Shown here one piece after another: positions 1 through 64,000 of a DNA stretch of 64,000 bases. The notes beneath the pieces are model-generated. The model was not told the origin of the DNA. It was given only the letters and a program-made list of their open reading frames with translations, and did no database searches. Position 1 is the stretch's first letter. Each line of letters opens with the position of its first letter. Source of the DNA: a virus. The stretch is taken from IMG/VR virus record IMGVR_UViG_3300031132_000332; one strand, 5' to 3'. The position numbers and the translations under genes are program-made.

Positions 1-618
1 AAATGGAACACAACAAACGTTACCAGCATGAGCAACATGTTCAATGGTAACACTGCTTTCAACCAGCCAATCGGCAACTGGGACACAGCGAAAGTTACCA
101 GCATGGCTGGAATGTTCATGGGAACAAACTTCAACCAGCCAATCAGTAAGTGGAACACAGCGAAAGTTACTGACATGTCCTACATGTTTGCCAACGCTGC
201 TGCATTCAATCAGTCAATAGGTACATGGAGTACTGTAAAAGTAACAACCATGACCAGCATGTTCAGTAGTGCTTACTCATTCAACCAGCCTTTGAACGAC
301 TGGGTAATGACTGCTAACGGTAACACTTCTAACATGTTCTACAACGCAAAAGCGTTCAACCAACCTTTGAATAACTGGGATGTTAGTAACGTCCTTACCA
401 CTGAATCAATGTTCACTGGTGCAGCCTCTTTCAACCAAGATATCAGCGGTTGGAACACAAGTAGCGTATTGAAAATGAGCTACATGTTCAAAGACGCTTC
501 AACGTTTACTCAGAACCTGAGCAGTTGGAGAGTTTCCAACGTCCAATACCAAGGACATCAAAACTTTGAACTGGGAAGTGCTTTGACACCTGACCAGTAT
601 CCAAAGTTCGTTCGCTAA
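1..618 (+). CDS. 5'-truncated DUF285/BspA-like repeat surface protein; probable C-terminus of another pilin-like adhesin paralog
   Basis: Frame is open from base 1 (KWNTTNVTSM...). Tandem ~25-aa repeats FNQPIGNWDTAKVTSMxxMF. The end GSALTPDQYPKF matches GSKLTAAQLPKF (28003 gene) and GSKLTSAQIPAKF (48376 gene). Confidence 0.8.
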   Translation, partial: KWNTTNVTSMSNMFNGNTAFNQPIGNWDTAKVTSMAGMFMGTNFNQPISKWNTAKVTDMSYMFANAAAFNQSIGTWSTVKVTTMTSMFSSAYSFNQPLNDWVMTANGNTSNMFYNAKAFNQPLNNWDVSNVLTTESMFTGAASFNQDISGWNTSSVLKMSYMFKDASTFTQNLSSWRVSNVQYQGHQNFELGSALTPDQYPKFVR

Positions 619-641
619 GTAACATTTGCATATAAAGCGAA

Positions 642-689
642 ATTAATGAAGAATGCAACCTCAGGAAAGAGGTTGCATTCTTCATTAAT
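642..689. terminator. Perfect 21-bp hairpin, probable intrinsic terminator
   Basis: ATTAATGAAGAATGCAACCTC-aggaaa-GAGGTTGCATTCTTCATTAAT, just after the stop at 618. Confidence 0.75.
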
Positions 690-698
690 AAAAAGTAT

Positions 699-728
699 TT
701 GACAATACAATGTATTGTATGGTAAACT
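699..728 (+). promoter_or_regulatory. sigmaA-type promoter with an internal palindrome
   Basis: TTGACA(699-704)-N18-TAAACT(723-728) with extended TG; ACAATACA-a-TGTATTGT palindrome at 702-718. Confidence 0.65.
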
Positions 729-767
729 CCCGAACATATACACCTAATGTATGAGGAGATGTAACAT

Positions 768-1817
768 ATGAGTTTCATTGGTGGAATGTCGCCGAATGGA
801 CAGTACTCTGCTGCCCATTCCTCCCAGTACACTCTTCGTCCAGGTGCTGACCTGCTCTACTATAACACTTCCATTGACCCAAGTCAACGAGTCTTTGGTG
901 TGCCTGGTGCATCACTGTACCATGCTAACCTGGATGATGTCAACGCTTTGGAAGCAGGAATTAAAGGTGAACAACGTGTTGGCGCTGAGCTGGAAAGATT
1001 AGCTTCCCAGTATCCGAACATGTATGTCTTCCATTCCGTGAAGCTCCCTGGAAAAATTGGAGACATGGACCACATTGTTGTGCAGGAAAACCATGCTCTT
1101 CTTGTTGATACGAAAAATTGGAGACGCTCAGGAGTCTATACTCTGAATGAAGTTGGAGATGACTATGATGTTGTTCTCCGCGATGGTTACCCGTTCGATG
1201 GTGGAGAAATTCATTTACGTCGTCAGCTGGTCGATTGGCAGCTGAACTTCATCTCCTCAGATGTGAACATGTTTGCCACCCTTGTTGTCGCTAATGAAGC
1301 ATCGGTTACTCAGACTGTTGACCCTGGATATGATGTTACGAATGTCAACGGGTTAGCTGACATCTTCAACGTTGTGTTCAACTCCGATGAAGCTACTGAA
1401 CTGAGTACTGATATGCTTCGTTACTATGCGAACCTTGTTCAGAACCCGAACTTCAACCCGAATGATGCTGCGAACTATGTAGCATCAGCTGTGCCGACTC
1501 CTGTGTATGAGCCTGCACCTGCGTACCACCAGATTCCTCGCACTCCTCGCTTGAAAGCAACAACACTGACTAAATGGTTAGTCTTCTGGTCTGTTGCCAA
1601 CTATTTCGTGTTGTTCCTCATGTTCCCAGTTGCAGGACTATCAGCTATCCCGCTGATTGTCACAGCACATAGGCATCGTCACACAGTCAAGAAGAATGGT
1701 TTGGGCGGTAAAGGTCTGCTCACAGCTACTTTATTCTTCACGTACTTGCTGTTCCTCATCTGGACATTGTTCATGGCTTTCGTTGCAATGTATTACTTCG
1801 TGCTGCCCAGACAGTGA
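768..1817 (+). CDS. NERD (nuclease-related) domain protein with C-terminal transmembrane helices
   Basis: GIKGEQRV...VFHSVKLPGKIGDMDHIVV...LLVDTKNW is a NERD-like pattern. Pro-rich linker followed by hydrophobic C-terminal segments. SD GAGGAG upstream. Confidence 0.7.
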   Translation: MSFIGGMSPNGQYSAAHSSQYTLRPGADLLYYNTSIDPSQRVFGVPGASLYHANLDDVNALEAGIKGEQRVGAELERLASQYPNMYVFHSVKLPGKIGDMDHIVVQENHALLVDTKNWRRSGVYTLNEVGDDYDVVLRDGYPFDGGEIHLRRQLVDWQLNFISSDVNMFATLVVANEASVTQTVDPGYDVTNVNGLADIFNVVFNSDEATELSTDMLRYYANLVQNPNFNPNDAANYVASAVPTPVYEPAPAYHQIPRTPRLKATTLTKWLVFWSVANYFVLFLMFPVAGLSAIPLIVTAHRHRHTVKKNGLGGKGLLTATLFFTYLLFLIWTLFMAFVAMYYFVLPRQ

Positions 1818-1825
1818 CTTGCGCG

Positions 1826-1851
1826 TAAAAGTTCTCCTTCACAACCGATAT
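1826..1851 (+). promoter_or_regulatory. sigma28 (FliA/WhiG)-like promoter
   Basis: TAAA(1826-29)-N14-ACCGATAT(1844-51) upstream of the small pilin-like gene. Confidence 0.5.
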
Positions 1852-1889
1852 ACATTACGTATATTATTTTCTCACGTCCCAGGAGAACC

Positions 1890-2321
1890 GTGCTAAAGCT
1901 TCGCAACATATTCAAGTCCTCACGAGGACTCATGGATTTGCAATCCGTAATGGTCGGTGTGATCGTTTCCGCTATCATCAGCGGTGTCGCAATCGTGTCC
2001 ATTGTTGGCATGATTCGCCTCACAAACATTGACACAGCCAAAGCTCAGCTGCGCGTACTGTCAACAGGTATGGAATCATTCTACACTGATAACGACCGTT
2101 ACCCAACCAGCATGCAGGAACTTGTCAACGGGGACTTCGTTCCAAAATCCTATGTCACCAGTGCGACTATCTGCATGAAGTCAGACACCTCCACACCATA
2201 CCCTCAGACATACACTGCTGCGAGCAAAGTAGCACAAAGTGGAGACATCTTCTTCTCCAATGAAAACACCCGAGTTCCGACCAAAGGAGTCGCTGGTAGC
2301 ACATACTGCTTCACCAGCTAA
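1890..2321 (+). CDS. Small type IV pilin / GspG-like protein (pilin domain only)
   Basis: Basic leader MLKLRNIFKSSRG, hydrophobic helix LMDLQSVMVGVIVSAIISGVAIVSIVG, GspG-like AKAQLRVLSTGMESFYTDNDRYPTSMQEL, and a C-terminal Cys pair. Confidence 0.7.
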   Translation: MLKLRNIFKSSRGLMDLQSVMVGVIVSAIISGVAIVSIVGMIRLTNIDTAKAQLRVLSTGMESFYTDNDRYPTSMQELVNGDFVPKSYVTSATICMKSDTSTPYPQTYTAASKVAQSGDIFFSNENTRVPTKGVAGSTYCFTS

Positions 2322-2324
2322 ACC

Positions 2325-2353
2325 TTGATTTTGTCAGTGCTTCATGGTACAAT
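2325..2353 (+). promoter_or_regulatory. sigmaA promoter with PafBC/RecA-NDp element; likely leaderless ligA transcript
   Basis: TTGATT-N17-TACAAT. TTGTCAGTG(2331-39)-N8-TACAAT matches the tTGTCRgtg-N8-TAnnnT consensus. ATG lies 6 nt after the -10. Confidence 0.7.
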
Positions 2354-2359
2354 AGAACC

Positions 2360-4402
2360 ATGACTACAGACATGCGAGAGACTTATCTCAAGGACGTGAA
2401 CAAGGCGAAGGAAGCTGCTAAGGCTTACTACGTTGACGGTGCTGACTCCCCGCTTACTGATGACCAGTACGACCTTCTGGTTGAGCAGCTGGCTCGAGTC
2501 GGAGAGATGTACGGCTGGAACGAGCATGTTGCTCTCGTTGAGGAAGTTGCTGCTGGTGTTGCTGGTGGAGCAGGGGATGTCAAGCACCGCTCCCGTATGC
2601 TTTCCCTTGCGAAGGCTCAGAACTCTGATGAGCTGAACAAGTTCATCGGCAAGATGGAACTGCACTCCGCGAAGCTGCTTCTGGAACCGAAGCTTGACGG
2701 TCTTGCCATCGTTGCTCTCTACCAGAAGGGCAAGCTTGTTCAGGTTGCCACCCGCGGTGACTCCCGTACAGGGCAGAACGTCACTGCCCGTGCAAAGCAG
2801 GCAACCATTGAAGGACTCCCGCAGAGCATTGCTTACGACGGTGAGCTTGAAGTTCGTGGTGAGCTGTTCATCACCCGCACCCACTTTGAAACTGCTCAGA
2901 CTTTCCGCGCTAAGCAGGGACGCACCCCGTTCAAGAACCCTCGCAACGCTGTCTCAGGAACCATCCAGTCTAAGGACGTTACCCGCCTTGAAGGTCTGAC
3001 CATGACGTTCGGTGTGTACGACTTCATTCCGTACTCTGGTGCAGAGACCGAAGAGGACTCCTACACGAAGCAGCTTCAGGATGCTGGCCAGCTTGGCTTC
3101 ATCACCGCAGCTTCCCTCATCCCGAAGCTTGACACTACTACGGTTGAAGAGCAGGTCAACGAGTTCGGTGCTATCCGAAATGGTCTGGACTTCCCGACTG
3201 ACGGTGTTGTCGTGAAGGTTGACTCTGTTAATCTTCGTAAGCAGCTTGGTAACAGTGAGCGTCATCCGTACTGGGCTATCGCTTACAAGTACGAAGCAGA
3301 AATCAAGGAGACTGTTCTTCTCGGCATCACCCGTAATGTGGGTCGTACAGGAGCTATCTCCTACGTTGCGAACTTGCAGCCTGTTGAGCTTGCTGAGACT
3401 GAGGTTGCAAAGGCCACTTTGAACAACTCTCGCTTTATTGCTGAGCTTGACCTTCGCATCGGGGACACGGTTCTTGTTCGTAAGGCGAACGAAATCATCC
3501 CTGAAATTGTGAGCGTCAACCTGCTTGCTCGTGAAGGTAAGAACCTGCCGCAGTACGTTGCTCCGACCACCTGCCCGAACTGTGGTAGTGACTTGGACAC
3601 GGAAAGCAGCATCATCTGGCGCTGCCTGAACCCTGAGTGTGCTGTTGCAACCAGCATCATCCACGCTGTCTCCCGTGACCACCTTGACATTGAAGGTCTT
3701 TCCACTTCTCTTGTTGAGCGTCTTGTGGAAGAAGAGTACATCCAGGATGCAACTGACCTGTACGGTCTGAGCGTTGCGAAGCTTGCTTCCCTCCCGATGG
3801 GTCGCATCAAGCAGGACGGTACACCTGTTGTTCTTGGTGAGACTGTTGCACAGAAGCTGTACGACAACATTCAGGGTTCCAAGAAGCAGCCGTTGAACCG
3901 CGTTCTCAGCTCCCTTGGTGTTCGATTCCTCGGACGCACATTCAGCCGTCGCTTCGCTCTGCACTTCAAGAACTTTGACAAGGCAGTGAACGCGACTGTT
4001 GAGCAGATGCAGCAGGTTGACGGCGTGAAGGATAAGGCAATCTTCATTCGTGAGGGGCTGGACACTCGTCGGAACCTTATTGAGAAGTACCGTGCAGTTG
4101 GGTTTGAGGCGTTGAACGCTGACGTTACAGCAGAAGCTACTGCTCCTGCTGCCGCAGGTTCTGCGCTTCTTGCAGGCCAGAATGTTGTCATCACTGGTGG
4201 TGTTCCTGGATACTCCCGTAACGAAGCGAAGGAACTGATTGAAGACAACGGTGGAACTGCTGGTTCCTCTGTTAGCTCCAAGACTACACTGCTGGTTGCT
4301 CCTGCGGATGAGCGTGAAACCTCCAAGGCGAAGAAGGCAGCCAGCCTCGGTGTTCGCATTGTCACTCCTGATGAGTTCCTGAGTATGCTGGGTAAGGCAT
4401 AA
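2360..4402 (+). CDS. ligA: NAD-dependent DNA ligase
   Basis: EPKLDG adenylation motif, ATRGD, EVRGE, KNPRNA, DGVVVK, AIAYKY, Zn finger CPNC...C...C, HhH region, and C-terminal BRCT (VVITG...GSSVSSKTTLLV). Confidence 0.97.
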   Translation: MTTDMRETYLKDVNKAKEAAKAYYVDGADSPLTDDQYDLLVEQLARVGEMYGWNEHVALVEEVAAGVAGGAGDVKHRSRMLSLAKAQNSDELNKFIGKMELHSAKLLLEPKLDGLAIVALYQKGKLVQVATRGDSRTGQNVTARAKQATIEGLPQSIAYDGELEVRGELFITRTHFETAQTFRAKQGRTPFKNPRNAVSGTIQSKDVTRLEGLTMTFGVYDFIPYSGAETEEDSYTKQLQDAGQLGFITAASLIPKLDTTTVEEQVNEFGAIRNGLDFPTDGVVVKVDSVNLRKQLGNSERHPYWAIAYKYEAEIKETVLLGITRNVGRTGAISYVANLQPVELAETEVAKATLNNSRFIAELDLRIGDTVLVRKANEIIPEIVSVNLLAREGKNLPQYVAPTTCPNCGSDLDTESSIIWRCLNPECAVATSIIHAVSRDHLDIEGLSTSLVERLVEEEYIQDATDLYGLSVAKLASLPMGRIKQDGTPVVLGETVAQKLYDNIQGSKKQPLNRVLSSLGVRFLGRTFSRRFALHFKNFDKAVNATVEQMQQVDGVKDKAIFIREGLDTRRNLIEKYRAVGFEALNADVTAEATAPAAAGSALLAGQNVVITGGVPGYSRNEAKELIEDNGGTAGSSVSSKTTLLVAPADERETSKAKKAASLGVRIVTPDEFLSMLGKA

Positions 4403-4406
4403 GCAT

Positions 4407-4829
4407 ATGGGTGAAGTGTTGCCGATGCTGCGAGAGTACCATTTCAATCTTAGTGGTATTCTCAAAGCACGCACGCTTGACGAAGCTGTTGACAAAAAGT
4501 TCGGCCCTTCCTCAGTTCTGGGTATTGCACGGAGGAACCGAAACGGTGGAGGGCTGTTCCAAGTCTTCATGTGGGCTTCATCTGATGAGACTATTGTGAT
4601 AGATGAAGTTTACGTCTCCACAGGCGAATACGCGGGTTTTCCCAGCCAGACCGTCTACCCGTTGCCTGGCATCCCGAACTACGAGCAGGAGCGCTTACAG
4701 GGCCTCCTGGACTACATTGACAATCCATTCACCCCAGTGGAAACATTGGAACAGATTCGGATTGATGAAGAAGATGTTCCAGCCATCACAGAAGCGATAG
4801 AAGAATTACGCAATAACCCATTCCTGTGA
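4407..4829 (+). CDS. Hypothetical protein
   Basis: 140-aa ORF directly after ligA and followed by a hairpin. Confidence 0.6.
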   Translation: MGEVLPMLREYHFNLSGILKARTLDEAVDKKFGPSSVLGIARRNRNGGGLFQVFMWASSDETIVIDEVYVSTGEYAGFPSQTVYPLPGIPNYEQERLQGLLDYIDNPFTPVETLEQIRIDEEDVPAITEAIEELRNNPFL

Positions 4830-4879
4830 AATAGAGTGAGGGTTACCAACCAGATATGTTGGTAGCCCTCACTCTATTT
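4829..4879. terminator. Bidirectional hairpin terminator between convergent genes
   Basis: AAATAGAGTGAGGGTTACCAAC / GTTGGTAGCCCTCACTCTATTT with one G-U-compatible mismatch. Confidence 0.75.
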
Positions 4880-4889
4880 TGTGAAGTTC

Positions 4890-5609
4890 TCAAAAATTTT
4901 TCATTTTACCTGTCTTGTCCTCAGAGAAGCTGTACCATTCATTATCATCTCGAGCGAAAGCTGCAATTACTGGAATTTGCATTTCTTCGTAGACACTCAA
5001 GATAGCAGCCAACAGCTGTCCAGCGTCATCAAGCTTGTGAGCGCGTAATAGAAGTATGCCTCCTGGTGAACCCTCCAACAAGCTATACTCATTTTCCATC
5101 TTTTCGTAGACGATAGCCTGGAAATAGTGAATAGAGTCTATATCTAATTCCCCATCAAGTCCGAAGTCCATACCAAGTACATCTGAAATCTCGCCTGCTT
5201 GTTGGTCAATGAACAGTGATGCGAAATATGGCTTCTGGCGCGTTACGACAGTTTCCGCTGTGGCGAAAAAGCTGAGAGGGACAGGGAGAGATTCTCTATA
5301 CTCTTCTTTTAGCTTGCTGACATAAGCCACTATCAGGGTAGTATCTTGTAATATGCGGAGAAGCTCTTTTGCATCTGGTTTTTTATATGCTTTATCAACA
5401 TCTGCCCACAAATTACTTTTCTCAATATATAGGCTTACCATGCTATAAGGAATTGTATTGAGGGGCTGATATTCTAAAAGGTAATTGACGAGTTCTTTTG
5501 CCTGATTGAGAGTAATAGGTGAATGACTGTTCATCCATTTATCCATTACCTCTTCTGGAACATTTTCAATCTGAGTAAATTTACGTTTGCGTTTAAATGA
5601 ATTAAGCAT
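4890..5609 (-). CDS. Hypothetical protein (AT-rich island)
   Basis: 239-aa ORF with purine-rich SD region; TCCGATAA upstream on the minus strand. Confidence 0.65.
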   Translation of the reverse strand: MLNSFKRKRKFTQIENVPEEVMDKWMNSHSPITLNQAKELVNYLLEYQPLNTIPYSMVSLYIEKSNLWADVDKAYKKPDAKELLRILQDTTLIVAYVSKLKEEYRESLPVPLSFFATAETVVTRQKPYFASLFIDQQAGEISDVLGMDFGLDGELDIDSIHYFQAIVYEKMENEYSLLEGSPGGILLLRAHKLDDAGQLLAAILSVYEEMQIPVIAAFARDDNEWYSFSEDKTGKMKNF

Positions 5610-5635
5610 TCCCTATTCTTCCTCTTTTCATTCAC

Positions 5636-5684
5636 TTATCGGATGTTGAGAGAAAGTAAAGATTCCTTTCAGTATCGCCGATAC
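5636..5684. promoter_or_regulatory. Divergent pair of sigma28-like promoters
   Basis: Plus strand: TAAAGATT(5657-64)-N12-GCCGATAC(5677-84). Minus strand: TCCGATAA (5643-36). Confidence 0.6.
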
Positions 5685-5716
5685 TTTTACTGAGAGATTC
5701 TGATTTTAAGGTAACT

Positions 5717-6271
5717 ATGTATCCAGTAAAAAGACGGTATCGTAAACAAGTAGGGGATGTGTTTCTCGTACCCTATGATTTGGATGCAGAGTTTGAAGAC
5801 AATGAAAATGGTAAATATCTACCAAAGCCTACTGACCAAGTTATGATTGGACAGTATTTTTATAACACACCCACTGAGTCCGAATATTTAACCTTATTCA
5901 AAGGCAGCTATAGTTATAAAGAAATTAGCGATGAGCTTGTCTTTTGGGGAATGCAACACCCTATTGAAGTGGTAATGGGAGTATATGGAAGCCCTATGAG
6001 AAATTCCCATTTTCCATTCATTCGAAATGCGGAAGTATCTGCACTGTTGCGCAATCAACTGTACAGAACCCTTAATGACCAATTGCGCACATTAGATGGT
6101 GAAGTTTTTCAAGAGTACGTAACTGGTCATTATCCTGTTTGGGGTCATTCTACTCATTTTACAAGTTTTGTAGATGTAGCGCGGTTCCTCAATGGATTAC
6201 CAACACGATATGAGACGGGGATAGATAAGTTTAGGCCACATGTTAGTCAGGAGTTTTTGAATGCAGAATAG
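5717..6271 (+). CDS. Putative immunity protein (Imm26-like N-terminus)
   Basis: Begins KRRYRKQVGDVFLVP, resembling the Imm26 K.GD(I/V)F.(I/V)P start; located in the Rhs island. Family call is tentative. Confidence 0.4.
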   Translation: MYPVKRRYRKQVGDVFLVPYDLDAEFEDNENGKYLPKPTDQVMIGQYFYNTPTESEYLTLFKGSYSYKEISDELVFWGMQHPIEVVMGVYGSPMRNSHFPFIRNAEVSALLRNQLYRTLNDQLRTLDGEVFQEYVTGHYPVWGHSTHFTSFVDVARFLNGLPTRYETGIDKFRPHVSQEFLNAE

Positions 6272-7565
6272 AGAATTAACGCCTGAAGAGCGAGAACTCG
6301 TAGATAAGCGTTTCGGCCCCACTGATTATTTAGAGACCAAGCCAAAAAGAATAAGAAAAGCCCCTTTTGCGGACGAGCTATATCAACCTTCTGAATGGTC
6401 CACATATGTGCACAGTCAAAGACTGGATCATCTTGATAATAAAGAAGCAGATAGACTCAATCGTGAATTTATGCAATCAATTGACTACAGAATAGAGCAG
6501 TTTGAAGATTTCTTAGACAGACATAATATCACTGTTGATATTGCAAACTCCGACTATACTGAATTTGAATTGTTCGTGTTCAACAATATTGATCCACATG
6601 AAGAAGACAGATACGAAGACATGTGGTGTTCTCCTCTATGGGCTTCAATACTGGTAGATTTTGCTCTTTTAGTAGTGGATAGAAAACAAAAGGAACAGCA
6701 TCTGGATATTGAGTATCAAGTTCCTATACTTAAAAGAAATGCTAGGTATGATAAATTTATCAGACCAAAAGTTGGTCGTTGGACGTATCCTCTTTTTGGT
6801 GTTTTTGTGAGTTGGGCTGACGATGTTGCTTGTGGAGCATATACAATTTACCGTTATACTTCTTTAGCAATCTGGGTGCAACAGTGCTTAGAGAGTAAAT
6901 CTCCTGACGAAATTATCAAACCAAAACGCTTTCGGAAAGATGACTTTCAAGACAAAGAATATCCTGTGCATAGTGTTACAGAGCTTCCCGAGTATAAGAA
7001 CTCGCCTAAATCTCGTCAAAATTTTTCAGCATACATTTCAACTCGCAAAGTAGCTTTCTATGAATTTTGCAAGCGTCATGGCATTAGTGTTGATATTTCT
7101 ACTGGTGATTATGTAGAATTCGAAATATTTGCTTACTTCAATATTGATTTTGATAAAAACAATCAGACAACACCGACTCCTTTATGGAACTCCCTATTTT
7201 TAGATATAGTATTGATAACAGCAGAACATATTGCAACTACGGATGATGAGGTGAGGTGGTACCTTATCAAGAACGCTTCTTTACCCATATTGCAGCATAC
7301 AAAATTCAAATCAAAAACCTTCGACATAATCAGTGAGGTTCTTTGGTACGCGCATGTTGTAGCAAATAACAATGGTTATATTGCTCAGCCAAATACGCAA
7401 GGAAGTTTGCGAGATACTGTTTTAGAAGGCCACCGTAGATTACACAAACAGTATGGAAGGTTGGGACTTGATATATGGCCCTCATACCAGCCTCACATTC
7501 ACCTTCATTACTATGAAAACAAAGAAAAGAAAGACTGGTATTATTATGAGATTGAGTCCTGCTAG
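6261..7565 (+). CDS. Hypothetical protein with an internal domain duplication; candidate immunity protein
   Basis: FEDFLDRHNITVDIANSDYTEFELFVFNNID...PLWASILVD is repeated as FYEFCKRHGISVDISTGDYVEFEIFAYFNID...PLWNSLFLD. Confidence 0.7.
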   Translation: MQNRELTPEERELVDKRFGPTDYLETKPKRIRKAPFADELYQPSEWSTYVHSQRLDHLDNKEADRLNREFMQSIDYRIEQFEDFLDRHNITVDIANSDYTEFELFVFNNIDPHEEDRYEDMWCSPLWASILVDFALLVVDRKQKEQHLDIEYQVPILKRNARYDKFIRPKVGRWTYPLFGVFVSWADDVACGAYTIYRYTSLAIWVQQCLESKSPDEIIKPKRFRKDDFQDKEYPVHSVTELPEYKNSPKSRQNFSAYISTRKVAFYEFCKRHGISVDISTGDYVEFEIFAYFNIDFDKNNQTTPTPLWNSLFLDIVLITAEHIATTDDEVRWYLIKNASLPILQHTKFKSKTFDIISEVLWYAHVVANNNGYIAQPNTQGSLRDTVLEGHRRLHKQYGRLGLDIWPSYQPHIHLHYYENKEKKDWYYYEIESC

Positions 7566-7600
7566 ATGAAATCTGTATTCTTCTTAGAACGTAAGGTCAA

Positions 7601-8212
7601 GTGAGATTTATGAACAAGCCAGTTTTAGATTTTTCTGTTTTTCAGAAAAAAGTAGCTCAAGAGTTTATAGATATGGGAGCAAAAAATATGGACTATAATG
7701 ATGTAGGTTTTAGCCGCCTATTTACTAAATATCGAGATGAATATGAGAATCACATCTATACATATGCAGGTAAAACATTGCATCCTGGAGTTCAATTTAC
7801 TATTCCAGCAAAACACGATATCTTTTTAGATATAACACTGTTGGGATTCTCTGCTCATCCAACCGAAGAAACGAATGGTTTTTTGTTTACAGGAGCAAAA
7901 GGTCTAATTGATAATGGTGGAATGAAGCGAATGGTCAAATTATCATTGAACCAGTTCAAAACTTATTCTCCCCGTAAAACTACAATCAAATTCGTTGCGT
8001 CAAAAGAACCAGGACATCTTCTATTATTTCCGTCAATTCACGTAGATGAAGGCGCTAGCGAGAGTGTAGGATGGGGTGCAATGATTGAAAAATCATCCAC
8101 TTCACGTTCTCTTGAATTAGATTGCTCCATCAGTCACGAAAGACCAGATTTTACAGATGCTCATATTTTGTTAGAATGGTCAGAAGGATATGTGAAAAGA
8201 GAATTTTTTTGA
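7601..8212 (+). CDS. Hypothetical protein (AT-rich island)
   Basis: 203-aa ORF co-directional with its neighbours. Confidence 0.6.
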   Translation: MRFMNKPVLDFSVFQKKVAQEFIDMGAKNMDYNDVGFSRLFTKYRDEYENHIYTYAGKTLHPGVQFTIPAKHDIFLDITLLGFSAHPTEETNGFLFTGAKGLIDNGGMKRMVKLSLNQFKTYSPRKTTIKFVASKEPGHLLLFPSIHVDEGASESVGWGAMIEKSSTSRSLELDCSISHERPDFTDAHILLEWSEGYVKREFF

Positions 8213-8236
8213 ACATGAAAATATTCAAGCATTTAT

Positions 8237-8668
8237 ATGCACCGTTCTTGCAAGAGTGGAAAATTAGGAATACTTCCAATAGAAGAAGAGTTTGAGCATG
8301 TCTGGCTGTCGACGGTCTCGGAAAAGATTTATAGAATAGAGAGTATTCCATTCTTTTCCTACGACTACACATATCTTGATGAAGTAATGGCTGATACTTA
8401 TATGCTGGGAGAGGAAGAGATTCTTCTCATAAAAGCCATAGTGCAGCCTTCACCATACGTTGATTTTAGAGTGCACATTCTCAATGAAGAGGTTACTGAG
8501 TACATGTTGGCTCGCTTAGAAGCAGCTTATCTGAAAACTGAAAAATCATCTCAACGAATGTATGCTATTGCTGCCTTGCCGCATCAAATCGGGTCGTTAC
8601 AAGGGTTTTTAGAAAATGGTTCTAAGTTGGGTCATATTGAGTGGGAAATAGGAAGAAGCATATCATGA
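8237..8668 (+). CDS. DUF4265-like protein, candidate immunity protein
   Basis: EHVWLSTVSEKIYRIESIPFFSYDYTYLDEV resembles the DUF4265 E.(L/V)W....Y.(I/L)..(I)PFF....D.V pattern. Confidence 0.55.
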   Translation: MHRSCKSGKLGILPIEEEFEHVWLSTVSEKIYRIESIPFFSYDYTYLDEVMADTYMLGEEEILLIKAIVQPSPYVDFRVHILNEEVTEYMLARLEAAYLKTEKSSQRMYAIAALPHQIGSLQGFLENGSKLGHIEWEIGRSIS

Positions 8669-9249
8669 AGAACCAACAAAAACAACTTGATGAGCAGTCA
8701 TCAGAAATAACAAAAGAGTTTAGTTTTTGTGGCTTCGGCCACATACCATATTGTGAAGACCCTGTTCTGTCAAAAGATGGTTACGGTAACTGGGATGAGT
8801 ATCGACACAAGCTGGAAGAGCTAGTCTTATCCCAAAACATAGCTGATGCGATGCTATTAATAACTCAATTTGATGATGACAAAGATTACTTGAATTTAGA
8901 TGAAGTTTTTCTCCACACAATAGAAAGCCATCCTCAGTACCCGAGCGTAGAACTTTTTACGAACCGAGCCAGAAACAACTTACATATCAAAATGTTGGAA
9001 CGCTGTTTCAATGCTCAGAAAATTATTGAAGATAAATCTATACAAAGAGCTTACGATCTGATTACTGATGATTTCAAAAATCCAGATTCAGATAAGTTTA
9101 TAAAAGCAGTTCAATCTTCATTTGATAGTTTCAACAATCAAGAATGGTTTTTGATTCAGCTATACATGTTCTTGTTCTTTGACTGGGAAACAAAAGATGT
9201 AGATGAGAAGAGATTCAAAACGTTAATACGTGAAACCAACGCTAAATAG
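8665..9249 (+). CDS. Hypothetical protein
   Basis: ATG at 8665 overlaps the upstream TGA (ATGA coupling). Confidence 0.6.
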   Translation: MKNQQKQLDEQSSEITKEFSFCGFGHIPYCEDPVLSKDGYGNWDEYRHKLEELVLSQNIADAMLLITQFDDDKDYLNLDEVFLHTIESHPQYPSVELFTNRARNNLHIKMLERCFNAQKIIEDKSIQRAYDLITDDFKNPDSDKFIKAVQSSFDSFNNQEWFLIQLYMFLFFDWETKDVDEKRFKTLIRETNAK

Positions 9250-9288
9250 CTTGCTCTAAAACGTAAAAGTTATTCATATTGAAGAAAA

Positions 9289-9894
9289 GTGAAGTATATG
9301 GAACGATTTGCATACATAGACGGAGAACAAAACCCTTATGGGCAACAAGAGTGGTCTGAGGTTGACAGTCAATCTGAGATAACCAGAGTTGGAGGATATC
9401 CAACTGGGTTAGGGTACTTTGTAAACAACTGGCCACACATTGATTATGAAAAGACAGGAAATCTTGTTCCTTTAACTTTTACAGGGCAAGTATTACATGA
9501 GGGAAAAATGCTTTCGCTCTTCTCAGGTCTACCAGATGGATACCCGCTTGACCTTTACTCTGAAACTGACTCTGATACTGCAGTAATTGTCATAGGTGAG
9601 TATGTACCACATTGGATTATTATGAAGACCTTACCCAAAATGCAGGTGCTACCAGTGGTTTCAGCTCGGGCTTTAGCTCCTTCACTCATGCAAAATTTAC
9701 CAGCTATCAGCGCTGATTGGGCGTTCAGATTTGAAGATTTTTATGAAAAAGGTTATACCTTTATTTTTCAAATACCCTTCTACTTTTATTCCTCAACTGT
9801 GGATGAAGAAATTAATGTTGAATGGTCTGAAATCGAAACCTTTGTTTTCATCACTGCAAATGGTGAACCCATAGTTTTCTCTGAGAACTGGTGA
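9289..9894 (+). CDS. Hypothetical acidic protein (DUF1963/YwqG-like, tentative)
   Basis: RVGGYP...WP......PLTF.GQ pattern; paralogous to the next ORF. Confidence 0.5.
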   Translation: MKYMERFAYIDGEQNPYGQQEWSEVDSQSEITRVGGYPTGLGYFVNNWPHIDYEKTGNLVPLTFTGQVLHEGKMLSLFSGLPDGYPLDLYSETDSDTAVIVIGEYVPHWIIMKTLPKMQVLPVVSARALAPSLMQNLPAISADWAFRFEDFYEKGYTFIFQIPFYFYSSTVDEEINVEWSEIETFVFITANGEPIVFSENW

Positions 9895-9913
9895 GGGACG
9901 CTTAGGAGTTAGA

Positions 9914-10453
9914 ATGACTAACGCATTAGATGTAAACTGGCTTCCCGCCTTTGGCTCGGAAGATACTGTTATTGGCGGGATGCCTCTGTTAAATGAAAAT
10001 CACCGAACCATTGAATGGCCTTTCTATATGATTGAAAACGGATGGTATCCTCTTGTTTACTTAGGTAGATACACTTTGGATGATGGAAGAGTTATTGCTT
10101 TATATTTTGATGTGGACTCAGAAGACTGCCGAGACCTCTATATTAACGAGCCTCGTGGTGACGCAACTGTAGCGCATATAGAAGGAACCAAATGGCCAGA
10201 CTGGGTTGATATTAGGAAAATTAAAATTACCAAAGAATCGATCCCTGTTTGGATGCATTCTATGTACACTCCTGAGACAAAAATGGATATTCCTGATTGG
10301 TTTGTAGATAATCCGAATTACCCAGCTAATGCGAACAATTTTCTGTTACAGATAGATGATGATTTGGATGAACACTTAGGTGTAGGTGTGCATATCTACC
10401 TCTACTGGAACAATAAGGACGAAGCTGTGCTTTTTAGTGATTTTTACTTTTAG
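9914..10453 (+). CDS. Hypothetical acidic protein, paralog of the preceding ORF
   Basis: VIGGMP...WP...WYPLVYLG, PDW, and FLLQI...IYLY align in order with the preceding ORF. Confidence 0.55.
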   Translation: MTNALDVNWLPAFGSEDTVIGGMPLLNENHRTIEWPFYMIENGWYPLVYLGRYTLDDGRVIALYFDVDSEDCRDLYINEPRGDATVAHIEGTKWPDWVDIRKIKITKESIPVWMHSMYTPETKMDIPDWFVDNPNYPANANNFLLQIDDDLDEHLGVGVHIYLYWNNKDEAVLFSDFYF

Positions 10454-10572
10454 AACGAATCGCTTTTTTGGTAGATTAGGAATTGCTTGCATCCGTAAAT
10501 TAAATATAGTTCGATGCACTTATTGAGCTGAATATCTGGACATAAACAAGTCTGAAAGAAAGTAAATAATTT

Positions 10573-10600
10573 TCAGGTTTTTCTCAGGTAGAGCCGATAA
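10573..10600 (+). promoter_or_regulatory. sigma28-like promoter of the Rhs gene
   Basis: TCAGGTTT-N12-GCCGATAA, close to the FliA consensus TAAAGTTT-N11-GCCGATAA. Confidence 0.7.
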
Positions 10601-10633
10601 ATCAATCAAACGCAGATATTTGGGGATTTATTC

Positions 10634-13600
10634 GTGCGCACTTTAGGTATTTTTATTGCTTCTGTTCTACTTATCACTGGTATCAATATTCAACCAGCAT
10701 ATGCTGAGGAAAATGTAGACCAATCACCTGACATACCGACCACTCAGCTGGCTCAAACCTCTGAGGTAACCAGTACACAGTTGACTTCTGACCAGACTTC
10801 TAAAAATTCTAATGCAGATACAGTAACTCTTACTGCAACAACTAACGAAGATGTTAGCAAATCAGATGACACGGTAAGTATCGTAGATAAAGATACGGAC
10901 AAGACAGTTGCCTCCTGCGATACTGGCACTACGTGTACGTACGAGTATAAGAAGCAAGATTACACATCCGACAAGACATTCTTTGCCCGAACAGCAAAGA
11001 CTTCTTCTTCTACAGTGCAGGTTCTCAACGATGTTCCTTATATCTTCTTGTACTCTACGTTAGAAGAAGTAGAATCAGAAGACATGTTCTATCTGTACTT
11101 AGGTAGCCAAGGGTCTCTTCCAGCTGGTAAATCAGTTTACATTGTAGACGATACAACAAAAGAGATTCTCCAAACATGTGACTCTTTGACTTGCGAAACT
11201 GATTATCTACGAATCAACCTTGCTGATGAAAAAGTTTACGTAGCTTACCTTGCAGACACAGGAGCCAGTCAATTTTCTGATTTGCAAAATATTGTCACCC
11301 AATCAAACACAGCAACCATCTCACACACACCTTGGGTCTTGACTACTTCAGCTGATAATGCTGTAGTAGATGAAGGGTCTATTTTTTCTCTGAAAGCTAA
11401 CCTCAACCAAGCAATCACACAAAACTTATCTATCTACTTTTACAATATCACAACAGGTAAGATTGTTGATGAAGGCCCTGAGGATGAAGGATACTGCACT
11501 AACAATTACACGAGTAGCGAATGTAAAACTTCTTTTGCTTATAAAACTTCTCAGCAATATAAAGCTGTTCTTGCAGATAAGAATGAGCTAATCAATAAAG
11601 ATTCTGTTTATGCTGACCTTACTGGAATCAAAGCAGTTAGTAACTCGGTTACTATCAAACAGCTTCCATGGAGTGGAACCTTCCATACAGAAAATGTTTG
11701 GGGTTACACAGATCATGCCTATGTTGCAGGAATTAATCAAAGAACGACCTACTATTACTCAGCTTTTGTAAACCCTACAACAGGTGGTATTTATGAAATT
11801 TGCTGGTTCAGTGCTAGTTGTTCAACTGACCCTGATAAATTGTCAGATGATATGGTTCGTCAAAATGGTATCAAATTAATTATTGGCCGTTGGACTGGGA
11901 AAAGTAGTGGGTTGCCCCAAGAAACTCATAATCCTGGTGGCTCAATGTATGATATTCAGAAAGAAGTTGTCTGGAAAATGCCTGGTGGGGCTATTCCTTC
12001 TGACGGCACGGAACAGACAGGTGGACCGAATAAATCTGAAGAATGTTCCAATACGTGTGGCGGGGACCCCATCAATCTTGTTACAGGAGAGTTCTGGTTA
12101 GAACAGAATGACCTTGAAATTGGCAGTTCTGTACCTCTGCAATTTACTCGTTACTACAATGTCAGCAAAAAAGGAACTAAGGGAAGCCTTGGATACGGTT
12201 GGAACAACCAGTATGATTTTACTCTCAAACCGGTAGCAGGGACAAGCCTTTCCACTGCAACTGCAATTGCTGTATTCCAAGAAAATGGCTCTACTTCAAC
12301 TTTTGCTAAAAATAGTAGCGGAATGTGGACAGCAGGAGTAAAGACACAAGCGTCGTTGGTGCAAACCTCAACAGGTTATTCCTTTGTTAGAGGAAAAACG
12401 ACTACCTTCAATTTCAATACAACAGGCCAGTTGACAGAAATTGTAGACCTCAATGGTAACAAAATTGCTCTGACCTATACCAGTGGAAAAATTTCTAAAG
12501 TAGCAAACAATAAGGGCCAGTCCCTTACTGTTGTATGGAACACCAGTAACCTTATTTCTTCCGTGAAAACCAATGGTGGAAGAACAGTCAAATATGCATA
12601 TAGTACTGGTGGTGATTTGAAGACTGTTACCTATGCAGATAATACAACTCGTAAGTACAACTACGTAACCCATGCAGTCACTTCAATGACAGACCAAAAT
12701 GGTGGCATTACTACTAATGAGTATGATGATTCTAATCGTGTTATCGCCCAAACCGATGCGAATAATGGAGCCTTACAAATTGAGTATAAAGCTGGTCAAA
12801 CAGTTGTAACCCAACCAACAGGAGCTGTTCAGAGGCACTACTTTAATGAGCTGGGACAAGTTTATCGTATTGAAAAGGAACGCGACTACGCAGGTTCTTA
12901 TAACGAATACTATGAATTTGATGCAGCAAATAACATTATTTCAATTACATATCCCGATGGTGGAAGTATTCAAAAAACATATGATGTCAATGGTAACGTA
13001 ACCCAGTTCAAAGACCGCGCTGGAAATATTAGAGTATATACTTATGACAATACAAATCATGTGCTTTCCGAGACCAATGCAGACAGCAAAACTCAAACAT
13101 ATGCATATGATACAAAAGGTAATTTAGTAGAGCATAAAGATTTCAACGGTAACATAACAAAATATGAAGCCAATACTGATGGCACGGTAAAGAAAACAAC
13201 TTCTGCTAACCAAGCTATCACATCGTATACTTACAATGCTACTGGCTTACCTACTGCAATCACTGATGCGAATAATAAGGTTGAAACAAAAACCTATACA
13301 GCGGAAGGTGAACTCAAAACATCTACTGATGCTGACAATAATCTTACTAGTTATGTGTACGATGCAGTAGGTAATGTAGCTTCTACCACTTATCCTAATG
13401 GATATACTGAAATCTTTACATATGATGGAGATGGTAACACCCTTACTACTACTGACCGAAAAGGTAACGTTACAAGCATAGAATACGATGAGTTTAACCG
13501 TCCTGTCAAGCAGACCGATGCTAATGGAAATGTAACGACCACTGAATATGATGGAGTTGGTAATGTTATCAAAACTATTGATGCCGAAAATAATGTTTCT

Positions 13601-15937
13601 TCCTATGAATATGATGGTCTGGACCAAGTAATATCATCAACCGATGAACGAAACAATACTTCAACTTATGAGTATGACATAGTAGGAAACCTTACTCAAT
13701 CAACTGACGCTAATGGAAATGTAACGCGCTATAATTATGATGCAAATAACAATCTTATTCGTACAATAAGTCCAAGTAAAGTCAGAATAGAGACAACCTA
13801 CGACTCTCTAAATAGAGTTGTTACATCTATTGATTCACAGCGTCAGAAGACCTCATATACATATGATGGAAATAGTAATGTTCTTACAACAACATATCCT
13901 GACAATACACTAGAAACAACAGCGTATGACACCATGGACCAGCGAATTACTTTCACTGACGCAGAAGGTAAGCAGAAGAGCTGGACATACACGCCAACAG
14001 GCCAGCTTTCTACTGCAACTGATGTTGACGGTAAAATAACTAAGTATGCATATACTCCTGGAGAGAGCTTACAAACAGTTACTCGTCCAGACAACACAGT
14101 GGTCACCTATGCATATAATGCAGGTCAGCTTAATTCTGAAAAATATTCTGATGCAACATTTAGTTACACATATGACGCAAACGGAAGTATTGAGACAGAA
14201 ACCACTAATGGTGTCACAACCACATACACATATGATGCTATTGGCAACGTATTGAGTCGTGGGTCAAACTCAGCAGATGAACTTGATTATACGTATACTC
14301 CGAATAACCAAGTTGCTAACTTGCAATACCCGTCAGGTGAAATGGCTTCATATACCTATGACGAGACTGGCAACTTGAAAAGTGTAGAGACCCCTACCGT
14401 GGGCCGCTTTGAATATGCTTACAATACCAATAATCAAGTGACAGAGCTGACTTATCCTAATGGTGTCAATCAAACATTTGAGTACAATGCTGACAGTCAG
14501 CAGACCCACAATACCATTGGTAATTTATGGGATAAAAAGTACAATTATAATCCTAATTCTGGATTGTTGGCAAGTAGTTCTTTGACTCTAAACGAACCAA
14601 CTGAGCAAACCATTGATAACTCTTACGCCTATGATAACAAGTCTCGTTTGACAGGCGTAAATTCAGAGCAGGCAACATCAGGTTCATACAATTATTCCAA
14701 TTCAGGAAATCTTGTCTCTAACCTTGGTAATACACAAACGTACAATCAAAATAACCAGTTGACATCCGCTAATGGAAAAACTTACGACTATGACCAGCGC
14801 GGTAACAGATTGCAATCAAAAAATACTGCTGGACAAGCAACTGAACAGTACACATACAATCAGGCAGATAAACTAACAACTGCGAAGATTGGGACAACTT
14901 CTGTCCAATATCAGTATGACACAAACGGGTTGCTTGCACAGCGTAAAGTTGGCACTACCGCAAAAAGTTTTGTTTGGGACTACACCAGTTCAATTCAGAA
15001 GCTCCTCGATGATTCGGATTATGAATACATTTATGGAGCAGGCGAAGCCCCATTAGCTCAAACAAAGCACAGCAGCCAAGCAATTACTTATCTTTACGCT
15101 GATTCCTTAGGCTCAGTTGTAGTTGCAACAGATAACTCTGGTACTCAGAAAGCTGCTTACAACTACGATGCATATGGAAAGATTGAATCTTCTGGAACAA
15201 CTGAAGTAACTCATGTTACAACACGATTCGGTTATGCAGGAGAGTGGGCCGACCCGACAACAGGGTTATACAACTTGCGTGCTCGCTGGTATGACACCAA
15301 TATAGGTGGCCTGTTATCAAAAGACCCTCTCGAAGATGTAACAAACTCTCCGTATTCTTATGGAAATGCTAATCCATTACTCTACACTGACCCATCAGGG
15401 AATATTTCAGTGATAACTCCTGGTATTTGGACAAACCCTCAAACTGGTTTCGGAGCTGCGGACGAAGCAACGTTTGGTATCTCTACCCAATACTTAAATG
15501 ACAAGATGCCAGGAATGATTGATGTCTGCGATGGAGGGTTCGCAATAGGTAAATATGGAACGCTTGGCGTTAGTCTTTTCATGCCTGGTGGAGGGCTTAA
15601 GCTTGGCAAATTTGTCAAATGGGATGGAAGAGTTGCCAAAGTTTTCAAATCTTCTCGTGGGGCTATTAGTGGAGAAAAAGCTGCGCAAGAATCCATTCAG
15701 CTTACCAATAGTCAAATGAAGTTCGGAAGAAAAATAGGAATGAATTATTCTTCCGATATGAGCAAAGAAGTACTCTCTAATTTAGATATGAGCGTAGAAC
15801 AATTTGTTTCTAAAAATAGATTAGGAAAAATCAGAAGAGAACTTCCTACCGAGGTATTCGGCATGGATGTTAGAGAGGCTCTTCTGTATAATACCAAAGT
15901 GAAAAAACTACTCGTAGACGGAAGGTTCAAAAAATGA
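10634..15937 (+). CDS. Sec-exported Rhs/YD-repeat polymorphic toxin
   Basis: Signal peptide ...IQPAYA|EE, Cys-pair beta modules, DUF6531-like GDPINLVTGEF, many YD repeats, and core end FGYAGEWAD..TGLYNLRARWYD...PLLYTDPSG, followed by a ~178-aa C-terminal extension. Confidence 0.93.
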   Translation: MRTLGIFIASVLLITGINIQPAYAEENVDQSPDIPTTQLAQTSEVTSTQLTSDQTSKNSNADTVTLTATTNEDVSKSDDTVSIVDKDTDKTVASCDTGTTCTYEYKKQDYTSDKTFFARTAKTSSSTVQVLNDVPYIFLYSTLEEVESEDMFYLYLGSQGSLPAGKSVYIVDDTTKEILQTCDSLTCETDYLRINLADEKVYVAYLADTGASQFSDLQNIVTQSNTATISHTPWVLTTSADNAVVDEGSIFSLKANLNQAITQNLSIYFYNITTGKIVDEGPEDEGYCTNNYTSSECKTSFAYKTSQQYKAVLADKNELINKDSVYADLTGIKAVSNSVTIKQLPWSGTFHTENVWGYTDHAYVAGINQRTTYYYSAFVNPTTGGIYEICWFSASCSTDPDKLSDDMVRQNGIKLIIGRWTGKSSGLPQETHNPGGSMYDIQKEVVWKMPGGAIPSDGTEQTGGPNKSEECSNTCGGDPINLVTGEFWLEQNDLEIGSSVPLQFTRYYNVSKKGTKGSLGYGWNNQYDFTLKPVAGTSLSTATAIAVFQENGSTSTFAKNSSGMWTAGVKTQASLVQTSTGYSFVRGKTTTFNFNTTGQLTEIVDLNGNKIALTYTSGKISKVANNKGQSLTVVWNTSNLISSVKTNGGRTVKYAYSTGGDLKTVTYADNTTRKYNYVTHAVTSMTDQNGGITTNEYDDSNRVIAQTDANNGALQIEYKAGQTVVTQPTGAVQRHYFNELGQVYRIEKERDYAGSYNEYYEFDAANNIISITYPDGGSIQKTYDVNGNVTQFKDRAGNIRVYTYDNTNHVLSETNADSKTQTYAYDTKGNLVEHKDFNGNITKYEANTDGTVKKTTSANQAITSYTYNATGLPTAITDANNKVETKTYTAEGELKTSTDADNNLTSYVYDAVGNVASTTYPNGYTEIFTYDGDGNTLTTTDRKGNVTSIEYDEFNRPVKQTDANGNVTTTEYDGVGNVIKTIDAENNVSSYEYDGLDQVISSTDERNNTSTYEYDIVGNLTQSTDANGNVTRYNYDANNNLIRTISPSKVRIETTYDSLNRVVTSIDSQRQKTSYTYDGNSNVLTTTYPDNTLETTAYDTMDQRITFTDAEGKQKSWTYTPTGQLSTATDVDGKITKYAYTPGESLQTVTRPDNTVVTYAYNAGQLNSEKYSDATFSYTYDANGSIETETTNGVTTTYTYDAIGNVLSRGSNSADELDYTYTPNNQVANLQYPSGEMASYTYDETGNLKSVETPTVGRFEYAYNTNNQVTELTYPNGVNQTFEYNADSQQTHNTIGNLWDKKYNYNPNSGLLASSSLTLNEPTEQTIDNSYAYDNKSRLTGVNSEQATSGSYNYSNSGNLVSNLGNTQTYNQNNQLTSANGKTYDYDQRGNRLQSKNTAGQATEQYTYNQADKLTTAKIGTTSVQYQYDTNGLLAQRKVGTTAKSFVWDYTSSIQKLLDDSDYEYIYGAGEAPLAQTKHSSQAITYLYADSLGSVVVATDNSGTQKAAYNYDAYGKIESSGTTEVTHVTTRFGYAGEWADPTTGLYNLRARWYDTNIGGLLSKDPLEDVTNSPYSYGNANPLLYTDPSGNISVITPGIWTNPQTGFGAADEATFGISTQYLNDKMPGMIDVCDGGFAIGKYGTLGVSLFMPGGGLKLGKFVKWDGRVAKVFKSSRGAISGEKAAQESIQLTNSQMKFGRKIGMNYSSDMSKEVLSNLDMSVEQFVSKNRLGKIRRELPTEVFGMDVREALLYNTKVKKLLVDGRFKK

Positions 15938-16215
15938 AATCAAAGTTGAAGTCTCTTAAAGCATTTTTAGCTGAGTTAGATTTACCCAATTTGCAAGAAG
16001 TTGACTATTGGGACGGCGATTTATCTGCAATAGGATTGAAAAACGATAAATTTTTATTTTATATAACAACACTTGGTCCTAAAATTGGTAAAAACGAAGT
16101 TTATATAACGATTGAAGATATTTCCGTTGCAGATGCTGACGGAATAGGCAAAGAAATATATGAAGGTGTTTTAGAAAAAACACTTGCAATTTCTAAAATC
16201 CATCAATTTCAATAA
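15934..16215 (+). CDS. Cognate immunity protein candidate for the Rhs toxin
   Basis: 93-aa ORF whose ATG overlaps the Rhs stop (ATGA), the classic toxin-immunity arrangement. Confidence 0.75.
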   Translation: MKSKLKSLKAFLAELDLPNLQEVDYWDGDLSAIGLKNDKFLFYITTLGPKIGKNEVYITIEDISVADADGIGKEIYEGVLEKTLAISKIHQFQ

Positions 16216-16373
16216 TTAGAACAGATTTTACAGCTAGCCTAATCAAAATGAAAAATACACAACTTAGTGCAAAATTAACTTTTTTGGTTACTTCATATTC
16301 AATGGTATCTTTAGACCAGGTGAATCAGCAGCGGAAGTAAAACAAGAAGCAATAAAAGAAAACGACCCGAATA

Positions 16374-16808
16374 ATGAACAGCATACTGAGATGGGCCAAA
16401 AAAGCCCAAGTCCAGAAATGGGTAGAAGAAGATGAGTTTACTTCTGAATTTATTGACTACTTAGGGTACAACGACATTATTTCTTTCTTGAAAGATTTAG
16501 CGGAAGCTGCCCCAGTAGTGCTTGACCGATTTGGCATGACTCTGACATTAGTGTCTAACCTTCCAGACTCCCCAACGTCAGAGTTCAATGACTTGACTGA
16601 GATATATCATAAGAGTGTTAATCCTCCTAAAATATATTTAGAACGTTTGGACAAAGAACAATCATACTTCAAAAATACACAAGGATACTACAGCTATTTA
16701 GATGATCCTTTCTTTGGAAAGGTATCTAACATTAAATTTTTCTATGACAGTTTTTGGTATGACGAAGATAAAGCGTTTATTCGATTTGTTTATGCGACAG
16801 TAAAATGA
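16374..16808 (+). CDS. Hypothetical protein (possible additional immunity protein)
   Basis: 144-aa AT-rich ORF ending at a terminator. Confidence 0.55.
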   Translation: MNSILRWAKKAQVQKWVEEDEFTSEFIDYLGYNDIISFLKDLAEAAPVVLDRFGMTLTLVSNLPDSPTSEFNDLTEIYHKSVNPPKIYLERLDKEQSYFKNTQGYYSYLDDPFFGKVSNIKFFYDSFWYDEDKAFIRFVYATVK

Positions 16809-16830
16809 TTCGCACCACTGTAACTCTTTC

Positions 16831-16881
16831 AAGTATAAAAGAAGCGACTATCTCTCAGAGGTAGCCGCTTCTTTTATACTT
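16831..16881. terminator. Bidirectional hairpin terminator
   Basis: AAGTATAAAAGAAGCGACTATCTC / GAGGTAGCCGCTTCTTTTATACTT between convergent genes. Confidence 0.75.
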
Positions 16882-16895
16882 GTTTTAAATCTATA

Positions 16896-17813
16896 TCAAC
16901 TCAGCAGTTGACGCTTTGCTGATGCATACTCCTCAGCTGTGAGAGCTCCACTGCGGTGCAGCTCATCCAATTCTTTCAGCTGGTCTAAGAGGTTACGCTT
17001 AGGTGCCTCTGGGACAGCCTGTACGGGCTTCTGAGCAGCTACGAAGTGCTCCAAGCCCAGGAATTCACCCTCCTCAACCTGAGGCGGCACAGGGACAACT
17101 GGGCGCTTTGGCATGGTAGGAACAGGAGCCGCTGGGAACCCCTCCTGAGGGCGTTGAGGGACGACAGGGATAGAACCTGTTGCAGGGAAACCATTGGAGA
17201 AGCCTACTTGTTGCTGGTTCTGTAACTGGTTATGCTGATTGAATCCACCAACAGTAGGAATCGCCCCAGTAGCTGGGAAACTACCCTGCTGTTGGAACTG
17301 CTGATTCTGAGGCTGTTGGCCAAATTGCTGATTCTGATTCTGTCCTTGGAAACCCTGCTGGCTCTGGAAACCCTGCTGACCGTTCTGCTGTGCAAGCATC
17401 TGCTGGCGCTGATTCTCCCAGCTGGCATAACGGGAACCAATACGGCCACGAATCAACTGGACAATGTGGTCAGCTGACCAACGTCCCATCTTCGTAACCT
17501 CAAACTCCATACCTTCACCATGGAACTCCAACTTGGACCAGATCAGTCCTGTTGTAATTTCAACACTGCGGATGTCAGCGTAGCCCATACCTTGTGAGTT
17601 GCGGAAAATCCAACCGTCTTTGATAGCCATGACACGCTCATCAGTCGCAACCAGGATGGAACGCCCGCCGGTTTCACCGAAGTCACACGGGGCTATGTCA
17701 TGCACAACTTCATCTGGATGTAAGTATCGTTCTAAACGCTTCTTCTCACGGTTCGCTCCGAAGAAAAGAAGCCAGGTGCGCCCTCGTAAAGCTTGTTGAA
17801 TATCTGCTCTCAT
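16896..17813 (-). CDS. Bacterial PH-domain protein with Gln/Pro-rich linker and C-terminal SHOCT
   Basis: N-terminal LHPDEVV...ILVATDERV...DIRSVE PH-like pattern; C-terminal LLDQLKELDELHRSGALTAEEYASAKRQLL is SHOCT-like. GCCGATAT lies 10 nt upstream of the ATG. Confidence 0.8.
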   Translation of the reverse strand: MRADIQQALRGRTWLLFFGANREKKRLERYLHPDEVVHDIAPCDFGETGGRSILVATDERVMAIKDGWIFRNSQGMGYADIRSVEITTGLIWSKLEFHGEGMEFEVTKMGRWSADHIVQLIRGRIGSRYASWENQRQQMLAQQNGQQGFQSQQGFQGQNQNQQFGQQPQNQQFQQQGSFPATGAIPTVGGFNQHNQLQNQQQVGFSNGFPATGSIPVVPQRPQEGFPAAPVPTMPKRPVVPVPPQVEEGEFLGLEHFVAAQKPVQAVPEAPKRNLLDQLKELDELHRSGALTAEEYASAKRQLLS

Positions 17814-17927
17814 AATGTCCTCATATCGGCTTTGCCAAGATAGTCACTAACAGCTCAACTGGTATCAACATGGCAAACATCTGGTATACTGGAACAGATC
17901 ATACGAACCGTATTCAGGAGAACCTCA

Positions 17928-18263
17928 ATGAGTCCATACCCACCAACAGTGGAAACAATCCTTGATGAGCAGTTAGAGCTCACCAACTCCGAAGGTGAAC
18001 CGCTTACTGTTCGTGAATACATGCTGAACCTGGCATTGCGTGTTTGGGATGAAGAGGAGAACTTCTCCCCGATCCGCCCATTCGGTAACAGCGACTGGCA
18101 GGATGAAGACATTCTTGAACCTATTGCCACTCGCCATCAAATGGACACGAATGAAGTTTTCTACCTGGTCCACAAAGCTCTCCGCCAGGAGTCAGGTTTA
18201 GAAGCCAAACCAGTCATCACCTACGACCTCCCCGAAGGCTACGCGCCAGAATTGATGGAATAA
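17928..18263 (+). CDS. Small acidic phage-type hypothetical protein
   Basis: SD GGAG; LTVREYMLNLALRVW..EE.F...PFGNSDW; paralog of the next ORF. Confidence 0.7.
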   Translation: MSPYPPTVETILDEQLELTNSEGEPLTVREYMLNLALRVWDEEENFSPIRPFGNSDWQDEDILEPIATRHQMDTNEVFYLVHKALRQESGLEAKPVITYDLPEGYAPELME

Positions 18264-18267
18264 GACC

Positions 18268-18552
18268 ATGCAGCTCACAGTAGACAACATCCTTGACCAG
18301 ACAGTCCTCTTAGACCAGGCAGAGGAAATCACCCTCCGAGACTACCTCACCAGGCTCTTCCTTGCCATGTGGACAGACTCAGAAGACTTTGACGGTAAAT
18401 ATGGTATCTCAGGGACCGAGGACTGGATGTACCTTGACATCTTTGAACCTCTGAAAGAGTTTGTTGAAGAGTTAGGCTTGGAAGGCATTGGGCTGGAAGA
18501 GCTTGAAGACATGGTAAACGAAGCCATCAAGAAACACCTGTTCAAGAAGTAA
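18268..18552 (+). CDS. Small acidic hypothetical protein, paralog of the preceding ORF
   Basis: TVDNILD...ITLRDYLTRLFLAMW...EDF...DW..DIFEPL aligns with the preceding ORF. Confidence 0.7.
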   Translation: MQLTVDNILDQTVLLDQAEEITLRDYLTRLFLAMWTDSEDFDGKYGISGTEDWMYLDIFEPLKEFVEELGLEGIGLEELEDMVNEAIKKHLFKK

Positions 18553-18595
18553 TCAAAAACGTTTCTGCAAACCATTCATCTGCTACGATAATGAG

Positions 18596-19438
18596 ATGAT
18601 GAAGGATGACGAAACAATTGCACTCACCGCTCTTCGAGTCGGAACTGACTGGGATTTGATGCCATGGTTTAACATCAAATGGGATACAGATCAGCAGAAG
18701 TTCCGAACATTCATTGAATTGGATGCTGAATACGACGGTAAAGAAGGCTTGTATGAGCTTCTCACCTTAGATGATGCTGCAACGTTGGAGAAAACAGCAA
18801 CTGAGTATGCAACAAACACCAGCACGCTCATCCAAAACGGTCGTCTTAAACGTAACGAAGTCAAAGATGAGCGGATGATGACAGCAGTGGCTTCCCGCAT
18901 CGCCAATACGGATGAAGACCTGCCGTACAGTCTTGTCACCATCAAGAACTGGGTACAGCCCGCAGCTGCTGACCTACGAGGTTTCACACCCAAAGAAGAG
19001 AAGACAGGACTGTTCGTACTCAAAGTTGTCCAGCTCCTCTCCAGCATCGGGTACTGGCAAGACAGTATTGCCATCAAACATCCATCAACCAAATGGAACA
19101 GTCGTCTCAACAAGCATGAGCTGACAGAACCACACTTCACGCTCACTGTCACAGTGCACTGGATGTTCTCCATGGAATGCATCACCGATGTACGCATTGA
19201 TGAGCGAACATACCCTGAACTGGAACAAGCGGTAGAAGATATCCTCTTCAACGCTCACACCACCATTGACTATGATGATGAAGTGAACCTCAGTAGTTAT
19301 GCTGTCATGCTCTACGCTGCCCGTCAAGAGCAGTATCATGCAATCACTGATGCATTCAAACGAGGACTCCCAGAAGACTTCGTTGACCTGTTCGCAGAAA
19401 CAGCAAGCTACAACATCGTTCCAGAATACGCTTCCTGA
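18596..19438 (+). CDS. Hypothetical protein, probably leaderless
   Basis: 280-aa ORF; TGcTACGAT (-10 at 18584-89) lies 6 nt before the ATG. Confidence 0.7.
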   Translation: MMKDDETIALTALRVGTDWDLMPWFNIKWDTDQQKFRTFIELDAEYDGKEGLYELLTLDDAATLEKTATEYATNTSTLIQNGRLKRNEVKDERMMTAVASRIANTDEDLPYSLVTIKNWVQPAAADLRGFTPKEEKTGLFVLKVVQLLSSIGYWQDSIAIKHPSTKWNSRLNKHELTEPHFTLTVTVHWMFSMECITDVRIDERTYPELEQAVEDILFNAHTTIDYDDEVNLSSYAVMLYAARQEQYHAITDAFKRGLPEDFVDLFAETASYNIVPEYAS

Positions 19439-19464
19439 CCGATAGAAGAATACGAATCATAGGT

Positions 19465-19502
19465 GCAGGGTTGCTGACTTAGTTGTCAGCAACCCTGCTT
19501 TT
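19465..19502 (+). terminator. Intrinsic terminator
   Basis: 14-bp stem GCAGGGTTGCTGAC / GTCAGCAACCCTGC followed by a T-run. Confidence 0.8.
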
Positions 19503-19854
19503 CATTTGCCTACTTTCCCTGCATGTTCTTGCACTGCTTCTGCTGTCCTCCCGCGTAGCGTGCTGCGTGAATACTGAACGTTTGATGTTGCCCAGCTGGA
19601 AGAAAAGCAGTTCAGTGCGAAAAATGCCGTCCATTTCGGACCTCTGTTAGGGTATAAAACCGTTCAAAAATCGTCTTTCCGAGACCGTAAAAAAGTTTCC
19701 AAGAAAGTTAATTTTTCGAGCAATTCACTATTATCCCAGGTCAGCAATACGATCCCCTCCCAGAAAGGTCGAAACTCGCATTTCGATCCTCAGGGAAACA
19801 TGTCAAAAATGAAAAACCGGAACGATAGTCATAACACTACGAAAACAAAACCAG

Positions 19855-19902
19855 TCGCAACATACAGTAGTTGCGAACCAAAACTACCCCAAGATATAGA
19901 AG
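19855..19902 (+). promoter_or_regulatory. Tandem NrdR boxes
   Basis: tcgCAACATACAGtag (19855-70) and cccCAAGATATAGaag (19887-902), offset 32 bp, directly upstream of nrdH; both resemble acaCwAtATaTwGtgt. Confidence 0.65.
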
Positions 19903-19915
19903 AAAGAAAAACATC

Positions 19916-20155
19916 ATGGTCTTAGAACTTTTGTCCAAACCAGCTTGCGTACAGTGCACAGCAACCAAGCGTACATTCGACTCCAAAGGTGCCGAATACA
20001 AAACCACTGACCTGACACAGGATGCAGACGCACTCGCAGAAGCAAAAGGACTCGGCTACATGGCAGCCCCAGTCGTCCTCGTTCGTGACGCAGTAGGAAA
20101 CCTTGTAGATCACTGGAGCGGATTCCGTCCAGAGAAAATTGCTCAGTACGTCTAA
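19916..20155 (+). CDS. nrdH: Glutaredoxin-like NrdH
   Basis: CVQC motif, GYMAAPVV, HWSGFRPEKI. Start set at ATG 19916 after AGAAAGAA. Confidence 0.95.
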   Translation: MVLELLSKPACVQCTATKRTFDSKGAEYKTTDLTQDADALAEAKGLGYMAAPVVLVRDAVGNLVDHWSGFRPEKIAQYV

Positions 20156-20180
20156 CTAAAACTTTACAAACAAAAACCAA

Positions 20181-20218
20181 CTGCCTGCCAAGCTTGAAAA
20201 AATGAGCTTGGCAGGCAG
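20181..20218. terminator. 14-bp hairpin between nrdH and nrdI
   Basis: CTGCCTGCCAAGCT / AGCTTGGCAGGCAG; no long U-tract on the plus strand. Confidence 0.5.
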
Positions 20219-20239
20219 AATCGTCTACACTGGAACCAA

Positions 20240-20698
20240 ATGTTACACCTAGTCTACTTCTCAAACGTGTCAGAGAACACACATCGCTTCATCACACGAT
20301 TGACGAGCGAAGCAGACCAGGCAAACACCCCAATCAGCAGCACCCGACTCCCAATCCAAGGCGAACAACCAGTCATCACAAAAGACTACATACTCATCGC
20401 CCCATCATATGGTACAGACAAAAACGGCCACGTCCCACCCCAAGTGAAGAAATTCCTTGCCAACGCTGACAGCCGCCAACACTGCGTAGGAGTCATCGGA
20501 GCAGGCAACATCAATTTCGGAGATGAATTCGCTGTCTCAGGAGATGTGCTCGCCCACAAACTCCAAGTCCCGCTGCTCTACAAATTTGAACTCTCCGGGT
20601 TCCACAAAGACACCAGAATGCTCCTCCGCCTCATAGAATTAGACCGAGAAGCAATCCAAGAAATTTCAGAGAAAAACACAAGAAAGGTAACAGCATAA
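20240..20698 (+). CDS. nrdI: Class Ib RNR flavodoxin NrdI
   Basis: LVYFSNVSENTHRF, YILIAPSYG, VPPQVKKFL, GVIGAGNINFG, VPLLYKFELSG. Confidence 0.95.
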   Translation: MLHLVYFSNVSENTHRFITRLTSEADQANTPISSTRLPIQGEQPVITKDYILIAPSYGTDKNGHVPPQVKKFLANADSRQHCVGVIGAGNINFGDEFAVSGDVLAHKLQVPLLYKFELSGFHKDTRMLLRLIELDREAIQEISEKNTRKVTA

Positions 20699-22959
20699 TG
20701 AGTGCTTTTAGCCAAACAGAAGGTGTGGAGACAGTACACTCCACCCTCAAAGCGAAAGATGCAGGCTCAGACTACATCTCACTCAACGCAGCACTAGAAA
20801 CATGGGGAACCGCAGAAGACGGCACCCAGTACGTACAGTATGACAAAGACCGAGAAGCTGCCCGTCAGTTCTTCCTCAACCACGTCAACCCAAACATGTA
20901 CAACGCCCTTGACCTGGAAGAGAAAATCCGCTTCCTCGTTGACGAAGACTACTACGAGCGTGAATTCCTCGAGAAGTACGACTTCGCATTCGTCAAGCAG
21001 CTCTTCAAAGATGTTTACGCAGAGAAGTTCCGTTTCGCAACATTCGTAGGTGCCTACAAGTTCTACAACTCCTACGCACTCAAAACCTTCGACGGTAAGC
21101 GTTACCTCGAGCGTTTCGAAGACCGCGTAGCAGCAACCGCACTCTTCATCGCAGACGGTGACGAAGCATTCGCAACCAAGCTCGCAAAAGAAATGATTTC
21201 AGGTCGTTTCCAGCCAGCAACCCCAACCTTCCTCAACGCAGGAAAGAAGCAGCGTGGAGAACTCGTCTCCTGCTTCCTCCTCAACGTAGAAGACAACCTC
21301 AACAGCATCATGCGTGCAGTCAACTCCGCTGCACAGCTGTCAAAGCGTGGAGGTGGAGTAGCCCTCAACCTCACCAACGTTCGTGGTAAAGGTGACCCAA
21401 TCAAGAAGATTGAGAACCAGGCATCCGGTGTTATCCCAGTCATGAAACTTCTGGAAGACACCTTCTCATACGCAAACCAGCTCGGCGCACGCCAAGGAGC
21501 AGGAGCCGTATACCTCAACGCTCACCACATTGACATCATGGACTTCCTCGACACCAAGCGTGAGAACGCTGACGAGAAAATCCGTATCAAGACCCTCTCA
21601 CTCGGTATAGTCGTTCCAGACATCACTTTTGAGCTTGCTCGTAAGGGTGAGAAGATGTACCTATTTTCTCCCTACGACCTTCAGCAGGTCTATGGTAAGG
21701 AGATGGCCTGGTTAAACATCAGCGATATTTACCGTGAAGCTGTTGAGAACCCACGTATCCGCAAGAAGTCCATTGACCCACGTGACTTCCTCTCCACCCT
21801 GGCTGAAATCCAGATGGAATCAGGTTACCCATACATCATCTTTGAAGACGCTGTAAACCGTGCAAGCAACGTACCTGGTAAAATCAACATGTCCAACCTT
21901 TGTGTTGAGATTATGCAGCCTCAGGAAGAGTCCATCATCCGTGATGACCAGACCTTCGAAAAGGTTGGTAAGGACATCTCCTGCAACCTTGGTTCATTGA
22001 ACATTGCTAAGGCCATTGAATCACCTGACCTTGGTGTCACAGTGGAAGCTGCTATCCGCACCTTGACTCAGGTTTCAGACATGTCCTACATTGACGCTGT
22101 ACCAACAGTTGCTGAGGGTAACCGTCGTAGTCACGCCATTGGATTGGGCCAGATGAACTTACATGGTGCCTTCGCTAAGCACCACATCTACTTCGGTGAT
22201 GAAGAGTCCATTGACTTGACAAGCGCTTACTTCTACGTTGTTCTGTACCACGCTCTACGTACTTCTAACTTGATTGCTACTGAAAAGAATGCCGTCTTTG
22301 ACGGTTTCTGGAAGTCTAAGTATGCAAGTGGTGAGTTCTTTGAGCGTTACACTAACCCTCAGTTCGCTTTCGGTCCTCAGACTGATAAGGTCAAGGCTAT
22401 CTTTGCTGAGAACAACATCTTTGTTCCTGGTGTAGATGAGTGGAAAGAGCTTGCAACTAAGGTCGCTGAGCATGGTTTATATAACTCACATACTCAAGCA
22501 GTCCCCCCAACAGGCAGTATCAGTTATGTTAACAACTCTACTCCTTCCACTTTGCCTGCGACGTTTACTCTTATTGAGAAGCGTTCCGAAGGTAAGCTCG
22601 GAACCGTTTATGTGCCTAATGCGTTTGCAGAAGGAAACGAAGAGTACTACTCTGGACACAACATGTTCGAGATTGACCCTAAGAAGGTTATTGATGTCAA
22701 CTCCGTAGTTCAGTACTACGTTGACCAGTCAATTTCTCTAACCTTAGGGTACAAGTCCTCTGTCACTACCAAGGATGTTACTAAGAACATTCTTTATGCT
22801 TTCAGCAAGGGCAAGCCTTCTGCTAAGGCTTTGGATGAGCGTGGTGAAATGCTCGCCCGCTACCCACATGCTGAAATCAAGTCTCTGTACTATGTTCGCG
22901 TGAACAACATTGGCCTCGACGGCACACAGGACGAGACCTGCGTCAGTTGTGCTCTCTAA
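20698..22959 (+). CDS. nrdE: Class Ib ribonucleotide reductase alpha subunit
   Basis: FQPATPTFLNAG, SCFLL, GGGVAL, RQGAGAVYL, SNLCVE, CNLGS, PPTGSISY, C-terminal CVSC. TAATG coupling to nrdI. Confidence 0.97.
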   Translation: MSAFSQTEGVETVHSTLKAKDAGSDYISLNAALETWGTAEDGTQYVQYDKDREAARQFFLNHVNPNMYNALDLEEKIRFLVDEDYYEREFLEKYDFAFVKQLFKDVYAEKFRFATFVGAYKFYNSYALKTFDGKRYLERFEDRVAATALFIADGDEAFATKLAKEMISGRFQPATPTFLNAGKKQRGELVSCFLLNVEDNLNSIMRAVNSAAQLSKRGGGVALNLTNVRGKGDPIKKIENQASGVIPVMKLLEDTFSYANQLGARQGAGAVYLNAHHIDIMDFLDTKRENADEKIRIKTLSLGIVVPDITFELARKGEKMYLFSPYDLQQVYGKEMAWLNISDIYREAVENPRIRKKSIDPRDFLSTLAEIQMESGYPYIIFEDAVNRASNVPGKINMSNLCVEIMQPQEESIIRDDQTFEKVGKDISCNLGSLNIAKAIESPDLGVTVEAAIRTLTQVSDMSYIDAVPTVAEGNRRSHAIGLGQMNLHGAFAKHHIYFGDEESIDLTSAYFYVVLYHALRTSNLIATEKNAVFDGFWKSKYASGEFFERYTNPQFAFGPQTDKVKAIFAENNIFVPGVDEWKELATKVAEHGLYNSHTQAVPPTGSISYVNNSTPSTLPATFTLIEKRSEGKLGTVYVPNAFAEGNEEYYSGHNMFEIDPKKVIDVNSVVQYYVDQSISLTLGYKSSVTTKDVTKNILYAFSKGKPSAKALDERGEMLARYPHAEIKSLYYVRVNNIGLDGTQDETCVSCAL

Positions 22960-22995
22960 CAAAAATGTAGCAACTTTCTGAAAGTTGTTCTCTGA

Positions 22996-23041
22996 AACCA
23001 GTGAATCCTCTCCTTATTTTAAGGTAGAGGATTCACTGGTT
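22996..23041. terminator. Hairpin after nrdE
   Basis: 16-bp stem AACCAGTGAATCCTCT / AGAGGATTCACTGGTT. Confidence 0.7.
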
Positions 23042-23059
23042 AAGTGATATAATAGATGC

Positions 23060-24892
23060 ATGCCAAAAGAAAAGTTACCTGCTTATCTAATTTCACAGTT
23101 TCATCCTGTGAAAAATGGTAACTTGCTGCCAGAAACTCTTACCACCGGTTCTAACAAAAAAGTTTGGTGGTGTATAGAGGAATGTGGACATGAATTTGAA
23201 TCTCGTGTTTTCTCTCGTGTAAAAGGAGCGGGATGTTCTCTTTGTACTGGCAAAATTATTGTAGTTGGCATTAATGACTTAGCTACTACTCATCCTATTC
23301 TTGCTGCTCAATGGCATCCTACTAAGAACGGTGTATTGTTGCCTACTCATGTCACAATAGGTAACAATAAAATGGTGTGGTGGATTGATGAGCATGGCCA
23401 TATCTGGAAAGCGAAAATTTGCAATAGAGCAAACAAAACCTCCACCAATGTTTCCTCTTGTCCAGTTTGCTTGAATAAACAAGTCCTTGTTGGATTCAAT
23501 GATTTGCCCACAACGCACCCTCTTCTTGCAGCTCAATGGCATCCCACAAAGAATGGCAACTTGCTGCCTACTGATGTGACAGCTGGTTATACTAAACAGG
23601 TTTGGTGGTTGGATGAGTACGGCCATGTATGGAAAGCTACTGTAGCTAACCGTACAAGAAAACGTAGTAATGGCACTGGTTGCCCTACCTGTGCAGGACA
23701 CTATTCCCAGGAAGAAAGATACATCGGAGATGAGCTAGCCGCTCAGTGGCACCCAACGAAGAATGGGAAGTTACTGGCTACTGATGTGTCTAAGGGTTCA
23801 GATAAGCTTGTTTGGTGGCTTGGACCTTGCACTCATGAATGGGAAGCTGTTGTTGGTTCCCGAGCGCTTTTAGGGAGAAACTGCCCGTATTGTTCGGGTA
23901 ATAAAGTGCTTATTGGGTTCAACGATTTTGCCAGTCAGCAGCCAGTTCTTCTTGAAGAGTTTCATCCAGTTTTGAACGAAGATTTGAAGCCAAATGATTT
24001 TACTTCAGGTTCCAGACGTTTAGTGTGGTGGTTGTGTAAAACTTGTAGTCATGAATGGGAAGCTACCGTTGGTTCCAGAGTATATGGTAATGGCTGTCCT
24101 CAGTGTGCTGCTCGTAAGCACAACTTCATCTCCCAACCTGAGAAGGACTTGTATGAGTTCATTACGGGTCTTGGGTTTACTGTGTATCAGTCTGACCGCT
24201 CTGTCCTCAAGAACGTGTCTGCGAGGGAGCTTGATTTGTTTGTTCCTGAGCGGATGTTTGCTGTTGAGTTCAATGGTTTGTATTGGCATAGTGAGCTGGC
24301 TGGTAAGGGGTCTGAGTATCATCTGACGAAGTTCACTGCTGCTCGTGCTGCGGGTGTGGAGTTGTTACAGGTGTGGGAGGATGATTGGATGAATCGTCGT
24401 GCAGCTGTTCTGCATACTATTGCTTCCCGTCTGGGCGCGGTGCAGTCTGCTGCTTCTGGTGAATTTACTCCTATTGAGCTGACTCGAACACAGGTTGGTG
24501 AGTTCTTAGATGCGTATGCTATTCAGGGTGCTGTGTCTGCTGATGTGTTCTATGGTTTACAGGATGCTGCGGGCGTAATGCAGACAGTGCTTGCGCTTGA
24601 TGTTGATACTCACTCTGCTGAGGTTGTTCGATTTGCTGCTCGTGGTAATACGGGTAATGGTTTTGCGGAGTTGTTGACTCATGCTGTGAAGATATTAGAG
24701 CTGGACACTGTGACTGCTGTTGTTGATAACGCTGTGGATGATGCTGGCATGTTTGAGGCGTTCGGGTTTATCAAGGCTGGGGATATTGCTCCTGCTTCGT
24801 ATAGTTTGGTGAAGGCTTCTCGTGTTGCTGAGGCAGGCGATGGGAACCATATTTGGGATGCTGGTAAGACTAAGTATCGTTTTTCTGTGTGA
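23060..24892 (+). CDS. Zinc-ribbon (DUF4379-like) repeat protein with C-terminal Hef-like PD-(D/E)XK endonuclease; putative homing endonuclease
   Basis: About five repeats of HP.LAAQWHPTKNG.L.P..V..G..K.VWW...GH.W.A....R...CP.C, then SQPEKDL...RELDLFVPERMFAVEFNGLYWHSE. Leaderless: TGaTATAAT lies 6 nt before the ATG. Confidence 0.75.
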   Translation: MPKEKLPAYLISQFHPVKNGNLLPETLTTGSNKKVWWCIEECGHEFESRVFSRVKGAGCSLCTGKIIVVGINDLATTHPILAAQWHPTKNGVLLPTHVTIGNNKMVWWIDEHGHIWKAKICNRANKTSTNVSSCPVCLNKQVLVGFNDLPTTHPLLAAQWHPTKNGNLLPTDVTAGYTKQVWWLDEYGHVWKATVANRTRKRSNGTGCPTCAGHYSQEERYIGDELAAQWHPTKNGKLLATDVSKGSDKLVWWLGPCTHEWEAVVGSRALLGRNCPYCSGNKVLIGFNDFASQQPVLLEEFHPVLNEDLKPNDFTSGSRRLVWWLCKTCSHEWEATVGSRVYGNGCPQCAARKHNFISQPEKDLYEFITGLGFTVYQSDRSVLKNVSARELDLFVPERMFAVEFNGLYWHSELAGKGSEYHLTKFTAARAAGVELLQVWEDDWMNRRAAVLHTIASRLGAVQSAASGEFTPIELTRTQVGEFLDAYAIQGAVSADVFYGLQDAAGVMQTVLALDVDTHSAEVVRFAARGNTGNGFAELLTHAVKILELDTVTAVVDNAVDDAGMFEAFGFIKAGDIAPASYSLVKASRVAEAGDGNHIWDAGKTKYRFSV

Positions 24893-24908
24893 TTTTTTCT
24901 TCCTACTT

Positions 24909-24935
24909 TCATTTTTAGCAAGTACTTGCCGATAA
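24909..24935 (+). promoter_or_regulatory. sigma28-like promoter
   Basis: TCATTTTT-N11-GCCGATAA. Confidence 0.55.
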
Positions 24936-24973
24936 AGAAAGTAGAAGAGAGAAAATGATACTGGGAGGTTATC

Positions 24974-25405
24974 ATGGAGAGTACAACGCAATTGACACCG
25001 CAAGAAGCACAGAAGCTTCTGGATTCCGCTGAGCAGCTCAGTACGCAAACACATGAGGCAACGAAATGGCCGTATGTGGCGTTCTTGTTAGGTTTAGGTG
25101 CGGTTACTTCGTTTGGAACGCTGGGAATGTCTCTTATGGAGGGAACAGGTTTCGGATTGGCATATGCTGGCACACTGTTAGGTGGGTTTGCTTTGCTGAT
25201 GTTCTTCCTCATTAGCACGCAAGATCGTCGTGGTTTTGCTTTTAGTTCTCGGTGGAAACTGTATATGGGTGCTTGGTCAGCTGCGTATATTGCTGCGATT
25301 GCTGTTGTTGGTTTCGCGCATGGTTCTGTTGTTTTGACTGCAATTACTTCTGGTTTAGTATTTTTGGTGACGTTTGTTTCGGCGATGGTTGAGGTGAAGC
25401 GATGA
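24974..25405 (+). CDS. Four-TM membrane protein
   Basis: Four hydrophobic segments; SD GGGAGG; coupled to the following wHTH gene. Confidence 0.75.
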   Translation: MESTTQLTPQEAQKLLDSAEQLSTQTHEATKWPYVAFLLGLGAVTSFGTLGMSLMEGTGFGLAYAGTLLGGFALLMFFLISTQDRRGFAFSSRWKLYMGAWSAAYIAAIAVVGFAHGSVVLTAITSGLVFLVTFVSAMVEVKR

Positions 25406-25716
25406 CTGATGTGAATGTGCAACATCCTCGGTTGGATTTGTCGGAGGAGTTGGTGAATCCGGTTCGGTTTTCTATTGTTGCGATGTTGGCGAAGACGGGG
25501 ACGTTGAGTTTTCGTGAGGTTCGTGAGTCATTGCAGGTTTCGGATTCTGCGTTGAGTAAGCAGGTGTCTTCTTTGGAGGCTGCTGGGCTTGTGGGGGTCC
25601 GTAAGGAGTTCTTTGGGAAAACTCCCCGCACTCTACTTTCTATGACTTCTGAGGGGCGTACAGCGTGGGGAAAACATTTGGAAGCATTGCAGAGGATTGT
25701 TGACAGTCAATTGTAA
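25402..25716 (+). CDS. Winged-helix (MarR/ArsR-like) transcriptional regulator
   Basis: NPVRFSIVAML...LSFREVRESLQVSDSALSKQVSSLEAAGLV...RTLLSMTSEGR.AW..HLEAL. Confidence 0.85.
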   Translation: MTDVNVQHPRLDLSEELVNPVRFSIVAMLAKTGTLSFREVRESLQVSDSALSKQVSSLEAAGLVGVRKEFFGKTPRTLLSMTSEGRTAWGKHLEALQRIVDSQL

Positions 25717-25739
25717 TCCGTCAGATGTTGTTTATTGAG

Positions 25740-25824
25740 CATATGACCGATAAGGATAAGACGAACCTTTGTATTGATAAAGGTTCGTCTTATCCTTATT
25801 TATCCCCGAAAGCTTACTCCCCTT
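25740..25824 (+). promoter_or_regulatory. Conserved pilin-gene leader, copy 1: ACCGATAA plus perfect 21-bp hairpin plus GAAAG...CCCCTTATG
   Basis: Arms 25750-70 and 25779-99 are exact reverse complements; CATATGACCGATAAGGATAAG is identical to 30871-91. Confidence 0.8.
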
Positions 25825-26823
25825 ATGCTTAGACTCCACAATGTTCTGAAGTCGTCCCGCGCTGCGATTGACCTTGCCTCCATCATGGTGGGTATCATCA
25901 TCATTGGTCTTATCGGTGGTGTCATCGCTGCGACTGTTTTTGCTGTTATTCCTTGGTCTCAGGATAAAGCTGCGAAGCAACAATTAGAGTCTATTCATAC
26001 TGCTGAGAATGCCTTATACGGTCTCAGCAGCGACTCTAATGTTGCTTTACAAGGTGGAGCTACACGAGCCTCTTTTGGCTCTTCAATGCACTTGAATGCA
26101 AATGATTTGCTTACGTTAGATAAGACAGGACGGTACTGCGTTATCTCGGCTGCGGGTGGTAAGGATTACCATGCCTATGTGAAGAGCGGCTCTGGTAAAT
26201 GGTTTAGTGCTACAAACGCTCAGAAGAGTGCAACCCTATATGCAGGGTCTACTCCTTGTGTGAACGAATCGGATACTCCAGTGGGTTCTGGAACGCAGGC
26301 TCCTGGAACTGTTGATATTGGGGTAGATGATGGTTCAGGAAATGTTCCGACAGAACCTGCTGGGCCTGTTGTGAATGATGGAAGTCAGCCATATATAATG
26401 AACCCAGCTGATGGTTTTGGTTCTTGGTCTCCGACTTCTCAAAATTGTACTGTGCAAAGCAAACTTAATACTAACATGGTTATTTCCGTTTCGCAAAGTA
26501 TTACTGGATGCGATGTAACGCAAACATTTGCCACCATAGTTGGTAAAAAGTATACCTTCACAACCAACTTGTACGGTACTCGCGGTTTACAGTATGGTTG
26601 GGGAGATAATGCAGGGGTTTTAAATCTTTACGCTAACGCTAAATCAGGTATGAATTACAGTTCTATTATTGACCGTTTAGGAACTCGCACGACTGTTACT
26701 TCAACTTTTATTGCGACTGAGACAAGCACTAAGGTTTGGCTAAGAACATATCAAAGTGTGCAAACTCAAAACCTTCCTTATACGTTAACTTTTTCCAATA
26801 TTAGTTTGACTCCTGCGCCATAA
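25825..26823 (+). CDS. Pilin-like adhesin paralog with CBM-like C-terminal domain
   Basis: MLRLHNVLKSSRAAIDLASIMVGIIIIGLIGGVIAATVFAVIPWSQDKAAKQQL, Cys pair YCV...PCV, VDDGSGNVP junction, beta-rich C-terminus. Confidence 0.8.
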   Translation: MLRLHNVLKSSRAAIDLASIMVGIIIIGLIGGVIAATVFAVIPWSQDKAAKQQLESIHTAENALYGLSSDSNVALQGGATRASFGSSMHLNANDLLTLDKTGRYCVISAAGGKDYHAYVKSGSGKWFSATNAQKSATLYAGSTPCVNESDTPVGSGTQAPGTVDIGVDDGSGNVPTEPAGPVVNDGSQPYIMNPADGFGSWSPTSQNCTVQSKLNTNMVISVSQSITGCDVTQTFATIVGKKYTFTTNLYGTRGLQYGWGDNAGVLNLYANAKSGMNYSSIIDRLGTRTTVTSTFIATETSTKVWLRTYQSVQTQNLPYTLTFSNISLTPAP

Positions 26824-26924
26824 TAAGTTTTGTTTTAGAGCAAAACTTTAGACTGCACATAAAGCAAACAAATATGGTAAATCTGTATCCGTTTTCTATC
26901 TCTATTTGAAAGTTATTACCCCGC

Positions 26925-27950
26925 ATGAATAAACTGTACTCTCTTCTCAAATCTTCCCGTGCCGCGATTGATCTTGCCTCTATCATGGTTGGTATTATCA
27001 TCATTGGTTTGATTGGTGGTGTTATCGCTGCGACTGTTTTCGCGGTCATTCCTTGGTCTCAGGATAAAGCAGCGAAACAGCAATTAGAATCCATTCATAC
27101 TGCTGAGAATGCCTTATATGGTCTCAGCAGCGACTCTAATGTTGTTTTACAAGGTGGAGCTACACGAGTCTCTTTTGGCTCTTCCGCTCAGTTAGATGCA
27201 AATAACCTACTGACCTTAGATAAAACGGGTAGCTACTGTGTCATTCCTGCGGTTGGTGGGAAAGATTACCACGCATATGTGAAGAGTGGTTCAAACAAAT
27301 GGTTCAGTGCAACGAATAGTAAGAAAACTCCTATTGAGTATACTGGAACTACACCTTGTGTGAATGGAGTAGATACTCCTATTGGTGATGCTTCTCAGAC
27401 TCCTGGAACTGTTGATACAGGAGTTGATGATGGTGTTGGGGATGTTCCAACAGCTCCTACTGTTCCTGCGCTTCCTGCGGCGGTTTTAGTTAAATCATAT
27501 GATTTTGAGAACCAGTCTGCCACTGGTTTTACCTACTTTAATGCTAAACGTAGTGCTGAATCGATTACGGTCGTTGCAAATGGGCATGACGCTTCCAGTA
27601 AATATGCGTTGCGGTATCTTGATACAGGTGAAGCTGATGATTATTACGGTGGGATTGTTGACCGTTCTTACACCTCCACTGGTATTGTCACCGGAGCGAA
27701 GTATCGTATGACTGCTTGGGTGTATTGGCGTTCAGGAACTTCGGTTTCTTCTATGAATGTTTCAATGTTTGGAAGCGATTACAAGACAGTGATGAAAGCT
27801 GATCCTGTTACCAAAGCTAATACATGGACTCAGGTGAGTTTTGAAGTCAAAGCTACCACAAGTAGAACAGTTGCGTTTAGTAATTATGGTAGAGCATACA
27901 CTTCCGCTGATTTCACTGTTGATGACGTTGTGATAGAAAAACTGCCGTAA
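26925..27950 (+). CDS. Pilin-like adhesin paralog with CBM4/9-like domain
   Basis: Same N-terminus; C-terminal SYDFEN...YRMTAWVY...WTQVSFEV...FTVDDVVI. Confidence 0.82.
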   Translation: MNKLYSLLKSSRAAIDLASIMVGIIIIGLIGGVIAATVFAVIPWSQDKAAKQQLESIHTAENALYGLSSDSNVVLQGGATRVSFGSSAQLDANNLLTLDKTGSYCVIPAVGGKDYHAYVKSGSNKWFSATNSKKTPIEYTGTTPCVNGVDTPIGDASQTPGTVDTGVDDGVGDVPTAPTVPALPAAVLVKSYDFENQSATGFTYFNAKRSAESITVVANGHDASSKYALRYLDTGEADDYYGGIVDRSYTSTGIVTGAKYRMTAWVYWRSGTSVSSMNVSMFGSDYKTVMKADPVTKANTWTQVSFEVKATTSRTVAFSNYGRAYTSADFTVDDVVIEKLP

Positions 27951-28002
27951 TAATTACTTCTTTAGCTTGTATCTAATTTTTATTTTACTCGAAAGTTTCC
28001 CC

Positions 28003-29343
28003 ATGCTCAGATTACATTCTGCCCTGAAATCCTCCCGCGCTGCGATTGACCTTGCCTCTATCATGGTTGGTATTATCATCATTGGTTTAATTGGTGGTGT
28101 TATTGCCGCGACCGTATTTGCCGTCATTCCATGGTCTCAGGATAAAGCGGCGAAGCAACAATTAGAGTCTATTCATACTGCTGAGAATGCCTTATACGGT
28201 CTCAGTAGTGATTCCAGCGTTACTCTACAAGGTGGAGCAGTACGAGCTTCTTTTGGCTCTTCTATCCAGTTAGATACGAATAATTTACTTGCTTTGAACA
28301 AAACTGGTAGTTATTGTGCCGTTTCTACTACTGATGGGAAGGATTACCATGCGTATTCTCATTCAGGGTCTGGTAAATGGTTTGTTGCAACAAATAGTAG
28401 CAAAACCCCTCAGGTTTTAACTGATGGCGTTATTCCTTGTGTTAATTCTGGTGTAAATGCTGGGTTAGTAGATTCATTGGTTGATGATGGTTCAGGAGAT
28501 ATTCCCATTGTTCCTGGATTAGGCACTCCTGCTGACCCTGAAGTACAATACAATGTCAACAAAAATCAGACAGCTGTGTTCATCATGAACTGTCCAACTA
28601 CTACTTCGCTGAATGCTGCGCCGTTGGGTGGGTTTACTGGCACGTTGACTATCAATGATGTGAGTGATGGGAAGACATACAGTAATCAATCCACAGTATA
28701 TTTCACATCGAAGGCAAATACTGAATATGTTTTGAAGATGACAGGGACTTATACTACTTTCAGTAGCTCTGGAACAAAAAGTTGCTTGCAGAAAGTTGCT
28801 ACATGGGGTAACGCCACTAAGGTAATAAGCACAGCTGGTGCTTTCCGTGATGTGCAAACACAGTTTACTGTACCAGATTATTTACCAGCAAGCTTCACTA
28901 ACCTCGATAGTATGTTCATTGGTTCTACGAGTTTCAACGACGCAAATGTTACTAAGTGGGATACCTCAAATGTAACAAGCATGACAAATATGTTTAATAC
29001 TGCTCGTTCATTCAACCAAAATATTGGGAGTTGGGATATTGGCAATGTGACAAATATGTCCTGGATGTTTGCAGGGGCGGCATCCTTTAACCAGGATATT
29101 TCTACTTGGCAAACAACCAAAGTAACTGACATGTATGACATGTTCATACGAGCATCAGCGTTCAATCAGAATATTAGTCGTTGGGATACCTCAAAAGTAG
29201 TGAGAATGGATAACATGTTCTCTAATGCAACAGTATTCAGTCAAGATTTGAGTGGTTGGAATGTGAATTCTTTACCCACTCATTCCTCTTTCAGCGATGG
29301 AAGCAAATTGACTGCTGCTCAGCTGCCAAAATTCAAAAACTGA
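28003..29343 (+). CDS. Pilin-like adhesin paralog with DUF285/BspA repeats
   Basis: Same N-terminus; C-terminal FNQNIGSWDIGNVTNMSWMFAGA repeats. Start at ATG 28003 after GAAAG. Confidence 0.85.
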   Translation: MLRLHSALKSSRAAIDLASIMVGIIIIGLIGGVIAATVFAVIPWSQDKAAKQQLESIHTAENALYGLSSDSSVTLQGGAVRASFGSSIQLDTNNLLALNKTGSYCAVSTTDGKDYHAYSHSGSGKWFVATNSSKTPQVLTDGVIPCVNSGVNAGLVDSLVDDGSGDIPIVPGLGTPADPEVQYNVNKNQTAVFIMNCPTTTSLNAAPLGGFTGTLTINDVSDGKTYSNQSTVYFTSKANTEYVLKMTGTYTTFSSSGTKSCLQKVATWGNATKVISTAGAFRDVQTQFTVPDYLPASFTNLDSMFIGSTSFNDANVTKWDTSNVTSMTNMFNTARSFNQNIGSWDIGNVTNMSWMFAGAASFNQDISTWQTTKVTDMYDMFIRASAFNQNISRWDTSKVVRMDNMFSNATVFSQDLSGWNVNSLPTHSSFSDGSKLTAAQLPKFKN

Positions 29344-29350
29344 GGAGATA

Positions 29351-29429
29351 ACCGATAAGGATAAGGTAAGAATCCTCACATAAAACTCTTACCTTATCTC
29401 TATTTTATCCCTGAAAGTTTAGTCCCCTT
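29351..29429 (+). promoter_or_regulatory. Conserved pilin-gene leader, copy 2
   Basis: ACCGATAAGGATAAGGTAAGA...TCTTACCTTATC (12-bp perfect stem, 29360-71/29387-98)...CCCTGAAAGTTTAGTCCCCTTATG. Confidence 0.75.
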
Positions 29430-30860
29430 ATGCTTAGACTCCACAAGGTTCTAAAATCATCGCGTGCCGCGATTGATCTGGCTTCTATTATGGTTGGTAT
29501 CATCATCATTGGTCTCATTGGTGGTGTCATCGCCGCGACTGTTTTTGCTGTTATCCCATGGTCTCAGGATAAAGCAGCGAAACAACAGTTGGATAATGTG
29601 TCTTCTGCTGAGAGTGCTTACCGCGGTTTGAGTGCTGATAAGGACAGTAAACTCAAAGATGCTTCTGCTACACCCACGAATTCTTCTGACCCAAATCAGG
29701 TGGTATTGAATAGTACATTCACCAGTAGTGACGGGTTAGCTATCAACCAACTGTTGGATGTTAACCCTGCTAGCTACTGTGTACTTGCCACTGATAATGG
29801 TAAAGACTATGCAGCATATGCTCGTAGTGGTTCAGGTAAGGTGTTTAAATCCACTTCAAAAGGTTTCGCTGGAGAAGCTACGAATGATGAAGCTGTATGC
29901 CTAGCGCCAACTGCTGGTGGCAATGGTGGTAATGGTTCTGTTCCTACCCCTACTGGTCCTACGGGAACATCTGATTTGAAGCCGACAACTGCAATGTACA
30001 GTAACGTTTCAGTTTCTGATGATGGTTCTGTCATTATTGGAACAGCCCCAGCAGGCAATGGTGCTTTCTATGTTTCCAAGGATGGCGGTAACACTTGGAG
30101 CTCTCGTACTGACAGCGGTTATGCTTTGAATGCTGTTGTTTCAGGGGATGGTAAAAAGGTTTACTACACATATAACGCTAATAACAGAGACCCTTCTTAC
30201 TGGATTTACTCGGGAACGCCTGATAGCAGAGGCAGCTCTACTGGAGCTGAGTTAAGACAGTACTCTTATATTTATACTTCCGCTACTGGAAGTTCAGTTC
30301 TTGGATTGGGTACATATGTGAATGCTACATGGAATTCAACAGTTGACACAGGTTCTAATTGGAGCAAATACAACTACGCTAACGTTAGCTCTTATGTGGG
30401 CGGTGCTATGTCCCAGAACGGTAAAGTCATGGCATATCTTGGTAGTTCAGGATTGTATGTTTCAACAGATGGTACGGGAAAGAATTTTGCTTCTCGTACA
30501 ATTCCTGCTGGCGAAACATTGACTTCTACCAATCTTTCCAATGATGGTAGTGTTATGACACTGACTTCATCCCAGGGTAACGGTTATGTCTCTCAAGATA
30601 AAGGTGTTACTTGGACTAAGATTGCTAAACCTGTATCTGTTACTGGCGCTCTGCAGTTAAGTGTTGCAAAGTCTGGACGGATTCTTATGCACGGCAGTAC
30701 TGACTCCAAGCTGTATGTCAGTGATGATGCTGGTGCTACATTTAATGAAGTTAGCGGTATTGATGCGACTGGTTGGACCATGACAAGAATTACTGGTAAC
30801 GGGGATAAGTTTATCGCTTCTGTAGGCGCAAAGTTCTATACAGGAACTATTACTTTGTAA
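29430..30860 (+). CDS. Pilin-like adhesin paralog with Asp-box (BNR) beta-propeller
   Basis: Same N-terminus; Asp-boxes VSKDGGNTW, VSTDGTGKNF, VSQDKGVTW, VSDDAGATF. Confidence 0.85.
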   Translation: MLRLHKVLKSSRAAIDLASIMVGIIIIGLIGGVIAATVFAVIPWSQDKAAKQQLDNVSSAESAYRGLSADKDSKLKDASATPTNSSDPNQVVLNSTFTSSDGLAINQLLDVNPASYCVLATDNGKDYAAYARSGSGKVFKSTSKGFAGEATNDEAVCLAPTAGGNGGNGSVPTPTGPTGTSDLKPTTAMYSNVSVSDDGSVIIGTAPAGNGAFYVSKDGGNTWSSRTDSGYALNAVVSGDGKKVYYTYNANNRDPSYWIYSGTPDSRGSSTGAELRQYSYIYTSATGSSVLGLGTYVNATWNSTVDTGSNWSKYNYANVSSYVGGAMSQNGKVMAYLGSSGLYVSTDGTGKNFASRTIPAGETLTSTNLSNDGSVMTLTSSQGNGYVSQDKGVTWTKIAKPVSVTGALQLSVAKSGRILMHGSTDSKLYVSDDAGATFNEVSGIDATGWTMTRITGNGDKFIASVGAKFYTGTITL

Positions 30861-30956
30861 GCTAATTGAACATATGACCGATAAGGATAAGGTAAGAGTT
30901 TCCTATGAGAATTCTTACCTTATCCTTATTTTATCCCCTGAAAGTTTAGTCCCCTT
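30858..30956 (+). promoter_or_regulatory. Conserved pilin-gene leader, copy 3
   Basis: TAAG-N15-ACCGATAA; 17-bp perfect stem 30881-97/30913-29; CCCCTGAAAGTTTAGTCCCCTTATG. Confidence 0.8.
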
Positions 30957-32003
30957 ATGCTTAGACTTCATAATGTCCTAAAGTCCTCCCGTGCTGCGAT
31001 TGATCTTGCCAGTATTATGGTTGGTATCATCGTCATCGGCCTTATTGGTGGTGTCATCGCTGCAACCGTCTTCGCTGTTATTCCTTGGTCTCAGGATAAA
31101 GCAGCAAAGCAACAATTAGAATCCATTCATACTGCTGAGAATGCTTTGTATGGTTTGAGTTCAGATGCGAACGTTGATTTGAAAGGTAATGTTGGTAACG
31201 CAACGTTTACTGACTCTGCTCGGTTAGATGCGAACAATTTGCTCACTCTCAATACAGCTGGTCAGTACTGTGTAGTGCAGACATCTGATGGGAAGGATTA
31301 CCATGCGTATTCTCATTCAGGGTCTGGTAAATGGTTTGTTGCAACAAATAGTAGCAAAACTCCTCAGGTTTTAGCTGATGGTATTGTTCCTTGTGTCCCT
31401 GCTACGGGTGCTTCTGTTGGGCCTGCTGGTCAGACTCCTGGTACTGTTGATACAGGTGTTGATGATGGAAAGGGTTCTATCCCTACTACTCCTGGAACAG
31501 TCAACCCTGGTTCAGGTTCGGAAACAACTCCGGTGACTCCTCCTGCTCCAACATATTTTGCTACTTTTGATTTTGAGAATAAGAAGAACTGGACTCCATA
31601 TACCAGTAATGACAGTATTACTATTGTTAGTTCTCCAACGCACGGTGGGACTGGTGCACTGTACACAGGCTTGTTGACTACAAACAACTCTGAATACCGT
31701 GCAAACAGCACAGTTCCTACTTCTTTCATCAAGGGGAAATCCTACAGAGTAACAGCGTGGGTGTATAACACTGGAAGCATGGGAAGTCTCTGGGTATGGA
31801 CGAATGGAACTGTTCGTTCACAATTTGCAAGTGTTGACCCTAAAGGTCCAAGAGCTACTGCTACTGGGCAATGGATTCAAGTAACAACAACTATCACTCC
31901 TGATTTAGGAGGAAATGGTATTCAGCTTGATGGGTTAGCTTCTGGTTTAGGAGCCAGAGCAAACACGGTCTGGGATGACATCACAATTGAACAGCTAAAC
32001 TAA
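30957..32003 (+). CDS. Pilin-like adhesin paralog with CBM4/9-like domain
   Basis: Same N-terminus; TFDFEN...HGGTGAL...YRVTAWVY...WIQVTTTI...VWDDITI. Confidence 0.82.
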   Translation: MLRLHNVLKSSRAAIDLASIMVGIIVIGLIGGVIAATVFAVIPWSQDKAAKQQLESIHTAENALYGLSSDANVDLKGNVGNATFTDSARLDANNLLTLNTAGQYCVVQTSDGKDYHAYSHSGSGKWFVATNSSKTPQVLADGIVPCVPATGASVGPAGQTPGTVDTGVDDGKGSIPTTPGTVNPGSGSETTPVTPPAPTYFATFDFENKKNWTPYTSNDSITIVSSPTHGGTGALYTGLLTTNNSEYRANSTVPTSFIKGKSYRVTAWVYNTGSMGSLWVWTNGTVRSQFASVDPKGPRATATGQWIQVTTTITPDLGGNGIQLDGLASGLGARANTVWDDITIEQLN

Positions 32004-32005
32004 AA

Positions 32006-32058
32006 ATATGAGAAAGGGGCTTACAATGTCAATAAAATTGTAAGCCCCTTTCTCATAT
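32006..32058. terminator. Perfect 22-bp hairpin ending the pilin array
   Basis: ATATGAGAAAGGGGCTTACAAT / ATTGTAAGCCCCTTTCTCATAT, immediately followed by CCGATAG (32060-66). Confidence 0.75.
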
Positions 32059-32136
32059 CCCGATAGTATGGTCTTGAGCAAAACATTTGCTCTATGCGCT
32101 GGCGAGAACCAGTCCAAAACATACAAGGGGACAATT

Positions 32137-34140
32137 ATGTCTAAAATATCGGAAAATAAAAAGTACCTTACGTTGGAAGGTGTCCGGGTTTCATACCGCC
32201 CGAAGGATAACACTATCCATTTGACTTCCATTGATGAGGATTTAGCAGCTGAGGGTTTTCACCTCACGTTGAAGCAGGGTTCTGACTCGGAGAATATTCT
32301 TCGGTCCTTGCTGTTAGAAAAAGGTTTGATTCGTCCTGATGTGGCTCGTGGTGAGTTCCTTGACAATCCAAAACCAGCAGAACAACCAGAAATTCATTCA
32401 AGTCCAGTGTATCGGAGCCGGAGTCCGCATTCAGTCATGCCTGTAAGTAGCGGTTCAACTTCTGCTGGTTCTATGAAGGGAGTTATCACGCAAAACACAG
32501 GGTCTAAAGGAGGTAAGGGGAAGACAGGCTCTTCTTTCATGGACAAATTTGCTAAGATGTGGAAGCCAGAGGAGGAGACTCAACTTCCAAGCGCTCTTGC
32601 AGGGAATATGGATAAGGATACTCCGTGGGATGTTATCCGCTTAGGGGTTGCAAAGAGCGGTTACGTGGATTGGCATATCAACACGTTCCCCCACATGTTA
32701 TTGGGTGGTCCAGCAGGAACTGGTAAGAGCGTCATCCAGCGAAACATTTTCTTCCATTGCCTTCGTCACAATGAGTACTGGAAATTCTTCGGTATTGATT
32801 TGAAAAGAGTTGAACTTTCTCCTTATAGAGTTTACAAGAACACGGTTGGTGGTATTGCAACTACTGTTGAAGATGCTCTTGTGATGTTGCAGTTCATCCA
32901 TGATGAAATGATGCGACGTTACGAGTTGATGGAGCATGAAGGTGTGAATTTCTACCAGGATTTGCTGTACAACAATAAGACAAACTCAACGAAAGCTATT
33001 ATGCTTCTTATTGATGAGGCAGCTATGTTGTTATCTCCTTCTGGCTCACGAACTGAGGAGGGTAAAGTTGAGGATGCTATGAAAGTTGAAATTTCTGCTT
33101 TGCTTTCAAAATTAGTTCGATTGGGTAGAAACGCTGGAATTCATATTATCACGTCTACTCAGCGTCCAGATGCAACGATTATTTCAGGTGAGTTCAAAGC
33201 GAACATGGATGTGCGCATTGCAGCTGGGAAAATGGATTCAATGCCATCTTCTATGATTTTAGGCTCTGATGATGCTACGAATCTTCCAGGTTTCAAAGGT
33301 CGTGGGATGATTCGTTTCGGAGGGAACTTAGAGGAGTTCCAGTCCTATTTTTCTTCCATGTCATTAGGAGATGAGTGGATTCAGCAGTTCGGTAAGGAAG
33401 CTGAGCCTGAGCGTTGGGCTGAGCTCAACCGGAAACATCGCCCTGAGTCTCCATTGAAGTACCCTGCGTTTACATTAGGTGAAGATGTAAATGGCGAGTT
33501 GGTGCAATGGGATAGCTATATGAACCGAGCAATGCTTATTACAGGTAATGATATTAAAGCTCGTATTGAACTTCAAACTGAGCTGGTCCGAAAAACAGGT
33601 GTTGACTCTAAAAGTTGGGTGACAACAAGCATGTGGTTTGAAAGACCAGAACATTGGGCTGGTTTGGCGAAGAGCCTCAACCAGATTAAAGAAGAAATGG
33701 ATACTCGCTATCAATTGATGGAGGAGGACGGAGCTTCAAATTATAGAGACTACTCTGCGCCGTTCCCTACTTATCTCCTTATTCTTGACCAGTTTGAAGC
33801 ATTGTATGCTGAAAAGATTGCTCCAGAGTTCATTGAGGTAAGAGACGAAATCATCTACCTTATTTCATATATTCTGCGTGTTGGTCGTGCTGCTGGTATG
33901 CGTGTAGTTATTTCAGGGGCACCTGAACTCCCAAGTTTGATGAAGCTAGAAATGTTGTCTAATATTGATGTTCGTGTTGCGGCAACTATTTTGAATGAGC
34001 AGAGTTCATGGAGCCTTATGCATTCACGTGCTGCTACCAGTTTAGCTCCGTCAGGTGAATGGTTAGTATGGTTCGGACCTCAAAATAAGTTCCATAAAAT
34101 TATTTTCAAAAAGCACATGAACTCAACGTTTGGCGAATAA
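32137..34140 (+). CDS. FtsK/SpoIIIE-family ATPase with one intact and one degenerate domain
   Basis: PHMLLGGPAGTGKS, LLIDEA, LGRNAGIHIITSTQRP; the second domain lacks Walker A but keeps LILDQF and VGRAAGMRVV. Start at ATG 32137. Confidence 0.85.
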   Translation: MSKISENKKYLTLEGVRVSYRPKDNTIHLTSIDEDLAAEGFHLTLKQGSDSENILRSLLLEKGLIRPDVARGEFLDNPKPAEQPEIHSSPVYRSRSPHSVMPVSSGSTSAGSMKGVITQNTGSKGGKGKTGSSFMDKFAKMWKPEEETQLPSALAGNMDKDTPWDVIRLGVAKSGYVDWHINTFPHMLLGGPAGTGKSVIQRNIFFHCLRHNEYWKFFGIDLKRVELSPYRVYKNTVGGIATTVEDALVMLQFIHDEMMRRYELMEHEGVNFYQDLLYNNKTNSTKAIMLLIDEAAMLLSPSGSRTEEGKVEDAMKVEISALLSKLVRLGRNAGIHIITSTQRPDATIISGEFKANMDVRIAAGKMDSMPSSMILGSDDATNLPGFKGRGMIRFGGNLEEFQSYFSSMSLGDEWIQQFGKEAEPERWAELNRKHRPESPLKYPAFTLGEDVNGELVQWDSYMNRAMLITGNDIKARIELQTELVRKTGVDSKSWVTTSMWFERPEHWAGLAKSLNQIKEEMDTRYQLMEEDGASNYRDYSAPFPTYLLILDQFEALYAEKIAPEFIEVRDEIIYLISYILRVGRAAGMRVVISGAPELPSLMKLEMLSNIDVRVAATILNEQSSWSLMHSRAATSLAPSGEWLVWFGPQNKFHKIIFKKHMNSTFGE

Positions 34141-34142
34141 AT

Positions 34143-35096
34143 ATGATAAACACGATAGTGAGAAATAAGATGGATTCATTGAGTAGCCTTTTTCCTATCC
34201 TGAAATCATTTTCTAATGGCGACAAAATACAGAGTGTCCCCGATTCGTTGGCACATATGTCAGGATGGAAGAATGCATCGGAAACAGTGCGCTTAGGAAA
34301 GACTCAGACTGGCCATTTGGATTGGGACACAGGCAATCACCCGAACCTTATTCTGATGGGTAATGCTGGCAGCGGGAAAAGTGTTTTGCATAGAGCTATC
34401 TTCTACCACTGCTTGACCCAGAACAACGATTGGGTCTTCTATGGGGTGGACCCTTTCAGATTAGATACAGCGCCTCATAGAAAATATGAAAGAACTTTTG
34501 GAGGAACTGCAAGTGATGTTGAATCCTCTCTGAAACTTTTAGAGAGTATTGACTTACAAATACAAGAGCGTTATCAGTTATGGAGTCAGGAACATCAACA
34601 AGAAAAGTTCGACCTTGAAAAGCATTCAATGAAGTCAATAATGTTGGTCATTGACACATTTTATCCAACTTCCAGTGATGTTTTCGATTACATAAAGTCT
34701 CATCATTCAGATTATGCTCGAATTGTCAAAATCCGTGAGTTGTTTGCACGAATTGTAGAGCATGGTAGCAAGGTAGGTGTTCATGTTGTATGGACAGCTA
34801 TGGCGAGACCAGTTCCTCAGTTAGATAGTCAATTCATTGAGTATTTTGATGCAGTTATTACGACGAGTCGTATAGATTATGAGTCATCTGAGCAGTTCTT
34901 TGGCTCAGATAGAGCTGCAATCATTCCAGAGTACGGGATGAATGGGTTTGTCAGAGGAAAAGGATTGGCAAAATTCGGAGACCTCGTTGAAGAATTCCGA
35001 GGGTATCTTATTGATGATGAATCCGCTCAGTCTTGGGTAAAGGAACACGGCCAACATGCTGAACCTCAATTGTGGGCAGAGCTGAATAGCAAGTAA
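34143..35096 (+). CDS. FtsK-like ATPase domain protein
   Basis: HPNLILMGNAGSGKS; Walker B-like MLVIDTF lacks Glu; paralogous to the upstream gene including the final EP.(R/L)WAELN.K. Confidence 0.75.
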   Translation: MINTIVRNKMDSLSSLFPILKSFSNGDKIQSVPDSLAHMSGWKNASETVRLGKTQTGHLDWDTGNHPNLILMGNAGSGKSVLHRAIFYHCLTQNNDWVFYGVDPFRLDTAPHRKYERTFGGTASDVESSLKLLESIDLQIQERYQLWSQEHQQEKFDLEKHSMKSIMLVIDTFYPTSSDVFDYIKSHHSDYARIVKIRELFARIVEHGSKVGVHVVWTAMARPVPQLDSQFIEYFDAVITTSRIDYESSEQFFGSDRAAIIPEYGMNGFVRGKGLAKFGDLVEEFRGYLIDDESAQSWVKEHGQHAEPQLWAELNSK

Positions 35097-35108
35097 CTAT
35101 AACTATTG

Positions 35109-35159
35109 AATACCGTTGTAGGGAACAAGGCTTTTCCTCTTGTTCCCTACAACGGTATT
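35109..35159. terminator. Perfect 21-bp hairpin
   Basis: AATACCGTTGTAGGGAACAAG / CTTGTTCCCTACAACGGTATT. Confidence 0.75.
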
Positions 35160-35195
35160 TGCTGATATAATAGGCTATACAGATAACGGGAGCTA

Positions 35196-35864
35196 ATGAA
35201 TATGAGTAATGAGAATGCTACAGAATACATTGGGTACGAAGAGCCGAATACCAGTGTTTGGGTTCGTGTTCTTGCGACGTTTCTGATTGCAGGATTCACT
35301 GCTACTGCCTTAGGCGGTATGCTCTTATTTCTGTGGTTCGTCACTGCATTATTTGCATGGTTCGTTATTCCAGCAGGTTTTATTTACTTCATCATTGTCG
35401 CTATTATTGCTCCTATCAAACGAAACCAAGCGAAGAACGATTTGAAACATGGGGTACCTCAGTTTACGTTCGAACAGATTCAAGCAGCTGAATTCAAGGC
35501 AGGTTCACAAACGGCTTCCTTAGCAATGAACATCTACCTGTCGTTGATTGCAGTACTTTTCCCTGTTATCTATTTCGCAGGTAAGAGCGCTTCTTTTGAT
35601 GATAGTTTCTCTTTCCTCCTTCTTGTAATGGGAGGAGCGTTACTGGTTGCAGCGTTTTATGTTCCCTTTGTCAACGCTCCAAGTATTTACCGTAAACGGT
35701 TTCTGCAAGCTGAGGCATATGCGTTGCAGTATAAGACACCAAACTATAAGTGGGTCCGTGCGAATCGTATTTGGTCGTGGATTGTATGGGTCATTTACGG
35801 TGTAGGTGTGCCAGCTCTTTCAGTACTTGCTCTCAACGGTGGTATGCGTCTTCTTGACTCATGA
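35196..35864 (+). CDS. Multi-pass membrane protein
   Basis: About five hydrophobic helices. Confidence 0.7.
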   Translation: MNMSNENATEYIGYEEPNTSVWVRVLATFLIAGFTATALGGMLLFLWFVTALFAWFVIPAGFIYFIIVAIIAPIKRNQAKNDLKHGVPQFTFEQIQAAEFKAGSQTASLAMNIYLSLIAVLFPVIYFAGKSASFDDSFSFLLLVMGGALLVAAFYVPFVNAPSIYRKRFLQAEAYALQYKTPNYKWVRANRIWSWIVWVIYGVGVPALSVLALNGGMRLLDS

Positions 35865-35920
35865 ATAATGGTAGGAACCGATAATATGTAACTGTACATA
35901 GTTCGGTTCCTACCATTATT
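35864..35920. promoter_or_regulatory. 18-bp hairpin overlapping an ACCGATAA element
   Basis: AATAATGGTAGGAACCGA / TCGGTTCCTACCATTATT; CCGATA at 35878-83. Confidence 0.55.
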
Positions 35921-35925
35921 ATTTT

Positions 35926-36198
35926 ATGACTTCTAAACACCAACGTCTGCGTGATTGGATTCACCAGCAACATCCTGCTTTCCGTATAACATACAAAGCT
36001 GTTATCGCTATTGTCGGTTTCGCTATTGTGTTAGCGGGCATTGCGATGCTTGTGCTGCCTGGTCCAGGTGTGCTGACTATTCTTGCTGGTTTGGCACTGC
36101 TTGGTTTGGAGTTCCCATTCATCCAGCGGTTCAACTCTTGGTTAAAACAGAAAGCTATGCATCTGTGGAGGAAAGTTCGTCCTGTTCCTTCACACTGA
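35926..36198 (+). CDS. PGPGW-family small transmembrane protein
   Basis: IVLAGIAMLVLPGPG.LTILAGLALLGLEF. Confidence 0.8.
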   Translation: MTSKHQRLRDWIHQQHPAFRITYKAVIAIVGFAIVLAGIAMLVLPGPGVLTILAGLALLGLEFPFIQRFNSWLKQKAMHLWRKVRPVPSH

Positions 36199-36424
36199 AT
36201 AGGTCATGATTGAAGGCGCTTTGCGTGTCATGCTGATTCAAGTATTTACGTTTGAATGCAGCAAGGAATTCTTCATTTGGATTTTCTGAATCGAAGTCTT
36301 TGTCTACTTTGAATCCTTTGTACACTTCCATGACTTTTTCCCAGGGGAATTTGCCACTGTGTTCTTGTAACGCTGGAATAGCGTATTCAGCGAACTCTTC
36401 AACTAACTCTGTTTTCTCAGGCAT
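36155..36424 (-). CDS. Hypothetical protein
   Basis: ATG 36424 follows SD GGAGG; ACCGATAC upstream at 36462-55. Confidence 0.6.
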   Translation of the reverse strand: MPEKTELVEEFAEYAIPALQEHSGKFPWEKVMEVYKGFKVDKDFDSENPNEEFLAAFKRKYLNQHDTQSAFNHDLFSVKEQDELSSTDA

Positions 36425-36519
36425 AGTAGCCCTCCATTCGTTTCGTTGACCATTGTATCGGTTAATAGAAAATTCGGAGGCAACCACGATATTGATTGCC
36501 TCCGAATTTTTCCTGCAGC

Positions 36520-36714
36520 TTACTCCTGGTTGAGTCCTGCGAGGAACCCGTCCATGAAGATGGAACGGTTCTCATAAGTCAGAATGACGGAGAGAGGAAC
36601 ACCTTCTGATTCCTTCTTCGCAACATAGGCATCCCATGCCTGCCAGGTGGCATTGTGGACATCACTGGTGTACGGAGCGGTAACGGGACGCTGAATCTTG
36701 GTGCCAGTAGCCAT
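36520..36714 (-). CDS. Small hypothetical protein
   Basis: 64 aa, downstream of a good sigmaA promoter. Confidence 0.6.
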   Translation of the reverse strand: MATGTKIQRPVTAPYTSDVHNATWQAWDAYVAKKESEGVPLSVILTYENRSIFMDGFLAGLNQE

Positions 36715-36758
36715 AATAGGTTATATCTTCCTGTGTCAGGTGAATAAGTATATGGGCT

Positions 36759-36787
36759 ATCGTAGCACTGAGCAACCTGCCTGTCAA
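36759..36787 (-). promoter_or_regulatory. sigmaA promoter
   Basis: TTGACA-N17-TACGAT with extended TG. Confidence 0.65.
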
Positions 36788-36797
36788 CTGCTATCAG

Positions 36798-37640
36798 TTA
36801 GCAGCCGCCACCCATCCATTGGTGAGCTCGTGCATCGTCTTCAAGCCAGGCGTTGCTTTTCTGTTCAGGGCCGCTCATGAGACCTTTTTTCCATTGCAGG
36901 TAATGCCAATGCTCATGAGCGATAGTGGTTCGTAAATTACATGAAGGTACGTCAAACGCTTCTGGTGTGAGCGTGTAGAAATCATCTCCTGCGTTGTAGC
37001 AGCCCCATGCAATCTCTACTCCGTTCTGTACACGACAATGGTCAATTTTGAATGGGAACGGCTGACCTATCTCTTCTTGCAAACGAAGCACTTTCTGCTC
37101 ACGACTTTCATTAGCAGGGGTAGCGGCTTCGTTCAGCTCATCAACTTGGGTTGCCCAATTCTGGGTTCGTGTTTTCAAATCAGCAACAGCATTTGCTGTG
37201 ACAGTGTTCATGTCACTGATATCCTGTTTATATTGTTCAGGGTTCTGGTTGACCATGTTTCCAATATCTAAACTGCTAAGTTGGAACTGATCCAGAATAG
37301 CTGCATCTTTGTACTGCTGAATGAGAGCGGAAAGAGCATCATACTCATTGTTCACTTCTGCGGTGTTCGCGTGATTTTTATGCACAGGAGTAACAACTTC
37401 TGCTGCATTATTACCGGCTTGTTTGAGCAGAGCTGCATTTTCAGCGTAGGCTGAACCGACATCTTTCGCGCTGACTGTTTTAGGCGGTTCAGAATATGAG
37501 CCTTTCTGGGTAAGGTCAACACTTCCTGAGACCGTAAAAGCAACAACAACGGCAATTGTAGTGGCAATGAGTTTACGATGACGCATAGAAGAATGATCCT
37601 TATCAAGAATGAAAACAATGTTTCTTAGTTTATCAGACAT
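36798..37640 (-). CDS. Membrane-anchored/secreted protein with C-terminal HExxH metallopeptidase-like motif
   Basis: RHRKLIATTIAVVVAFTVSG anchor (true start may be ATG 37586), a helical stalk, and TIAHEHWHYLQ...E.DA. Confidence 0.65.
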   Translation of the reverse strand: MSDKLRNIVFILDKDHSSMRHRKLIATTIAVVVAFTVSGSVDLTQKGSYSEPPKTVSAKDVGSAYAENAALLKQAGNNAAEVVTPVHKNHANTAEVNNEYDALSALIQQYKDAAILDQFQLSSLDIGNMVNQNPEQYKQDISDMNTVTANAVADLKTRTQNWATQVDELNEAATPANESREQKVLRLQEEIGQPFPFKIDHCRVQNGVEIAWGCYNAGDDFYTLTPEAFDVPSCNLRTTIAHEHWHYLQWKKGLMSGPEQKSNAWLEDDARAHQWMGGGC

Positions 37641-37702
37641 TGACGGGAATAGAAAGGAAAAAATTGTTGTTACATCATTGACAACCCAGTAAAGGAGTCA
37701 AA

Positions 37703-38029
37703 ATGAGTGTCACAATTGACGGAACAGAAGCATTCACTGAGCAAATTAACAGTGCGGACAACAAAGACCAGCAGATTATCGTAGATTTCTGGGCAACATG
37801 GTGTGGTCCATGTCGTGCAGTGTCACCTATCCTCGATAAGATTGATACCGAGGACAGTAACGTAACTTTGCTCAAAGTTGATGTTGATGAGAACCCTGAG
37901 CTTGCTGCGGCATTCCAGGTTCAGTCCATCCCTACGTTGATGTTCTTCAAAGAAGGTCAGATGAACGCTAACCCTATCATCGGTGTTGCTCCAAAGGATG
38001 CTATCCAGAAGCACTACCAAACTGCTTGA
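37703..38029 (+). CDS. trxA: Thioredoxin
   Basis: VDFWATWCGPC...KVDVDENPELA...VQSIPTL; SD AAGGAG. Confidence 0.95.
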   Translation: MSVTIDGTEAFTEQINSADNKDQQIIVDFWATWCGPCRAVSPILDKIDTEDSNVTLLKVDVDENPELAAAFQVQSIPTLMFFKEGQMNANPIIGVAPKDAIQKHYQTA

Positions 38030-38067
38030 TGAGTAGCTCCGAATAGTATTCGGATGATGTAAGAAAG

Positions 38068-38102
38068 AAAAGGGAACCTGTTTGAATTACAGGTTCCCTT
38101 TT
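38068..38102. terminator. Intrinsic terminator
   Basis: AAAAGGGAACCTGT / ACAGGTTCCCTTTT. Confidence 0.75.
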
Positions 38103-38130
38103 CTCGTATCCGTGATAGAATAGGTGGATT

Positions 38131-39138
38131 ATGCTTCTACTGAACCTACTTACACGAGCTGCACCATACGGTTACCCTGAAACTGATGAGACTCGTCGGC
38201 TGGCAGCGCTCTGGGAAAAACATGTGGGGCCTGTTCCTATTGATGATTATGGAGATTTTGAAGACTTCTTCGAGCAGGCTGTCCGTTTGGATGCAGCTGT
38301 GAAGAGTGTTTCGCTTCCTGGCATCTGGTTGACAATCAACGGGAGTAAAGAGGCTAAAAACCTTGAATCAGGTGAGACTCAGCCTGCTGAGAACTTCAAG
38401 AACTCACCTCATTATGGTTTGCTGTCAACTCAAGATTTTTTGTTCCACAGCTCACCTGACGCTGTTCGTGACGCTCAAGTGGATAAGTACTGGCAGTGGG
38501 ATACGTTCCAGCGTTTCGCTGGTAGAGAAGTTATTTCGACTGGTTTCGGTAGCAGCATTCAAGGTAAAGACCTTATGAATGAAATCTTCACCTTGTATAA
38601 GACAGGCGTGGAACGTTTCTTCATCAAAGAAACGAAAACCAAAGCAGGTATTTGGGTTATTGAACTTGCTGAGAACCTCAGCTATGAAGAAGTGTACAAG
38701 ATTGTTGACGTAGAACTTGAATGGTCCCTTGTCCGAAATGAAGACAGGGAAGATTGTTTCCTCGTACAGCCTCATACCTCTATGAGGAACGAGTATCGTT
38801 TCTTCGTTGTAGATAATACTCTGGTTACAGGAGCTGGATGTGTTGAAGAGTTCACCCCTTTGAATAACCAGGCTCAATTTGATGCTCAAATGCGGGAGCA
38901 TCGTAATTGGAATCATGAGCCTATTACTTCCCAGCTTGAACTTCTTGGAAAGTACCGTAAATTTGCTGAGAACGTGGTTCGCCATCTCAAAGAGGAAAAG
39001 CCTGAAATCGGAAGCTATGTGCTTGATGTTGCACGTTCCATCAGTGGAGAACCTATGATTGTCGAGTTCAACTCCCTCTTGAACTCAGGATTATACGCTT
39101 CACAGCCCGCTCGGGTTGTAGCTGCTTTGGTAGAGTAA
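38131..39138 (+). CDS. ATP-grasp domain protein (R2K/DUF4343-like)
   Basis: FFIK..KTK, EYRFFVVD, YVLDVA, IVEFN....SGLY. Confidence 0.7.
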   Translation: MLLLNLLTRAAPYGYPETDETRRLAALWEKHVGPVPIDDYGDFEDFFEQAVRLDAAVKSVSLPGIWLTINGSKEAKNLESGETQPAENFKNSPHYGLLSTQDFLFHSSPDAVRDAQVDKYWQWDTFQRFAGREVISTGFGSSIQGKDLMNEIFTLYKTGVERFFIKETKTKAGIWVIELAENLSYEEVYKIVDVELEWSLVRNEDREDCFLVQPHTSMRNEYRFFVVDNTLVTGAGCVEEFTPLNNQAQFDAQMREHRNWNHEPITSQLELLGKYRKFAENVVRHLKEEKPEIGSYVLDVARSISGEPMIVEFNSLLNSGLYASQPARVVAALVE

Positions 39139-39229
39139 CCTCATAAGGGTTGTAATTCCTCTTCTAAACTGGTAGAGTGGATTCTTGTAAGAAGGTTTAC
39201 CTCATATTTAGTTCAGGAGAGAACGCATC

Positions 39230-39745
39230 ATGCAGAAGCTTAGGACCCCTTCGTTTGTCTATCATCTTTCGCTGACCGCGAAGGAAATTGCTCCTCAGCT
39301 GAGCGGTCTATGGCAGGCTATTCTCGCACTGACAGGTCTTGCCTATATTGGGAGTATTCTAGGAATCACTCAGGTTGTTTCTGCAATGCAGGATGCAGGC
39401 CAGCCGTATGGGCTTCCCCTTTTCGCCGCTGTGTTCACAGCAACTATTCTTGTCGGTTTTATCGCTCACAAGGCCCATCAGAGCTACCTCCGAGTTGGTG
39501 AGAAGCGAGTGAAGTCCCAGGTGAAGCTTGTTACTGCCGTCCTTGAAGACAGCGGGCATGATTTGAATGACACGCAGGTTGCTGCGCTGCTGACAGACGG
39601 ACAGTTCATCCTTGAAGAGATTAGTTATGGCGAGGTGCTGCGTACCGCGTACAACTTGAAGGAAACAGGTTCTCAGTGTGTTCTGACTCTGTACGTCTCA
39701 GACCTGCCAGGCAAGGCGCTCAATGGAAATCATCAGCGCTGGTAG
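39230..39745 (+). CDS. Two-TM membrane protein
   Basis: SD AGGAG; two hydrophobic helices; TTGTAA-N17-TAGAGT upstream. Confidence 0.65.
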   Translation: MQKLRTPSFVYHLSLTAKEIAPQLSGLWQAILALTGLAYIGSILGITQVVSAMQDAGQPYGLPLFAAVFTATILVGFIAHKAHQSYLRVGEKRVKSQVKLVTAVLEDSGHDLNDTQVAALLTDGQFILEEISYGEVLRTAYNLKETGSQCVLTLYVSDLPGKALNGNHQRW

Positions 39746-39753
39746 AATATCTC

Positions 39754-39815
39754 TTGCAAATGTCAGACCTGCATGGTACATTGATGAATGTACGAAATAT
39801 GCAGGTCTGACATTT
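39754..39815 (+). promoter_or_regulatory. sigmaA promoter with PafBC-type element inside a 17-bp inverted repeat
   Basis: TTGCAA-N17-TACATT; TGTCAG(39761-66)-N10-TACATT; arms 39758-74 and 39799-815 are perfectly complementary. Confidence 0.7.
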
Positions 39816-39831
39816 CTATTAAGGAGGAAAA

Positions 39832-40038
39832 ATGGTAGCCACCATTGAAAAAGATCAAGCAGTAAAGTTCCGTTACAAAAAGATCAGTGGAGAAGAAAAG
39901 ACTGTTGACCATTTAGTGATTGACAGAGTGTTCAGTAGCTCTGACGGGTATGAAATTGTCCAAGGATATTTGGAGGACGGGGAAGGTCGTTCATACCGTA
40001 GAGCAAACATGAAAGACATAGAAGTAATAGATCAGTAA
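39832..40038 (+). CDS. Stand-alone WYL-like domain protein (68 aa)
   Basis: VKFRYKKISGEEKT...VQGYLEDGEGRSYRRANMKDIEV matches the WYL (F.Y....G....RxF/YR.DRI) pattern; SD AAGGAGG. Confidence 0.6.
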   Translation: MVATIEKDQAVKFRYKKISGEEKTVDHLVIDRVFSSSDGYEIVQGYLEDGEGRSYRRANMKDIEVIDQ

Positions 40039-40044
40039 TACAAG

Positions 40045-40079
40045 TTGAGGGTGAAGCTTATTGCAAGCTTCACCCTCAA
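40045..40079. terminator. Bidirectional hairpin
   Basis: 15-bp stem TTGAGGGTGAAGCTT / AAGCTTCACCCTCAA between convergent genes. Confidence 0.7.
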
Positions 40080-40083
40080 TTAT

Positions 40084-40536
40084 TTAGTTTTCATCAATGA
40101 CTTTTACTCTTCGTGCACCAAAGTCGGCGCTCAGCCGTTCTTTTTGCGGGTTATTCTGGTTGATCCAACGGGTTGTTTTTCCTCGTTTGACAGACCTCCA
40201 TACTTCATCGTTACTGTCAACAATGACAGCTCCAATATTCAGGTTCCGAATTTCTCGTGCACTGGTAAGAGTGCGATGTAATCCTGCTCGCTTGTAATGG
40301 TCACCTTCAAGAGCGCGGAGAGCAACAACTTCTTCTACCAGTTCAGCTAAGAATACTCGTCCAGCAACAGCAATGTGAATATCAGCGAAGTTTTTACCTT
40401 CAAGGATAGTGATTCCATCCTCAGTATGCACACGAGCGCCATGAGGAGTGGGACTGGTAAGCCAAGAACTAGGGGTCAGCTTATTTCCTTCCGTCAGTTG
40501 ACTTCGCAACCTATTCAAGAATTCATCAGCTAACAT
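40084..40536 (-). CDS. Hypothetical protein
   Basis: SD AAGGAG; TGgTAGAAT upstream. Confidence 0.65.
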   Translation of the reverse strand: MLADEFLNRLRSQLTEGNKLTPSSWLTSPTPHGARVHTEDGITILEGKNFADIHIAVAGRVFLAELVEEVVALRALEGDHYKRAGLHRTLTSAREIRNLNIGAVIVDSNDEVWRSVKRGKTTRWINQNNPQKERLSADFGARRVKVIDEN

Positions 40537-40617
40537 TTTTGCTCCTTTTAGATAGGCTACTATTCTACCATATTGATTGTAGGTAGGAAACTCTAATCAA
40601 GTTTTTAATACAAAAAC

Positions 40618-40646
40618 TTGCATTTACTTTCTGCTTGTGTTATAGT
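40618..40646 (+). promoter_or_regulatory. sigmaA promoter
   Basis: TTGCAT-N17-TATAGT with extended TG. Confidence 0.6.
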
Positions 40647-40795
40647 TATTTTTACGACAGTAGTTCAAGGTTAACAGAACGCCTGGCTCTTGGATTTCCG
40701 GGTAGTTGGTGGCTCATATCCACCCTGTCGGCCAAACTTTTATGAAATACCGTTACATCAGAGAGAAATGCAGCGATGAGAAGGGGAGAAAAATT

Positions 40796-42205
40796 ATGTC
40801 AACTGTTATCGATGCTCGTAACCGCTTGAAGGCAAGCCTGGTCCGTCGTGAGTCCACTGTGAATGTTGCGAAAGCTATTCTTGACCTTGGCTTTCTTCCT
40901 GAGGACTCTGAGCTGCATACTAAGCTTTCTTCCCTTTCTTATCGTGGTACTTATGGTTACTACGATGCTGTCTACGATGACTATGACCGTGTTGACTCTG
41001 CTGATGACCAGTTGGAGACATTCGCTGTATTGTTCCCGAACGTCAGCATTGATGAGGCTCTGTCTGTTACCGTTGACCACCTCTCATATGTTTCAGTTCA
41101 TCAGGATTTGATTACTTCAGCTTTGTACTCACTGGGAGTACCTTCTGGTTGGAGTGCGAATGATGCTCTGCGTAAGCGTTTTTCCCTGGATTGGACTGTA
41201 GGGTCAGCATCCAGCAAGAAGGCTTTCGTCAAGCGTCTTCGTTTCTTGAACTCTTTTGAGGAGAAGCTGGGTCGTGTCTTTGACACTCTTCAGCTTCGTC
41301 ATGCTCAGATGCAGGCGAAGAGTCGCTTAGCGTACGCTGTTGACGCTGAGAAGCTTGACGATATTTCGTTGTCATTCGTTGCATACCTTGCGGCTCGTGC
41401 GAACCGTCGTTCGCTGTTCATGCTTGGTGGGCAGTCAAAGGCGTTCGATGATGTCAGTGATGCATTGCGAGACATGATTCCTGCTGATGCTAACTGGGAG
41501 CAGATTGCTTATGTTTCACCGACAATGAACGTGTTTGAGCGTCTTACTCAGGATGCTCTGGGTCGTCTCATTGGTAAGTTCCACAGTGAAATGACAGTTG
41601 CTGCAAATCAGCTGGGCCAGTTATTCCCGACCCTTCCTGTCCGCATGCGGGCTGAAATGGTAATGGTGAAAGGTGTTGATAGCTCTCGCTGGAATGCTTA
41701 CGCTGGTGCATTGAACACTATGCGCTCCGCCTGGATTTCTGCAACCATTGCTGCTGGCTTGGATTCAGTGCTGGATAAGTACTTACCTGGCAAAGCTCCT
41801 CGTTTGATGGCAGCTGACCTTGTATGGTGGGCACGTAATAACGGCCAGGAGCTCCATGAGGACACTCGCATGTTCTCTAAGCTTCCGTATCCTTGGGAAG
41901 TCATCAGCGGCGAGAAGAAGCTCAACCGTGCGAAGATTCTCAGTGTTGCTCGCAAGGCAAACGTAACTAATGTTGATGAGACAGGTTGGGTTGGTCCCCG
42001 CACTGGCGTAATCTCCGAAGTCGCTGCTGCTGAGCCTATCACTGTGCACGGCATCGTGGTTTCTGACCCGAACCTTGCTGTGATGCTTCGCAAGGCAGGA
42101 GCGTTCTCTGCTAAGAAGTTCTCTTATGTGGAGGATTTGACAGCGGAGGTCTGGGATAAGCAGGAGTCAACAATTGGTGATAAAACCTACGTGGTTGTCA
42201 ACTGA
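40796..42205 (+). CDS. Hypothetical protein (~470 aa)
   Basis: Strong codon bias like the core genes; ATG 40796 follows GGGGAG. Confidence 0.75.
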   Translation: MSTVIDARNRLKASLVRRESTVNVAKAILDLGFLPEDSELHTKLSSLSYRGTYGYYDAVYDDYDRVDSADDQLETFAVLFPNVSIDEALSVTVDHLSYVSVHQDLITSALYSLGVPSGWSANDALRKRFSLDWTVGSASSKKAFVKRLRFLNSFEEKLGRVFDTLQLRHAQMQAKSRLAYAVDAEKLDDISLSFVAYLAARANRRSLFMLGGQSKAFDDVSDALRDMIPADANWEQIAYVSPTMNVFERLTQDALGRLIGKFHSEMTVAANQLGQLFPTLPVRMRAEMVMVKGVDSSRWNAYAGALNTMRSAWISATIAAGLDSVLDKYLPGKAPRLMAADLVWWARNNGQELHEDTRMFSKLPYPWEVISGEKKLNRAKILSVARKANVTNVDETGWVGPRTGVISEVAAAEPITVHGIVVSDPNLAVMLRKAGAFSAKKFSYVEDLTAEVWDKQESTIGDKTYVVVN

Positions 42206-42206
42206 G

Positions 42207-42243
42207 TAAGAGGGGAAGAACTAAGAAAGTTCTTCCCCTCTTA
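42207..42243. terminator. 16-bp hairpin terminator
   Basis: TAAGAGGGGAAGAACT / AGTTCTTCCCCTCTTA followed by T-run. Confidence 0.75.
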
Positions 42244-42252
42244 TTTTTCGAG

Positions 42253-42281
42253 TTGCAGATGTCTGAGGGGTGTGATAGGCT
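42253..42281 (+). promoter_or_regulatory. sigmaA promoter with near-consensus PafBC element
   Basis: TTGCAG-N17-TAGGCT; TGTCTG(42260-65)-N10-TAGGCT. Confidence 0.55.
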
Positions 42282-42328
42282 CTTATTTGTTAGAGAGAAA
42301 CCCCTTTTACTTCATTGGAGAGAAACCT

Positions 42329-44545
42329 GTGATTTCTGAAAATACCAAGGTTGTTGAGATTACCAGCAACGTTACTTATGCGGACACTGTTAAGTCCGAA
42401 ATTGATGCTGAGTCCATGCCTCACATCATGAATCTTCTGACGAACATTTACCAGGATGCTTATCTGGCTATTGCTCGTGAGTACATTTCCAACGCTATTG
42501 ACGCTGTTCTTGCAGCGAAGGGTGTTGAGTCTGCGTTTGGTGTCGTGTTTGAGAACCCCGTTGAGGTAGTTCTCCCGACCCGAGCGAACCCGACGCTTAT
42601 CATTCGTGACCACGGCATTGGCATGCCTCTGGATGTTCTGAAGAACGTCTACCCGCATTACGGTCGTTCTACGAAGCGCGAGACGAACGCTCAGATTGGT
42701 CGTTTCGGTATTGGCGCAAAGTCGGCTTTTACCACGGTTACGAACTTCATTGTTACCTCCATCCATGAGGGCAAGAAGAACGTTCTCATCTTTCAGAAGG
42801 ATGAGAACGGCGTTGGTGAGGCGAACTTCTTGGATGAGCAGGATACTAACGAGGCTAACGGCACCACCATCACGATGCTGCTTCCTGACCCTGACCGTCT
42901 GAACCGCGTTTTCAATGACTCCAACCTCCTGCTGGGTTTCCCCACGGGTAGCATTTCCATCAATGGCACTCTGAGTACGAACAGTGTTTACAACACTGAG
43001 ACGTTCACCCAGCTCGGGGATAAGGGCTGGGTTCTGAACAGCCTTGTTGACTGGGAGAACAACCAGCTCACTCGTCTGCGTAAGGGCTGGAATGACAAGA
43101 TTGTTCTTGTTGGTCCGATTTCCTACACCTTTGATAAGAACCTTCTGGAATTCCCTGAGTACCGTCGTGAGTTCGGTTCCATGGATGATTTCACAGTTGC
43201 AAACCTTCCGATTGGTTCTGTTGATGTCACGCCTGCTCGTGATACTCTTATCTTCTCGGATAAGACTCGTAACGCTATCATTGAGGCGACTCGCAAGCTG
43301 AAGCAGGAGCTTAACACTCATGTTGACAGCCTGTTTGATGGTGTCGGTTCTCGCCGTGAAGCGGTCACGATTGCTGATTCCATCAGGAGTGCAGGGTTCC
43401 GAGGTGAGTGGAAGTTCCAGGATGAGGTTATTCCTGATTACGAGATTCAGGCTGTTGCCGACAAGGGTAACTGGTACACTGCTGCTGGCCACAAGACTTC
43501 TGTGCGAGGCTTCTACCAGGGCCGTGCGGATAACACCGTAGTTGTCTATGGTGTTACAGATATTCATGCTGCCCGCACCCTGAACCGTTTCCGTAAGGCT
43601 TTCGAAATCAAGCACCCGAACATTACGGATTCTTTCCGTCTGGTGTACACGTCTGCACAGATTGCAGAGCTGAACCCGTGGACTGAGGATATTGCAGTTG
43701 CGACCTACTCAGTTGCTCAGTTTGAGGCTATGGGTCAGGAATTCCGTAACGAAATCAACGCTGAGAAGCGTGCACAGCGCGGAGCTGCTGTGAATGCTAA
43801 CGGTGGCGCGAATGTCAACTACGGCGCACTTCCTGTTACTGTTCTGGGTCGGAGTGGTTACTATGAGAGTGACCGTCCGAACAGCCAGAGGGAATACTCT
43901 GCTGATGTAGCGCAGCGTTATGATGCTGTTGTGTACATGCGTTTGGACGAGAATGCTCCTGCTACGCCGAGTACTCAGTTTGCTCGTATCGCTACGACGA
44001 ACGTTACTGCTTCTGCTGAGGATTACCGTAACCTGAATGCTGCTCTGCGTCTGATTCGTGAGCATTTCGTCCCTGGACGGGATGTTGCTATCGTTCGCAT
44101 TCCAAACAACACTCGTGTTGAGTCATTCCTGAACGCTGTCCCGCATGCGGTAAGTATTGATGATGCTCTGACAGTTGCAGCGGAACATGTTATTGAAAGT
44201 AACACTATTTCAGTTGAAACATTGGCTCTTCACCGTAATGTTGGCCTTCAGAATCTTCGTTGGACTGATGTTGTGAACTCTGAGGACATCAACCATGAGG
44301 GTCTGCGTGCCTGGGTGCAGGCAGCTCAGAGTTACCTGCACATCAGTTCAAATGAGCGTACGGCGATTGACAAGTTCAACCGTATGATTACAGTGGGTCG
44401 TCTTGCTCCACTGTTTGCTAATCTGAATGAGCAGGTTGAAACGTTTGAGAATTACCGCATTCCTCTGCTTTCAGAAGTGTACGGGGAGAGTTCTCTCCGT
44501 GAGGATATTACTGAGTACGTGAACTTCAAGTACCCTGCTGAGTAG
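42329..44545 (+). CDS. rIIA-like protein (GHKL/HSP90-type ATPase N-terminus)
   Basis: IYQDAYLAIAREYISNAIDA, IRDHGIGM, YGRSTKR.TN.QIGRFGIGAKSAF, NGTTITM. GTG 42329 follows GGAGAG. Confidence 0.8.
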   Translation: MISENTKVVEITSNVTYADTVKSEIDAESMPHIMNLLTNIYQDAYLAIAREYISNAIDAVLAAKGVESAFGVVFENPVEVVLPTRANPTLIIRDHGIGMPLDVLKNVYPHYGRSTKRETNAQIGRFGIGAKSAFTTVTNFIVTSIHEGKKNVLIFQKDENGVGEANFLDEQDTNEANGTTITMLLPDPDRLNRVFNDSNLLLGFPTGSISINGTLSTNSVYNTETFTQLGDKGWVLNSLVDWENNQLTRLRKGWNDKIVLVGPISYTFDKNLLEFPEYRREFGSMDDFTVANLPIGSVDVTPARDTLIFSDKTRNAIIEATRKLKQELNTHVDSLFDGVGSRREAVTIADSIRSAGFRGEWKFQDEVIPDYEIQAVADKGNWYTAAGHKTSVRGFYQGRADNTVVVYGVTDIHAARTLNRFRKAFEIKHPNITDSFRLVYTSAQIAELNPWTEDIAVATYSVAQFEAMGQEFRNEINAEKRAQRGAAVNANGGANVNYGALPVTVLGRSGYYESDRPNSQREYSADVAQRYDAVVYMRLDENAPATPSTQFARIATTNVTASAEDYRNLNAALRLIREHFVPGRDVAIVRIPNNTRVESFLNAVPHAVSIDDALTVAAEHVIESNTISVETLALHRNVGLQNLRWTDVVNSEDINHEGLRAWVQAAQSYLHISSNERTAIDKFNRMITVGRLAPLFANLNEQVETFENYRIPLLSEVYGESSLREDITEYVNFKYPAE

Positions 44546-44549
44546 TTTG

Positions 44550-44595
44550 TTGAGGGTGCGTAACACTGATAGAATCTGCTGTTACGCACCCTCAA
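44550..44595. terminator. 16-bp hairpin
   Basis: TTGAGGGTGCGTAACA / TGTTACGCACCCTCAA. Confidence 0.7.
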
Positions 44596-44613
44596 AATCT
44601 TTTCCTATAAGAC

Positions 44614-44740
44614 TTGCAAAAGTTAGAGTCATCTGGTAAGCTCTATTCATAAGCAATACAGTAAATAGCTCTAAAAACCTTGAAAAATCAAGGAAAATCA
44701 CCTATCAGACTTGACATGAAGCATGAAAATCTGGTAGAAT
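44614..44740 (+). promoter_or_regulatory. Two tandem sigmaA promoters
   Basis: TTGCAA-N17-TAAGCT (44614-42) and TTGACA-N18-TAGAAT (44711-40), both with extended TG. Confidence 0.65.
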
Positions 44741-44791
44741 AGATTACAAGTTACACACGTTATCAAACACTTATACAAGGAGAGAAACACC

Positions 44792-46171
44792 ATGGCTCTT
44801 GAATTCTCACGCGCCGAGTCTGCCACTCGCGGTTCCAGCATCATCCTGTTCTACCCGGATGGTCCGTTCTTCGTTGATGGTACTCACGAGAAGTACGCTG
44901 ACATTGTTCGCCTCATTGAGGCTTCCGCTGATGAGGACGCAATTCGCCGCCTCACCCACCCTGATGAGTTCGCCCTTGGCGGCGACGCTCTCACCCGCCT
45001 TGCTACTGTTCTCGGTGTTGTTTCCGAGGCTGACGTTGATTTCGTTTACCGTCGCGGCACTGGTTCTGAGGTTCACGTTTCTACCACCATCGTTCGCCTG
45101 GTTGACCACCAGAGCGGCGAGACCATTCTTGTTGCTGACCCTGATGGGGATGGCACGCTTACCCACTACCGTTCTTCTTTCGTGAGTGAGCTTGTTATTG
45201 ACGAGGGCCTTGCTGCTGATGTTTTCGGCTCTGACAACGCAGACGACACGGACGAGTACGAGGATGATGTTCTTGATGCTGAGGACGAGGATGCCGTTCT
45301 TGCTGATGTGGCTCGTATGTTTGCTGCTGCTTCGGTTCTTCAGACTCGGACCATCCCTGCTGTCGGTGACACCACGCAGGATGCTTTCCAGATTGTCCGT
45401 GATGCTGCTGCGAACGGTGACGAGGTTGCTGTCAACTTCAATTACACCACCGCTGAGGGCGAGGCTCGCCGCGTTGTGGACTTCACCGTGAACGAGGTTG
45501 TTGCCACCACTGGTGCCAATGTTCATCTGTTCATTGGTCGTCGCGCTGAGGATGACGCTGTTCGCTCCTATCGTACTGACCGCATCCAGAACCTTGTGGT
45601 TGTTGGTAACCAGGCTGCGGGCGCTGTTCAGGCTGACCCGAACACTGGCGTTGTTGCTGATGCTGCGGTTGACACTGATGCAGAGCAGGTTGTTCGTGAT
45701 GCTGTTGCAAACGGTGATGACATTGTTATCAACTTCAACTACACCACTGTTGACGGTGAGCCGCGAACGCTGACGAACTTCAAGCCGTCCGCTATTCGTC
45801 CGACTGCAACTCCTGGCATTGACCTGCTCATTGGTATTCGTTCCGAGGACGATGAGCAGCGCACCTACCGTCTTGACCGCGTGACGGACCTTGAGGTTGT
45901 GAACGGTGACCAGGCTGTTCAGGCTGGCCCTGAGGTTCACGAGACGCTGCTTGCGGCTCTTGACAACGATGGTCCTGTCTTCGTGACCTTCTCCTACACC
46001 AGTGCACAGGGTAACACCCGCACTGTTCGTAACGCTGAGGTCAGCGACGTGGTTTACTCTCGTAACCACGCAGGCAAGTACCTGCTCCTGGCTCGTCGTG
46101 AGCGCGATGCTGAGGACAAGCAGTACCGTACCGACCGCATTGAGAACCTCGTTTTCAACCAGGCCGACTGA
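44792..46171 (+). CDS. Protein with possible rIIB-like N-terminus, acidic linker and three tandem WYL-like domains
   Basis: Three repeats of V.(V/I)(N/T)F.YT...G..R...RSYRTDRI / RTYRLDRV / KQYRTDRI. N-terminal FFVDGTHEKYADIV recalls rIIB starts; no HTH visible. Confidence 0.7.
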   Translation: MALEFSRAESATRGSSIILFYPDGPFFVDGTHEKYADIVRLIEASADEDAIRRLTHPDEFALGGDALTRLATVLGVVSEADVDFVYRRGTGSEVHVSTTIVRLVDHQSGETILVADPDGDGTLTHYRSSFVSELVIDEGLAADVFGSDNADDTDEYEDDVLDAEDEDAVLADVARMFAAASVLQTRTIPAVGDTTQDAFQIVRDAAANGDEVAVNFNYTTAEGEARRVVDFTVNEVVATTGANVHLFIGRRAEDDAVRSYRTDRIQNLVVVGNQAAGAVQADPNTGVVADAAVDTDAEQVVRDAVANGDDIVINFNYTTVDGEPRTLTNFKPSAIRPTATPGIDLLIGIRSEDDEQRTYRLDRVTDLEVVNGDQAVQAGPEVHETLLAALDNDGPVFVTFSYTSAQGNTRTVRNAEVSDVVYSRNHAGKYLLLARRERDAEDKQYRTDRIENLVFNQAD

Positions 46172-46177
46172 CACACT

Positions 46178-46280
46178 TCCCTGCCGCTCCTAATTCTCTC
46201 TCCTTTCTCTACAACAGGAGCGGCAGGGACACAGCCCTCCTACCATCCATATTTCTCTCCTTGTGGATGGTAGGAGGGCT
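46178..46280. other. Twin GC-rich hairpins with TCTCTCCTT loops
   Basis: Stems 46178-91/46216-29 (14 bp) and 46233-49/46264-80 (17 bp); both loops contain TCTCTCCTT. Confidence 0.6.
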
Positions 46281-46308
46281 TCTTCGCGTCTTCCGATAGT
46301 TGTGTATT

Positions 46309-48240
46309 ATGGCAACACCACGACGCAAACCAACACGATCCACAACAGGGGCGAAGAAAGCTGCCCCGAAAAAGAAAGTCGTTGTCAAACCAACCAAAGC
46401 GAAATCCGTTCCAGGAAGCAAAGGTGGTTTCACGGCTCTTATGCGTGAAGCAGAAAACAAAGGAAAGCCTCAAACCGCTGTAAAGCAAGCTGACCCGAAC
46501 TCTTTTGCTTCCATCATCAAAGCAATGCGCGCCATCTATGGTGATAAGCGTGTGCACATCCTTGAAGTTCCTTACATGGAACGCGGAGTTGCTCAGGCTA
46601 TGGGGGCTGAGTATGTGGAACGAATCAAGAAATACGTTTCAGCAGGAGATTTGCTCCCTCTGCCACTTCATCCATATAAGTCAGAAGATTTCTCATACAA
46701 CCGTTGGATGGAAGACCAAATCAACGGTCGTATTCAAACTCCTGAAAAGCCAAAAGGTGGCTACTTCACTCCCCGACCTCACCAGCAGGAAGCTATAGAT
46801 GCTATCAAACGGGCAGCAGCGGCTGGCTGGCGAGGTTTCATAGAGGCTGACGCTACTGGTCTGGGTAAAACTATTTCAGGGCTTGTAGGGGCTTCTGAGG
46901 CGGCAAGCATTAAAGGCTTCACTCGGCAGAAGAAAGCAAAGATGCTTATCATCTCACCAAATCGCGCACTTCCTCACTGGAGGAACACTATTCGGCATTT
47001 GCAGTTGGATAATCTTCGTATTCAAGTCATCAACTATGAGCAGTATAAGAAGCTTCTCACGGTTCCAAGCTCAGCTGCAACTGTCAAGAAAGCTAAAACG
47101 AAGAACAAACACATCACGGAGTCAGGAAAACCGTTCATTCAGTGGGACTTCATCATTGCTGATGAATCGCATAAAATCAAGAACTATACATCTCAACGCA
47201 CTAAGGTGTTTGAACGTGTCGCTCGTTATGCGGAGACAGCAGATAAAGCCCCATTCATTATTTGGCAGAGCGCAACTCTTGGACAGAACCCGTTAGAGCT
47301 CGCCTACTTAGCTCCATTGTTTAGTCAGGTCGCAAAACGCAGCCTGACGATGGAAACCTTCCCGGCATGGCTGCAAGAAGTTGGATTCCATGTTCAGAAG
47401 AAAGGTGATACTTGGCAGTGGGTCAAACCGGCGAACCCACAAGATGCAATTCCACGTGAACAGCAACGTCAAGATGTCCAACGTCTGGCAGAAATCCTGT
47501 TCGCTCCCAAAGCTCCTTCCATTCGGAGAAAGCCAGAAGACATTGCTGGTTGGCCAGAAGTCAACAAGATTGCTCTTCCTATTCAGTTAGACCCTGACTC
47601 AGCTCAGCAATACAACAAGCTGTGGACTGAGTTCCGTAAGTCGATGCACCTGAAAGTCAAAGGCAAAAACCCGAAATCGGTACTTGCAGAGCAGCTTCGG
47701 TTTGCTCAGAAAGCTTCATTGCTACGGGTGCCTCAGACTGTTGACAACATTGTTGATTTGTTGGAGAACGGATATCAAGTTGCTGTCAGTGTACGGTTCA
47801 TCGAAACACTGGAAGCAATCAAGAGTTCCTTGAAGAAGTTAGGATTGGACGCTTCTGAATTCTCAGGCCGTGATTTCATCAACACTGAGCATGAGAGAAT
47901 GCTGTTCCAGAAAGGTGACAACAAAGTTATTTTGTTCACTGTGGAAGAAGCAGTTTCATTCCATGCAAAAGAACAGCTCCCTGATGGCACAATAGCTTCA
48001 CCATTCCCACGAGCCCTGCTTATTCATGACATGCGTTACTCAGCTCTTTCAATGACACAAATCGTTGGAAGAACGCATAGAGACGGTCAGGCTGCTAATG
48101 CGTACTTCATGTATTCAGAAGGGACAGTTGAGGAAGCCATGCTGAACATCATGCTCAACAAAATGCAGAACATGTCAGTGCTTTCTGGTGATGAAGAAGA
48201 AGATACTCTGATGGAATTGTTGGAGAATTTACCTGAGTGA
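46309..48240 (+). CDS. Superfamily II (SNF2-like) helicase with basic N-terminus
   Basis: PRPHQQEAI, DATGLGKT, IIADESH, QIVGRTHR; DUF5710-like LEVPYMERGVAQAMGA. Confidence 0.85.
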   Translation: MATPRRKPTRSTTGAKKAAPKKKVVVKPTKAKSVPGSKGGFTALMREAENKGKPQTAVKQADPNSFASIIKAMRAIYGDKRVHILEVPYMERGVAQAMGAEYVERIKKYVSAGDLLPLPLHPYKSEDFSYNRWMEDQINGRIQTPEKPKGGYFTPRPHQQEAIDAIKRAAAAGWRGFIEADATGLGKTISGLVGASEAASIKGFTRQKKAKMLIISPNRALPHWRNTIRHLQLDNLRIQVINYEQYKKLLTVPSSAATVKKAKTKNKHITESGKPFIQWDFIIADESHKIKNYTSQRTKVFERVARYAETADKAPFIIWQSATLGQNPLELAYLAPLFSQVAKRSLTMETFPAWLQEVGFHVQKKGDTWQWVKPANPQDAIPREQQRQDVQRLAEILFAPKAPSIRRKPEDIAGWPEVNKIALPIQLDPDSAQQYNKLWTEFRKSMHLKVKGKNPKSVLAEQLRFAQKASLLRVPQTVDNIVDLLENGYQVAVSVRFIETLEAIKSSLKKLGLDASEFSGRDFINTEHERMLFQKGDNKVILFTVEEAVSFHAKEQLPDGTIASPFPRALLIHDMRYSALSMTQIVGRTHRDGQAANAYFMYSEGTVEEAMLNIMLNKMQNMSVLSGDEEEDTLMELLENLPE

Positions 48241-48252
48241 AAATTAGTTGAT

Positions 48253-48296
48253 AAAAACGCGACTTGTCCCCAGTAGTGAGGACAAGTCGCGTTTTT
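48253..48296. terminator. 17-bp hairpin terminator
   Basis: AAAAACGCGACTTGTCC / GGACAAGTCGCGTTTTT; followed by ACCGATAA at 48308-15. Confidence 0.75.
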
Positions 48297-48375
48297 AATG
48301 GGGTACAACCGATAAGGCTTTAACGGTTTGTACAGTGTACCTGTACAAATGAAAAACCCCTATCCCCAGGAAACA

Positions 48376-49707
48376 ATGCTTAAAATTCACCAAGTTCTCA
48401 AATCTTCCCGTGCTGCCATTGATCTTGCCAGCATCATGGTTGGTATCATCGTCATCGGTTTGATCGGTGGTGTTATCGCTGCTACCGTCTTTGCTGTCAT
48501 TCCATGGGCGCAAGATAATGCCGCGAAGCAACAGTTAGACCCTATTGCTTCTGCCGAGTCTGCGTATCGCGGTCTCTCAACCAGCAAGGATGCAAACCTA
48601 CAAGACGCGGTAAGTTCACCTACAAGCACTACTGACCCTAATCAAGTTGTGTTGAATAGCGCTTTCACTGGTTCATCTGGTCTTGCTAAAAATGGCTTGC
48701 TTTCGTTGAGTCCCAATGGAGCTTATTGTGTGATTTCTACTGTTGATGGTAAAGATTATCATGCGTACTCTAAAAGCGGGTCAGGTAAATGGTTCTACAT
48801 CACCAGTGGTAAAACGCAGGCAAGTGAATACACAAATGGAGATGTTCCATGCGTGACTGCTGATACTGCTACTTCTACGAACCCTGCTGGAACAGTCAAC
48901 CCAGTAGTTGATAATGGGTCAACTGCCGTAGGTACGAAACCAACAAGCGGTGGAAATGCAGGTGGAACAACTCCACCTGTAAATGTTCCAAATACTACAA
49001 CTGCAATCATTACAGTTAACTGTGCCGTTACCACTACTTACACTGCTCCATTTTATGGATTTAGTGGAACAATGACAGTGAATGATGTAAGTGATGGAAA
49101 ACAATATCTGACCACTCGACCAACAGTTGCTGTGGCAGCTGGAACCACATACACGTTGAAACTCACTGGAACCTATACAAGTCTGCAAGTGAACAACGTG
49201 GGTACAACTATCTCTGACCCATGTTTGCGAACAGTAGACGCTTGGGGAGACACCAGTAAAACTACTTCTGTCGCTCAGGCATTCTCTGGTGCAACGAATT
49301 TGGTTTCAGTCCCTGACTACCTTCCTGCGAATTTCACTGACCTAGTTGCAATGTTCTACGGTGCCACAAGCTTCAACTCACCGAATATCACCAACTGGAA
49401 CATGACAAAGGTCAAATCCGTCAACAATATGTTCAACGGTGCAACAAGCTTCAACCAAGACCTGAGTAAATGGGATGTATCAAACATCCTTACCTACCGT
49501 GGAACTTTCTTTGGAGCCAAGGCTTTCAATCAAAATATCTCTGGCTGGAAGACCGCTAATGCAACAGATATGCAAGTAATGTTTGCGAATACGACAAGTT
49601 TCTCCCAGGATATTAGTGGGTGGAATGTAACGAACGTCGCAACTTATGGAAGTTTTGCTTCTGGTTCTAAGTTAACATCAGCACAGATTCCTGCAAAGTT
49701 TAGATAA
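48376..49707 (+). CDS. Pilin-like adhesin paralog with DUF285/BspA repeats
   Basis: MLKIHQVLKSSRAAIDLASIMVG...; Cys pair; FNQDLSKWDVSN repeats. Confidence 0.85.
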   Translation: MLKIHQVLKSSRAAIDLASIMVGIIVIGLIGGVIAATVFAVIPWAQDNAAKQQLDPIASAESAYRGLSTSKDANLQDAVSSPTSTTDPNQVVLNSAFTGSSGLAKNGLLSLSPNGAYCVISTVDGKDYHAYSKSGSGKWFYITSGKTQASEYTNGDVPCVTADTATSTNPAGTVNPVVDNGSTAVGTKPTSGGNAGGTTPPVNVPNTTTAIITVNCAVTTTYTAPFYGFSGTMTVNDVSDGKQYLTTRPTVAVAAGTTYTLKLTGTYTSLQVNNVGTTISDPCLRTVDAWGDTSKTTSVAQAFSGATNLVSVPDYLPANFTDLVAMFYGATSFNSPNITNWNMTKVKSVNNMFNGATSFNQDLSKWDVSNILTYRGTFFGAKAFNQNISGWKTANATDMQVMFANTTSFSQDISGWNVTNVATYGSFASGSKLTSAQIPAKFR

Positions 49708-49718
49708 CCAATAGCGCG

Positions 49719-49755
49719 TAAGTAAGGACCCAGCAATCTGCTGGGTCCTTACTTA
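49719..49755. terminator. Bidirectional 17-bp hairpin
   Basis: TAAGTAAGGACCCAGCA / TGCTGGGTCCTTACTTA between convergent genes. Confidence 0.8.
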
Positions 49756-49756
49756 T

Positions 49757-50581
49757 TTAACGTCCTACATAGTGGTCTTTGACAGCAGTCCACGACATAG
49801 GGATAATTTCAACATCCAGACTACTCAGTTCTAATAGCGCAAGATTGTTGTATGAACCATCCATATCCAGCCCAATGCTATGAAGCGTGTATCCTTCAAC
49901 ACCATCATGAAGATAGCTGGTCTTATCTGCATGCACATGATAATGACCATGCATAAACAAGTCAGGTTTTACGCCGTCAACTGCTTGACGCATCATGGCG
50001 CGAGATTCATTGGCGTATGCAATCTCTGAGCTGAACCACATATCATTATCAACACGATGTGACCCGAACAAATCCACACCCGTAGGACTATCATGAGCAA
50101 GCATGATGTCAGCATGCCCGCCTTGCACAGTGTCAAAAACGTTCTGCAGCGTGATGCTTTCCGCTTTCCACCAGCTTAGATTTTCAATACGTCCCTGCTT
50201 ATCAATGCTGTTCGCTCCGCCAAGTGAAACAAAGGAACGGTCATTCCACGTCCACCGTGTGCCACGTTCAGCGACAAGGATATTTGGATACTGCTTGTTA
50301 TAACGCCAGCCAGGAAAATGCGGATGTGGCTGTAATGCGCTTACCTGCACATAGTCTTCGTGATTTCCAAGAGTGACATACAACAGCTGCTCATTTGCAG
50401 CTAAACGCTTATTCGTTTTGTACAGATACTTCTGTCCATTGTTTCCAGGCCAGAAACCGAAGTCGCCTAGCTGCAAGATATGCTTGACTCCAAGCTCAGC
50501 AAAACGGTTGATAGCAATTCCTGCCCAACCTGTGTTGCCATGCCAATCGCCGGCGACTCCTACAATATCAAACGCGTTCAT
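49757..50581 (-). CDS. Calcineurin-like metallophosphoesterase
   Basis: GDWHG, LGDFG, LGNHE, AHD, HGHYH motifs in order. Confidence 0.9.
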   Translation of the reverse strand: MNAFDIVGVAGDWHGNTGWAGIAINRFAELGVKHILQLGDFGFWPGNNGQKYLYKTNKRLAANEQLLYVTLGNHEDYVQVSALQPHPHFPGWRYNKQYPNILVAERGTRWTWNDRSFVSLGGANSIDKQGRIENLSWWKAESITLQNVFDTVQGGHADIMLAHDSPTGVDLFGSHRVDNDMWFSSEIAYANESRAMMRQAVDGVKPDLFMHGHYHVHADKTSYLHDGVEGYTLHSIGLDMDGSYNNLALLELSSLDVEIIPMSWTAVKDHYVGR

Positions 50582-50624
50582 CTCTACATCCTATCATAGA
50601 GAAGCTATGCGCGGCAACATGTAT

Positions 50625-51329
50625 TCAGCGGCGTTCCATGGAGTGCAGTTCTTTGTCAGAGGTAAGAGGAGCTACAGGAGGGTTTTTGTAGTCTCTGGAC
50701 GGCACATTGTTTTGTGTTGACTTGATGTACTGTTCAAATGTTTTGTTAGCGAACGTATCACAGCTTTGTGATGAGTCCCAGCTGGCGAAGGCAATCTCAC
50801 GGTTCAACGGTAGAATGTTGTCGCCTGTGTCATTCAGATTCCATTTCAGAACCAGAACTTTGTCAGAATGGGTGTCATTCCATGTATCAGCATAGTCCTT
50901 CACGTATTTGTAACCATCTTCTGTGAAGTCAACAGAAGTCCAAATAACGTGATAACCTTCCCACTGAGCTCTGAGAATCTCAGGATATGTGTAAGGATTT
51001 TTATCCCCGAATTTCAATTCTGTGTACTTACTGAAATCAAAAGCCTGATTAGACATGTAACCGTATACAGGAATAGTCATAGGGTGATGAGGGATATCAC
51101 CTTTGTAGCCCTCTGGAATTGTTCCAAAACGTTCTTTTTCTGGTGAGAAAATGAACGTATCACCGCACTGGGATAAGATTCCGTCAGAGTTCGCTGGGAT
51201 AGTTACACTGTTGTAAATGTTTTGGGAAGGTGAGTTATTTGATGGTGTTGCAAACGTTAAATAAGTCAATCCACCGATGCTTACAGCAAGCAGCCCCGCA
51301 ATAAGGGTCTTAGTTCCTCTATACAACAT
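50625..51329 (-). CDS. Membrane-anchored secreted protein, DUF3105-like (tentative)
   Basis: N-terminal TM; ILRAQWEGYHVIW and IAFASWDSSQSC resemble DUF3105 motifs. Confidence 0.5.
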   Translation of the reverse strand: MLYRGTKTLIAGLLAVSIGGLTYLTFATPSNNSPSQNIYNSVTIPANSDGILSQCGDTFIFSPEKERFGTIPEGYKGDIPHHPMTIPVYGYMSNQAFDFSKYTELKFGDKNPYTYPEILRAQWEGYHVIWTSVDFTEDGYKYVKDYADTWNDTHSDKVLVLKWNLNDTGDNILPLNREIAFASWDSSQSCDTFANKTFEQYIKSTQNNVPSRDYKNPPVAPLTSDKELHSMERR

Positions 51330-51339
51330 GATTTATCCT

Positions 51340-51366
51340 TTATCGGCTCTACTAAATAAGCCTATA
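51340..51366 (-). promoter_or_regulatory. sigma28-like promoter
   Basis: TATAGGCT-N11-GCCGATAA; GTAGAGCCGATAAA (14 nt) is identical to the Rhs promoter at 10588-601. Confidence 0.65.
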
Positions 51367-51375
51367 GGATGAAAC

Positions 51376-52110
51376 ATGAATGATGTGGTAACCGTTGATA
51401 ATTTAGTTGTGAAATACGAAGAGTTCACAGCTGTCAAAAATGTTTCCTTCTCCGTTGCAGCAGGAGAAGTTCGTGGTGTGTTGGGAGGTAATGGTGCTGG
51501 AAAATCCACCACACTCCGTGTCTTGGGTGGTGTCATCCGACCGACTGATGGAAACATCAGTATTGGTGGTGTCAGCACAAAAACGTTCAATGGAGTCAAC
51601 AAAGCCCGCTCCTTGACAGGATACTGCCCTGATGTGGGAGGACTTGTTTCAGGAGCTACTCCATTAGAGCATGTTCGTTTGCTGGCATCTTTACATAAAG
51701 ATAAGAGCTTATACGAAAAAGGGAAAGCTGAGATTGAGCGTTTCAACTTAGGTGAGTTCAAGAACACTCCTGTGTCAGGATTCTCCCACGGTATGATGCG
51801 TCGCCTTAGCGTTCTTCTTGCTTTCATCTCCGCCCGCAAGCTCCTCATCCTCGATGAACCTTTTGATGGTGTTGACCCATTAGGTGTTGATATCATCAAC
51901 GCGGTCATCCAAGATGCTCGTACAGCAGGCTTAGGTGTTCTAGTTTCCACCCATTTGCAGAACCTTCTTGTGGATGTCTCCGACTCCATCAACGTGATGT
52001 CCAAAGGTGAACTTCTGCAAGTAATTCCAGCAGAAGAACTTGCAGGAGCTGGCGGAGTAGACAAATACACGAACATGCTTATTGCTCATACGGAAGAGAA
52101 TGCAGCATGA
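51376..52110 (+). CDS. ABC transporter ATP-binding subunit
   Basis: GGNGAGKST, FSHGMMRR signature variant, LILDEP, VSTH. Confidence 0.92.
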   Translation: MNDVVTVDNLVVKYEEFTAVKNVSFSVAAGEVRGVLGGNGAGKSTTLRVLGGVIRPTDGNISIGGVSTKTFNGVNKARSLTGYCPDVGGLVSGATPLEHVRLLASLHKDKSLYEKGKAEIERFNLGEFKNTPVSGFSHGMMRRLSVLLAFISARKLLILDEPFDGVDPLGVDIINAVIQDARTAGLGVLVSTHLQNLLVDVSDSINVMSKGELLQVIPAEELAGAGGVDKYTNMLIAHTEENAA

Positions 52111-53681
52111 GATTGTTCTTTTCAGGGTTGAATGACTCCTTCACTCTCCTTGCTTTTCGTTTCGCTAACACGAAGCCTATCTTTCGTGTCTTAGGCGTAC
52201 TGTTCCTTCTGGGCAGTTTAGGAACCATCGCAGCATCATTGCAGTCGACACATCTTATCCGAATTATCATGACAACTCAGTTGCCTGAGGATAACCCTAC
52301 AACGGAAACTGCACGACGAATGCAGCAGTTTATTTCCATCTACCTTGGTTGGTACACATCAGGTCAGATGAGTCTTTTCGTAGCTGTTGCTGTAGCGCTG
52401 CTGTTAGGTTCTATTATCTTCGTGCCATTCTCCGGTTACGTTATTCACGGGATGGTATCCCACAGTGAAATGGTTATCATCAAAAATGGTGACACATATC
52501 GCATCGGGGATAGTGTGCTGTTCCAGATTATCTCATCCTTCACACTTATCCAATTGGTGGGTCTCACCGTTGCGGCTCAGCTGATAACCTTTGACGCGCT
52601 GCATCCAGCGTTCGCTATTGTGTTTGTTTGGGGTATCTGGTTACTAATGACATTGGTAACAGCGCTATTCTCCTGGGTTGTGGAATATGTTGCCCGTAAA
52701 TTTGGCTCATTCCAGCGGATAGGATTCTTAGGTCTGTTCATCCTTTCCTTAGCGCTATTTATTCTTCTTGACCCAAAACATGGAACAACGTTGTTCGGTG
52801 CAGCACCAGGAATTTTTGCCTTCCTCAACCAGTTAGCTTCTGGGGATGTAAAGCTTTTCGTAGCTTCTCTTGTTATTCTGGCAGGTGCCTGTGTAGCGGT
52901 TATTTACGCTCTATCTTTGATGGCTGCTCATACCTTGCAGATTCCTGAGCCGTTGACAGTATCTAAGACGAATGAGAAGCAAATCCGTGGAGGTGCACTG
53001 CCTCTACGTCCCGCCTTCCTTCTTATTCGCTTACTATTCCGTTACAACACTGTCACGAAACCTGTGTTTACTGCTGTTGCGTTTGCTACTGTCATCATTC
53101 TACTTCTTCGCGGGGATAGTGCGTTGACTACAACCATGATTGTTCTGCCGCTGGCAGTAGGTGTTTCCTTCGGAGCGAATATTTTCGGTCTTATCAGCGG
53201 TTCTGTGAACTTCCTATTCTCCATTCAGAACTGGCGAAGAAAGATGATTCTTTCAGGGACCGCAATCATCTTCTTCAGTATCCTACTTATCTACGTTGTT
53301 GTATACGGCATCGGTTTGGTGACGCAAAGCGTTTCTCTGGCTCAGGTAGTGAAAGTCATCCCAGCAATTTTGTCAGTTACATTCGCTACCACAAGTATCT
53401 CCATCTGGCTGTCAGTGAGTCGTCCGCTGCCGTTCTCAGGTAAATCACGTGAGAACCTTATCTCATCACCAACAGCTCTTATTGGATATGTGTTCCTTCT
53501 CCTAATGGGTGCTGGTGGAGCAGGTAACATTGCTCTGTTCGCAACAGGAGCTTCTGCATGGATTATCGCAGGAACGGTTATATTCGTGACCACTATGTGT
53601 TTCATTCTCCTGTACCGTAGTTGGATGTATACAGAGAAATACTCCAAACGCATTCTCAAAGAGACAATCAACGCTGGATAA
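52107..53681 (+). CDS. ABC transporter permease (about 12 TM)
   Basis: ATGA-coupled to the ATPase; highly hydrophobic. Confidence 0.8.
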   Translation: MRLFFSGLNDSFTLLAFRFANTKPIFRVLGVLFLLGSLGTIAASLQSTHLIRIIMTTQLPEDNPTTETARRMQQFISIYLGWYTSGQMSLFVAVAVALLLGSIIFVPFSGYVIHGMVSHSEMVIIKNGDTYRIGDSVLFQIISSFTLIQLVGLTVAAQLITFDALHPAFAIVFVWGIWLLMTLVTALFSWVVEYVARKFGSFQRIGFLGLFILSLALFILLDPKHGTTLFGAAPGIFAFLNQLASGDVKLFVASLVILAGACVAVIYALSLMAAHTLQIPEPLTVSKTNEKQIRGGALPLRPAFLLIRLLFRYNTVTKPVFTAVAFATVIILLLRGDSALTTTMIVLPLAVGVSFGANIFGLISGSVNFLFSIQNWRRKMILSGTAIIFFSILLIYVVVYGIGLVTQSVSLAQVVKVIPAILSVTFATTSISIWLSVSRPLPFSGKSRENLISSPTALIGYVFLLLMGAGGAGNIALFATGASAWIIAGTVIFVTTMCFILLYRSWMYTEKYSKRILKETINAG

Positions 53682-53684
53682 CAG

Positions 53685-53732
53685 CAAAAAGGAGGGAGCG
53701 TAACCGAAATTGGTTACGCTCCCTCCTTTTTG
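53685..53732. terminator. Perfect 21-bp bidirectional terminator
   Basis: CAAAAAGGAGGGAGCGTAACC / GGTTACGCTCCCTCCTTTTTG. Confidence 0.8.
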
Positions 53733-53747
53733 TGGAGAGAACTACGT

Positions 53748-54521
53748 TCAGCGAATCTGACCGCGCTTGCGCTCCTCAGCAACCCAACCAGGGTACTCGT
53801 CAAGCATGATGTTGTACAGCTCAGAGCTGGTCAGAGCGGAAACGTCACCGACAGGCTTGTAATCAGCGTTGTCAATGTAACGGGTGTCAAGGTCGTCAAG
53901 CTTCTCAAGGAACGGCATGGACTCCTTACCAATGGAGAGGAACTGCCAGAAAATCGGGGAGAAAGAAGCCTGGGTGATAGCACGAACAGCCGCAGACTTG
54001 TTATCAGGTGAACCATCAGTCAGGAAGGTTGCGTGAACAGGAAGCTCAGCAGGAGTGGAAAGCGGAGCATTCTCAGGAGCAGTGGACTTGCTGCCACCGA
54101 ACAGGCTCTTCTTGGTGGTGCCGAAGAAGTGGTTACGAACAGCATCAAAAGCACCAGCATAGTTGGTAGTACCCATGTGACGCTTACCGATGAGCTTCTG
54201 AAGACCACCGTTGCGGAAGTTGTCAAGAGTCAGCTCACCGATGTGATAAGCCTCAGTCTCAAAGAGGAAGATGTCAATTGCGCCGTCATCGTCAATCTGA
54301 GTAGCGAACGCAAGTGCACGCTCAGCAAGCTGCTGCATGTTACTCGGTTTCCCGTCACGCTCAGCATACTCGTAACGCATGGAACCAGAGTAGTCAAGAA
54401 CAAGTGCAGCCTTCGCACGGTGACCTGCGAGGCCCTTGTTCTGAAGAGTTGCATTCGCGTTCTTAGCGAGGGAAACCAGCTCAGGGGCCTTGGTCTGAAG
54501 CTTATCAAGTGAAATACCCAT
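53748..54521 (-). CDS. vWA domain protein (TerF-associated vWA-like)
   Basis: ALVLDYSGSM (DxSxS MIDAS), DDDGAIDIFLF, GTTNY, FLTDG, PIFWQFLSIG, LEKLDDL...IDNA. Confidence 0.85.
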   Translation of the reverse strand: MGISLDKLQTKAPELVSLAKNANATLQNKGLAGHRAKAALVLDYSGSMRYEYAERDGKPSNMQQLAERALAFATQIDDDGAIDIFLFETEAYHIGELTLDNFRNGGLQKLIGKRHMGTTNYAGAFDAVRNHFFGTTKKSLFGGSKSTAPENAPLSTPAELPVHATFLTDGSPDNKSAAVRAITQASFSPIFWQFLSIGKESMPFLEKLDDLDTRYIDNADYKPVGDVSALTSSELYNIMLDEYPGWVAEERKRGQIR

Positions 54522-54558
54522 AATAGGATTTGTACCTTTCTCGTACGTAATGGTTAAT

Positions 54559-54587
54559 ATGTTATCAGTCTAAAAGTCGGAAGTCAA
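54559..54587 (-). promoter_or_regulatory. sigmaA promoter
   Basis: TTGACT-N17-TAACAT with extended TG. Confidence 0.6.
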
Positions 54588-54598
54588 GCGGAAAACTT

Positions 54599-55003
54599 TT
54601 ATCCACCTAAAAGCACTTCAAGGCGCTGCATCAATGGAGTTGAGTATAACCACTCATGTGCGTTGCTATCAGCACAGGCAAGCGCCCCAGAGGTGCATTC
54701 TACTCGCTGAACCTCAGTCGGACTTGTGAAGCCAGTGGAAAAGCTAAGAATAGCACTCTCATACCAGTCCAGCATCAAATTCTGGAAATGCTGAGCATCA
54801 GTAAACAGCATGACGAGTACATTGTGCAGGTAGTCTTCGCTCATTTCTTCCAAGTAAAAAGCGTCGCCGCCAATATTCACCCACTTCTCATCCTGTAAGA
54901 AGACACGAGCGTCCAAAGAACCATACTCATGTTCATCCGCAGGATGAGGAAAAGCTGAGCCGTTAAAATCTGCGAACCATTTATCCGCTGCAACAACTGT
55001 CAT
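54599..55003 (-). CDS. Hypothetical protein
   Basis: ATGA-coupled to the upstream minus-strand ORF. Confidence 0.65.
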   Translation of the reverse strand: MTVVAADKWFADFNGSAFPHPADEHEYGSLDARVFLQDEKWVNIGGDAFYLEEMSEDYLHNVLVMLFTDAQHFQNLMLDWYESAILSFSTGFTSPTEVQRVECTSGALACADSNAHEWLYSTPLMQRLEVLLGG

Positions 55004-55497
55004 ACGTTCTTCTCCAAAAAATCAGCAAACTCCTTATTGACAATCCCGCCAAAAATTTCTTCATCTGTCATCAATTCACGCAAAGTTGCAAACTGATGTT
55101 CATCATCACGAGGCGGGAAAAGAACCTGTCGGGTCCAGCTCTGACGGGACTGCACCCAACCACGAGCAGTCTTAGCGAAGACAATAGTGTTGAAGCCGCT
55201 ATCAATGTCCAAAGACCGTTCGTTCATTTTACGGAGGTACGTCCCACCATACCAGGACTTACGGTATGCGATGTACTGGCCCACTAGTTCAGCATCCTGC
55301 TCATCAGGCTGCTGAAAGCCATAAACATTGTATGCATCGTTCGGGTCAGGAACAACCAACGCAGCAATCCAGTACGTCCCCAGACGTACACCAGTCACAA
55401 CAGGTACGCGGTATTTTGCAACCCACGGGTGAGTAAAGTCAACCTCCTGCTGAGCATGTTCAGAAAAACCAGCAGTCAAATCAATTGTATCAGTCAT
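55000..55497 (-). CDS. Hypothetical protein
   Basis: 165 aa, in an operon-like minus-strand run. Confidence 0.65.
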   Translation of the reverse strand: MTDTIDLTAGFSEHAQQEVDFTHPWVAKYRVPVVTGVRLGTYWIAALVVPDPNDAYNVYGFQQPDEQDAELVGQYIAYRKSWYGGTYLRKMNERSLDIDSGFNTIVFAKTARGWVQSRQSWTRQVLFPPRDDEHQFATLRELMTDEEIFGGIVNKEFADFLEKNV

Positions 55498-55509
55498 GGT
55501 TCTTATCTC

Positions 55510-56124
55510 TCAGTCGTTCCACGTGTAAGCATCTTTGAATGCCTTCTCGACATCCTGGGAGACAACAATACCAGAATTCTCCTGCTTCCACAAGTGGAAA
55601 GCTGTGTCAACCCGAGAACCTTCCTGCTTTTTGTTCACAAGTTCCATCGTCATTGTCAGACCATCAGGGGACGTGCGGTAGAATCCAACACGATACAGGA
55701 TTCCATTCTGGTGAGGGAAAGAACCCGACTGGTAGCGCATCAGATTCGCTACATCCCAATTTTCAGCAGCCCAACCCATATCGTTCAGCACCTTGCGAAT
55801 CTGCGGGGAGACTTCACGAATGTAGTTCTCACGGATGTTCGCACACTTCTTATCAATTTCCAGTGCACCCTTGTAACCGACAACAAGACCAGCGATAATA
55901 ACTGCGATACCCAGAATATTTGCGACAATGCTCTCTTCCGCATTGAAAAGACTGGAAAAGAAGCCCAGGATGATACCTGCAGCAAGAACGCCACCAAGTG
56001 CACAGGCAGCAGCAACGCCCTTCTGACTTAGCTCAGACTTCAACTTGTACAGGCGCTTTTCATCCAACTTGAACGGAACTTCAAGTGAAACGTAATCCTC
56101 AACAGAGGTAGTGTCAGCACTCAC
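55510..56124 (-). CDS. Two-TM membrane protein
   Basis: SD GGAGAG before GTG; two hydrophobic helices; TTGCGT-N17-TATGAT at 56197-69. Confidence 0.65.
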   Translation of the reverse strand: MSADTTSVEDYVSLEVPFKLDEKRLYKLKSELSQKGVAAACALGGVLAAGIILGFFSSLFNAEESIVANILGIAVIIAGLVVGYKGALEIDKKCANIRENYIREVSPQIRKVLNDMGWAAENWDVANLMRYQSGSFPHQNGILYRVGFYRTSPDGLTMTMELVNKKQEGSRVDTAFHLWKQENSGIVVSQDVEKAFKDAYTWND

Positions 56125-56365
56125 AGTAATCTCTCCAGACGTTCGTGCTACGAATATGTATGGGTTCTATCATACCATTGCTCCTGATAAAACGCAACAG
56201 GAAAAATATTTACGAAAAAGGAATCCCAAGACGGACCCCAGTGTTGTATCAGATAACCACCCATACCCGATAGTCATTAATCCTGTCCAATAAGAAGCTT
56301 CTGAAAATGCTCCAAATAATCGGACAATGATAGACTTCAATCACATAGTTAGCCAAGAAGGAAAA

Positions 56366-57364
56366 ATGTCAGATCAAACCCCTGAATCACTAGAACCACG
56401 TGAGCAGCAGCACCCTGCTTACGAAGCCATTAACTGGAACAACGTTGACGAGTTCGACAGCGCTGTATGGCAGAAACTTACCAGCAATTTTTGGTTGCCT
56501 GAGAAAGTCTCCGTTTCCAACGACATCAAAACCTGGGAAACTCTTACCCCAGCTGAGAAGCAGCTTGTACTGCACGTTTTCAGTGGTTTGACAATGCTTG
56601 ATACCATTCAGGGACGTTTCGGTGCACTCAGCATCATGCGTGACGCTACTTCCCTGTTTGAAGAGGCAGTGTATACAAATATTGCCTTTATGGAGAACGT
56701 GCACGCGAAGTCATATTCTTCCATCTTCTCCACTCTTTCCAACACTAAGGACATCAATGCTTCCTTCCGTTGGGCACAGGAGAATGAATTCCTCCGCAAG
56801 AAAGAGGAAATCATCATGGGATACTACCGTGACAACGAGCACCCTTATGCTCCTCAGCGTCGTAAGGTCGCATCAACTCTGTTAGAGTCCTTCTTGTTCT
56901 ACTCAGGGTTCTACCTGCCGTTGTTCCTGAACTCTCAGGCAAAGCTTACCAACACTGCTGACCTTATCAAGCTCATTATTCGTGATGAAGCTGTACACGG
57001 TTACTACATTGGTAAGAAGTACCAGGACAGCATTGCTACTCTTTCAGATGAAGTCAAAGATGAGTTGAAAGACTTCACCTACACCCTTCTTCTTGACCTG
57101 TTTGACAACGAAACCCGCTACACTCAGGATTTGTATGATGAGTTTGGTTTGACTGAGGATGTCATTGGCTTCTTGAAGTACAATGCTAATAAGGCACTTG
57201 CTAACTTGGGTTACGAGCCATTGTTCCCAGACCCTGAGGTATCAGCTGCTATTACAGCTCAGTTGAACGCTGGTTCCGACGTTCACGACTTCTTCTCAGG
57301 CGCAGGTTCAACCTACGTTATGTCCACTCGTGAAGAGTTGGATGAGGAAGACTGGGACTTCTAA
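56366..57364 (+). CDS. nrdF: Class Ib ribonucleotide reductase beta subunit
   Basis: NFWLPEKV, LTMLDTIQG, MENVHAKSY, LLESFLFYSGF, RDEAVHGYY, HDFFSGAG, EEDWDF. All six metal ligands and the radical Tyr are present. Confidence 0.97.
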   Translation: MSDQTPESLEPREQQHPAYEAINWNNVDEFDSAVWQKLTSNFWLPEKVSVSNDIKTWETLTPAEKQLVLHVFSGLTMLDTIQGRFGALSIMRDATSLFEEAVYTNIAFMENVHAKSYSSIFSTLSNTKDINASFRWAQENEFLRKKEEIIMGYYRDNEHPYAPQRRKVASTLLESFLFYSGFYLPLFLNSQAKLTNTADLIKLIIRDEAVHGYYIGKKYQDSIATLSDEVKDELKDFTYTLLLDLFDNETRYTQDLYDEFGLTEDVIGFLKYNANKALANLGYEPLFPDPEVSAAITAQLNAGSDVHDFFSGAGSTYVMSTREELDEEDWDF

Positions 57365-57394
57365 TCCAGAGTCGATTATTCTGACTTCTGTAAG

Positions 57395-57434
57395 AATGTG
57401 GAGGGTGCTATCATCAGGTAGCACCCTCCACATT
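57395..57434. terminator. 16-bp hairpin
   Basis: AATGTGGAGGGTGCTA / TAGCACCCTCCACATT. Confidence 0.7.
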
Positions 57435-57445
57435 TGTATGCGGAG

Positions 57446-57474
57446 TTGCAAAAGATTTCTCCTCGTGCTATGCT
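57446..57474 (+). promoter_or_regulatory. sigmaA promoter
   Basis: TTGCAA-N17-TATGCT with extended TG. Confidence 0.6.
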
Positions 57475-57520
57475 GCTCATATAACGTCCTTGTTGGAGAC
57501 TAGAAAGTATCAGAGAAATC

Positions 57521-57955
57521 ATGTTTGATGAGGTTGGCTCGTCCCCTCAGACCCGCTACCAGCCGCGTGCTGGTGTTGTTAACTTCCCGTTGAAGACCAA
57601 CATTTCGAATAGCCAGCGTAACTTTCTGGACCTTGCTGCTCGTATGGCTGAGACTTCCGAAGCTGTTTTCAAGCATGGTGCTGTCATTGTTCGTGGTGGC
57701 CGTGTTCTCTCGTTGGGCGTGAACAAGTGGAAGAACAAGGACCTTCCTCCGACTCCTCCTGAGGTGTACAACCCTGATATCACGGTTCACGCAGAGATTG
57801 ATGCTTTGTCCCGAGTGAAGGACCCCCGAGGTGTGACGATTTATGTTGCTCGTGTTACGCGTCAGGGCGAGGAGCGATTCTCTCGTCCGTGCACTCGCTG
57901 CGAGAAGGTTCTTATCAAGGCTGGCGTGAAGCGCGTTATCTACACGACTGGTTGA
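57521..57955 (+). CDS. Zinc-dependent cytidine/deoxycytidylate deaminase-family protein
   Basis: HGAVIV.GG...GVN, HAEIDAL, SRPCTRC. Confidence 0.85.
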   Translation: MFDEVGSSPQTRYQPRAGVVNFPLKTNISNSQRNFLDLAARMAETSEAVFKHGAVIVRGGRVLSLGVNKWKNKDLPPTPPEVYNPDITVHAEIDALSRVKDPRGVTIYVARVTRQGEERFSRPCTRCEKVLIKAGVKRVIYTTG

Positions 57956-58059
57956 TTTTTACTTTTCTGAGCTTGTCCTCACTTTTGGGGACAAGCTCTC
58001 TCTATTTATCCACTCTCCTTCACCGATAACTCTTATATACATTAAATAGAGGCATATAA

Positions 58060-59553
58060 GTGAAGAGAATCATTGCATCATCCCGAGGTGCTATTGACCT
58101 GGCAAGTATTATGGTTGGTATCATCGTAATTGGTCTTATTAGCGCAACCGTCGCAGCTACTGTTTTCGCCGTCATTCCCTGGACGCAAGATAGCGCAGCA
58201 AAACAGCAGTTAGCGAACATCAGAACAGCAGAGAACGCTTATGCAGGTTTAGCAGCTTCTCCTGACAGCAGCGCATCGTTAGTAAACGCTGCCACTCCTA
58301 TTGTTGTTGTTGCGGAAGGTAGCGCTCCCTCGTATGCTTCTTTGAAAGCCTTAGTGGACAAAGGACTGTTTGGCATTAACCCTGCTTCAAACAGCGCAAT
58401 TATTTCTTCTGATGGAAACTTATGTGTTACTACTGGAACGAACTCGTATCGCGCAGAAATCAAATCTGCATCAGGGAACTATTTTTACAGTACAGATACG
58501 CAAAATCCAACTAAACTTGCTGCTTCACAGTTGAATTGCTTGCCTGCTGAAACTTCTCCAAACATCACTTATGATGCTAATGGTAACTGGACAGAAGGAG
58601 CAACCATAAATGGGGTAAATCAACCTGTACTGTTCTTGGGTGGTTTCACTGTGAAAACTGATTCCACGCAACTTGTTGACTGGTCTATCAAACTGGATCG
58701 GAATGCTGCACCGTACTCTAATCTCACTGATGGTGATGTGAAAGCTATTACAGGTTTACCAGGTTGGGCTACTATTACATCTGATGCAAATACTATTACT
58801 ATCTCCAACAACACAACTACTATGAGGGTAAGTAAAACAGCTCCTGTCACCATTGGTCAGCTGCGTTTCACTTATCAAATCCCAACATGGACTGCTGCTC
58901 AAACAACCGCTGGAACGCCTTATAGCTTCACCACAGCAGGAAGCAATGCTGTTCAAGGAAGTGTTGATGTGAGTTTGAATAACACTGGTGAAACACGTTA
59001 CGGATACTGGTCTGCGGATGTTGACGCTTCTGCTATGAAAACAGCTGTTGGTCAAGCAGGAACTCTTTCTTTGACGACCGCTGCAACAAACGCAGGGTTT
59101 ACGATTACTCCAAAAAGCGGAGACATTTACACTCTTACTTACGCTCCTTCCAATGCCCAGAATTACATGTTGAAAGGCAAAACTGCTGACCATCAGAGTT
59201 TCTCAACTGACGGTATCGCCCACCTGACAAGCATGTTAGTCTACACTGGCAGCGGCGCAGGAGCGGGAACTGTATATACTTCCACAGATGGTTTGACGAA
59301 GGTAACTGTATCTGGTGTCACAAAGACAAGCCCTCCTCAAGTGACTACAACCTTCACTACAAGTAAAGTCGGCGCTTGGTCTGTTGATGTAACTTTGACT
59401 GATTTATTGAACATTGACCGAACGAAGACTCCAAAGGTTGACAACGGTAACTTTACGCTGGTGAAGAAATCAGGAGATGTGTACACTATGTCATTCACAG
59501 GTACATGGAACTCAGGTACAGGTCAAACAACGAACACTATTACTTCCTATTAG
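58060..59553 (+). CDS. Divergent pilin-like adhesin paralog with Thr/Ser-rich beta C-terminus
   Basis: MKRIIASSRGAIDLASIMVGIIVIGLISATVAATVFAVIPWTQDSAAKQQL; Cys pair; ACCGATAA at 58022-29. Confidence 0.8.
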   Translation: MKRIIASSRGAIDLASIMVGIIVIGLISATVAATVFAVIPWTQDSAAKQQLANIRTAENAYAGLAASPDSSASLVNAATPIVVVAEGSAPSYASLKALVDKGLFGINPASNSAIISSDGNLCVTTGTNSYRAEIKSASGNYFYSTDTQNPTKLAASQLNCLPAETSPNITYDANGNWTEGATINGVNQPVLFLGGFTVKTDSTQLVDWSIKLDRNAAPYSNLTDGDVKAITGLPGWATITSDANTITISNNTTTMRVSKTAPVTIGQLRFTYQIPTWTAAQTTAGTPYSFTTAGSNAVQGSVDVSLNNTGETRYGYWSADVDASAMKTAVGQAGTLSLTTAATNAGFTITPKSGDIYTLTYAPSNAQNYMLKGKTADHQSFSTDGIAHLTSMLVYTGSGAGAGTVYTSTDGLTKVTVSGVTKTSPPQVTTTFTTSKVGAWSVDVTLTDLLNIDRTKTPKVDNGNFTLVKKSGDVYTMSFTGTWNSGTGQTTNTITSY

Positions 59554-59585
59554 TAACCATATAGCATGGTTAGTTGAGAATGGAT

Positions 59586-59614
59586 TTGCAACTCTTGACT
59601 AATCATGTTATAGT
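59586..59614 (+). promoter_or_regulatory. sigmaA promoter, probably leaderless transcript
   Basis: TTGCAA-N17-TATAGT, extended TG; ATG at 59622. Confidence 0.65.
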
Positions 59615-59621
59615 GTTCCCT

Positions 59622-60407
59622 ATGACAACTGTGACTGCAAACGACACCCGCCTCCTGGCGGCTATTCGTCGTTCGTTCACAGAGTACCTTATCTCCCCGC
59701 GTTCCACGAAGAAGATTATCTCGTTGCATGGAACCATTGCCGAGATTCTTCACAGTAAGCTCAAAGAAGCCTACCCTGAGAAGAACATTGATGTTATCTC
59801 ACGAGGGTACGGCTCTGATAAGGAGTTTGCTGTTCCTACTCTCACGGGAACGAAGAACTGCGACATTACGGTTCTCCATGATGGAGAGCCTATTGCTGTT
59901 ATCCCTGTGAAATTTGTTTGCTCAAATTACTCGCAGAATGCAAACAACTATATTGACAGCATGATGGGTGAGACAGTCAACATTCGCCTGGGTAACATTC
60001 AGGTCCACCATGTTGTTATTATCCCTGCTTACGTCCCGCATTTTAACTCGCAGGGCACTGTAACGCATGTCGAATACATGAACGACCATAACGTCGACAA
60101 GTATCGTAAGCTGTTTGAGAAGATGCAGGCTGATGCAACCCGTGCCGTGCTACCGAACTCACTGTTCTTCTCACTGGTGGATACAGGGAACAAGGAAACG
60201 CTTCTGACTCATCAGCGGGATAAGACGTTCCAGGCTCGTACTACTGCTGGGTTTGCTGATGTGGTGAAGTTCCAGAGTACGGTTGCTCGTCACGCCGAGA
60301 ACCTTACTGGATTGTTCAGCGAAGAGAATCAGACGTTCTTGCAGCAGGTTAACGACTTTGATGCATTCCTTGACAGTATCGTGGAGAATCTGTTCACTGA
60401 ACAGTGA
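59622..60407 (+). CDS. Putative type II restriction endonuclease (PD-(D/E)XK-like)
   Basis: KNCDITV...IPVKF...NYSQNANNY..M.GET.NIR; convergent with a methyltransferase. The (D/E)xK acid is not canonical. Confidence 0.5.
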   Translation: MTTVTANDTRLLAAIRRSFTEYLISPRSTKKIISLHGTIAEILHSKLKEAYPEKNIDVISRGYGSDKEFAVPTLTGTKNCDITVLHDGEPIAVIPVKFVCSNYSQNANNYIDSMMGETVNIRLGNIQVHHVVIIPAYVPHFNSQGTVTHVEYMNDHNVDKYRKLFEKMQADATRAVLPNSLFFSLVDTGNKETLLTHQRDKTFQARTTAGFADVVKFQSTVARHAENLTGLFSEENQTFLQQVNDFDAFLDSIVENLFTEQ

Positions 60408-61839
60408 ACAATTTGACGTTCTTTGCCCCGAAAGTCTTATAGCCACCGCTCATATCTTTACCTGTCAACTTGACATAACGACAGAAGTCTTCGGATTCAA
60501 TCACTTCTTTGATTTGCTCTAAGCTCAAACCGTCAGCAATAGCGGTGACGAACAAACCTGAGTAAACAACGGTTTCCATTGGTAAGATGAATGCTCTAAT
60601 ATGTGTCTGGTCAGGATGCACAACATGACTGAAAACGAGCTTCTCTTTGAGCATGTTTCCGATTCCCTGGCTGCGTCCATAATGGAACCACAGAGCTGAT
60701 TTATCGCTGTCTCGTGTTTCTAAGTCTTCTTTGTGGGTCAGAAGGTATTTATGAGCCTTCTCATGTTGGCTCAATTCATCTTCGGAGAGTCCACGAACTT
60801 TATCCCCATCAGTAATATACGGGAAGATAATACGTTTCGTGAGTTCTTCACCCTTATAGGTTGAGGCTTTGACCACGGGAAGTGTTATTGCTTGCTCAGC
60901 GTCCACAGGAGCGCCCAGGAAGGCTTTATCTCGCAGTGTGGCAACACCATTCTGGATGTTACTCAAATCGCCTAAGAAACGCTTGTAGCGTTTTCGCTCC
61001 TGCATGAAAAGCTGGTCATCAGGTGACACAAACGATAACGGTTCACCCGCATACTCATCGAAATCATTATAAGAAGTGAAACTGGTCCAAGGTTCTTTGA
61101 TCCCGTTCTCCACGTACCGAACTTCTGTTCTGTCTGATGCGTTATCCAAAATAGTGATAGCAGTGTAGGTAGAAGCTTCTTTCCCAAACACAGGAACTGC
61201 TCCATAGTTGATGATGCTATGGAGCTTCTTACCGTCAATAATTTCTTGCCTGAATGACTTCTGTGAAGCATTTTTTAACCAAGAGTTCGGAGCAATATAC
61301 GCTAAGACTCCCTGAGGGTTCAACCATTTCAAACCCAGCTCAAAGAAGATGATGTATAAATCAGTTGTACCGGTAGACATGGCGAACTGTTTCACATGAG
61401 CTCGTAATGTTTCATCCATGTTATGCACACGGATGTACGGAGGATTCCCAATGACAAAATCATAGGCTCCGTAACCTTCAACTACCAAAGCATCGCTATG
61501 CGTCAGATGCCATTGCACATTCGTAAGACCATAGCTTGTAGCTAATGTATCTAAGTTCTTACGGGTAATTTGCAGGACTTCATCATCATATTCCACTCCA
61601 TGCAGGTTCGTGGCAAGGCGTAATGTAGTCTCTTCATCAGACAAACCTGCTTCACGAGCAGTGACGATGATACGTTTCGCCGCAGCAACAAGGAATACAC
61701 CTTCCCCACAGGAAGGTTCTAAGACCTGAGAATTGAGCACTGTTGCGCCAGAGTAACCGATTTCATCCAGCATAAGTTCAACAACCCACTCAGGGGTGAA
61801 CACTTGCCCTAAATCTTTCTTTTTACCCACGTACAACAA
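60394..61839 (-). CDS. N6-adenine DNA methyltransferase (TaqI/Eco57I-like gamma class)
   Basis: GQVFTP, LEPSCGEGVFL, GVEYD, DAL, IGNPPYIR, DLYIIFFE, YIAPNSW; C-terminal target-recognition domain. Confidence 0.92.
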   Translation of the reverse strand: MLYVGKKKDLGQVFTPEWVVELMLDEIGYSGATVLNSQVLEPSCGEGVFLVAAAKRIIVTAREAGLSDEETTLRLATNLHGVEYDDEVLQITRKNLDTLATSYGLTNVQWHLTHSDALVVEGYGAYDFVIGNPPYIRVHNMDETLRAHVKQFAMSTGTTDLYIIFFELGLKWLNPQGVLAYIAPNSWLKNASQKSFRQEIIDGKKLHSIINYGAVPVFGKEASTYTAITILDNASDRTEVRYVENGIKEPWTSFTSYNDFDEYAGEPLSFVSPDDQLFMQERKRYKRFLGDLSNIQNGVATLRDKAFLGAPVDAEQAITLPVVKASTYKGEELTKRIIFPYITDGDKVRGLSEDELSQHEKAHKYLLTHKEDLETRDSDKSALWFHYGRSQGIGNMLKEKLVFSHVVHPDQTHIRAFILPMETVVYSGLFVTAIADGLSLEQIKEVIESEDFCRYVKLTGKDMSGGYKTFGAKNVKLFTVQ

Positions 61840-61903
61840 CCATCCCTTATCTTCATCTATTCTATCGGAGAACGTAGATAAGTGGAAGAAACTGCGAGTA
61901 TAT

Positions 61904-61943
61904 AAGAAAGAGGGACTGACTTTGTAGTCAGTCCCTCTTTCTT
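61904..61943. terminator. 18-bp hairpin terminator
   Basis: AAGAAAGAGGGACTGACT / AGTCAGTCCCTCTTTCTT. Confidence 0.75.
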
Positions 61944-61955
61944 TTTTATTTTTGT

Positions 61956-64000
61956 TTAGAGTTCTTTCTGGCCTGTGCGCAGTTCACGAAGCATGCGCTC
62001 GTAACTGTATGACATCATTTCAGCATCATTATATGCACGGTGAGCACCAAGGTACGGAACGTTGTAACGTGCAGTGAACGATTCCAGCTTGTCATTAGGA
62101 ACATCATCAAGCAGACGGCGAGAAAGCTTCATGGTGTCCATGATGCGGACCTTCTTGTGCTTGACAGCATCAGCGAAACCAGGAACATGGGTGTTCATCC
62201 AACGAGTTTCAAAGGAAGCGTTATGAGCCTGCATGATGCCGACCTTCGTGAACAAGTCAAGAACGGCTGAGCCTTCCTTCTCGTTCAGGAACTGACGCTT
62301 CTTAGAAATCTGAGTTTCAGTAATACCGTGAACTTCCATGTTGCCTGTACCGCGAGCAAGAACAGCCTTTTTCGGAAGACCGTACAGTTTGCTGACCTTC
62401 TTGTTTTCAGTGTCATTACGAGTCAAGTCTGAATGACGGTAGTTGCTGCGAACAGACGCACCGAATTCAATAATGTAACCTGACTGAGGCTGTGAACCTG
62501 CTGTTTCAAGGTCAACACCAACATAATCAGGAAGCGTGTCCAGCTTAGCAGTCTCAGTGTAGAGGTTACGCAGGCGAGACTTCACGTAGTTCTTGTCAGA
62601 AGCCTGTTCCTTATCGAAACCACCAAGGAACTCACGCTCAACAGCCTGAGGCTTCACACCGCGCATGGTTGCAACTTCTGAGAAGATTTCCTGCTTCTCT
62701 TTGTTCTGCAAGGACGAGTTCAACGCACCCTGGGAGAAACCACGAGGGCGAACACGAGTAGCGAAAGTACCTGCACGACGGTCACTAAGTTCTTTGTCAA
62801 ATGCACGCATAGCTTCAAGGTTCTTCTCAGCCTCTTCCTTCAACTCAGGAGTCATCGTAAAGTGGTACTCACGGTATTCACGGTCATCAATGACAACAGC
62901 AACCATCCCACGGTCAAAGCCTGCTGCCTGAGCATACCAAAGAGTCTGAGCACGGTATGCAGGAGGAATAGCAGCAAGGCCGTCCTCAGGGTTGCCCCAC
63001 TTCTCAGCAACAGAAGCCGTTTTGATTTCAACAATACCGTTCGGCTTGCCCTGCTCATCAGTCATCAGACCGTCAAAGTTAGCGAACTGGAACTTATTGT
63101 CTTTGTGCTCCCATGAAGTCTTGCAGAATGTAATGTTCTTGTCAGGGTTGTTCTCACGGACCTGCAAGAAGATTCGCTTCTCCCATGCATTACCGCGACC
63201 AGCAGCACCTGAGAACTCATCGTTATTCAGAGCCTGCTCAGCAACCTGCTCATCGCTGATAGGTTCCAGCTTAGAAGCAATAATTTCATCGCGGGAGTTG
63301 TAAGCACCAGGTACACGCATGATAGAACCAACATCGGAACCACCAATACCCTTCTGGCGCTGTTCAAGCCATTCGCGGGTTCCTGACTCAAATGAGGCAG
63401 TCTTACGGAGGTCGTTGAGTTCTTCCTCATCATACTCACGCCATTCACCTGAGGCGCGAAGACGCTCTTCCTCAGCTTCGGCAAGGTGTGCAACAACAGG
63501 AGCAGCAACATCCTTGTACTCGTTAATCTGCTTGCGAAGAAGAGTAATCTCCTCATTCACATCAATCATAGCGAGTTCTTTCTGGCGAACATCCTCATAG
63601 TAGAACTCAGCATCGTTATTCCACTTGTTCTTGAGAACGTCACGGTCAGCCTTCAACTCTTCAAGAAGTTCAAGGTTCGCGTTACGCGCTTTGAGCAATG
63701 TCATGAAGTCATCACTGTTTACGCGGTCCTGAATGAACTGCTCCATAGCCTCAGCGTCACCAGAAGCGATGACATCAGCTGCCTGAGCCTTATCATCATC
63801 AAGAGTCGCAATGGCTTTCTGGTAGCCGTAGGAAGTCACAGGAACATACTCACGCTCCATCGCAGCCTGAACAGCAGCATTGGCAAGGTGACTTTCAATG
63901 CTTTCAGGGGTTGCGAGCTGAGAGTTGAGCAGCTCCTTATTCTTCAACTGGTGAAGCTTGGTCTCGGGGATGTCATTAAGGCGGCAGTTTTTTGCGCGGC
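61956..64000 (-). CDS. 5'-truncated fusion: coiled coil + YqaJ/lambda-exonuclease + DEDDh 3'-5' exonuclease
   Basis: WLEQRQKGIGGSD, FANFDG, VEIKT, YRAQTLWY; then VDLET, AHNASFE, DTMKL, HRAYND. The frame stays open to base 64000. Confidence 0.88.
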   Translation of the reverse strand, partial: RAKNCRLNDIPETKLHQLKNKELLNSQLATPESIESHLANAAVQAAMEREYVPVTSYGYQKAIATLDDDKAQAADVIASGDAEAMEQFIQDRVNSDDFMTLLKARNANLELLEELKADRDVLKNKWNNDAEFYYEDVRQKELAMIDVNEEITLLRKQINEYKDVAAPVVAHLAEAEEERLRASGEWREYDEEELNDLRKTASFESGTREWLEQRQKGIGGSDVGSIMRVPGAYNSRDEIIASKLEPISDEQVAEQALNNDEFSGAAGRGNAWEKRIFLQVRENNPDKNITFCKTSWEHKDNKFQFANFDGLMTDEQGKPNGIVEIKTASVAEKWGNPEDGLAAIPPAYRAQTLWYAQAAGFDRGMVAVVIDDREYREYHFTMTPELKEEAEKNLEAMRAFDKELSDRRAGTFATRVRPRGFSQGALNSSLQNKEKQEIFSEVATMRGVKPQAVEREFLGGFDKEQASDKNYVKSRLRNLYTETAKLDTLPDYVGVDLETAGSQPQSGYIIEFGASVRSNYRHSDLTRNDTENKKVSKLYGLPKKAVLARGTGNMEVHGITETQISKKRQFLNEKEGSAVLDLFTKVGIMQAHNASFETRWMNTHVPGFADAVKHKKVRIMDTMKLSRRLLDDVPNDKLESFTARYNVPYLGAHRAYNDAEMMSYSYERMLRELRTGQKEL

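Follow-up and report, generated by a model that had tools for sequence, protein, structure and literature searches.

Candidate PafBC-type promoters at ligA and a small WYL-domain gene of a very large phage-like replicon

In Actinobacteria, the principal activator of the DNA-damage response is PafBC. Temperate phages and plasmids that carry SOS/LexA boxes are mobile elements wired to the damage response of their hosts. A literature search turned up no published account of phage promoters using a PafBC box. PafBC promoters have the consensus tGTCgg(N10)tA(N3)T with a GTC core (PMC8635444), and canonical members lack a -35 hexamer because PafBC takes up that space (PMC8635444, PMC11804915, PMC8223512). 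Other WYL regulators that sense ssDNA are DriD of Caulobacter, SiwR of M. smegmatis, and CapW/BrxR of defence islands (PMC9186387, PMC10693628, PMC11662680, PMC9122601).

We analysed a 64,000-nucleotide stretch (the window) of IMG/VR record IMGVR_UViG_3300031132_000332, which belongs to a phage-like replicon of ~0.9 Mb (~880 kb). Its ligA and small WYL gene are probably transcribed from promoters of the PafBC type (RecA-NDp, 'sigma adaptation') in a likely actinobacterial host. Promoters of this kind are known, and their occurrence on a giant phage-like replicon would be a new instance. Like the RecA-NDp promoters of Mycobacterium and other Actinobacteria, those of the replicon place TGTC[AG]G(tg) exactly 10 nt 5' of TAnnnT, asymmetrically and in fixed orientation, often with a leaderless gene beginning 6 nt past the -10 and, in several relatives, with no -35; the targets likewise lie in DNA metabolism (ligase, dCMP deaminase). 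Unlike chromosomal RecA-NDp promoters, they are carried by a giant phage-like replicon, the window copies retain -35-like hexamers, and the single target conserved throughout encodes a free-standing WYL domain instead of a repair enzyme. None of 80 ligA loci from cellular actinobacteria has a PafBC-type box, which counts against the PafBC-type reading. As in SOS/LexA-box elements, a host damage-response site would be placed in the mobile element's own promoters. However, PafBC-type factors activate transcription by way of a promoter element, whereas LexA represses at an operator, and the signal would be ssDNA bound directly by the WYL domain rather than RecA-stimulated LexA cleavage.

On sequence grounds, the TGTCAG form is natively used in a Micrococcales genome, that of Oerskovia, which contains 11 TGTCRGTG-N8-TANNNT sites vs 0 in the control, about half of them TGTCAGTG. 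Microbacterium phage Pumpernickel (NC_073468.1, 18281-18319) has TTGCGT-t-TGTCGG-N10-TATATT followed after 6 nt by the ATG of leaderless gene 50, which is the same composite geometry in a phage of known actinobacterial host. The Pumpernickel site is single, duplicated in the terminal repeat, placed ahead of an unrelated 82-aa protein, and neither annotated nor studied. Related large actinophages lack such a site, and the absence of any enrichment of the box in three other large actinophages counts against the PafBC-type reading.

Box-bearing promoters of ligA and the small WYL gene

The preliminary description had assigned a PafBC box to ligA, the small WYL gene, and a rIIA-like gene. All three strings are present at the positions given (Table 1), and each of the nine other sigmaA-type promoters listed there consists of a -35/-10 pair without TGTC at the corresponding position. 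At ligA, TTGATT, a single t, TGTCAG, N10, TACAAT, and 6 nt lead to the ATG at 2360, and the long form TTGTCAGTG-N8-TACAAT (2331-2353) fits the RecA-NDp consensus. Both the ligA and WYL-gene sites fit the PafBC consensus, including its GTC core.

Table 1. Promoter elements and genes of the window considered here
Feature	Coordinates	Strand	Remarks
ligA -35-like hexamer TTGATT	2325-2330	+	17 bp from -10
ligA -26 element TTGTCAGTG	2331-2339	+	core TGTCAG 2332-2337; exact match to RecA-NDp tTGTCRgtg
ligA extended -10 TGGTACAAT	2345-2353	+	hexamer TACAAT 2348-2353
NAD-dependent DNA ligase LigA, 680 aa, leaderless	2360-4402	+	Pfam adenylation, OB, Zn-finger, HhH, BRCT domains
Small WYL gene -35-like hexamer TTGCAA	39754-39759	+	17 bp from -10
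Small WYL gene -26 element TGTCAG, preceded by a	39761-39766	+	N10 to -10
Small WYL gene -10 TACATT	39777-39782	+	extended, TGG 39774-39776
Long interrupted palindrome around spacer and -10	39760-39813	.	arms 39760-39774 and 39799-39813; inner arms ~39776-39795
Stand-alone WYL-domain protein, 68 aa, without HTH	39832-40038	+	AF2 model and Foldseek
rIIA-like gene promoter TTGCAG-N17-TAGGCT, including TGTCTG	42253-42281	+	ordinary sigmaA-type; TTGCAG 42253-42258, a, TGTCTG 42260-42265, N10, TAGGCT 42276-42281
rIIA-like GHKL ATPase, 738 aa	42329-44545	+	Pfam HATPase_c_3; GTG start 42329 follows P0121
WYL-containing protein, rIIB position	44792-46171	+	Pfam WYL 6.7e-12; context only

We compared the ligA promoter among six lineages, that of the window included. 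The LigA homologues show 56-78% identity and occupy syntenic positions in contigs of 0.4-0.8 Mb. The -10 sits 6 nt 5' of the ATG, and the start is leaderless, in 6/6 lineages. The box is retained at an unchanged offset in four of them, the window, L008 (78%), L107 (66%), and L109 (56%), reading TGTCAG in L008 and L109 and TGTCGG in L107, where the promoter is TGTCGGTG-N8-TATAAT. Loss of the box from L009 and L108 counts against the PafBC-type reading. A TTGATT-type -35 is present in the window, L008, and L009 and absent from L107, L108, and L109. For the small WYL gene, the loci compared were the window, L091, L095-L099, L092, L093, and L100-L104, and aTGTC[AG]G-N10-TAnnnT is kept in every locus of all three clades. 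The WYL proteins of different clades are 44-48% identical and the flanking DNA is unalignable, yet the box is retained, and the -35 is absent from clades B and C (CTAACA and AGCCGA, respectively).

A spacing scan of 197 kb, comprising the window and nine non-redundant relatives, with the pattern TGTC[AG]G-Nx-TANNNT gave 14 matches at x=10 compared to 0-4 at the other spacings from x=5 to 15, and a control with the motif reversed gave 1. Of the N10 matches, 11 lie directly 5' of genes, the gene-proximal sites are all N10, and the asymmetric motif is always oriented toward the gene. At the fixed offset in ~12 promoters, we observed 2 box matches compared to ~0.005 expected from base composition. 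Enrichment over shuffled sequence was weak across the whole window, a point against the PafBC-type reading; the motif of the preliminary description occurred 5 times vs 1.46 in dinucleotide shuffles (p ~0.02), with 2 of the 5 matches inside ORFs, fitting background, and the published TGTC[AG]G form occurred 3 times vs 1.0 expected (p ~0.09). Offset, spacing, and conservation are stronger tests, and they favour the ligA and WYL-gene sites. Promoters that carry the box and have no -35 were found in L107, L109, L092/L097, and L093/L104, at the dCMP deaminase gene of L093, and at a 400-aa gene of L104, where TGTCGG stands without a -35 and the L093 counterpart has TTGAAT without a box. These comparisons support selection on the box at ligA and the WYL gene across relatives, in several of which it appears to replace a missing -35. 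Both window promoters depart from the canonical absence of a -35, as each has a -35-like hexamer at 17 bp alongside the box, and they are therefore probably dual-mode. Since each has a usable -35 as well as an extended -10, both may work without PafBC.

What we observed directly is the sequence match, the fixed spacing, the conserved box, and the way in which -35 and box complement each other; we infer which activator and which host are involved and that ssDNA is the inducer. In the mechanism that we propose, a PafBC-class wHTH-WYL activator loaded with ssDNA, produced by DNA damage or by the element's own replication or infection, would bind TGTC[AG]G at -28 to -23, 10 nt 5' of TAnnnT, and connect the DNA with housekeeping sigma region 4. 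With the loaded activator on the phage-like element, expression of the ligase and the 68-aa WYL protein would rise. The window lineage, which appears to have gained its -35-like hexamers, would probably combine basal sigmaA transcription with a PafBC-dependent boost, and relatives without a -35 would rely on the activator. If this proposal is true, a very large phage-like element senses the host ssDNA alarm, timing or boosting its ligase and a free WYL domain, and provides a testable case of a mobile element that exploits, and perhaps feeds back on, the LexA-independent damage response. The relatives also display natural promoter turnover between -35-type and box-type at the same gene, useful for the study of sigma adaptation.

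The 68-aa WYL protein and the palindrome at its promoter

The AF2 model of the 68-aa protein (pLDDT 90) has five strands, and the entire protein forms one barrel. Its best Foldseek matches were the WYL domains of DriD, PafBC, BrxR, and CapW (TM 0.65-0.74), with DriD as the top structural match (25-27% identity) and a TM of 0.73-0.74 to PafBC structure 9fnd. Members of the family show the WYL fold and sequence signature (PF13280; Sm-like SH3 barrel), with weak Pfam support (WYL in 7/11 and WYL_2 in 4/11 members, E-values reaching 2e-4) and the window's own copy below threshold for both. The model and structural matches agree with the earlier 'WYL-only' label. The protein shares the WYL fold with DriD, SiwR, and CapW/BrxR. 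Unlike these regulators, neither an N-terminal winged HTH nor a C-terminal WCX domain was found in it, implying that it is not a transcription factor of the wHTH-WYL-WCX type (PafB/PafC, DriD, CapW). Ten clusters of the protein are known, exclusively on these replicons. It is doubtful, but conceivable, that the protein acts as an ssDNA sponge or anti-activator that damps PafBC and CapW/BrxR-type WYL-controlled defence regulators, on replicons that would have captured the ssDNA-sensing PafBC switch of the host. It would then be a viral counter-measure expressed from the same signal that it quenches, and its gene the sole target conserved throughout this family of actinobacterial phage-like replicons of 0.5-0.9 Mb.

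The replicon box also differs from the operators of DriD and CapW in not being a palindrome. In the window's clade, however, a strong palindrome includes the WYL-gene box as one of its arms and could have a function of its own. The predicted RNA fold is -39 kcal/mol (z -8.7) in the window and -45 kcal/mol (z -10.8) in L091, where a compensatory G>A / C>T change is found. The palindrome is specific to this clade, being absent from clade B and small in clade C.

Likely host and alternative readings

The most likely host is an actinobacterium, judged from the affinities of NrdEF, LigA, rIIA, and RecE and from a clear leaderless-gene signal. For NrdF, the nearest proteins are NrdF2 of mycobacteria (423 bits) and R2F of Corynebacterium (410 bits), compared to 266 bits for B. 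subtilis, and NrdE shows the same pattern. The best named LigA matches are from Streptomyces and Oerskovia, and the best phage matches of rIIA and RecE are from Microbacterium, Rhodococcus, and Propionibacterium phages. Moreover, TAnnnT peaks sharply exactly 6 nt 5' of start codons (16/197 genes, vs ~3 at other distances).

Alternatively, the replicon could encode its own PafBC-like wHTH-WYL activator acting on the box, in a self-contained regulon that does not tap host PafBC. The replicon is WYL-rich (the 68-aa protein and the rIIB-position protein), and the ~100 kb of the family covered compares with a replicon of ~880 kb. However, no HTH-WYL gene occurs within the window or the relative loci examined, where the sole wHTH protein is a 104-aa HTH_34 beside pilin-like genes, and the box does not differ from that native to actinobacteria; we consider this reading unlikely. 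It is improbable that the contigs of 0.5-0.9 Mb are chromosomes of an uncultured, small-genome actinobacterial or actinobacteria-associated bacterium, with the boxes as its own PafBC regulon. Contigs of 0.5-0.88 Mb do recur across assemblies, carry cell-like genes (ligA, radA-like, nrdEFI, thioredoxin), and showed no capsid, portal, or terminase gene in the sequence examined. Nevertheless, genes for translation, tRNA and ribosomal genes included, are missing from ~100 kb of sequence, which does include a rIIA + rIIB pair, genes of RecE-like and homing-endonuclease type, and arrays of tandem paralogues, and among the matches listed no cellular LigA exceeds 40% identity. Finally, that the TGTC hexamers fall by chance in the spacers of ordinary sigmaA promoters, or form part of another signal, with the clade-specific palindrome as a terminator or dimeric-repressor operator, would suit window promoters that on paper need no activator, their marginal whole-window enrichment, a WYL-gene box within a hairpin after the upstream gene's stop codon, and the rIIA TGTCTG, which does appear incidental, but is very improbable given the N10-specific peak, the constant orientation of an asymmetric motif, the complementarity of box and -35, and a box that outlives both palindrome and -35 (clades B and C; L107 and L109).

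The rIIA-like gene and its neighbour

For ligA and the WYL gene, the PafBC-type reading of the preliminary description stood in consensus, N10 spacing, and conservation in homologous promoters; for rIIA it did not, because the TGTCTG there is not conserved. This hexamer falls outside the R class of the consensus, and its TGTC occurs as TGTCTG or TGTCAT in the window's clade, lies 1 nt off in clade C, and is absent from L092 and L104. By contrast, the rIIA -35 (TTGCNN) is conserved in 5/5 relatives. A PafBC-type promoter is thus not supported for this gene, with its conserved -35 and a degenerate box limited to the window's clade, and with its normal -35/-10 promoter it would stand outside the proposed promoter set. 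The encoded protein itself resembles phage rIIA in its GHKL ATPase N-domain, its rIIA similarity, and an adjacent rIIB; its best phage matches are rIIA-like proteins of Microbacterium and Rhodococcus phages (2e-36 to 6e-40), and the gene 3' of rIIA in relatives matches PF26926 Phage_T4_rIIB. The WYL gene in the rIIB position of the window has its own canonical promoter, TTGACA-N18-TAGAAT.

Candidate PafBC promoters and their genes

The preliminary description placed a PafBC box, the TGTC[AG]G element found 10 nt 5' of a TAnnnT −10 hexamer in PafBC/RecA-NDp promoters of Actinobacteria, in three promoters of the window, in the form TGTC[A/T]G: those of ligA, of a small gene encoding a stand-alone WYL-domain protein of 68 aa, and of an rIIA-like gene. 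Inspection of the sequence located all three strings exactly as described, and nine further promoters listed as lacking the element have canonical −35 and −10 hexamers without TGTC at that position. After comparison with relatives, we conclude that the claimed observation holds for two of the three promoters and that its interpretation is partly supported.

The gene labels were borne out. LigA contains all NAD-ligase domains. The rIIA-like protein belongs to the GHKL ATPases, and among phage proteins it is most similar to rIIA-like proteins from phages of Microbacterium and Rhodococcus. Pfam support for a WYL domain in the 68-aa protein is weak; the model is a barrel (pLDDT 90) that in structure comparison most resembles the WYL domains of DriD, PafBC, and BrxR. 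A Sac7d/Sso7d-like identity, raised by a profile match (E 0.09), was rejected, as the fold search favours WYL instead. The gene next to the rIIA homologue in relatives matches the rIIB Pfam family, and the clade B and C counterparts of the window gene in this position match PF26926 (Phage_T4_rIIB). At its C-terminus, the product of this rIIB-position gene of the window has a clear WYL domain (E 6.7e-12). Neither this product nor the small WYL protein had a match in phage records (50,697 for the rIIB-position gene).

Coordinates of promoters and other features (window unless another locus is named)
Feature	Coordinates	Sequence or remark
ligA promoter	2325-2353	TTGATT-t-TGTCAG-N10-TACAAT
Small WYL (68-aa) gene promoter	39754-39782	TTGCAA-a-TGTCAG-N10-TACATT
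rIIA-like gene promoter	42253-42281	TTGCAG-a-TGTCTG-N10-TAGGCT
Palindrome at small WYL gene promoter	39760-39813	−39 kcal/mol, z −8.7
Palindrome, L091	7424-7480	−45 kcal/mol, z −10.8
rIIA leader block	42282-42304	TTGTTAGAGAGAAAC(A)CCCC
rIIB-position gene	44792-46171	
dCMP deaminase	57521	plain promoter, TTGCAA-N17-TATGCT
Tandem dCMP deaminase boxes, L093	21525-21597	TTGTCAGTG-N8-TATTCT; TGTCGGTA with N9 spacing
400-aa gene promoter, L104	2554-2575 (-)	TGTCGG-N10-TACAAT
400-aa gene promoter, L093	~7840-7870 (-)	TTGAAT-N17-TATAAT
Pumpernickel gene 50 promoter	NC_073468.1 18281-18319 (L106 981-1020); repeated near 184421	TTGCGT-t-TGTCGG-N10-TATATT, 6 nt, ATG; without regulatory annotation
TAnnnT 6 nt before start, examples	2360, 18596, 23060, 50581 (-), 59574	
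ORFs overlapping on opposite strands	51333-52110	+ strand ORF 51376-52110; 524-aa gene at 52107
PF03496 paralogue array, L113	1-7802	

Spacing, conservation, and −35 complementarity of the box

Motif counts over the whole window are not convincing when taken alone: the motif of the preliminary description occurs 5 times versus 1.46 in shuffles, the published TGTC[AG]G form occurs 3 times versus 1.0 expected from shuffles, and two matches lie inside ORFs. Three stronger tests, of spacing, conservation, and complementarity to the −35, favour two sites, those of ligA and the small WYL gene, at the level of sequence. When nine non-redundant relatives were scanned together with the window (both strands, 197 kb in all), 14 matches to TGTC[AG]G-Nx-TANNNT had x=10, 11 of them directly 5' of genes, compared to 0-4 matches at each other spacing from x=5 to 15 and 1 match for the reversed pattern.

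Protein searches supplied the relatives for promoter comparison; these share the window's gene order, on contigs of 0.4-0.88 Mb, and their promoters were aligned on the −10. Upstream of the small WYL gene, aTGTC[AG]G-N10-TAnnnT is kept at every locus of three clades (the window's clade, B, and C), between which the small WYL proteins are 44-48% identical and the DNA around the promoter is unalignable. The ligA box stood in part: it is kept in the window, L008 (78%), L107 (66%), and L109 (56%), and lost in two other relatives, L009 and L108. The L107 promoter is a textbook TGTCGGTG-N8-TATAAT. Moreover, all −35-less promoters compared carry the box, and promoters without the box have either a good −35 or else an extended −10. 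In the published PafBC consensus, tGTCgg(N10)tA(N3)T, the −26 element has GTC as its core and a −35 is lacking (PMC8635444); the complementarity of box and −35 seen in these alignments matches the principle of PafBC "sigma adaptation". The ligA promoters suggest a turnover series: the box alone in L107 and L109, both elements in the window and L008, and the −35 alone in L009.

Other genes of the relatives show related arrangements. An orthologous 400-aa gene has TTGAAT-N17-TATAAT in L093, L100, L102, and L103, without a box in L093, whereas in L104 the −35 is lost and a box is present; this difference between L104 and L093 is best read as promoter turnover. In clade C, two tandem boxes precede the dCMP deaminase gene of L093 (also L094).

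By contrast, the box claimed for the rIIA-like gene did not survive comparison. Its TGTC is not conserved (TGTCTG in the window, TGTCAT in L091, displaced by 1 nt in clade C, absent from L092 and L104), whereas the −35 (TTGCNN) and −10 are kept in all five relatives, and we therefore regard the promoter as ordinary. At greater divergence the promoter is plain, and no box was found in 22 kb of L113, a distant relative with an rIIA of 32% identity. A block just 3' of the −10 is conserved in the window, L091, and L092, and clade C has another leader conserved within that clade; the block could be a leader RNA element or a protein-binding site.

Proposed regulation and alternative readings

A PafBC-class activator loaded with ssDNA would bind the box and recruit RNAP-SigA; ssDNA produced by DNA damage or when the element itself replicates would in this way lead to expression of more ligase and of a free WYL domain. 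The two window promoters are probably dual-mode, since a −35-like hexamer and an extended −10 accompany the box in each. We read them as a known promoter type in an unusual carrier; the features of note are the added −35 and the stand-alone WYL protein as a conserved target.

The spacer and −10 of the small WYL gene promoter lie within a long interrupted palindrome, whose L091 counterpart carries the compensatory substitutions G>A / C>T. The palindrome does not explain the conserved box, because it is specific to the window's clade. Instead, its start 14 nt past the stop of the upstream gene, with TTTCTATT after it, makes it a possible terminator or second operator, which may stop transcription of the preceding gene or serve as a site for another factor. 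Import of the ligA box with a host ligA was ruled out, because 80 cellular actinobacterial ligA loci have no box within 400 nt. A LexA/SOS reading was discarded, as no fitting palindromic SOS-type box was seen by eye.

An Oerskovia genome contains 11 TGTCRGTG-N8-TANNNT sites, of which about half are TGTCAGTG, versus 0 in the control; this implies that the A-form of the box is native in Micrococcales. Microbacterium phage Pumpernickel shares the composite geometry of −35, box, and −10 at leaderless gene 50 (82 aa); the double occurrence of this site is probably a terminal repeat. PafBC boxes are not common in large actinophages, as Cece, Zooman, and Peregrin gave 0-1 matches, no more than controls. 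A literature search found no paper on phage use of a PafBC box.

The replicon and its host group

Proteins identical or nearly identical to those of the window are encoded on contigs of 878,612 to 883,042 bp from different assemblies, and syntenic relatives occupy contigs of 510-858 kb, which indicates that the window is part of a replicon of about 880 kb (loci considered: window 1-64000, L008, L009, L091, L095, L096, L098, L100, L102, and L113). To our knowledge, the largest phage genomes are about 735 kb; the replicon, if viral, would be larger. Metagenomes of the phyllosphere, leaf litter, and plants contain the window's DNA. No match came from Megablast against 50,697 phage records, INPHARED and IMG/VR gave no close match to the window, and in IMG/VR rIIA had no relative and LigA had distant ones only. 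Phage-like content includes rIIA, rIIB, NrdE/F/I, thioredoxin, dCMP deaminase, RecE-like exonuclease, homing endonuclease, SNF2, and methyltransferases, alongside Rhs, pilin-like, and DUF285 paralogues; no tRNA, ribosomal, or virion genes were found in ~100 kb examined.

Several signals point to an actinobacterial host, at the level of the group and not of a particular host. NrdF scored 423 bits with mycobacterial NrdF2 and 410 bits with Corynebacterium R2F, versus 266 with B. subtilis, and NrdE showed the same pattern of affinity. The best named LigA relatives are actinobacterial, with no cellular LigA above 40% identity among the 600 GTDB candidates listed, and, among phages, rIIA and RecE have their best matches in those of Actinobacteria. 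Moreover, ligA is leaderless in all six lineages (6/6), and TAnnnT stands exactly 6 nt 5' of the start codon in 16/197 genes of the window and relatives compared to about 3 at other distances, so that about 8% of genes appear leaderless from their sequence. Leaderless genes are usual in Actinobacteria.

Two further arrangements were observed. Relatives annotate the + strand member of the overlapping ORF pair as an ABC-transporter ATPase, with translational coupling to the 524-aa gene; its minus-strand partner is probably spurious. In L113 (contigs of 625-885 kb), nine tandem ADP-ribosyltransferase exotoxin-like paralogues (PF03496) lie upstream of the rIIA homologue, with long arrays of ~200-aa paralogues on its downstream side.

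Follow-up and report, generated by a model that had tools for sequence, protein, structure and literature searches.

A WYL-domain array behind an rIIB-derived N terminus in a viral rII module

Few phage genes have been known for as long as rIIA and rIIB, yet their block of Rex-type abortive infection is still unexplained (PMC10312443, PMC13716836). RIIB of phage T6 is itself detected by CARD/gasdermin immune systems (PMC10312443). WYL domains are best described in regulators of the PafBC, DriD and CapW type, which dimerise and hold single-stranded DNA (ssDNA) between the WYL domain and a WCX/dimer domain that completes the binding pocket (PMC9186387, PMC11804915). An R-x-x-R pair (R211/R214 in PafB, R204/R207 in DriD) lies within the WYL domain, and its mutation abolishes ssDNA binding by PafB (PMC11804915, PMC9186387); the WYL-motif tyrosine of PafB, Y196, is likewise essential. 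In the literature on rIIB with WYL domains, on WYL domains with rIIA and on phage WYL anti-defence proteins, the architecture analysed here is not described.

The gene lies in a 64,000-nt stretch of viral DNA (the window) and is an ATG-started ORF (Table 1), whose product we call the WYL-array protein. As an earlier note made from the sequence had proposed, it occupies the rIIB position, directly behind and on the same strand as an rIIA-like gene, the product of which combines an N-terminal GHKL ATPase with a long and variable C-terminal part. Among phages, this upstream gene is most closely related to the rIIA-like genes of Microbacterium and Rhodococcus phages, and the same-strand order of rIIA followed by rIIB recurs in actinophages and in four related loci (L003, L004, L086 and L087). 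The module continues with a helicase and a phosphoesterase gene; the order rIIA–rIIB–SNF2–phosphoesterase is found on uncultured contigs of 0.70–0.86 Mb, with synteny kept in five loci. Approximately 4.7 kb upstream of the array gene there is a mini-ORF with a single WYL unit; at the corresponding place, L003 has one orthologous mini-ORF and L004 has two. In phrog_609 (1055 positions), rIIA matches at positions 38–174 and rIIB at 822–1051; some members of this family therefore probably join rIIA and rIIB in one chain, an argument for joint action of the two proteins. A long antisense ORF at 44807–46174 (−) was set aside as a shadow ORF, family or homolog support being absent.

Table 1. Features of the WYL-array gene and its surroundings (window coordinates).
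Feature	Position	Strand	Evidence or remark
Stand-alone 68-aa protein, single WYL unit of the array's repeat family	39832..40038	+	repeat HMM E 1e-20
rIIA-like gene, 757 aa	42272..44545	+	phrog_612 RIIA E 1.8e-57; Pfam HATPase_c_3 E 5e-10
Hairpin, 16-nt perfect arms, just past rIIA stop codon	44550..44595	+	inverted repeat
Weak promoter candidate TTGCAA-17-TAAGCT	44614..44642	+	read from sequence; under promoter scan threshold
Palindrome CCTTGA-AAAA-TCAAGG, A-rich context	44678..44693	.	~18 nt upstream of −35 element
Strong sigma-70/sigmaA-type promoter TTGACA-18-TG-n-TAGAAT	44711..44740	+	11/12 consensus matches and extended −10
Shine-Dalgarno AAGGAG	44777..44782	+	9 nt before ATG; read from sequence
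WYL-array gene	44792..46171	+	459-aa rIIB-derived protein with WYL array
Retained rIIB N-terminal subdomain, aa 1–57	44792..44962	+	profile tests, alignments, AF2 model, dN/dS 0.14
Repeat 0, degenerate WYL-like unit, aa 66–138	44987..45205	+	family HMM E 4e-8
Acidic linker, aa 139–197	45206..45382	+	predicted disordered, pLDDT <50; dN/dS 0.47
WYL repeat 1 (RSYRTDRI), aa 198–272	45383..45607	+	HMM E 8e-28; single-repeat AF2 model pLDDT 95
WYL repeat 2 (RTYRLDRV), aa 297–371	45680..45904	+	HMM E 3e-30
WYL repeat 3 (KQYRTDRI), aa 382–457	45935..46162	+	HMM E 3e-25
Two consecutive perfect hairpins, 14-nt and 17-nt arms, past stop codon	46178..46280	+	inverted repeats; terminator region
SNF2-family helicase gene	46300..48240	+	Pfam SNF2-rel_dom, ResIII; same place in L003, L004, L086, L087
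Calcineurin-like phosphoesterase gene	49757..50581	−	Pfam Metallophos; also in L003, L086, L087

The earlier note had remarked on an rIIB-like N terminus, and profile comparison agreed. An rIIB N-terminal HMM, built only from full-length rIIB–WYL relatives, scored 20 bits (E 1e-4) against the WYL-array protein, compared with a best score of 8.2 bits among 3000 shuffles, and the array gene was the sole matching ORF in the window. Alignment of the N terminus with the rIIB relatives by hhalign gave a probability of 96.9% (E 1.9e-10), start aligned to start. The homology is visible by profile methods only: a direct BLASTP comparison with actinophage rIIB-like proteins found the same N-terminal position without significance (E 0.5), the rIIB PHROG profile gave no match on the protein at E <= 0.01, and phmmer with either the whole protein or the rIIB domain gave none among PDB sequences. 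In the AF2 model, this piece is predicted to form three strands and two or three short helices (pLDDT 72–80).

The usual rIIB body is missing, as had also been suggested. Colinear alignment with full-length relatives places a gap of ~210 residues over the rIIB core, the domain that carries the motifs PDGDFYxYKGV and VKxNPRDVVSVP, and an rIIB core HMM run over the 64-kb window and the 21-kb L003 locus reached at best 4.8 bits, versus 247–391 bits in full-length loci. When metagenomes were scanned with the rIIB core, the short-form contig was not among the results; its sample possibly lies outside the collection. Beyond the two loci searched, the replicon may still carry a separate rIIB core gene.

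Full-length relatives (484–640 aa) consist of a complete rIIB domain of ~270 aa (phrog_609, E 1e-48 to 2e-52; PF26926, Phage_T4_rIIB) and then one to four WYL repeats, so the earlier suggestion that the array replaces the rIIB C terminus does not hold. In the repeat tree, repeat 0 groups with the first repeats of the full-length relatives (support 98/89), and repeat 3 with the last repeats of relatives P0023 and P0021 (96/93). Because the first and last repeats are thus positional orthologs of those in the full-length forms, the array predates the loss of the core. It was added early to the C terminus of an rIIB domain that is complete in the relatives, and the lineage of the window later lost ~210 aa of core by a clean in-frame excision, with the N-terminal subdomain and the array kept.

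The architecture, which the earlier note had not recognised, is very rare. The rIIB-(WYL)n family comprises 14 clusters among 1.8 billion representatives, with none in isolated phages: megablast and tblastn found no relative of the WYL-array protein in isolated phage genomes, and searches of GTDB species genomes and IMG/VR contigs yielded no relative that could be confirmed. WYL repeats are absent from 74 of the 80 surveyed metagenomic rIIB genes and from actinophage rIIB-like proteins. One relative, P0028, has no rIIB and carries at least seven repeats of the same WYL family. The design is rare but conserved, and it sits on giant uncultured replicons.

A family-specific HMM resolves four repeats of ~72–76 aa each, with E values of 1e-25 to 1e-30 for repeats 1–3. 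The earlier note had correctly seen tandem repeats and read their three motifs, all present in the sequence, but it counted three units of ~60 aa and passed over the degenerate first, in which the R.YR.DR motif is gone and THYRSSFV stands in its place. Over its first 89 nt, repeat 2 shares 78% identity with repeat 1, at a spacing of 297 nt. An acidic linker had also been described, and the region of aa 140–200 indeed holds 17 D/E and 2 K/R; a comparable linker follows repeat 0 in relatives P0021, P0023, P0025 and P0029 and is absent from P0008 and P0016.

Against Pfam WYL (PF13280), the protein scored 45.7 bits (E 6.7e-12) over three stretches, where the curated cut-off is 21.8 bits. The eight best matches of the repeat profile among PDB sequences were all WYL proteins. 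A single-repeat model, predicted to fold as a helix followed by an Sm/SH3-like five-stranded barrel like that of PafBC, DriD, BrxR and CapW, matched WYL domains in each of its 21 best Foldseek hits in the PDB (TM 0.53–0.71) and in each of the seven best of an all-against-all VIA-align comparison (Z 7.8–8.4, others <=7.5), with the generic Sm/Hfq folds ~1 Z unit below. AFDB and viral structure libraries agreed. The modelling check proposed in the earlier note thus returned WYL proteins in the top ranks rather than unrelated SH3/Sm folds, and both profile and fold support the repeats as true WYL domains. For the whole-protein model, fold matches include PafBC and the triple-Tudor Spindlin proteins. 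Sm/Tudor-like barrels also act as protein-binding modules. An ESM Atlas feature search with the protein gave scores <0.85, which are leads only.

Apart from WYL, Pfam found nothing in the protein at E <= 1. This bears out the claim that a DNA-binding HTH, as in the HTH–WYL–WCX regulators PafBC, DriD, CapW, BrxR and YafY, is absent; a WCX/dimerisation domain was equally not found, and the chain ends two residues past the last repeat. We could find no earlier example of a chain of four WYL domains that lacks an output domain. That the protein is a dominant-negative decoy, as the earlier note had offered, is unlikely: regulators of the PafBC, DriD or CapW type work as dimers in which the WCX/dimer domain, absent here, completes the ssDNA pocket.

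We mapped the ssDNA contacts of DriD (PMC9186387) onto the repeats via HMMER alignment. Equivalents of Y168, R178, R204, W206 (as Tyr) and R207 are retained; the two other positions of the seven are lost, the R176 equivalent being Glu and the WYL-motif tyrosine (DriD Y192) being mostly replaced. In the column of that tyrosine, repeats 0–2 have Thr, His and Asp and the relatives mostly Glu or Asp, and the residue is retained in repeat 3 only (as KYL). The WYL motif is known to be degenerate, since DriD itself has NYL. The R-x-[FWY]-R pair reads RSYR in repeat 1, RTYR in repeat 2 and, with a conservative change, KQYR in repeat 3, and is gone in repeat 0 (THYR..SF). The best-conserved polar residues of the repeats coincide with the Arg and Tyr through which DriD and PafB contact their ligand.

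These residues bear on whether the barrels still bind nucleic acid or have become protein–protein adaptors, that is, WYL-derived Sm/Tudor-like modules that form a multivalent scaffold, for example one recruiting host or replicon proteins to an rII complex. Loss of the WYL-motif tyrosine and of the R176 equivalent in most repeats would fit an adaptor, as would the strongly acidic protein, the likeness of the whole model to Spindlins as well as to PafBC, and the small Z distance to generic Sm/Hfq folds. The exact match of the best-conserved polar residues to the DriD and PafB ligand contacts, a Pfam WYL score well over threshold and the filling of the top fold ranks by WYL proteins in four libraries all speak against it, and we regard an adaptor as quite improbable.

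The gene has its own predicted expression signals. The earlier note had counted two strong sigmaA promoters; one is strong indeed, with a predicted transcript 5' end at ~44747, and is identical in the 81%-identical orthologous locus L003, whereas the second is a weak candidate, the −35 element of which is conserved in L003. The palindrome upstream of the strong promoter is likewise unchanged in L003, against a dS of 0.46 at the synonymous sites of the gene, and is a possible operator. The hairpin behind the rIIA-like gene differs from that of L003 at two base pairs, where both partners have changed so that pairing is kept (CG/CG to AA/TT), and is probably a terminator between the two genes. 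The PafBC-box pattern TGTCGGTG-N8-TANNNT is absent from the 246-nt region upstream of the array gene, and its 17 occurrences over the window, with 14.9 expected, correspond to chance.

Comparison with the 81%-identical ortholog gave dN/dS 0.24 overall and 0.12–0.14 for the N terminus and repeats 1–3. The short form is common to four close homologs (78–98% identical), with three separate 90%-identity clusters at 78–81%. The gene is thus a real gene under purifying selection, and the short form is conserved, with its own promoter and terminators. A decaying, functionless rIIB remnant might be suspected from the missing core and the lost motif of repeat 0; with an intact reading frame, these dN/dS values, a short form shared by four homologs, the most distant 78% identical, and promoter, Shine-Dalgarno sequence and palindrome all conserved above synonymous sites, decay is extremely improbable.

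The protein contains 85 D/E and 39 K/R, no Trp and no Cys, for a net charge of approximately −46; relatives are acidic too (−13 to −51). This charge, together with the 17 D/E of the 60-aa linker, could mark an acidic DNA mimic or anti-restriction protein in which linker and surface imitate DNA and the barrels serve only as a frame. Conservation, however, concentrates in the barrels and the N terminus, and the linker is the least constrained part (Table 1), is predicted to be disordered and is missing from two relatives, so that mimicry is very improbable.

We suggest, with a probability of about one half, that the WYL-array protein is a component of the rII module in which the array binds single-stranded nucleic acid or a nucleotide and is tethered by the rIIB N terminus. 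The ligand of each intact WYL unit would carry phosphate and would most likely be a short single-stranded nucleic acid, or possibly a nucleotide messenger; it would be held by the conserved Tyr, the GE.R Arg and the R-x-Y-R residues, which are ssDNA contacts of DriD and PafB. The tandem arrangement would make binding multivalent. The rIIB N-terminal piece would anchor the array to the usual partner of the rIIB N terminus, most plausibly the rIIA ATPase. Because the array would bind the ligand while the N terminus tethers it, the module may link rII counter-defence to the sensing or sequestering of a nucleic-acid signal of the replication or damage type. The array, rather than the rIIB core, would then be the part that the lineage of the window cannot lose. 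Against a ligand-binding array stand the two lost DriD contacts of seven, the absent WCX half of the pocket and the high negative charge.

The array might instead act without any role of rIIA, in line with the sponge of the earlier note, as a free sponge that, together with the nearby single-WYL proteins, soaks up the ssDNA or nucleotide signal of host PafBC-, CapW- or BrxR-type regulators, such that damage and defence responses stay silent while the replicon replicates. Conservation of the ligand-face arginines across three tandem units, the kept aromatic ligand residues and the lack of an output domain of any kind are compatible with this, as are the single-unit ORFs conserved upstream in three loci, the rIIB-less P0028, the abundance of small WYL-only proteins in phages, and the relatedness of the rIIA gene to those of phages infecting Actinobacteria, which use PafBC (PMC11804915). 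We nevertheless consider it unlikely: the array is covalently joined to rIIB in nearly all relatives and always lies beside rIIA, the strong conservation of the rIIB N-terminal piece (dN/dS 0.14) is unexpected for a free sponge, half of the ssDNA pocket known from the regulators, the WCX part, is missing from a lone WYL domain (PMC9186387, PMC11804915), and the protein carries a high negative charge. A more specific version, which we hold to be rather doubtful, would make the array itself the counter-defence effector, a sponge whose several sites take up the ssDNA or nucleotide signal read by host WYL-gated regulators such as PafBC, acting alongside the nearby damage-promoter-driven single-WYL protein, with loss of the core as an escape from rIIB-detecting immunity.

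The fusion of rIIB to a tandem domain of an ssDNA-binding type suggests the kind of signal that the rII module may handle, and a lineage that keeps only an rIIB N-terminal peg and the array points the same way. If the effector reading were true, the rII module of these giant replicons would offer the first molecular clue to the targets of rII proteins. The protein also adds to the uses of WYL domains, known so far from transcription factors, helicases and Cas accessory proteins.

Three known systems come closest. With rIIB of T4-like phages and actinophages (PF26926, PHROG 609; for example, Microbacterium phage Cece gp214 and Rhodococcus phage Peregrin gp117), the WYL-array protein shares a gene position directly downstream of an rIIA-like GHKL ATPase, homology of the first ~57 residues to the rIIB N-terminal subdomain, and nearest relatives that keep the complete rIIB domain; it differs in having four WYL-type barrels and no ~210-aa core. 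With the HTH–WYL–WCX regulators PafBC, DriD, CapW and BrxR, it shares the fold and Pfam family and the conserved F.Y tyrosine, GE.R arginine and R-x-aromatic-R-x-D-R motif (PMC9186387, PMC11804915). Unlike them, it has no HTH, WCX/dimerisation or output domain, strings four domains on one chain, keeps the WYL tyrosine in the last repeat only and has Glu at the R176 equivalent, and its gene is rIIB-fused or rIIB-derived rather than placed beside a defence operon. Last, small stand-alone phage WYL proteins of 76–135 aa (for example, from uncultured Caudovirales, Vibrio phage Vp_R1 and Rhizobium phage RHph_TM30) are likewise phage-encoded WYL barrels without an HTH, none with an assigned function, and the 68-aa ORF of the window is of the same kind and belongs to the array's repeat family. 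Those proteins are single units, whereas here four are chained behind an rIIB N terminus within an rII module.

The protein of the gene under study, P0001, scored 45.7 bits against the Pfam WYL profile (PF13280; cut-off 21.8), and a family-specific HMM resolved four units in it, at aa 66–138 (repeat 0, degenerate), 198–272, 297–371 and 382–457 (repeats 1–3). The top matches of a profile from 36 repeats among PDB sequences were all WYL proteins (DriD, PafBC and the PafBC–RNAP complex). AlphaFold modelled one repeat as a helix and a five-stranded barrel (pLDDT 95.4), and the 21 best Foldseek matches of this model in the PDB were WYL domains of PafBC, BrxR, DriD and CapW (TM 0.53–0.71). An exhaustive structure aligner ranked seven WYL proteins first (Z 7.8–8.4), with generic Sm/Hfq barrels behind, and searches of AlphaFold DB and a viral structure library agreed with the WYL fold. 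The whole-protein model had a beads-on-a-string look (pTM 0.26), confident at aa 1–55 and in repeats 1–3 and of low confidence at aa 60–194. The repeats are thus WYL domains: the tandem WYL-type array without HTH described in the earlier note stands by profile and fold, but it counts four units, not three. No HTH, WCX or any further family was detectable by Pfam search. Because P0001 lacks the WCX/dimer domain, another idea of that note, that it acts on host WYL regulators as a dominant-negative decoy, is unlikely.

Among 1.84 billion representatives, searched both by word index and exhaustively with HMMER, relatives of P0001 were very few and formed 14 clusters at 50% identity. The short form is common to P0001 and four close homologs (78–98% identical, 459–462 aa); nearly all remaining relatives have 484–640 aa, with an N-terminal rIIB domain of ~270 aa (phrog_609, E 1e-48 to 2e-52; PF26926, Phage_T4_rIIB) followed by one to four WYL repeats. 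In a colinear alignment, P0001 retains rIIB-domain residues 1–57, lacks the next ~210 (the rIIB core) and resumes at the first repeat. An HMM from full-length forms only gave its N terminus 20 bits, compared with at most 8.2 bits in 3,000 shuffles, and matched no other ORF of the window; hhalign aligned the two start to start (96.9%, E 1.9e-10), bearing out the rIIB-like N terminus described in the earlier note. In a repeat tree, repeat 0 clustered with its first-position counterparts in full-length proteins (support 98/89) and the last repeat with the last repeats of the relatives P0023 and P0021 (96/93); because first and last repeats group by position, the array predates loss of the core. 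An 89-nt stretch, 78% identical between repeats 1 and 2 at a spacing of 297 nt, suggests duplication as the source of one extra unit. P0021, P0023 and two further relatives (P0025 and P0029) also have the acidic linker behind repeat 0. A separately encoded rIIB core is absent from the 64-kb window and from the 21-kb orthologous locus L003. Together, these results show that P0001, in the rIIB slot, is a conserved but rare protein that derives from rIIB and carries four WYL domains but no HTH. Relative to L003, dN/dS was 0.24 for the whole gene, 0.14 for the N-terminal piece, 0.12–0.14 for repeats 1–3, 0.28 for repeat 0 and 0.35–0.47 for the linkers, and judged by these ratios the short form is functional.

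The upstream gene, as the earlier note had it, encodes an rIIA-like GHKL ATPase; in its nearest phage relatives, from Microbacterium and Rhodococcus phages, a plain rIIB-like gene follows. The window and the metagenome loci L003 (858-kb contig), L004 (856 kb), L086 and L087/L088 (696 kb) share one gene order: rIIA-like, rIIB-(WYL)n, SNF2 helicase and then a phosphoesterase close by. Full-length rIIA is present in the short-form lineages. Repeats follow the rIIB core in six of 80 metagenomic rIIB-core loci, exactly the closest ones (core at least 54% identical), so the fusion is restricted to one narrow clade. Within the 1055 positions of the PHROG 609 ('RIIB') profile, rIIA-like proteins match 38–174 and rIIB domains 822–1051; some members are therefore probably natural rIIA–rIIB fusions, which argues that rIIA and rIIB act together. 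The 499-aa ORF adjoining the rIIA-like gene gave no Pfam or PHROG match, has a 469-aa counterpart at the same place in L003 and may belong to the rII module. Related rIIB-core genes also occur on further large metagenome contigs of up to 1.1 Mb: L098 (Ga0153956_1000001, 1,102,766 bp) carries a core with a 214-aa tail and no detectable repeats, L090 (788,683 bp) a core and then three WYL repeats, and L112 (436,870 bp) a core gene related to the rIIB–WYL family.

The window itself mixes jumbo-phage-type genes (rIIA, R2K ATP-grasp, RNR, LigA, SNF2 and YqaJ) with Rhs, FtsK and DUF285 genes and contains no tRNA or Rfam matches. Its NAD-dependent DNA ligase is at most 36% identical to any in 185,579 species-representative genomes, which puts the replicon far from any sequenced bacterium.

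Features of the rII module and its surroundings in the window
Feature	Coordinates	Strand	Remarks
NAD-dependent DNA ligase	2360–4402	+	
5′ region of 68-aa ORF	39750–39831		TGTCAGAC-N8-TACATT
68-aa ORF	39832–40038	+	single WYL repeat unit; repeat HMM E 1e-20
499-aa ORF	40706–42205	+	adjoins rIIA-like gene upstream
rIIA-like gene	42272–44545		GHKL ATPase; upstream neighbour; phrog_612 E 1.8e-57
Antisense ORF, 441 aa	42290–43615	−	opposite rIIA-like gene; looks like a shadow ORF
Palindrome CCTTGA-AAAA-TCAAGG	44678–44693		perfect; A-runs on both sides; ~18 nt upstream of −35 element
Promoter TTGACA-18-TGnTAGAAT	44711–44740	+	near-consensus; promoter scan
Shine–Dalgarno AAGGAG	9 nt 5′ of gene under study	+	read from sequence
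Gene under study	44792–46171	+	ORF, 459 aa
Antisense ORF, 455 aa	44807–46174	−	opposite WYL gene; rejected

The last ~150 nt before the gene, promoter and palindrome included, are about 95% identical to L003, whose protein is 81% identical. The palindrome is 100% conserved there despite diverged synonymous sites (dS 0.46) and may be an operator. Of two strong promoters proposed earlier, only the near-consensus site held up; TTGCAA-17-TAAGCT was judged weak. A hairpin with perfect 16-nt arms separates the gene from the rIIA-like gene and shows two compensatory pair changes relative to L003; two perfect hairpins lie 3′ of the stop codon. The long antisense ORFs, without family support, look like shadow ORFs stemming from sense-gene codon usage.

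The repeat also occurs alone. The 68-aa ORF has counterparts in matching position in L003 (one copy) and L004 (two copies), and the motif in its 5′ region is similar to a PafBC-type box. On L085, a 5.7-kb metagenome contig, three adjacent genes (2–322, 612–2936 and 3079–4107) carry the same WYL-like repeat; P0028 from this contig (774 aa) has at least seven and no rIIB part, and no rIIA gene is visible on so short a contig. A possible sponge that soaks up the ligand of WYL-gated regulators, as the earlier note proposed, would fit the conservation of such stand-alone units and the many small WYL-only proteins of phages in a structure-library search. It sits less easily with an array constantly linked to rIIA and rIIB and with an rIIB N-terminal peg under strong constraint. 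We suggest that the array gives the rII module a putative multivalent ligand-binding component, which the retained rIIB N-terminal subdomain would hold to its partner. T6 RIIB triggers a CARD/gasdermin defence that phage escape by RIIB loss (PMC10312443); a lineage that drops the core but keeps the array may thus, speculatively, be escaping RIIB-sensing defence.

In DriD, ssDNA is contacted by Y168, R176, R178, Y192, R204, W206 and R207 (PMC9186387). When the HMMER alignment of the 36-repeat profile is used to place the repeat consensus on DriD, Y168 (Tyr of F.Y), R178 (GE.R), R204 and R207 (R-x-Y-R) are kept and W206 is Tyr. The R176 equivalent is Glu, and in place of the WYL tyrosine (Y192), which only repeat 3 keeps, repeats 0–2 have Thr, His and Asp. 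Mutation of the equivalent R-x-x-R pair of PafB abolishes ssDNA binding, and Y196 is essential too (PMC11804915); other WYL proteins bind c-di-GMP (PMC11880434). P0001 is strongly acidic (net charge about −46). The partly kept contacts and the other WYL ligands make a phosphate-bearing ligand plausible. In DriD and PafBC, however, ssDNA sits between the WYL domain and a WCX/dimer domain, which P0001 does not have. Iyer et al. considered that rIIB might be a transcription factor (PMC7824862); in that case, full-length rIIB–WYL proteins would parallel the HTH–WYL regulators.
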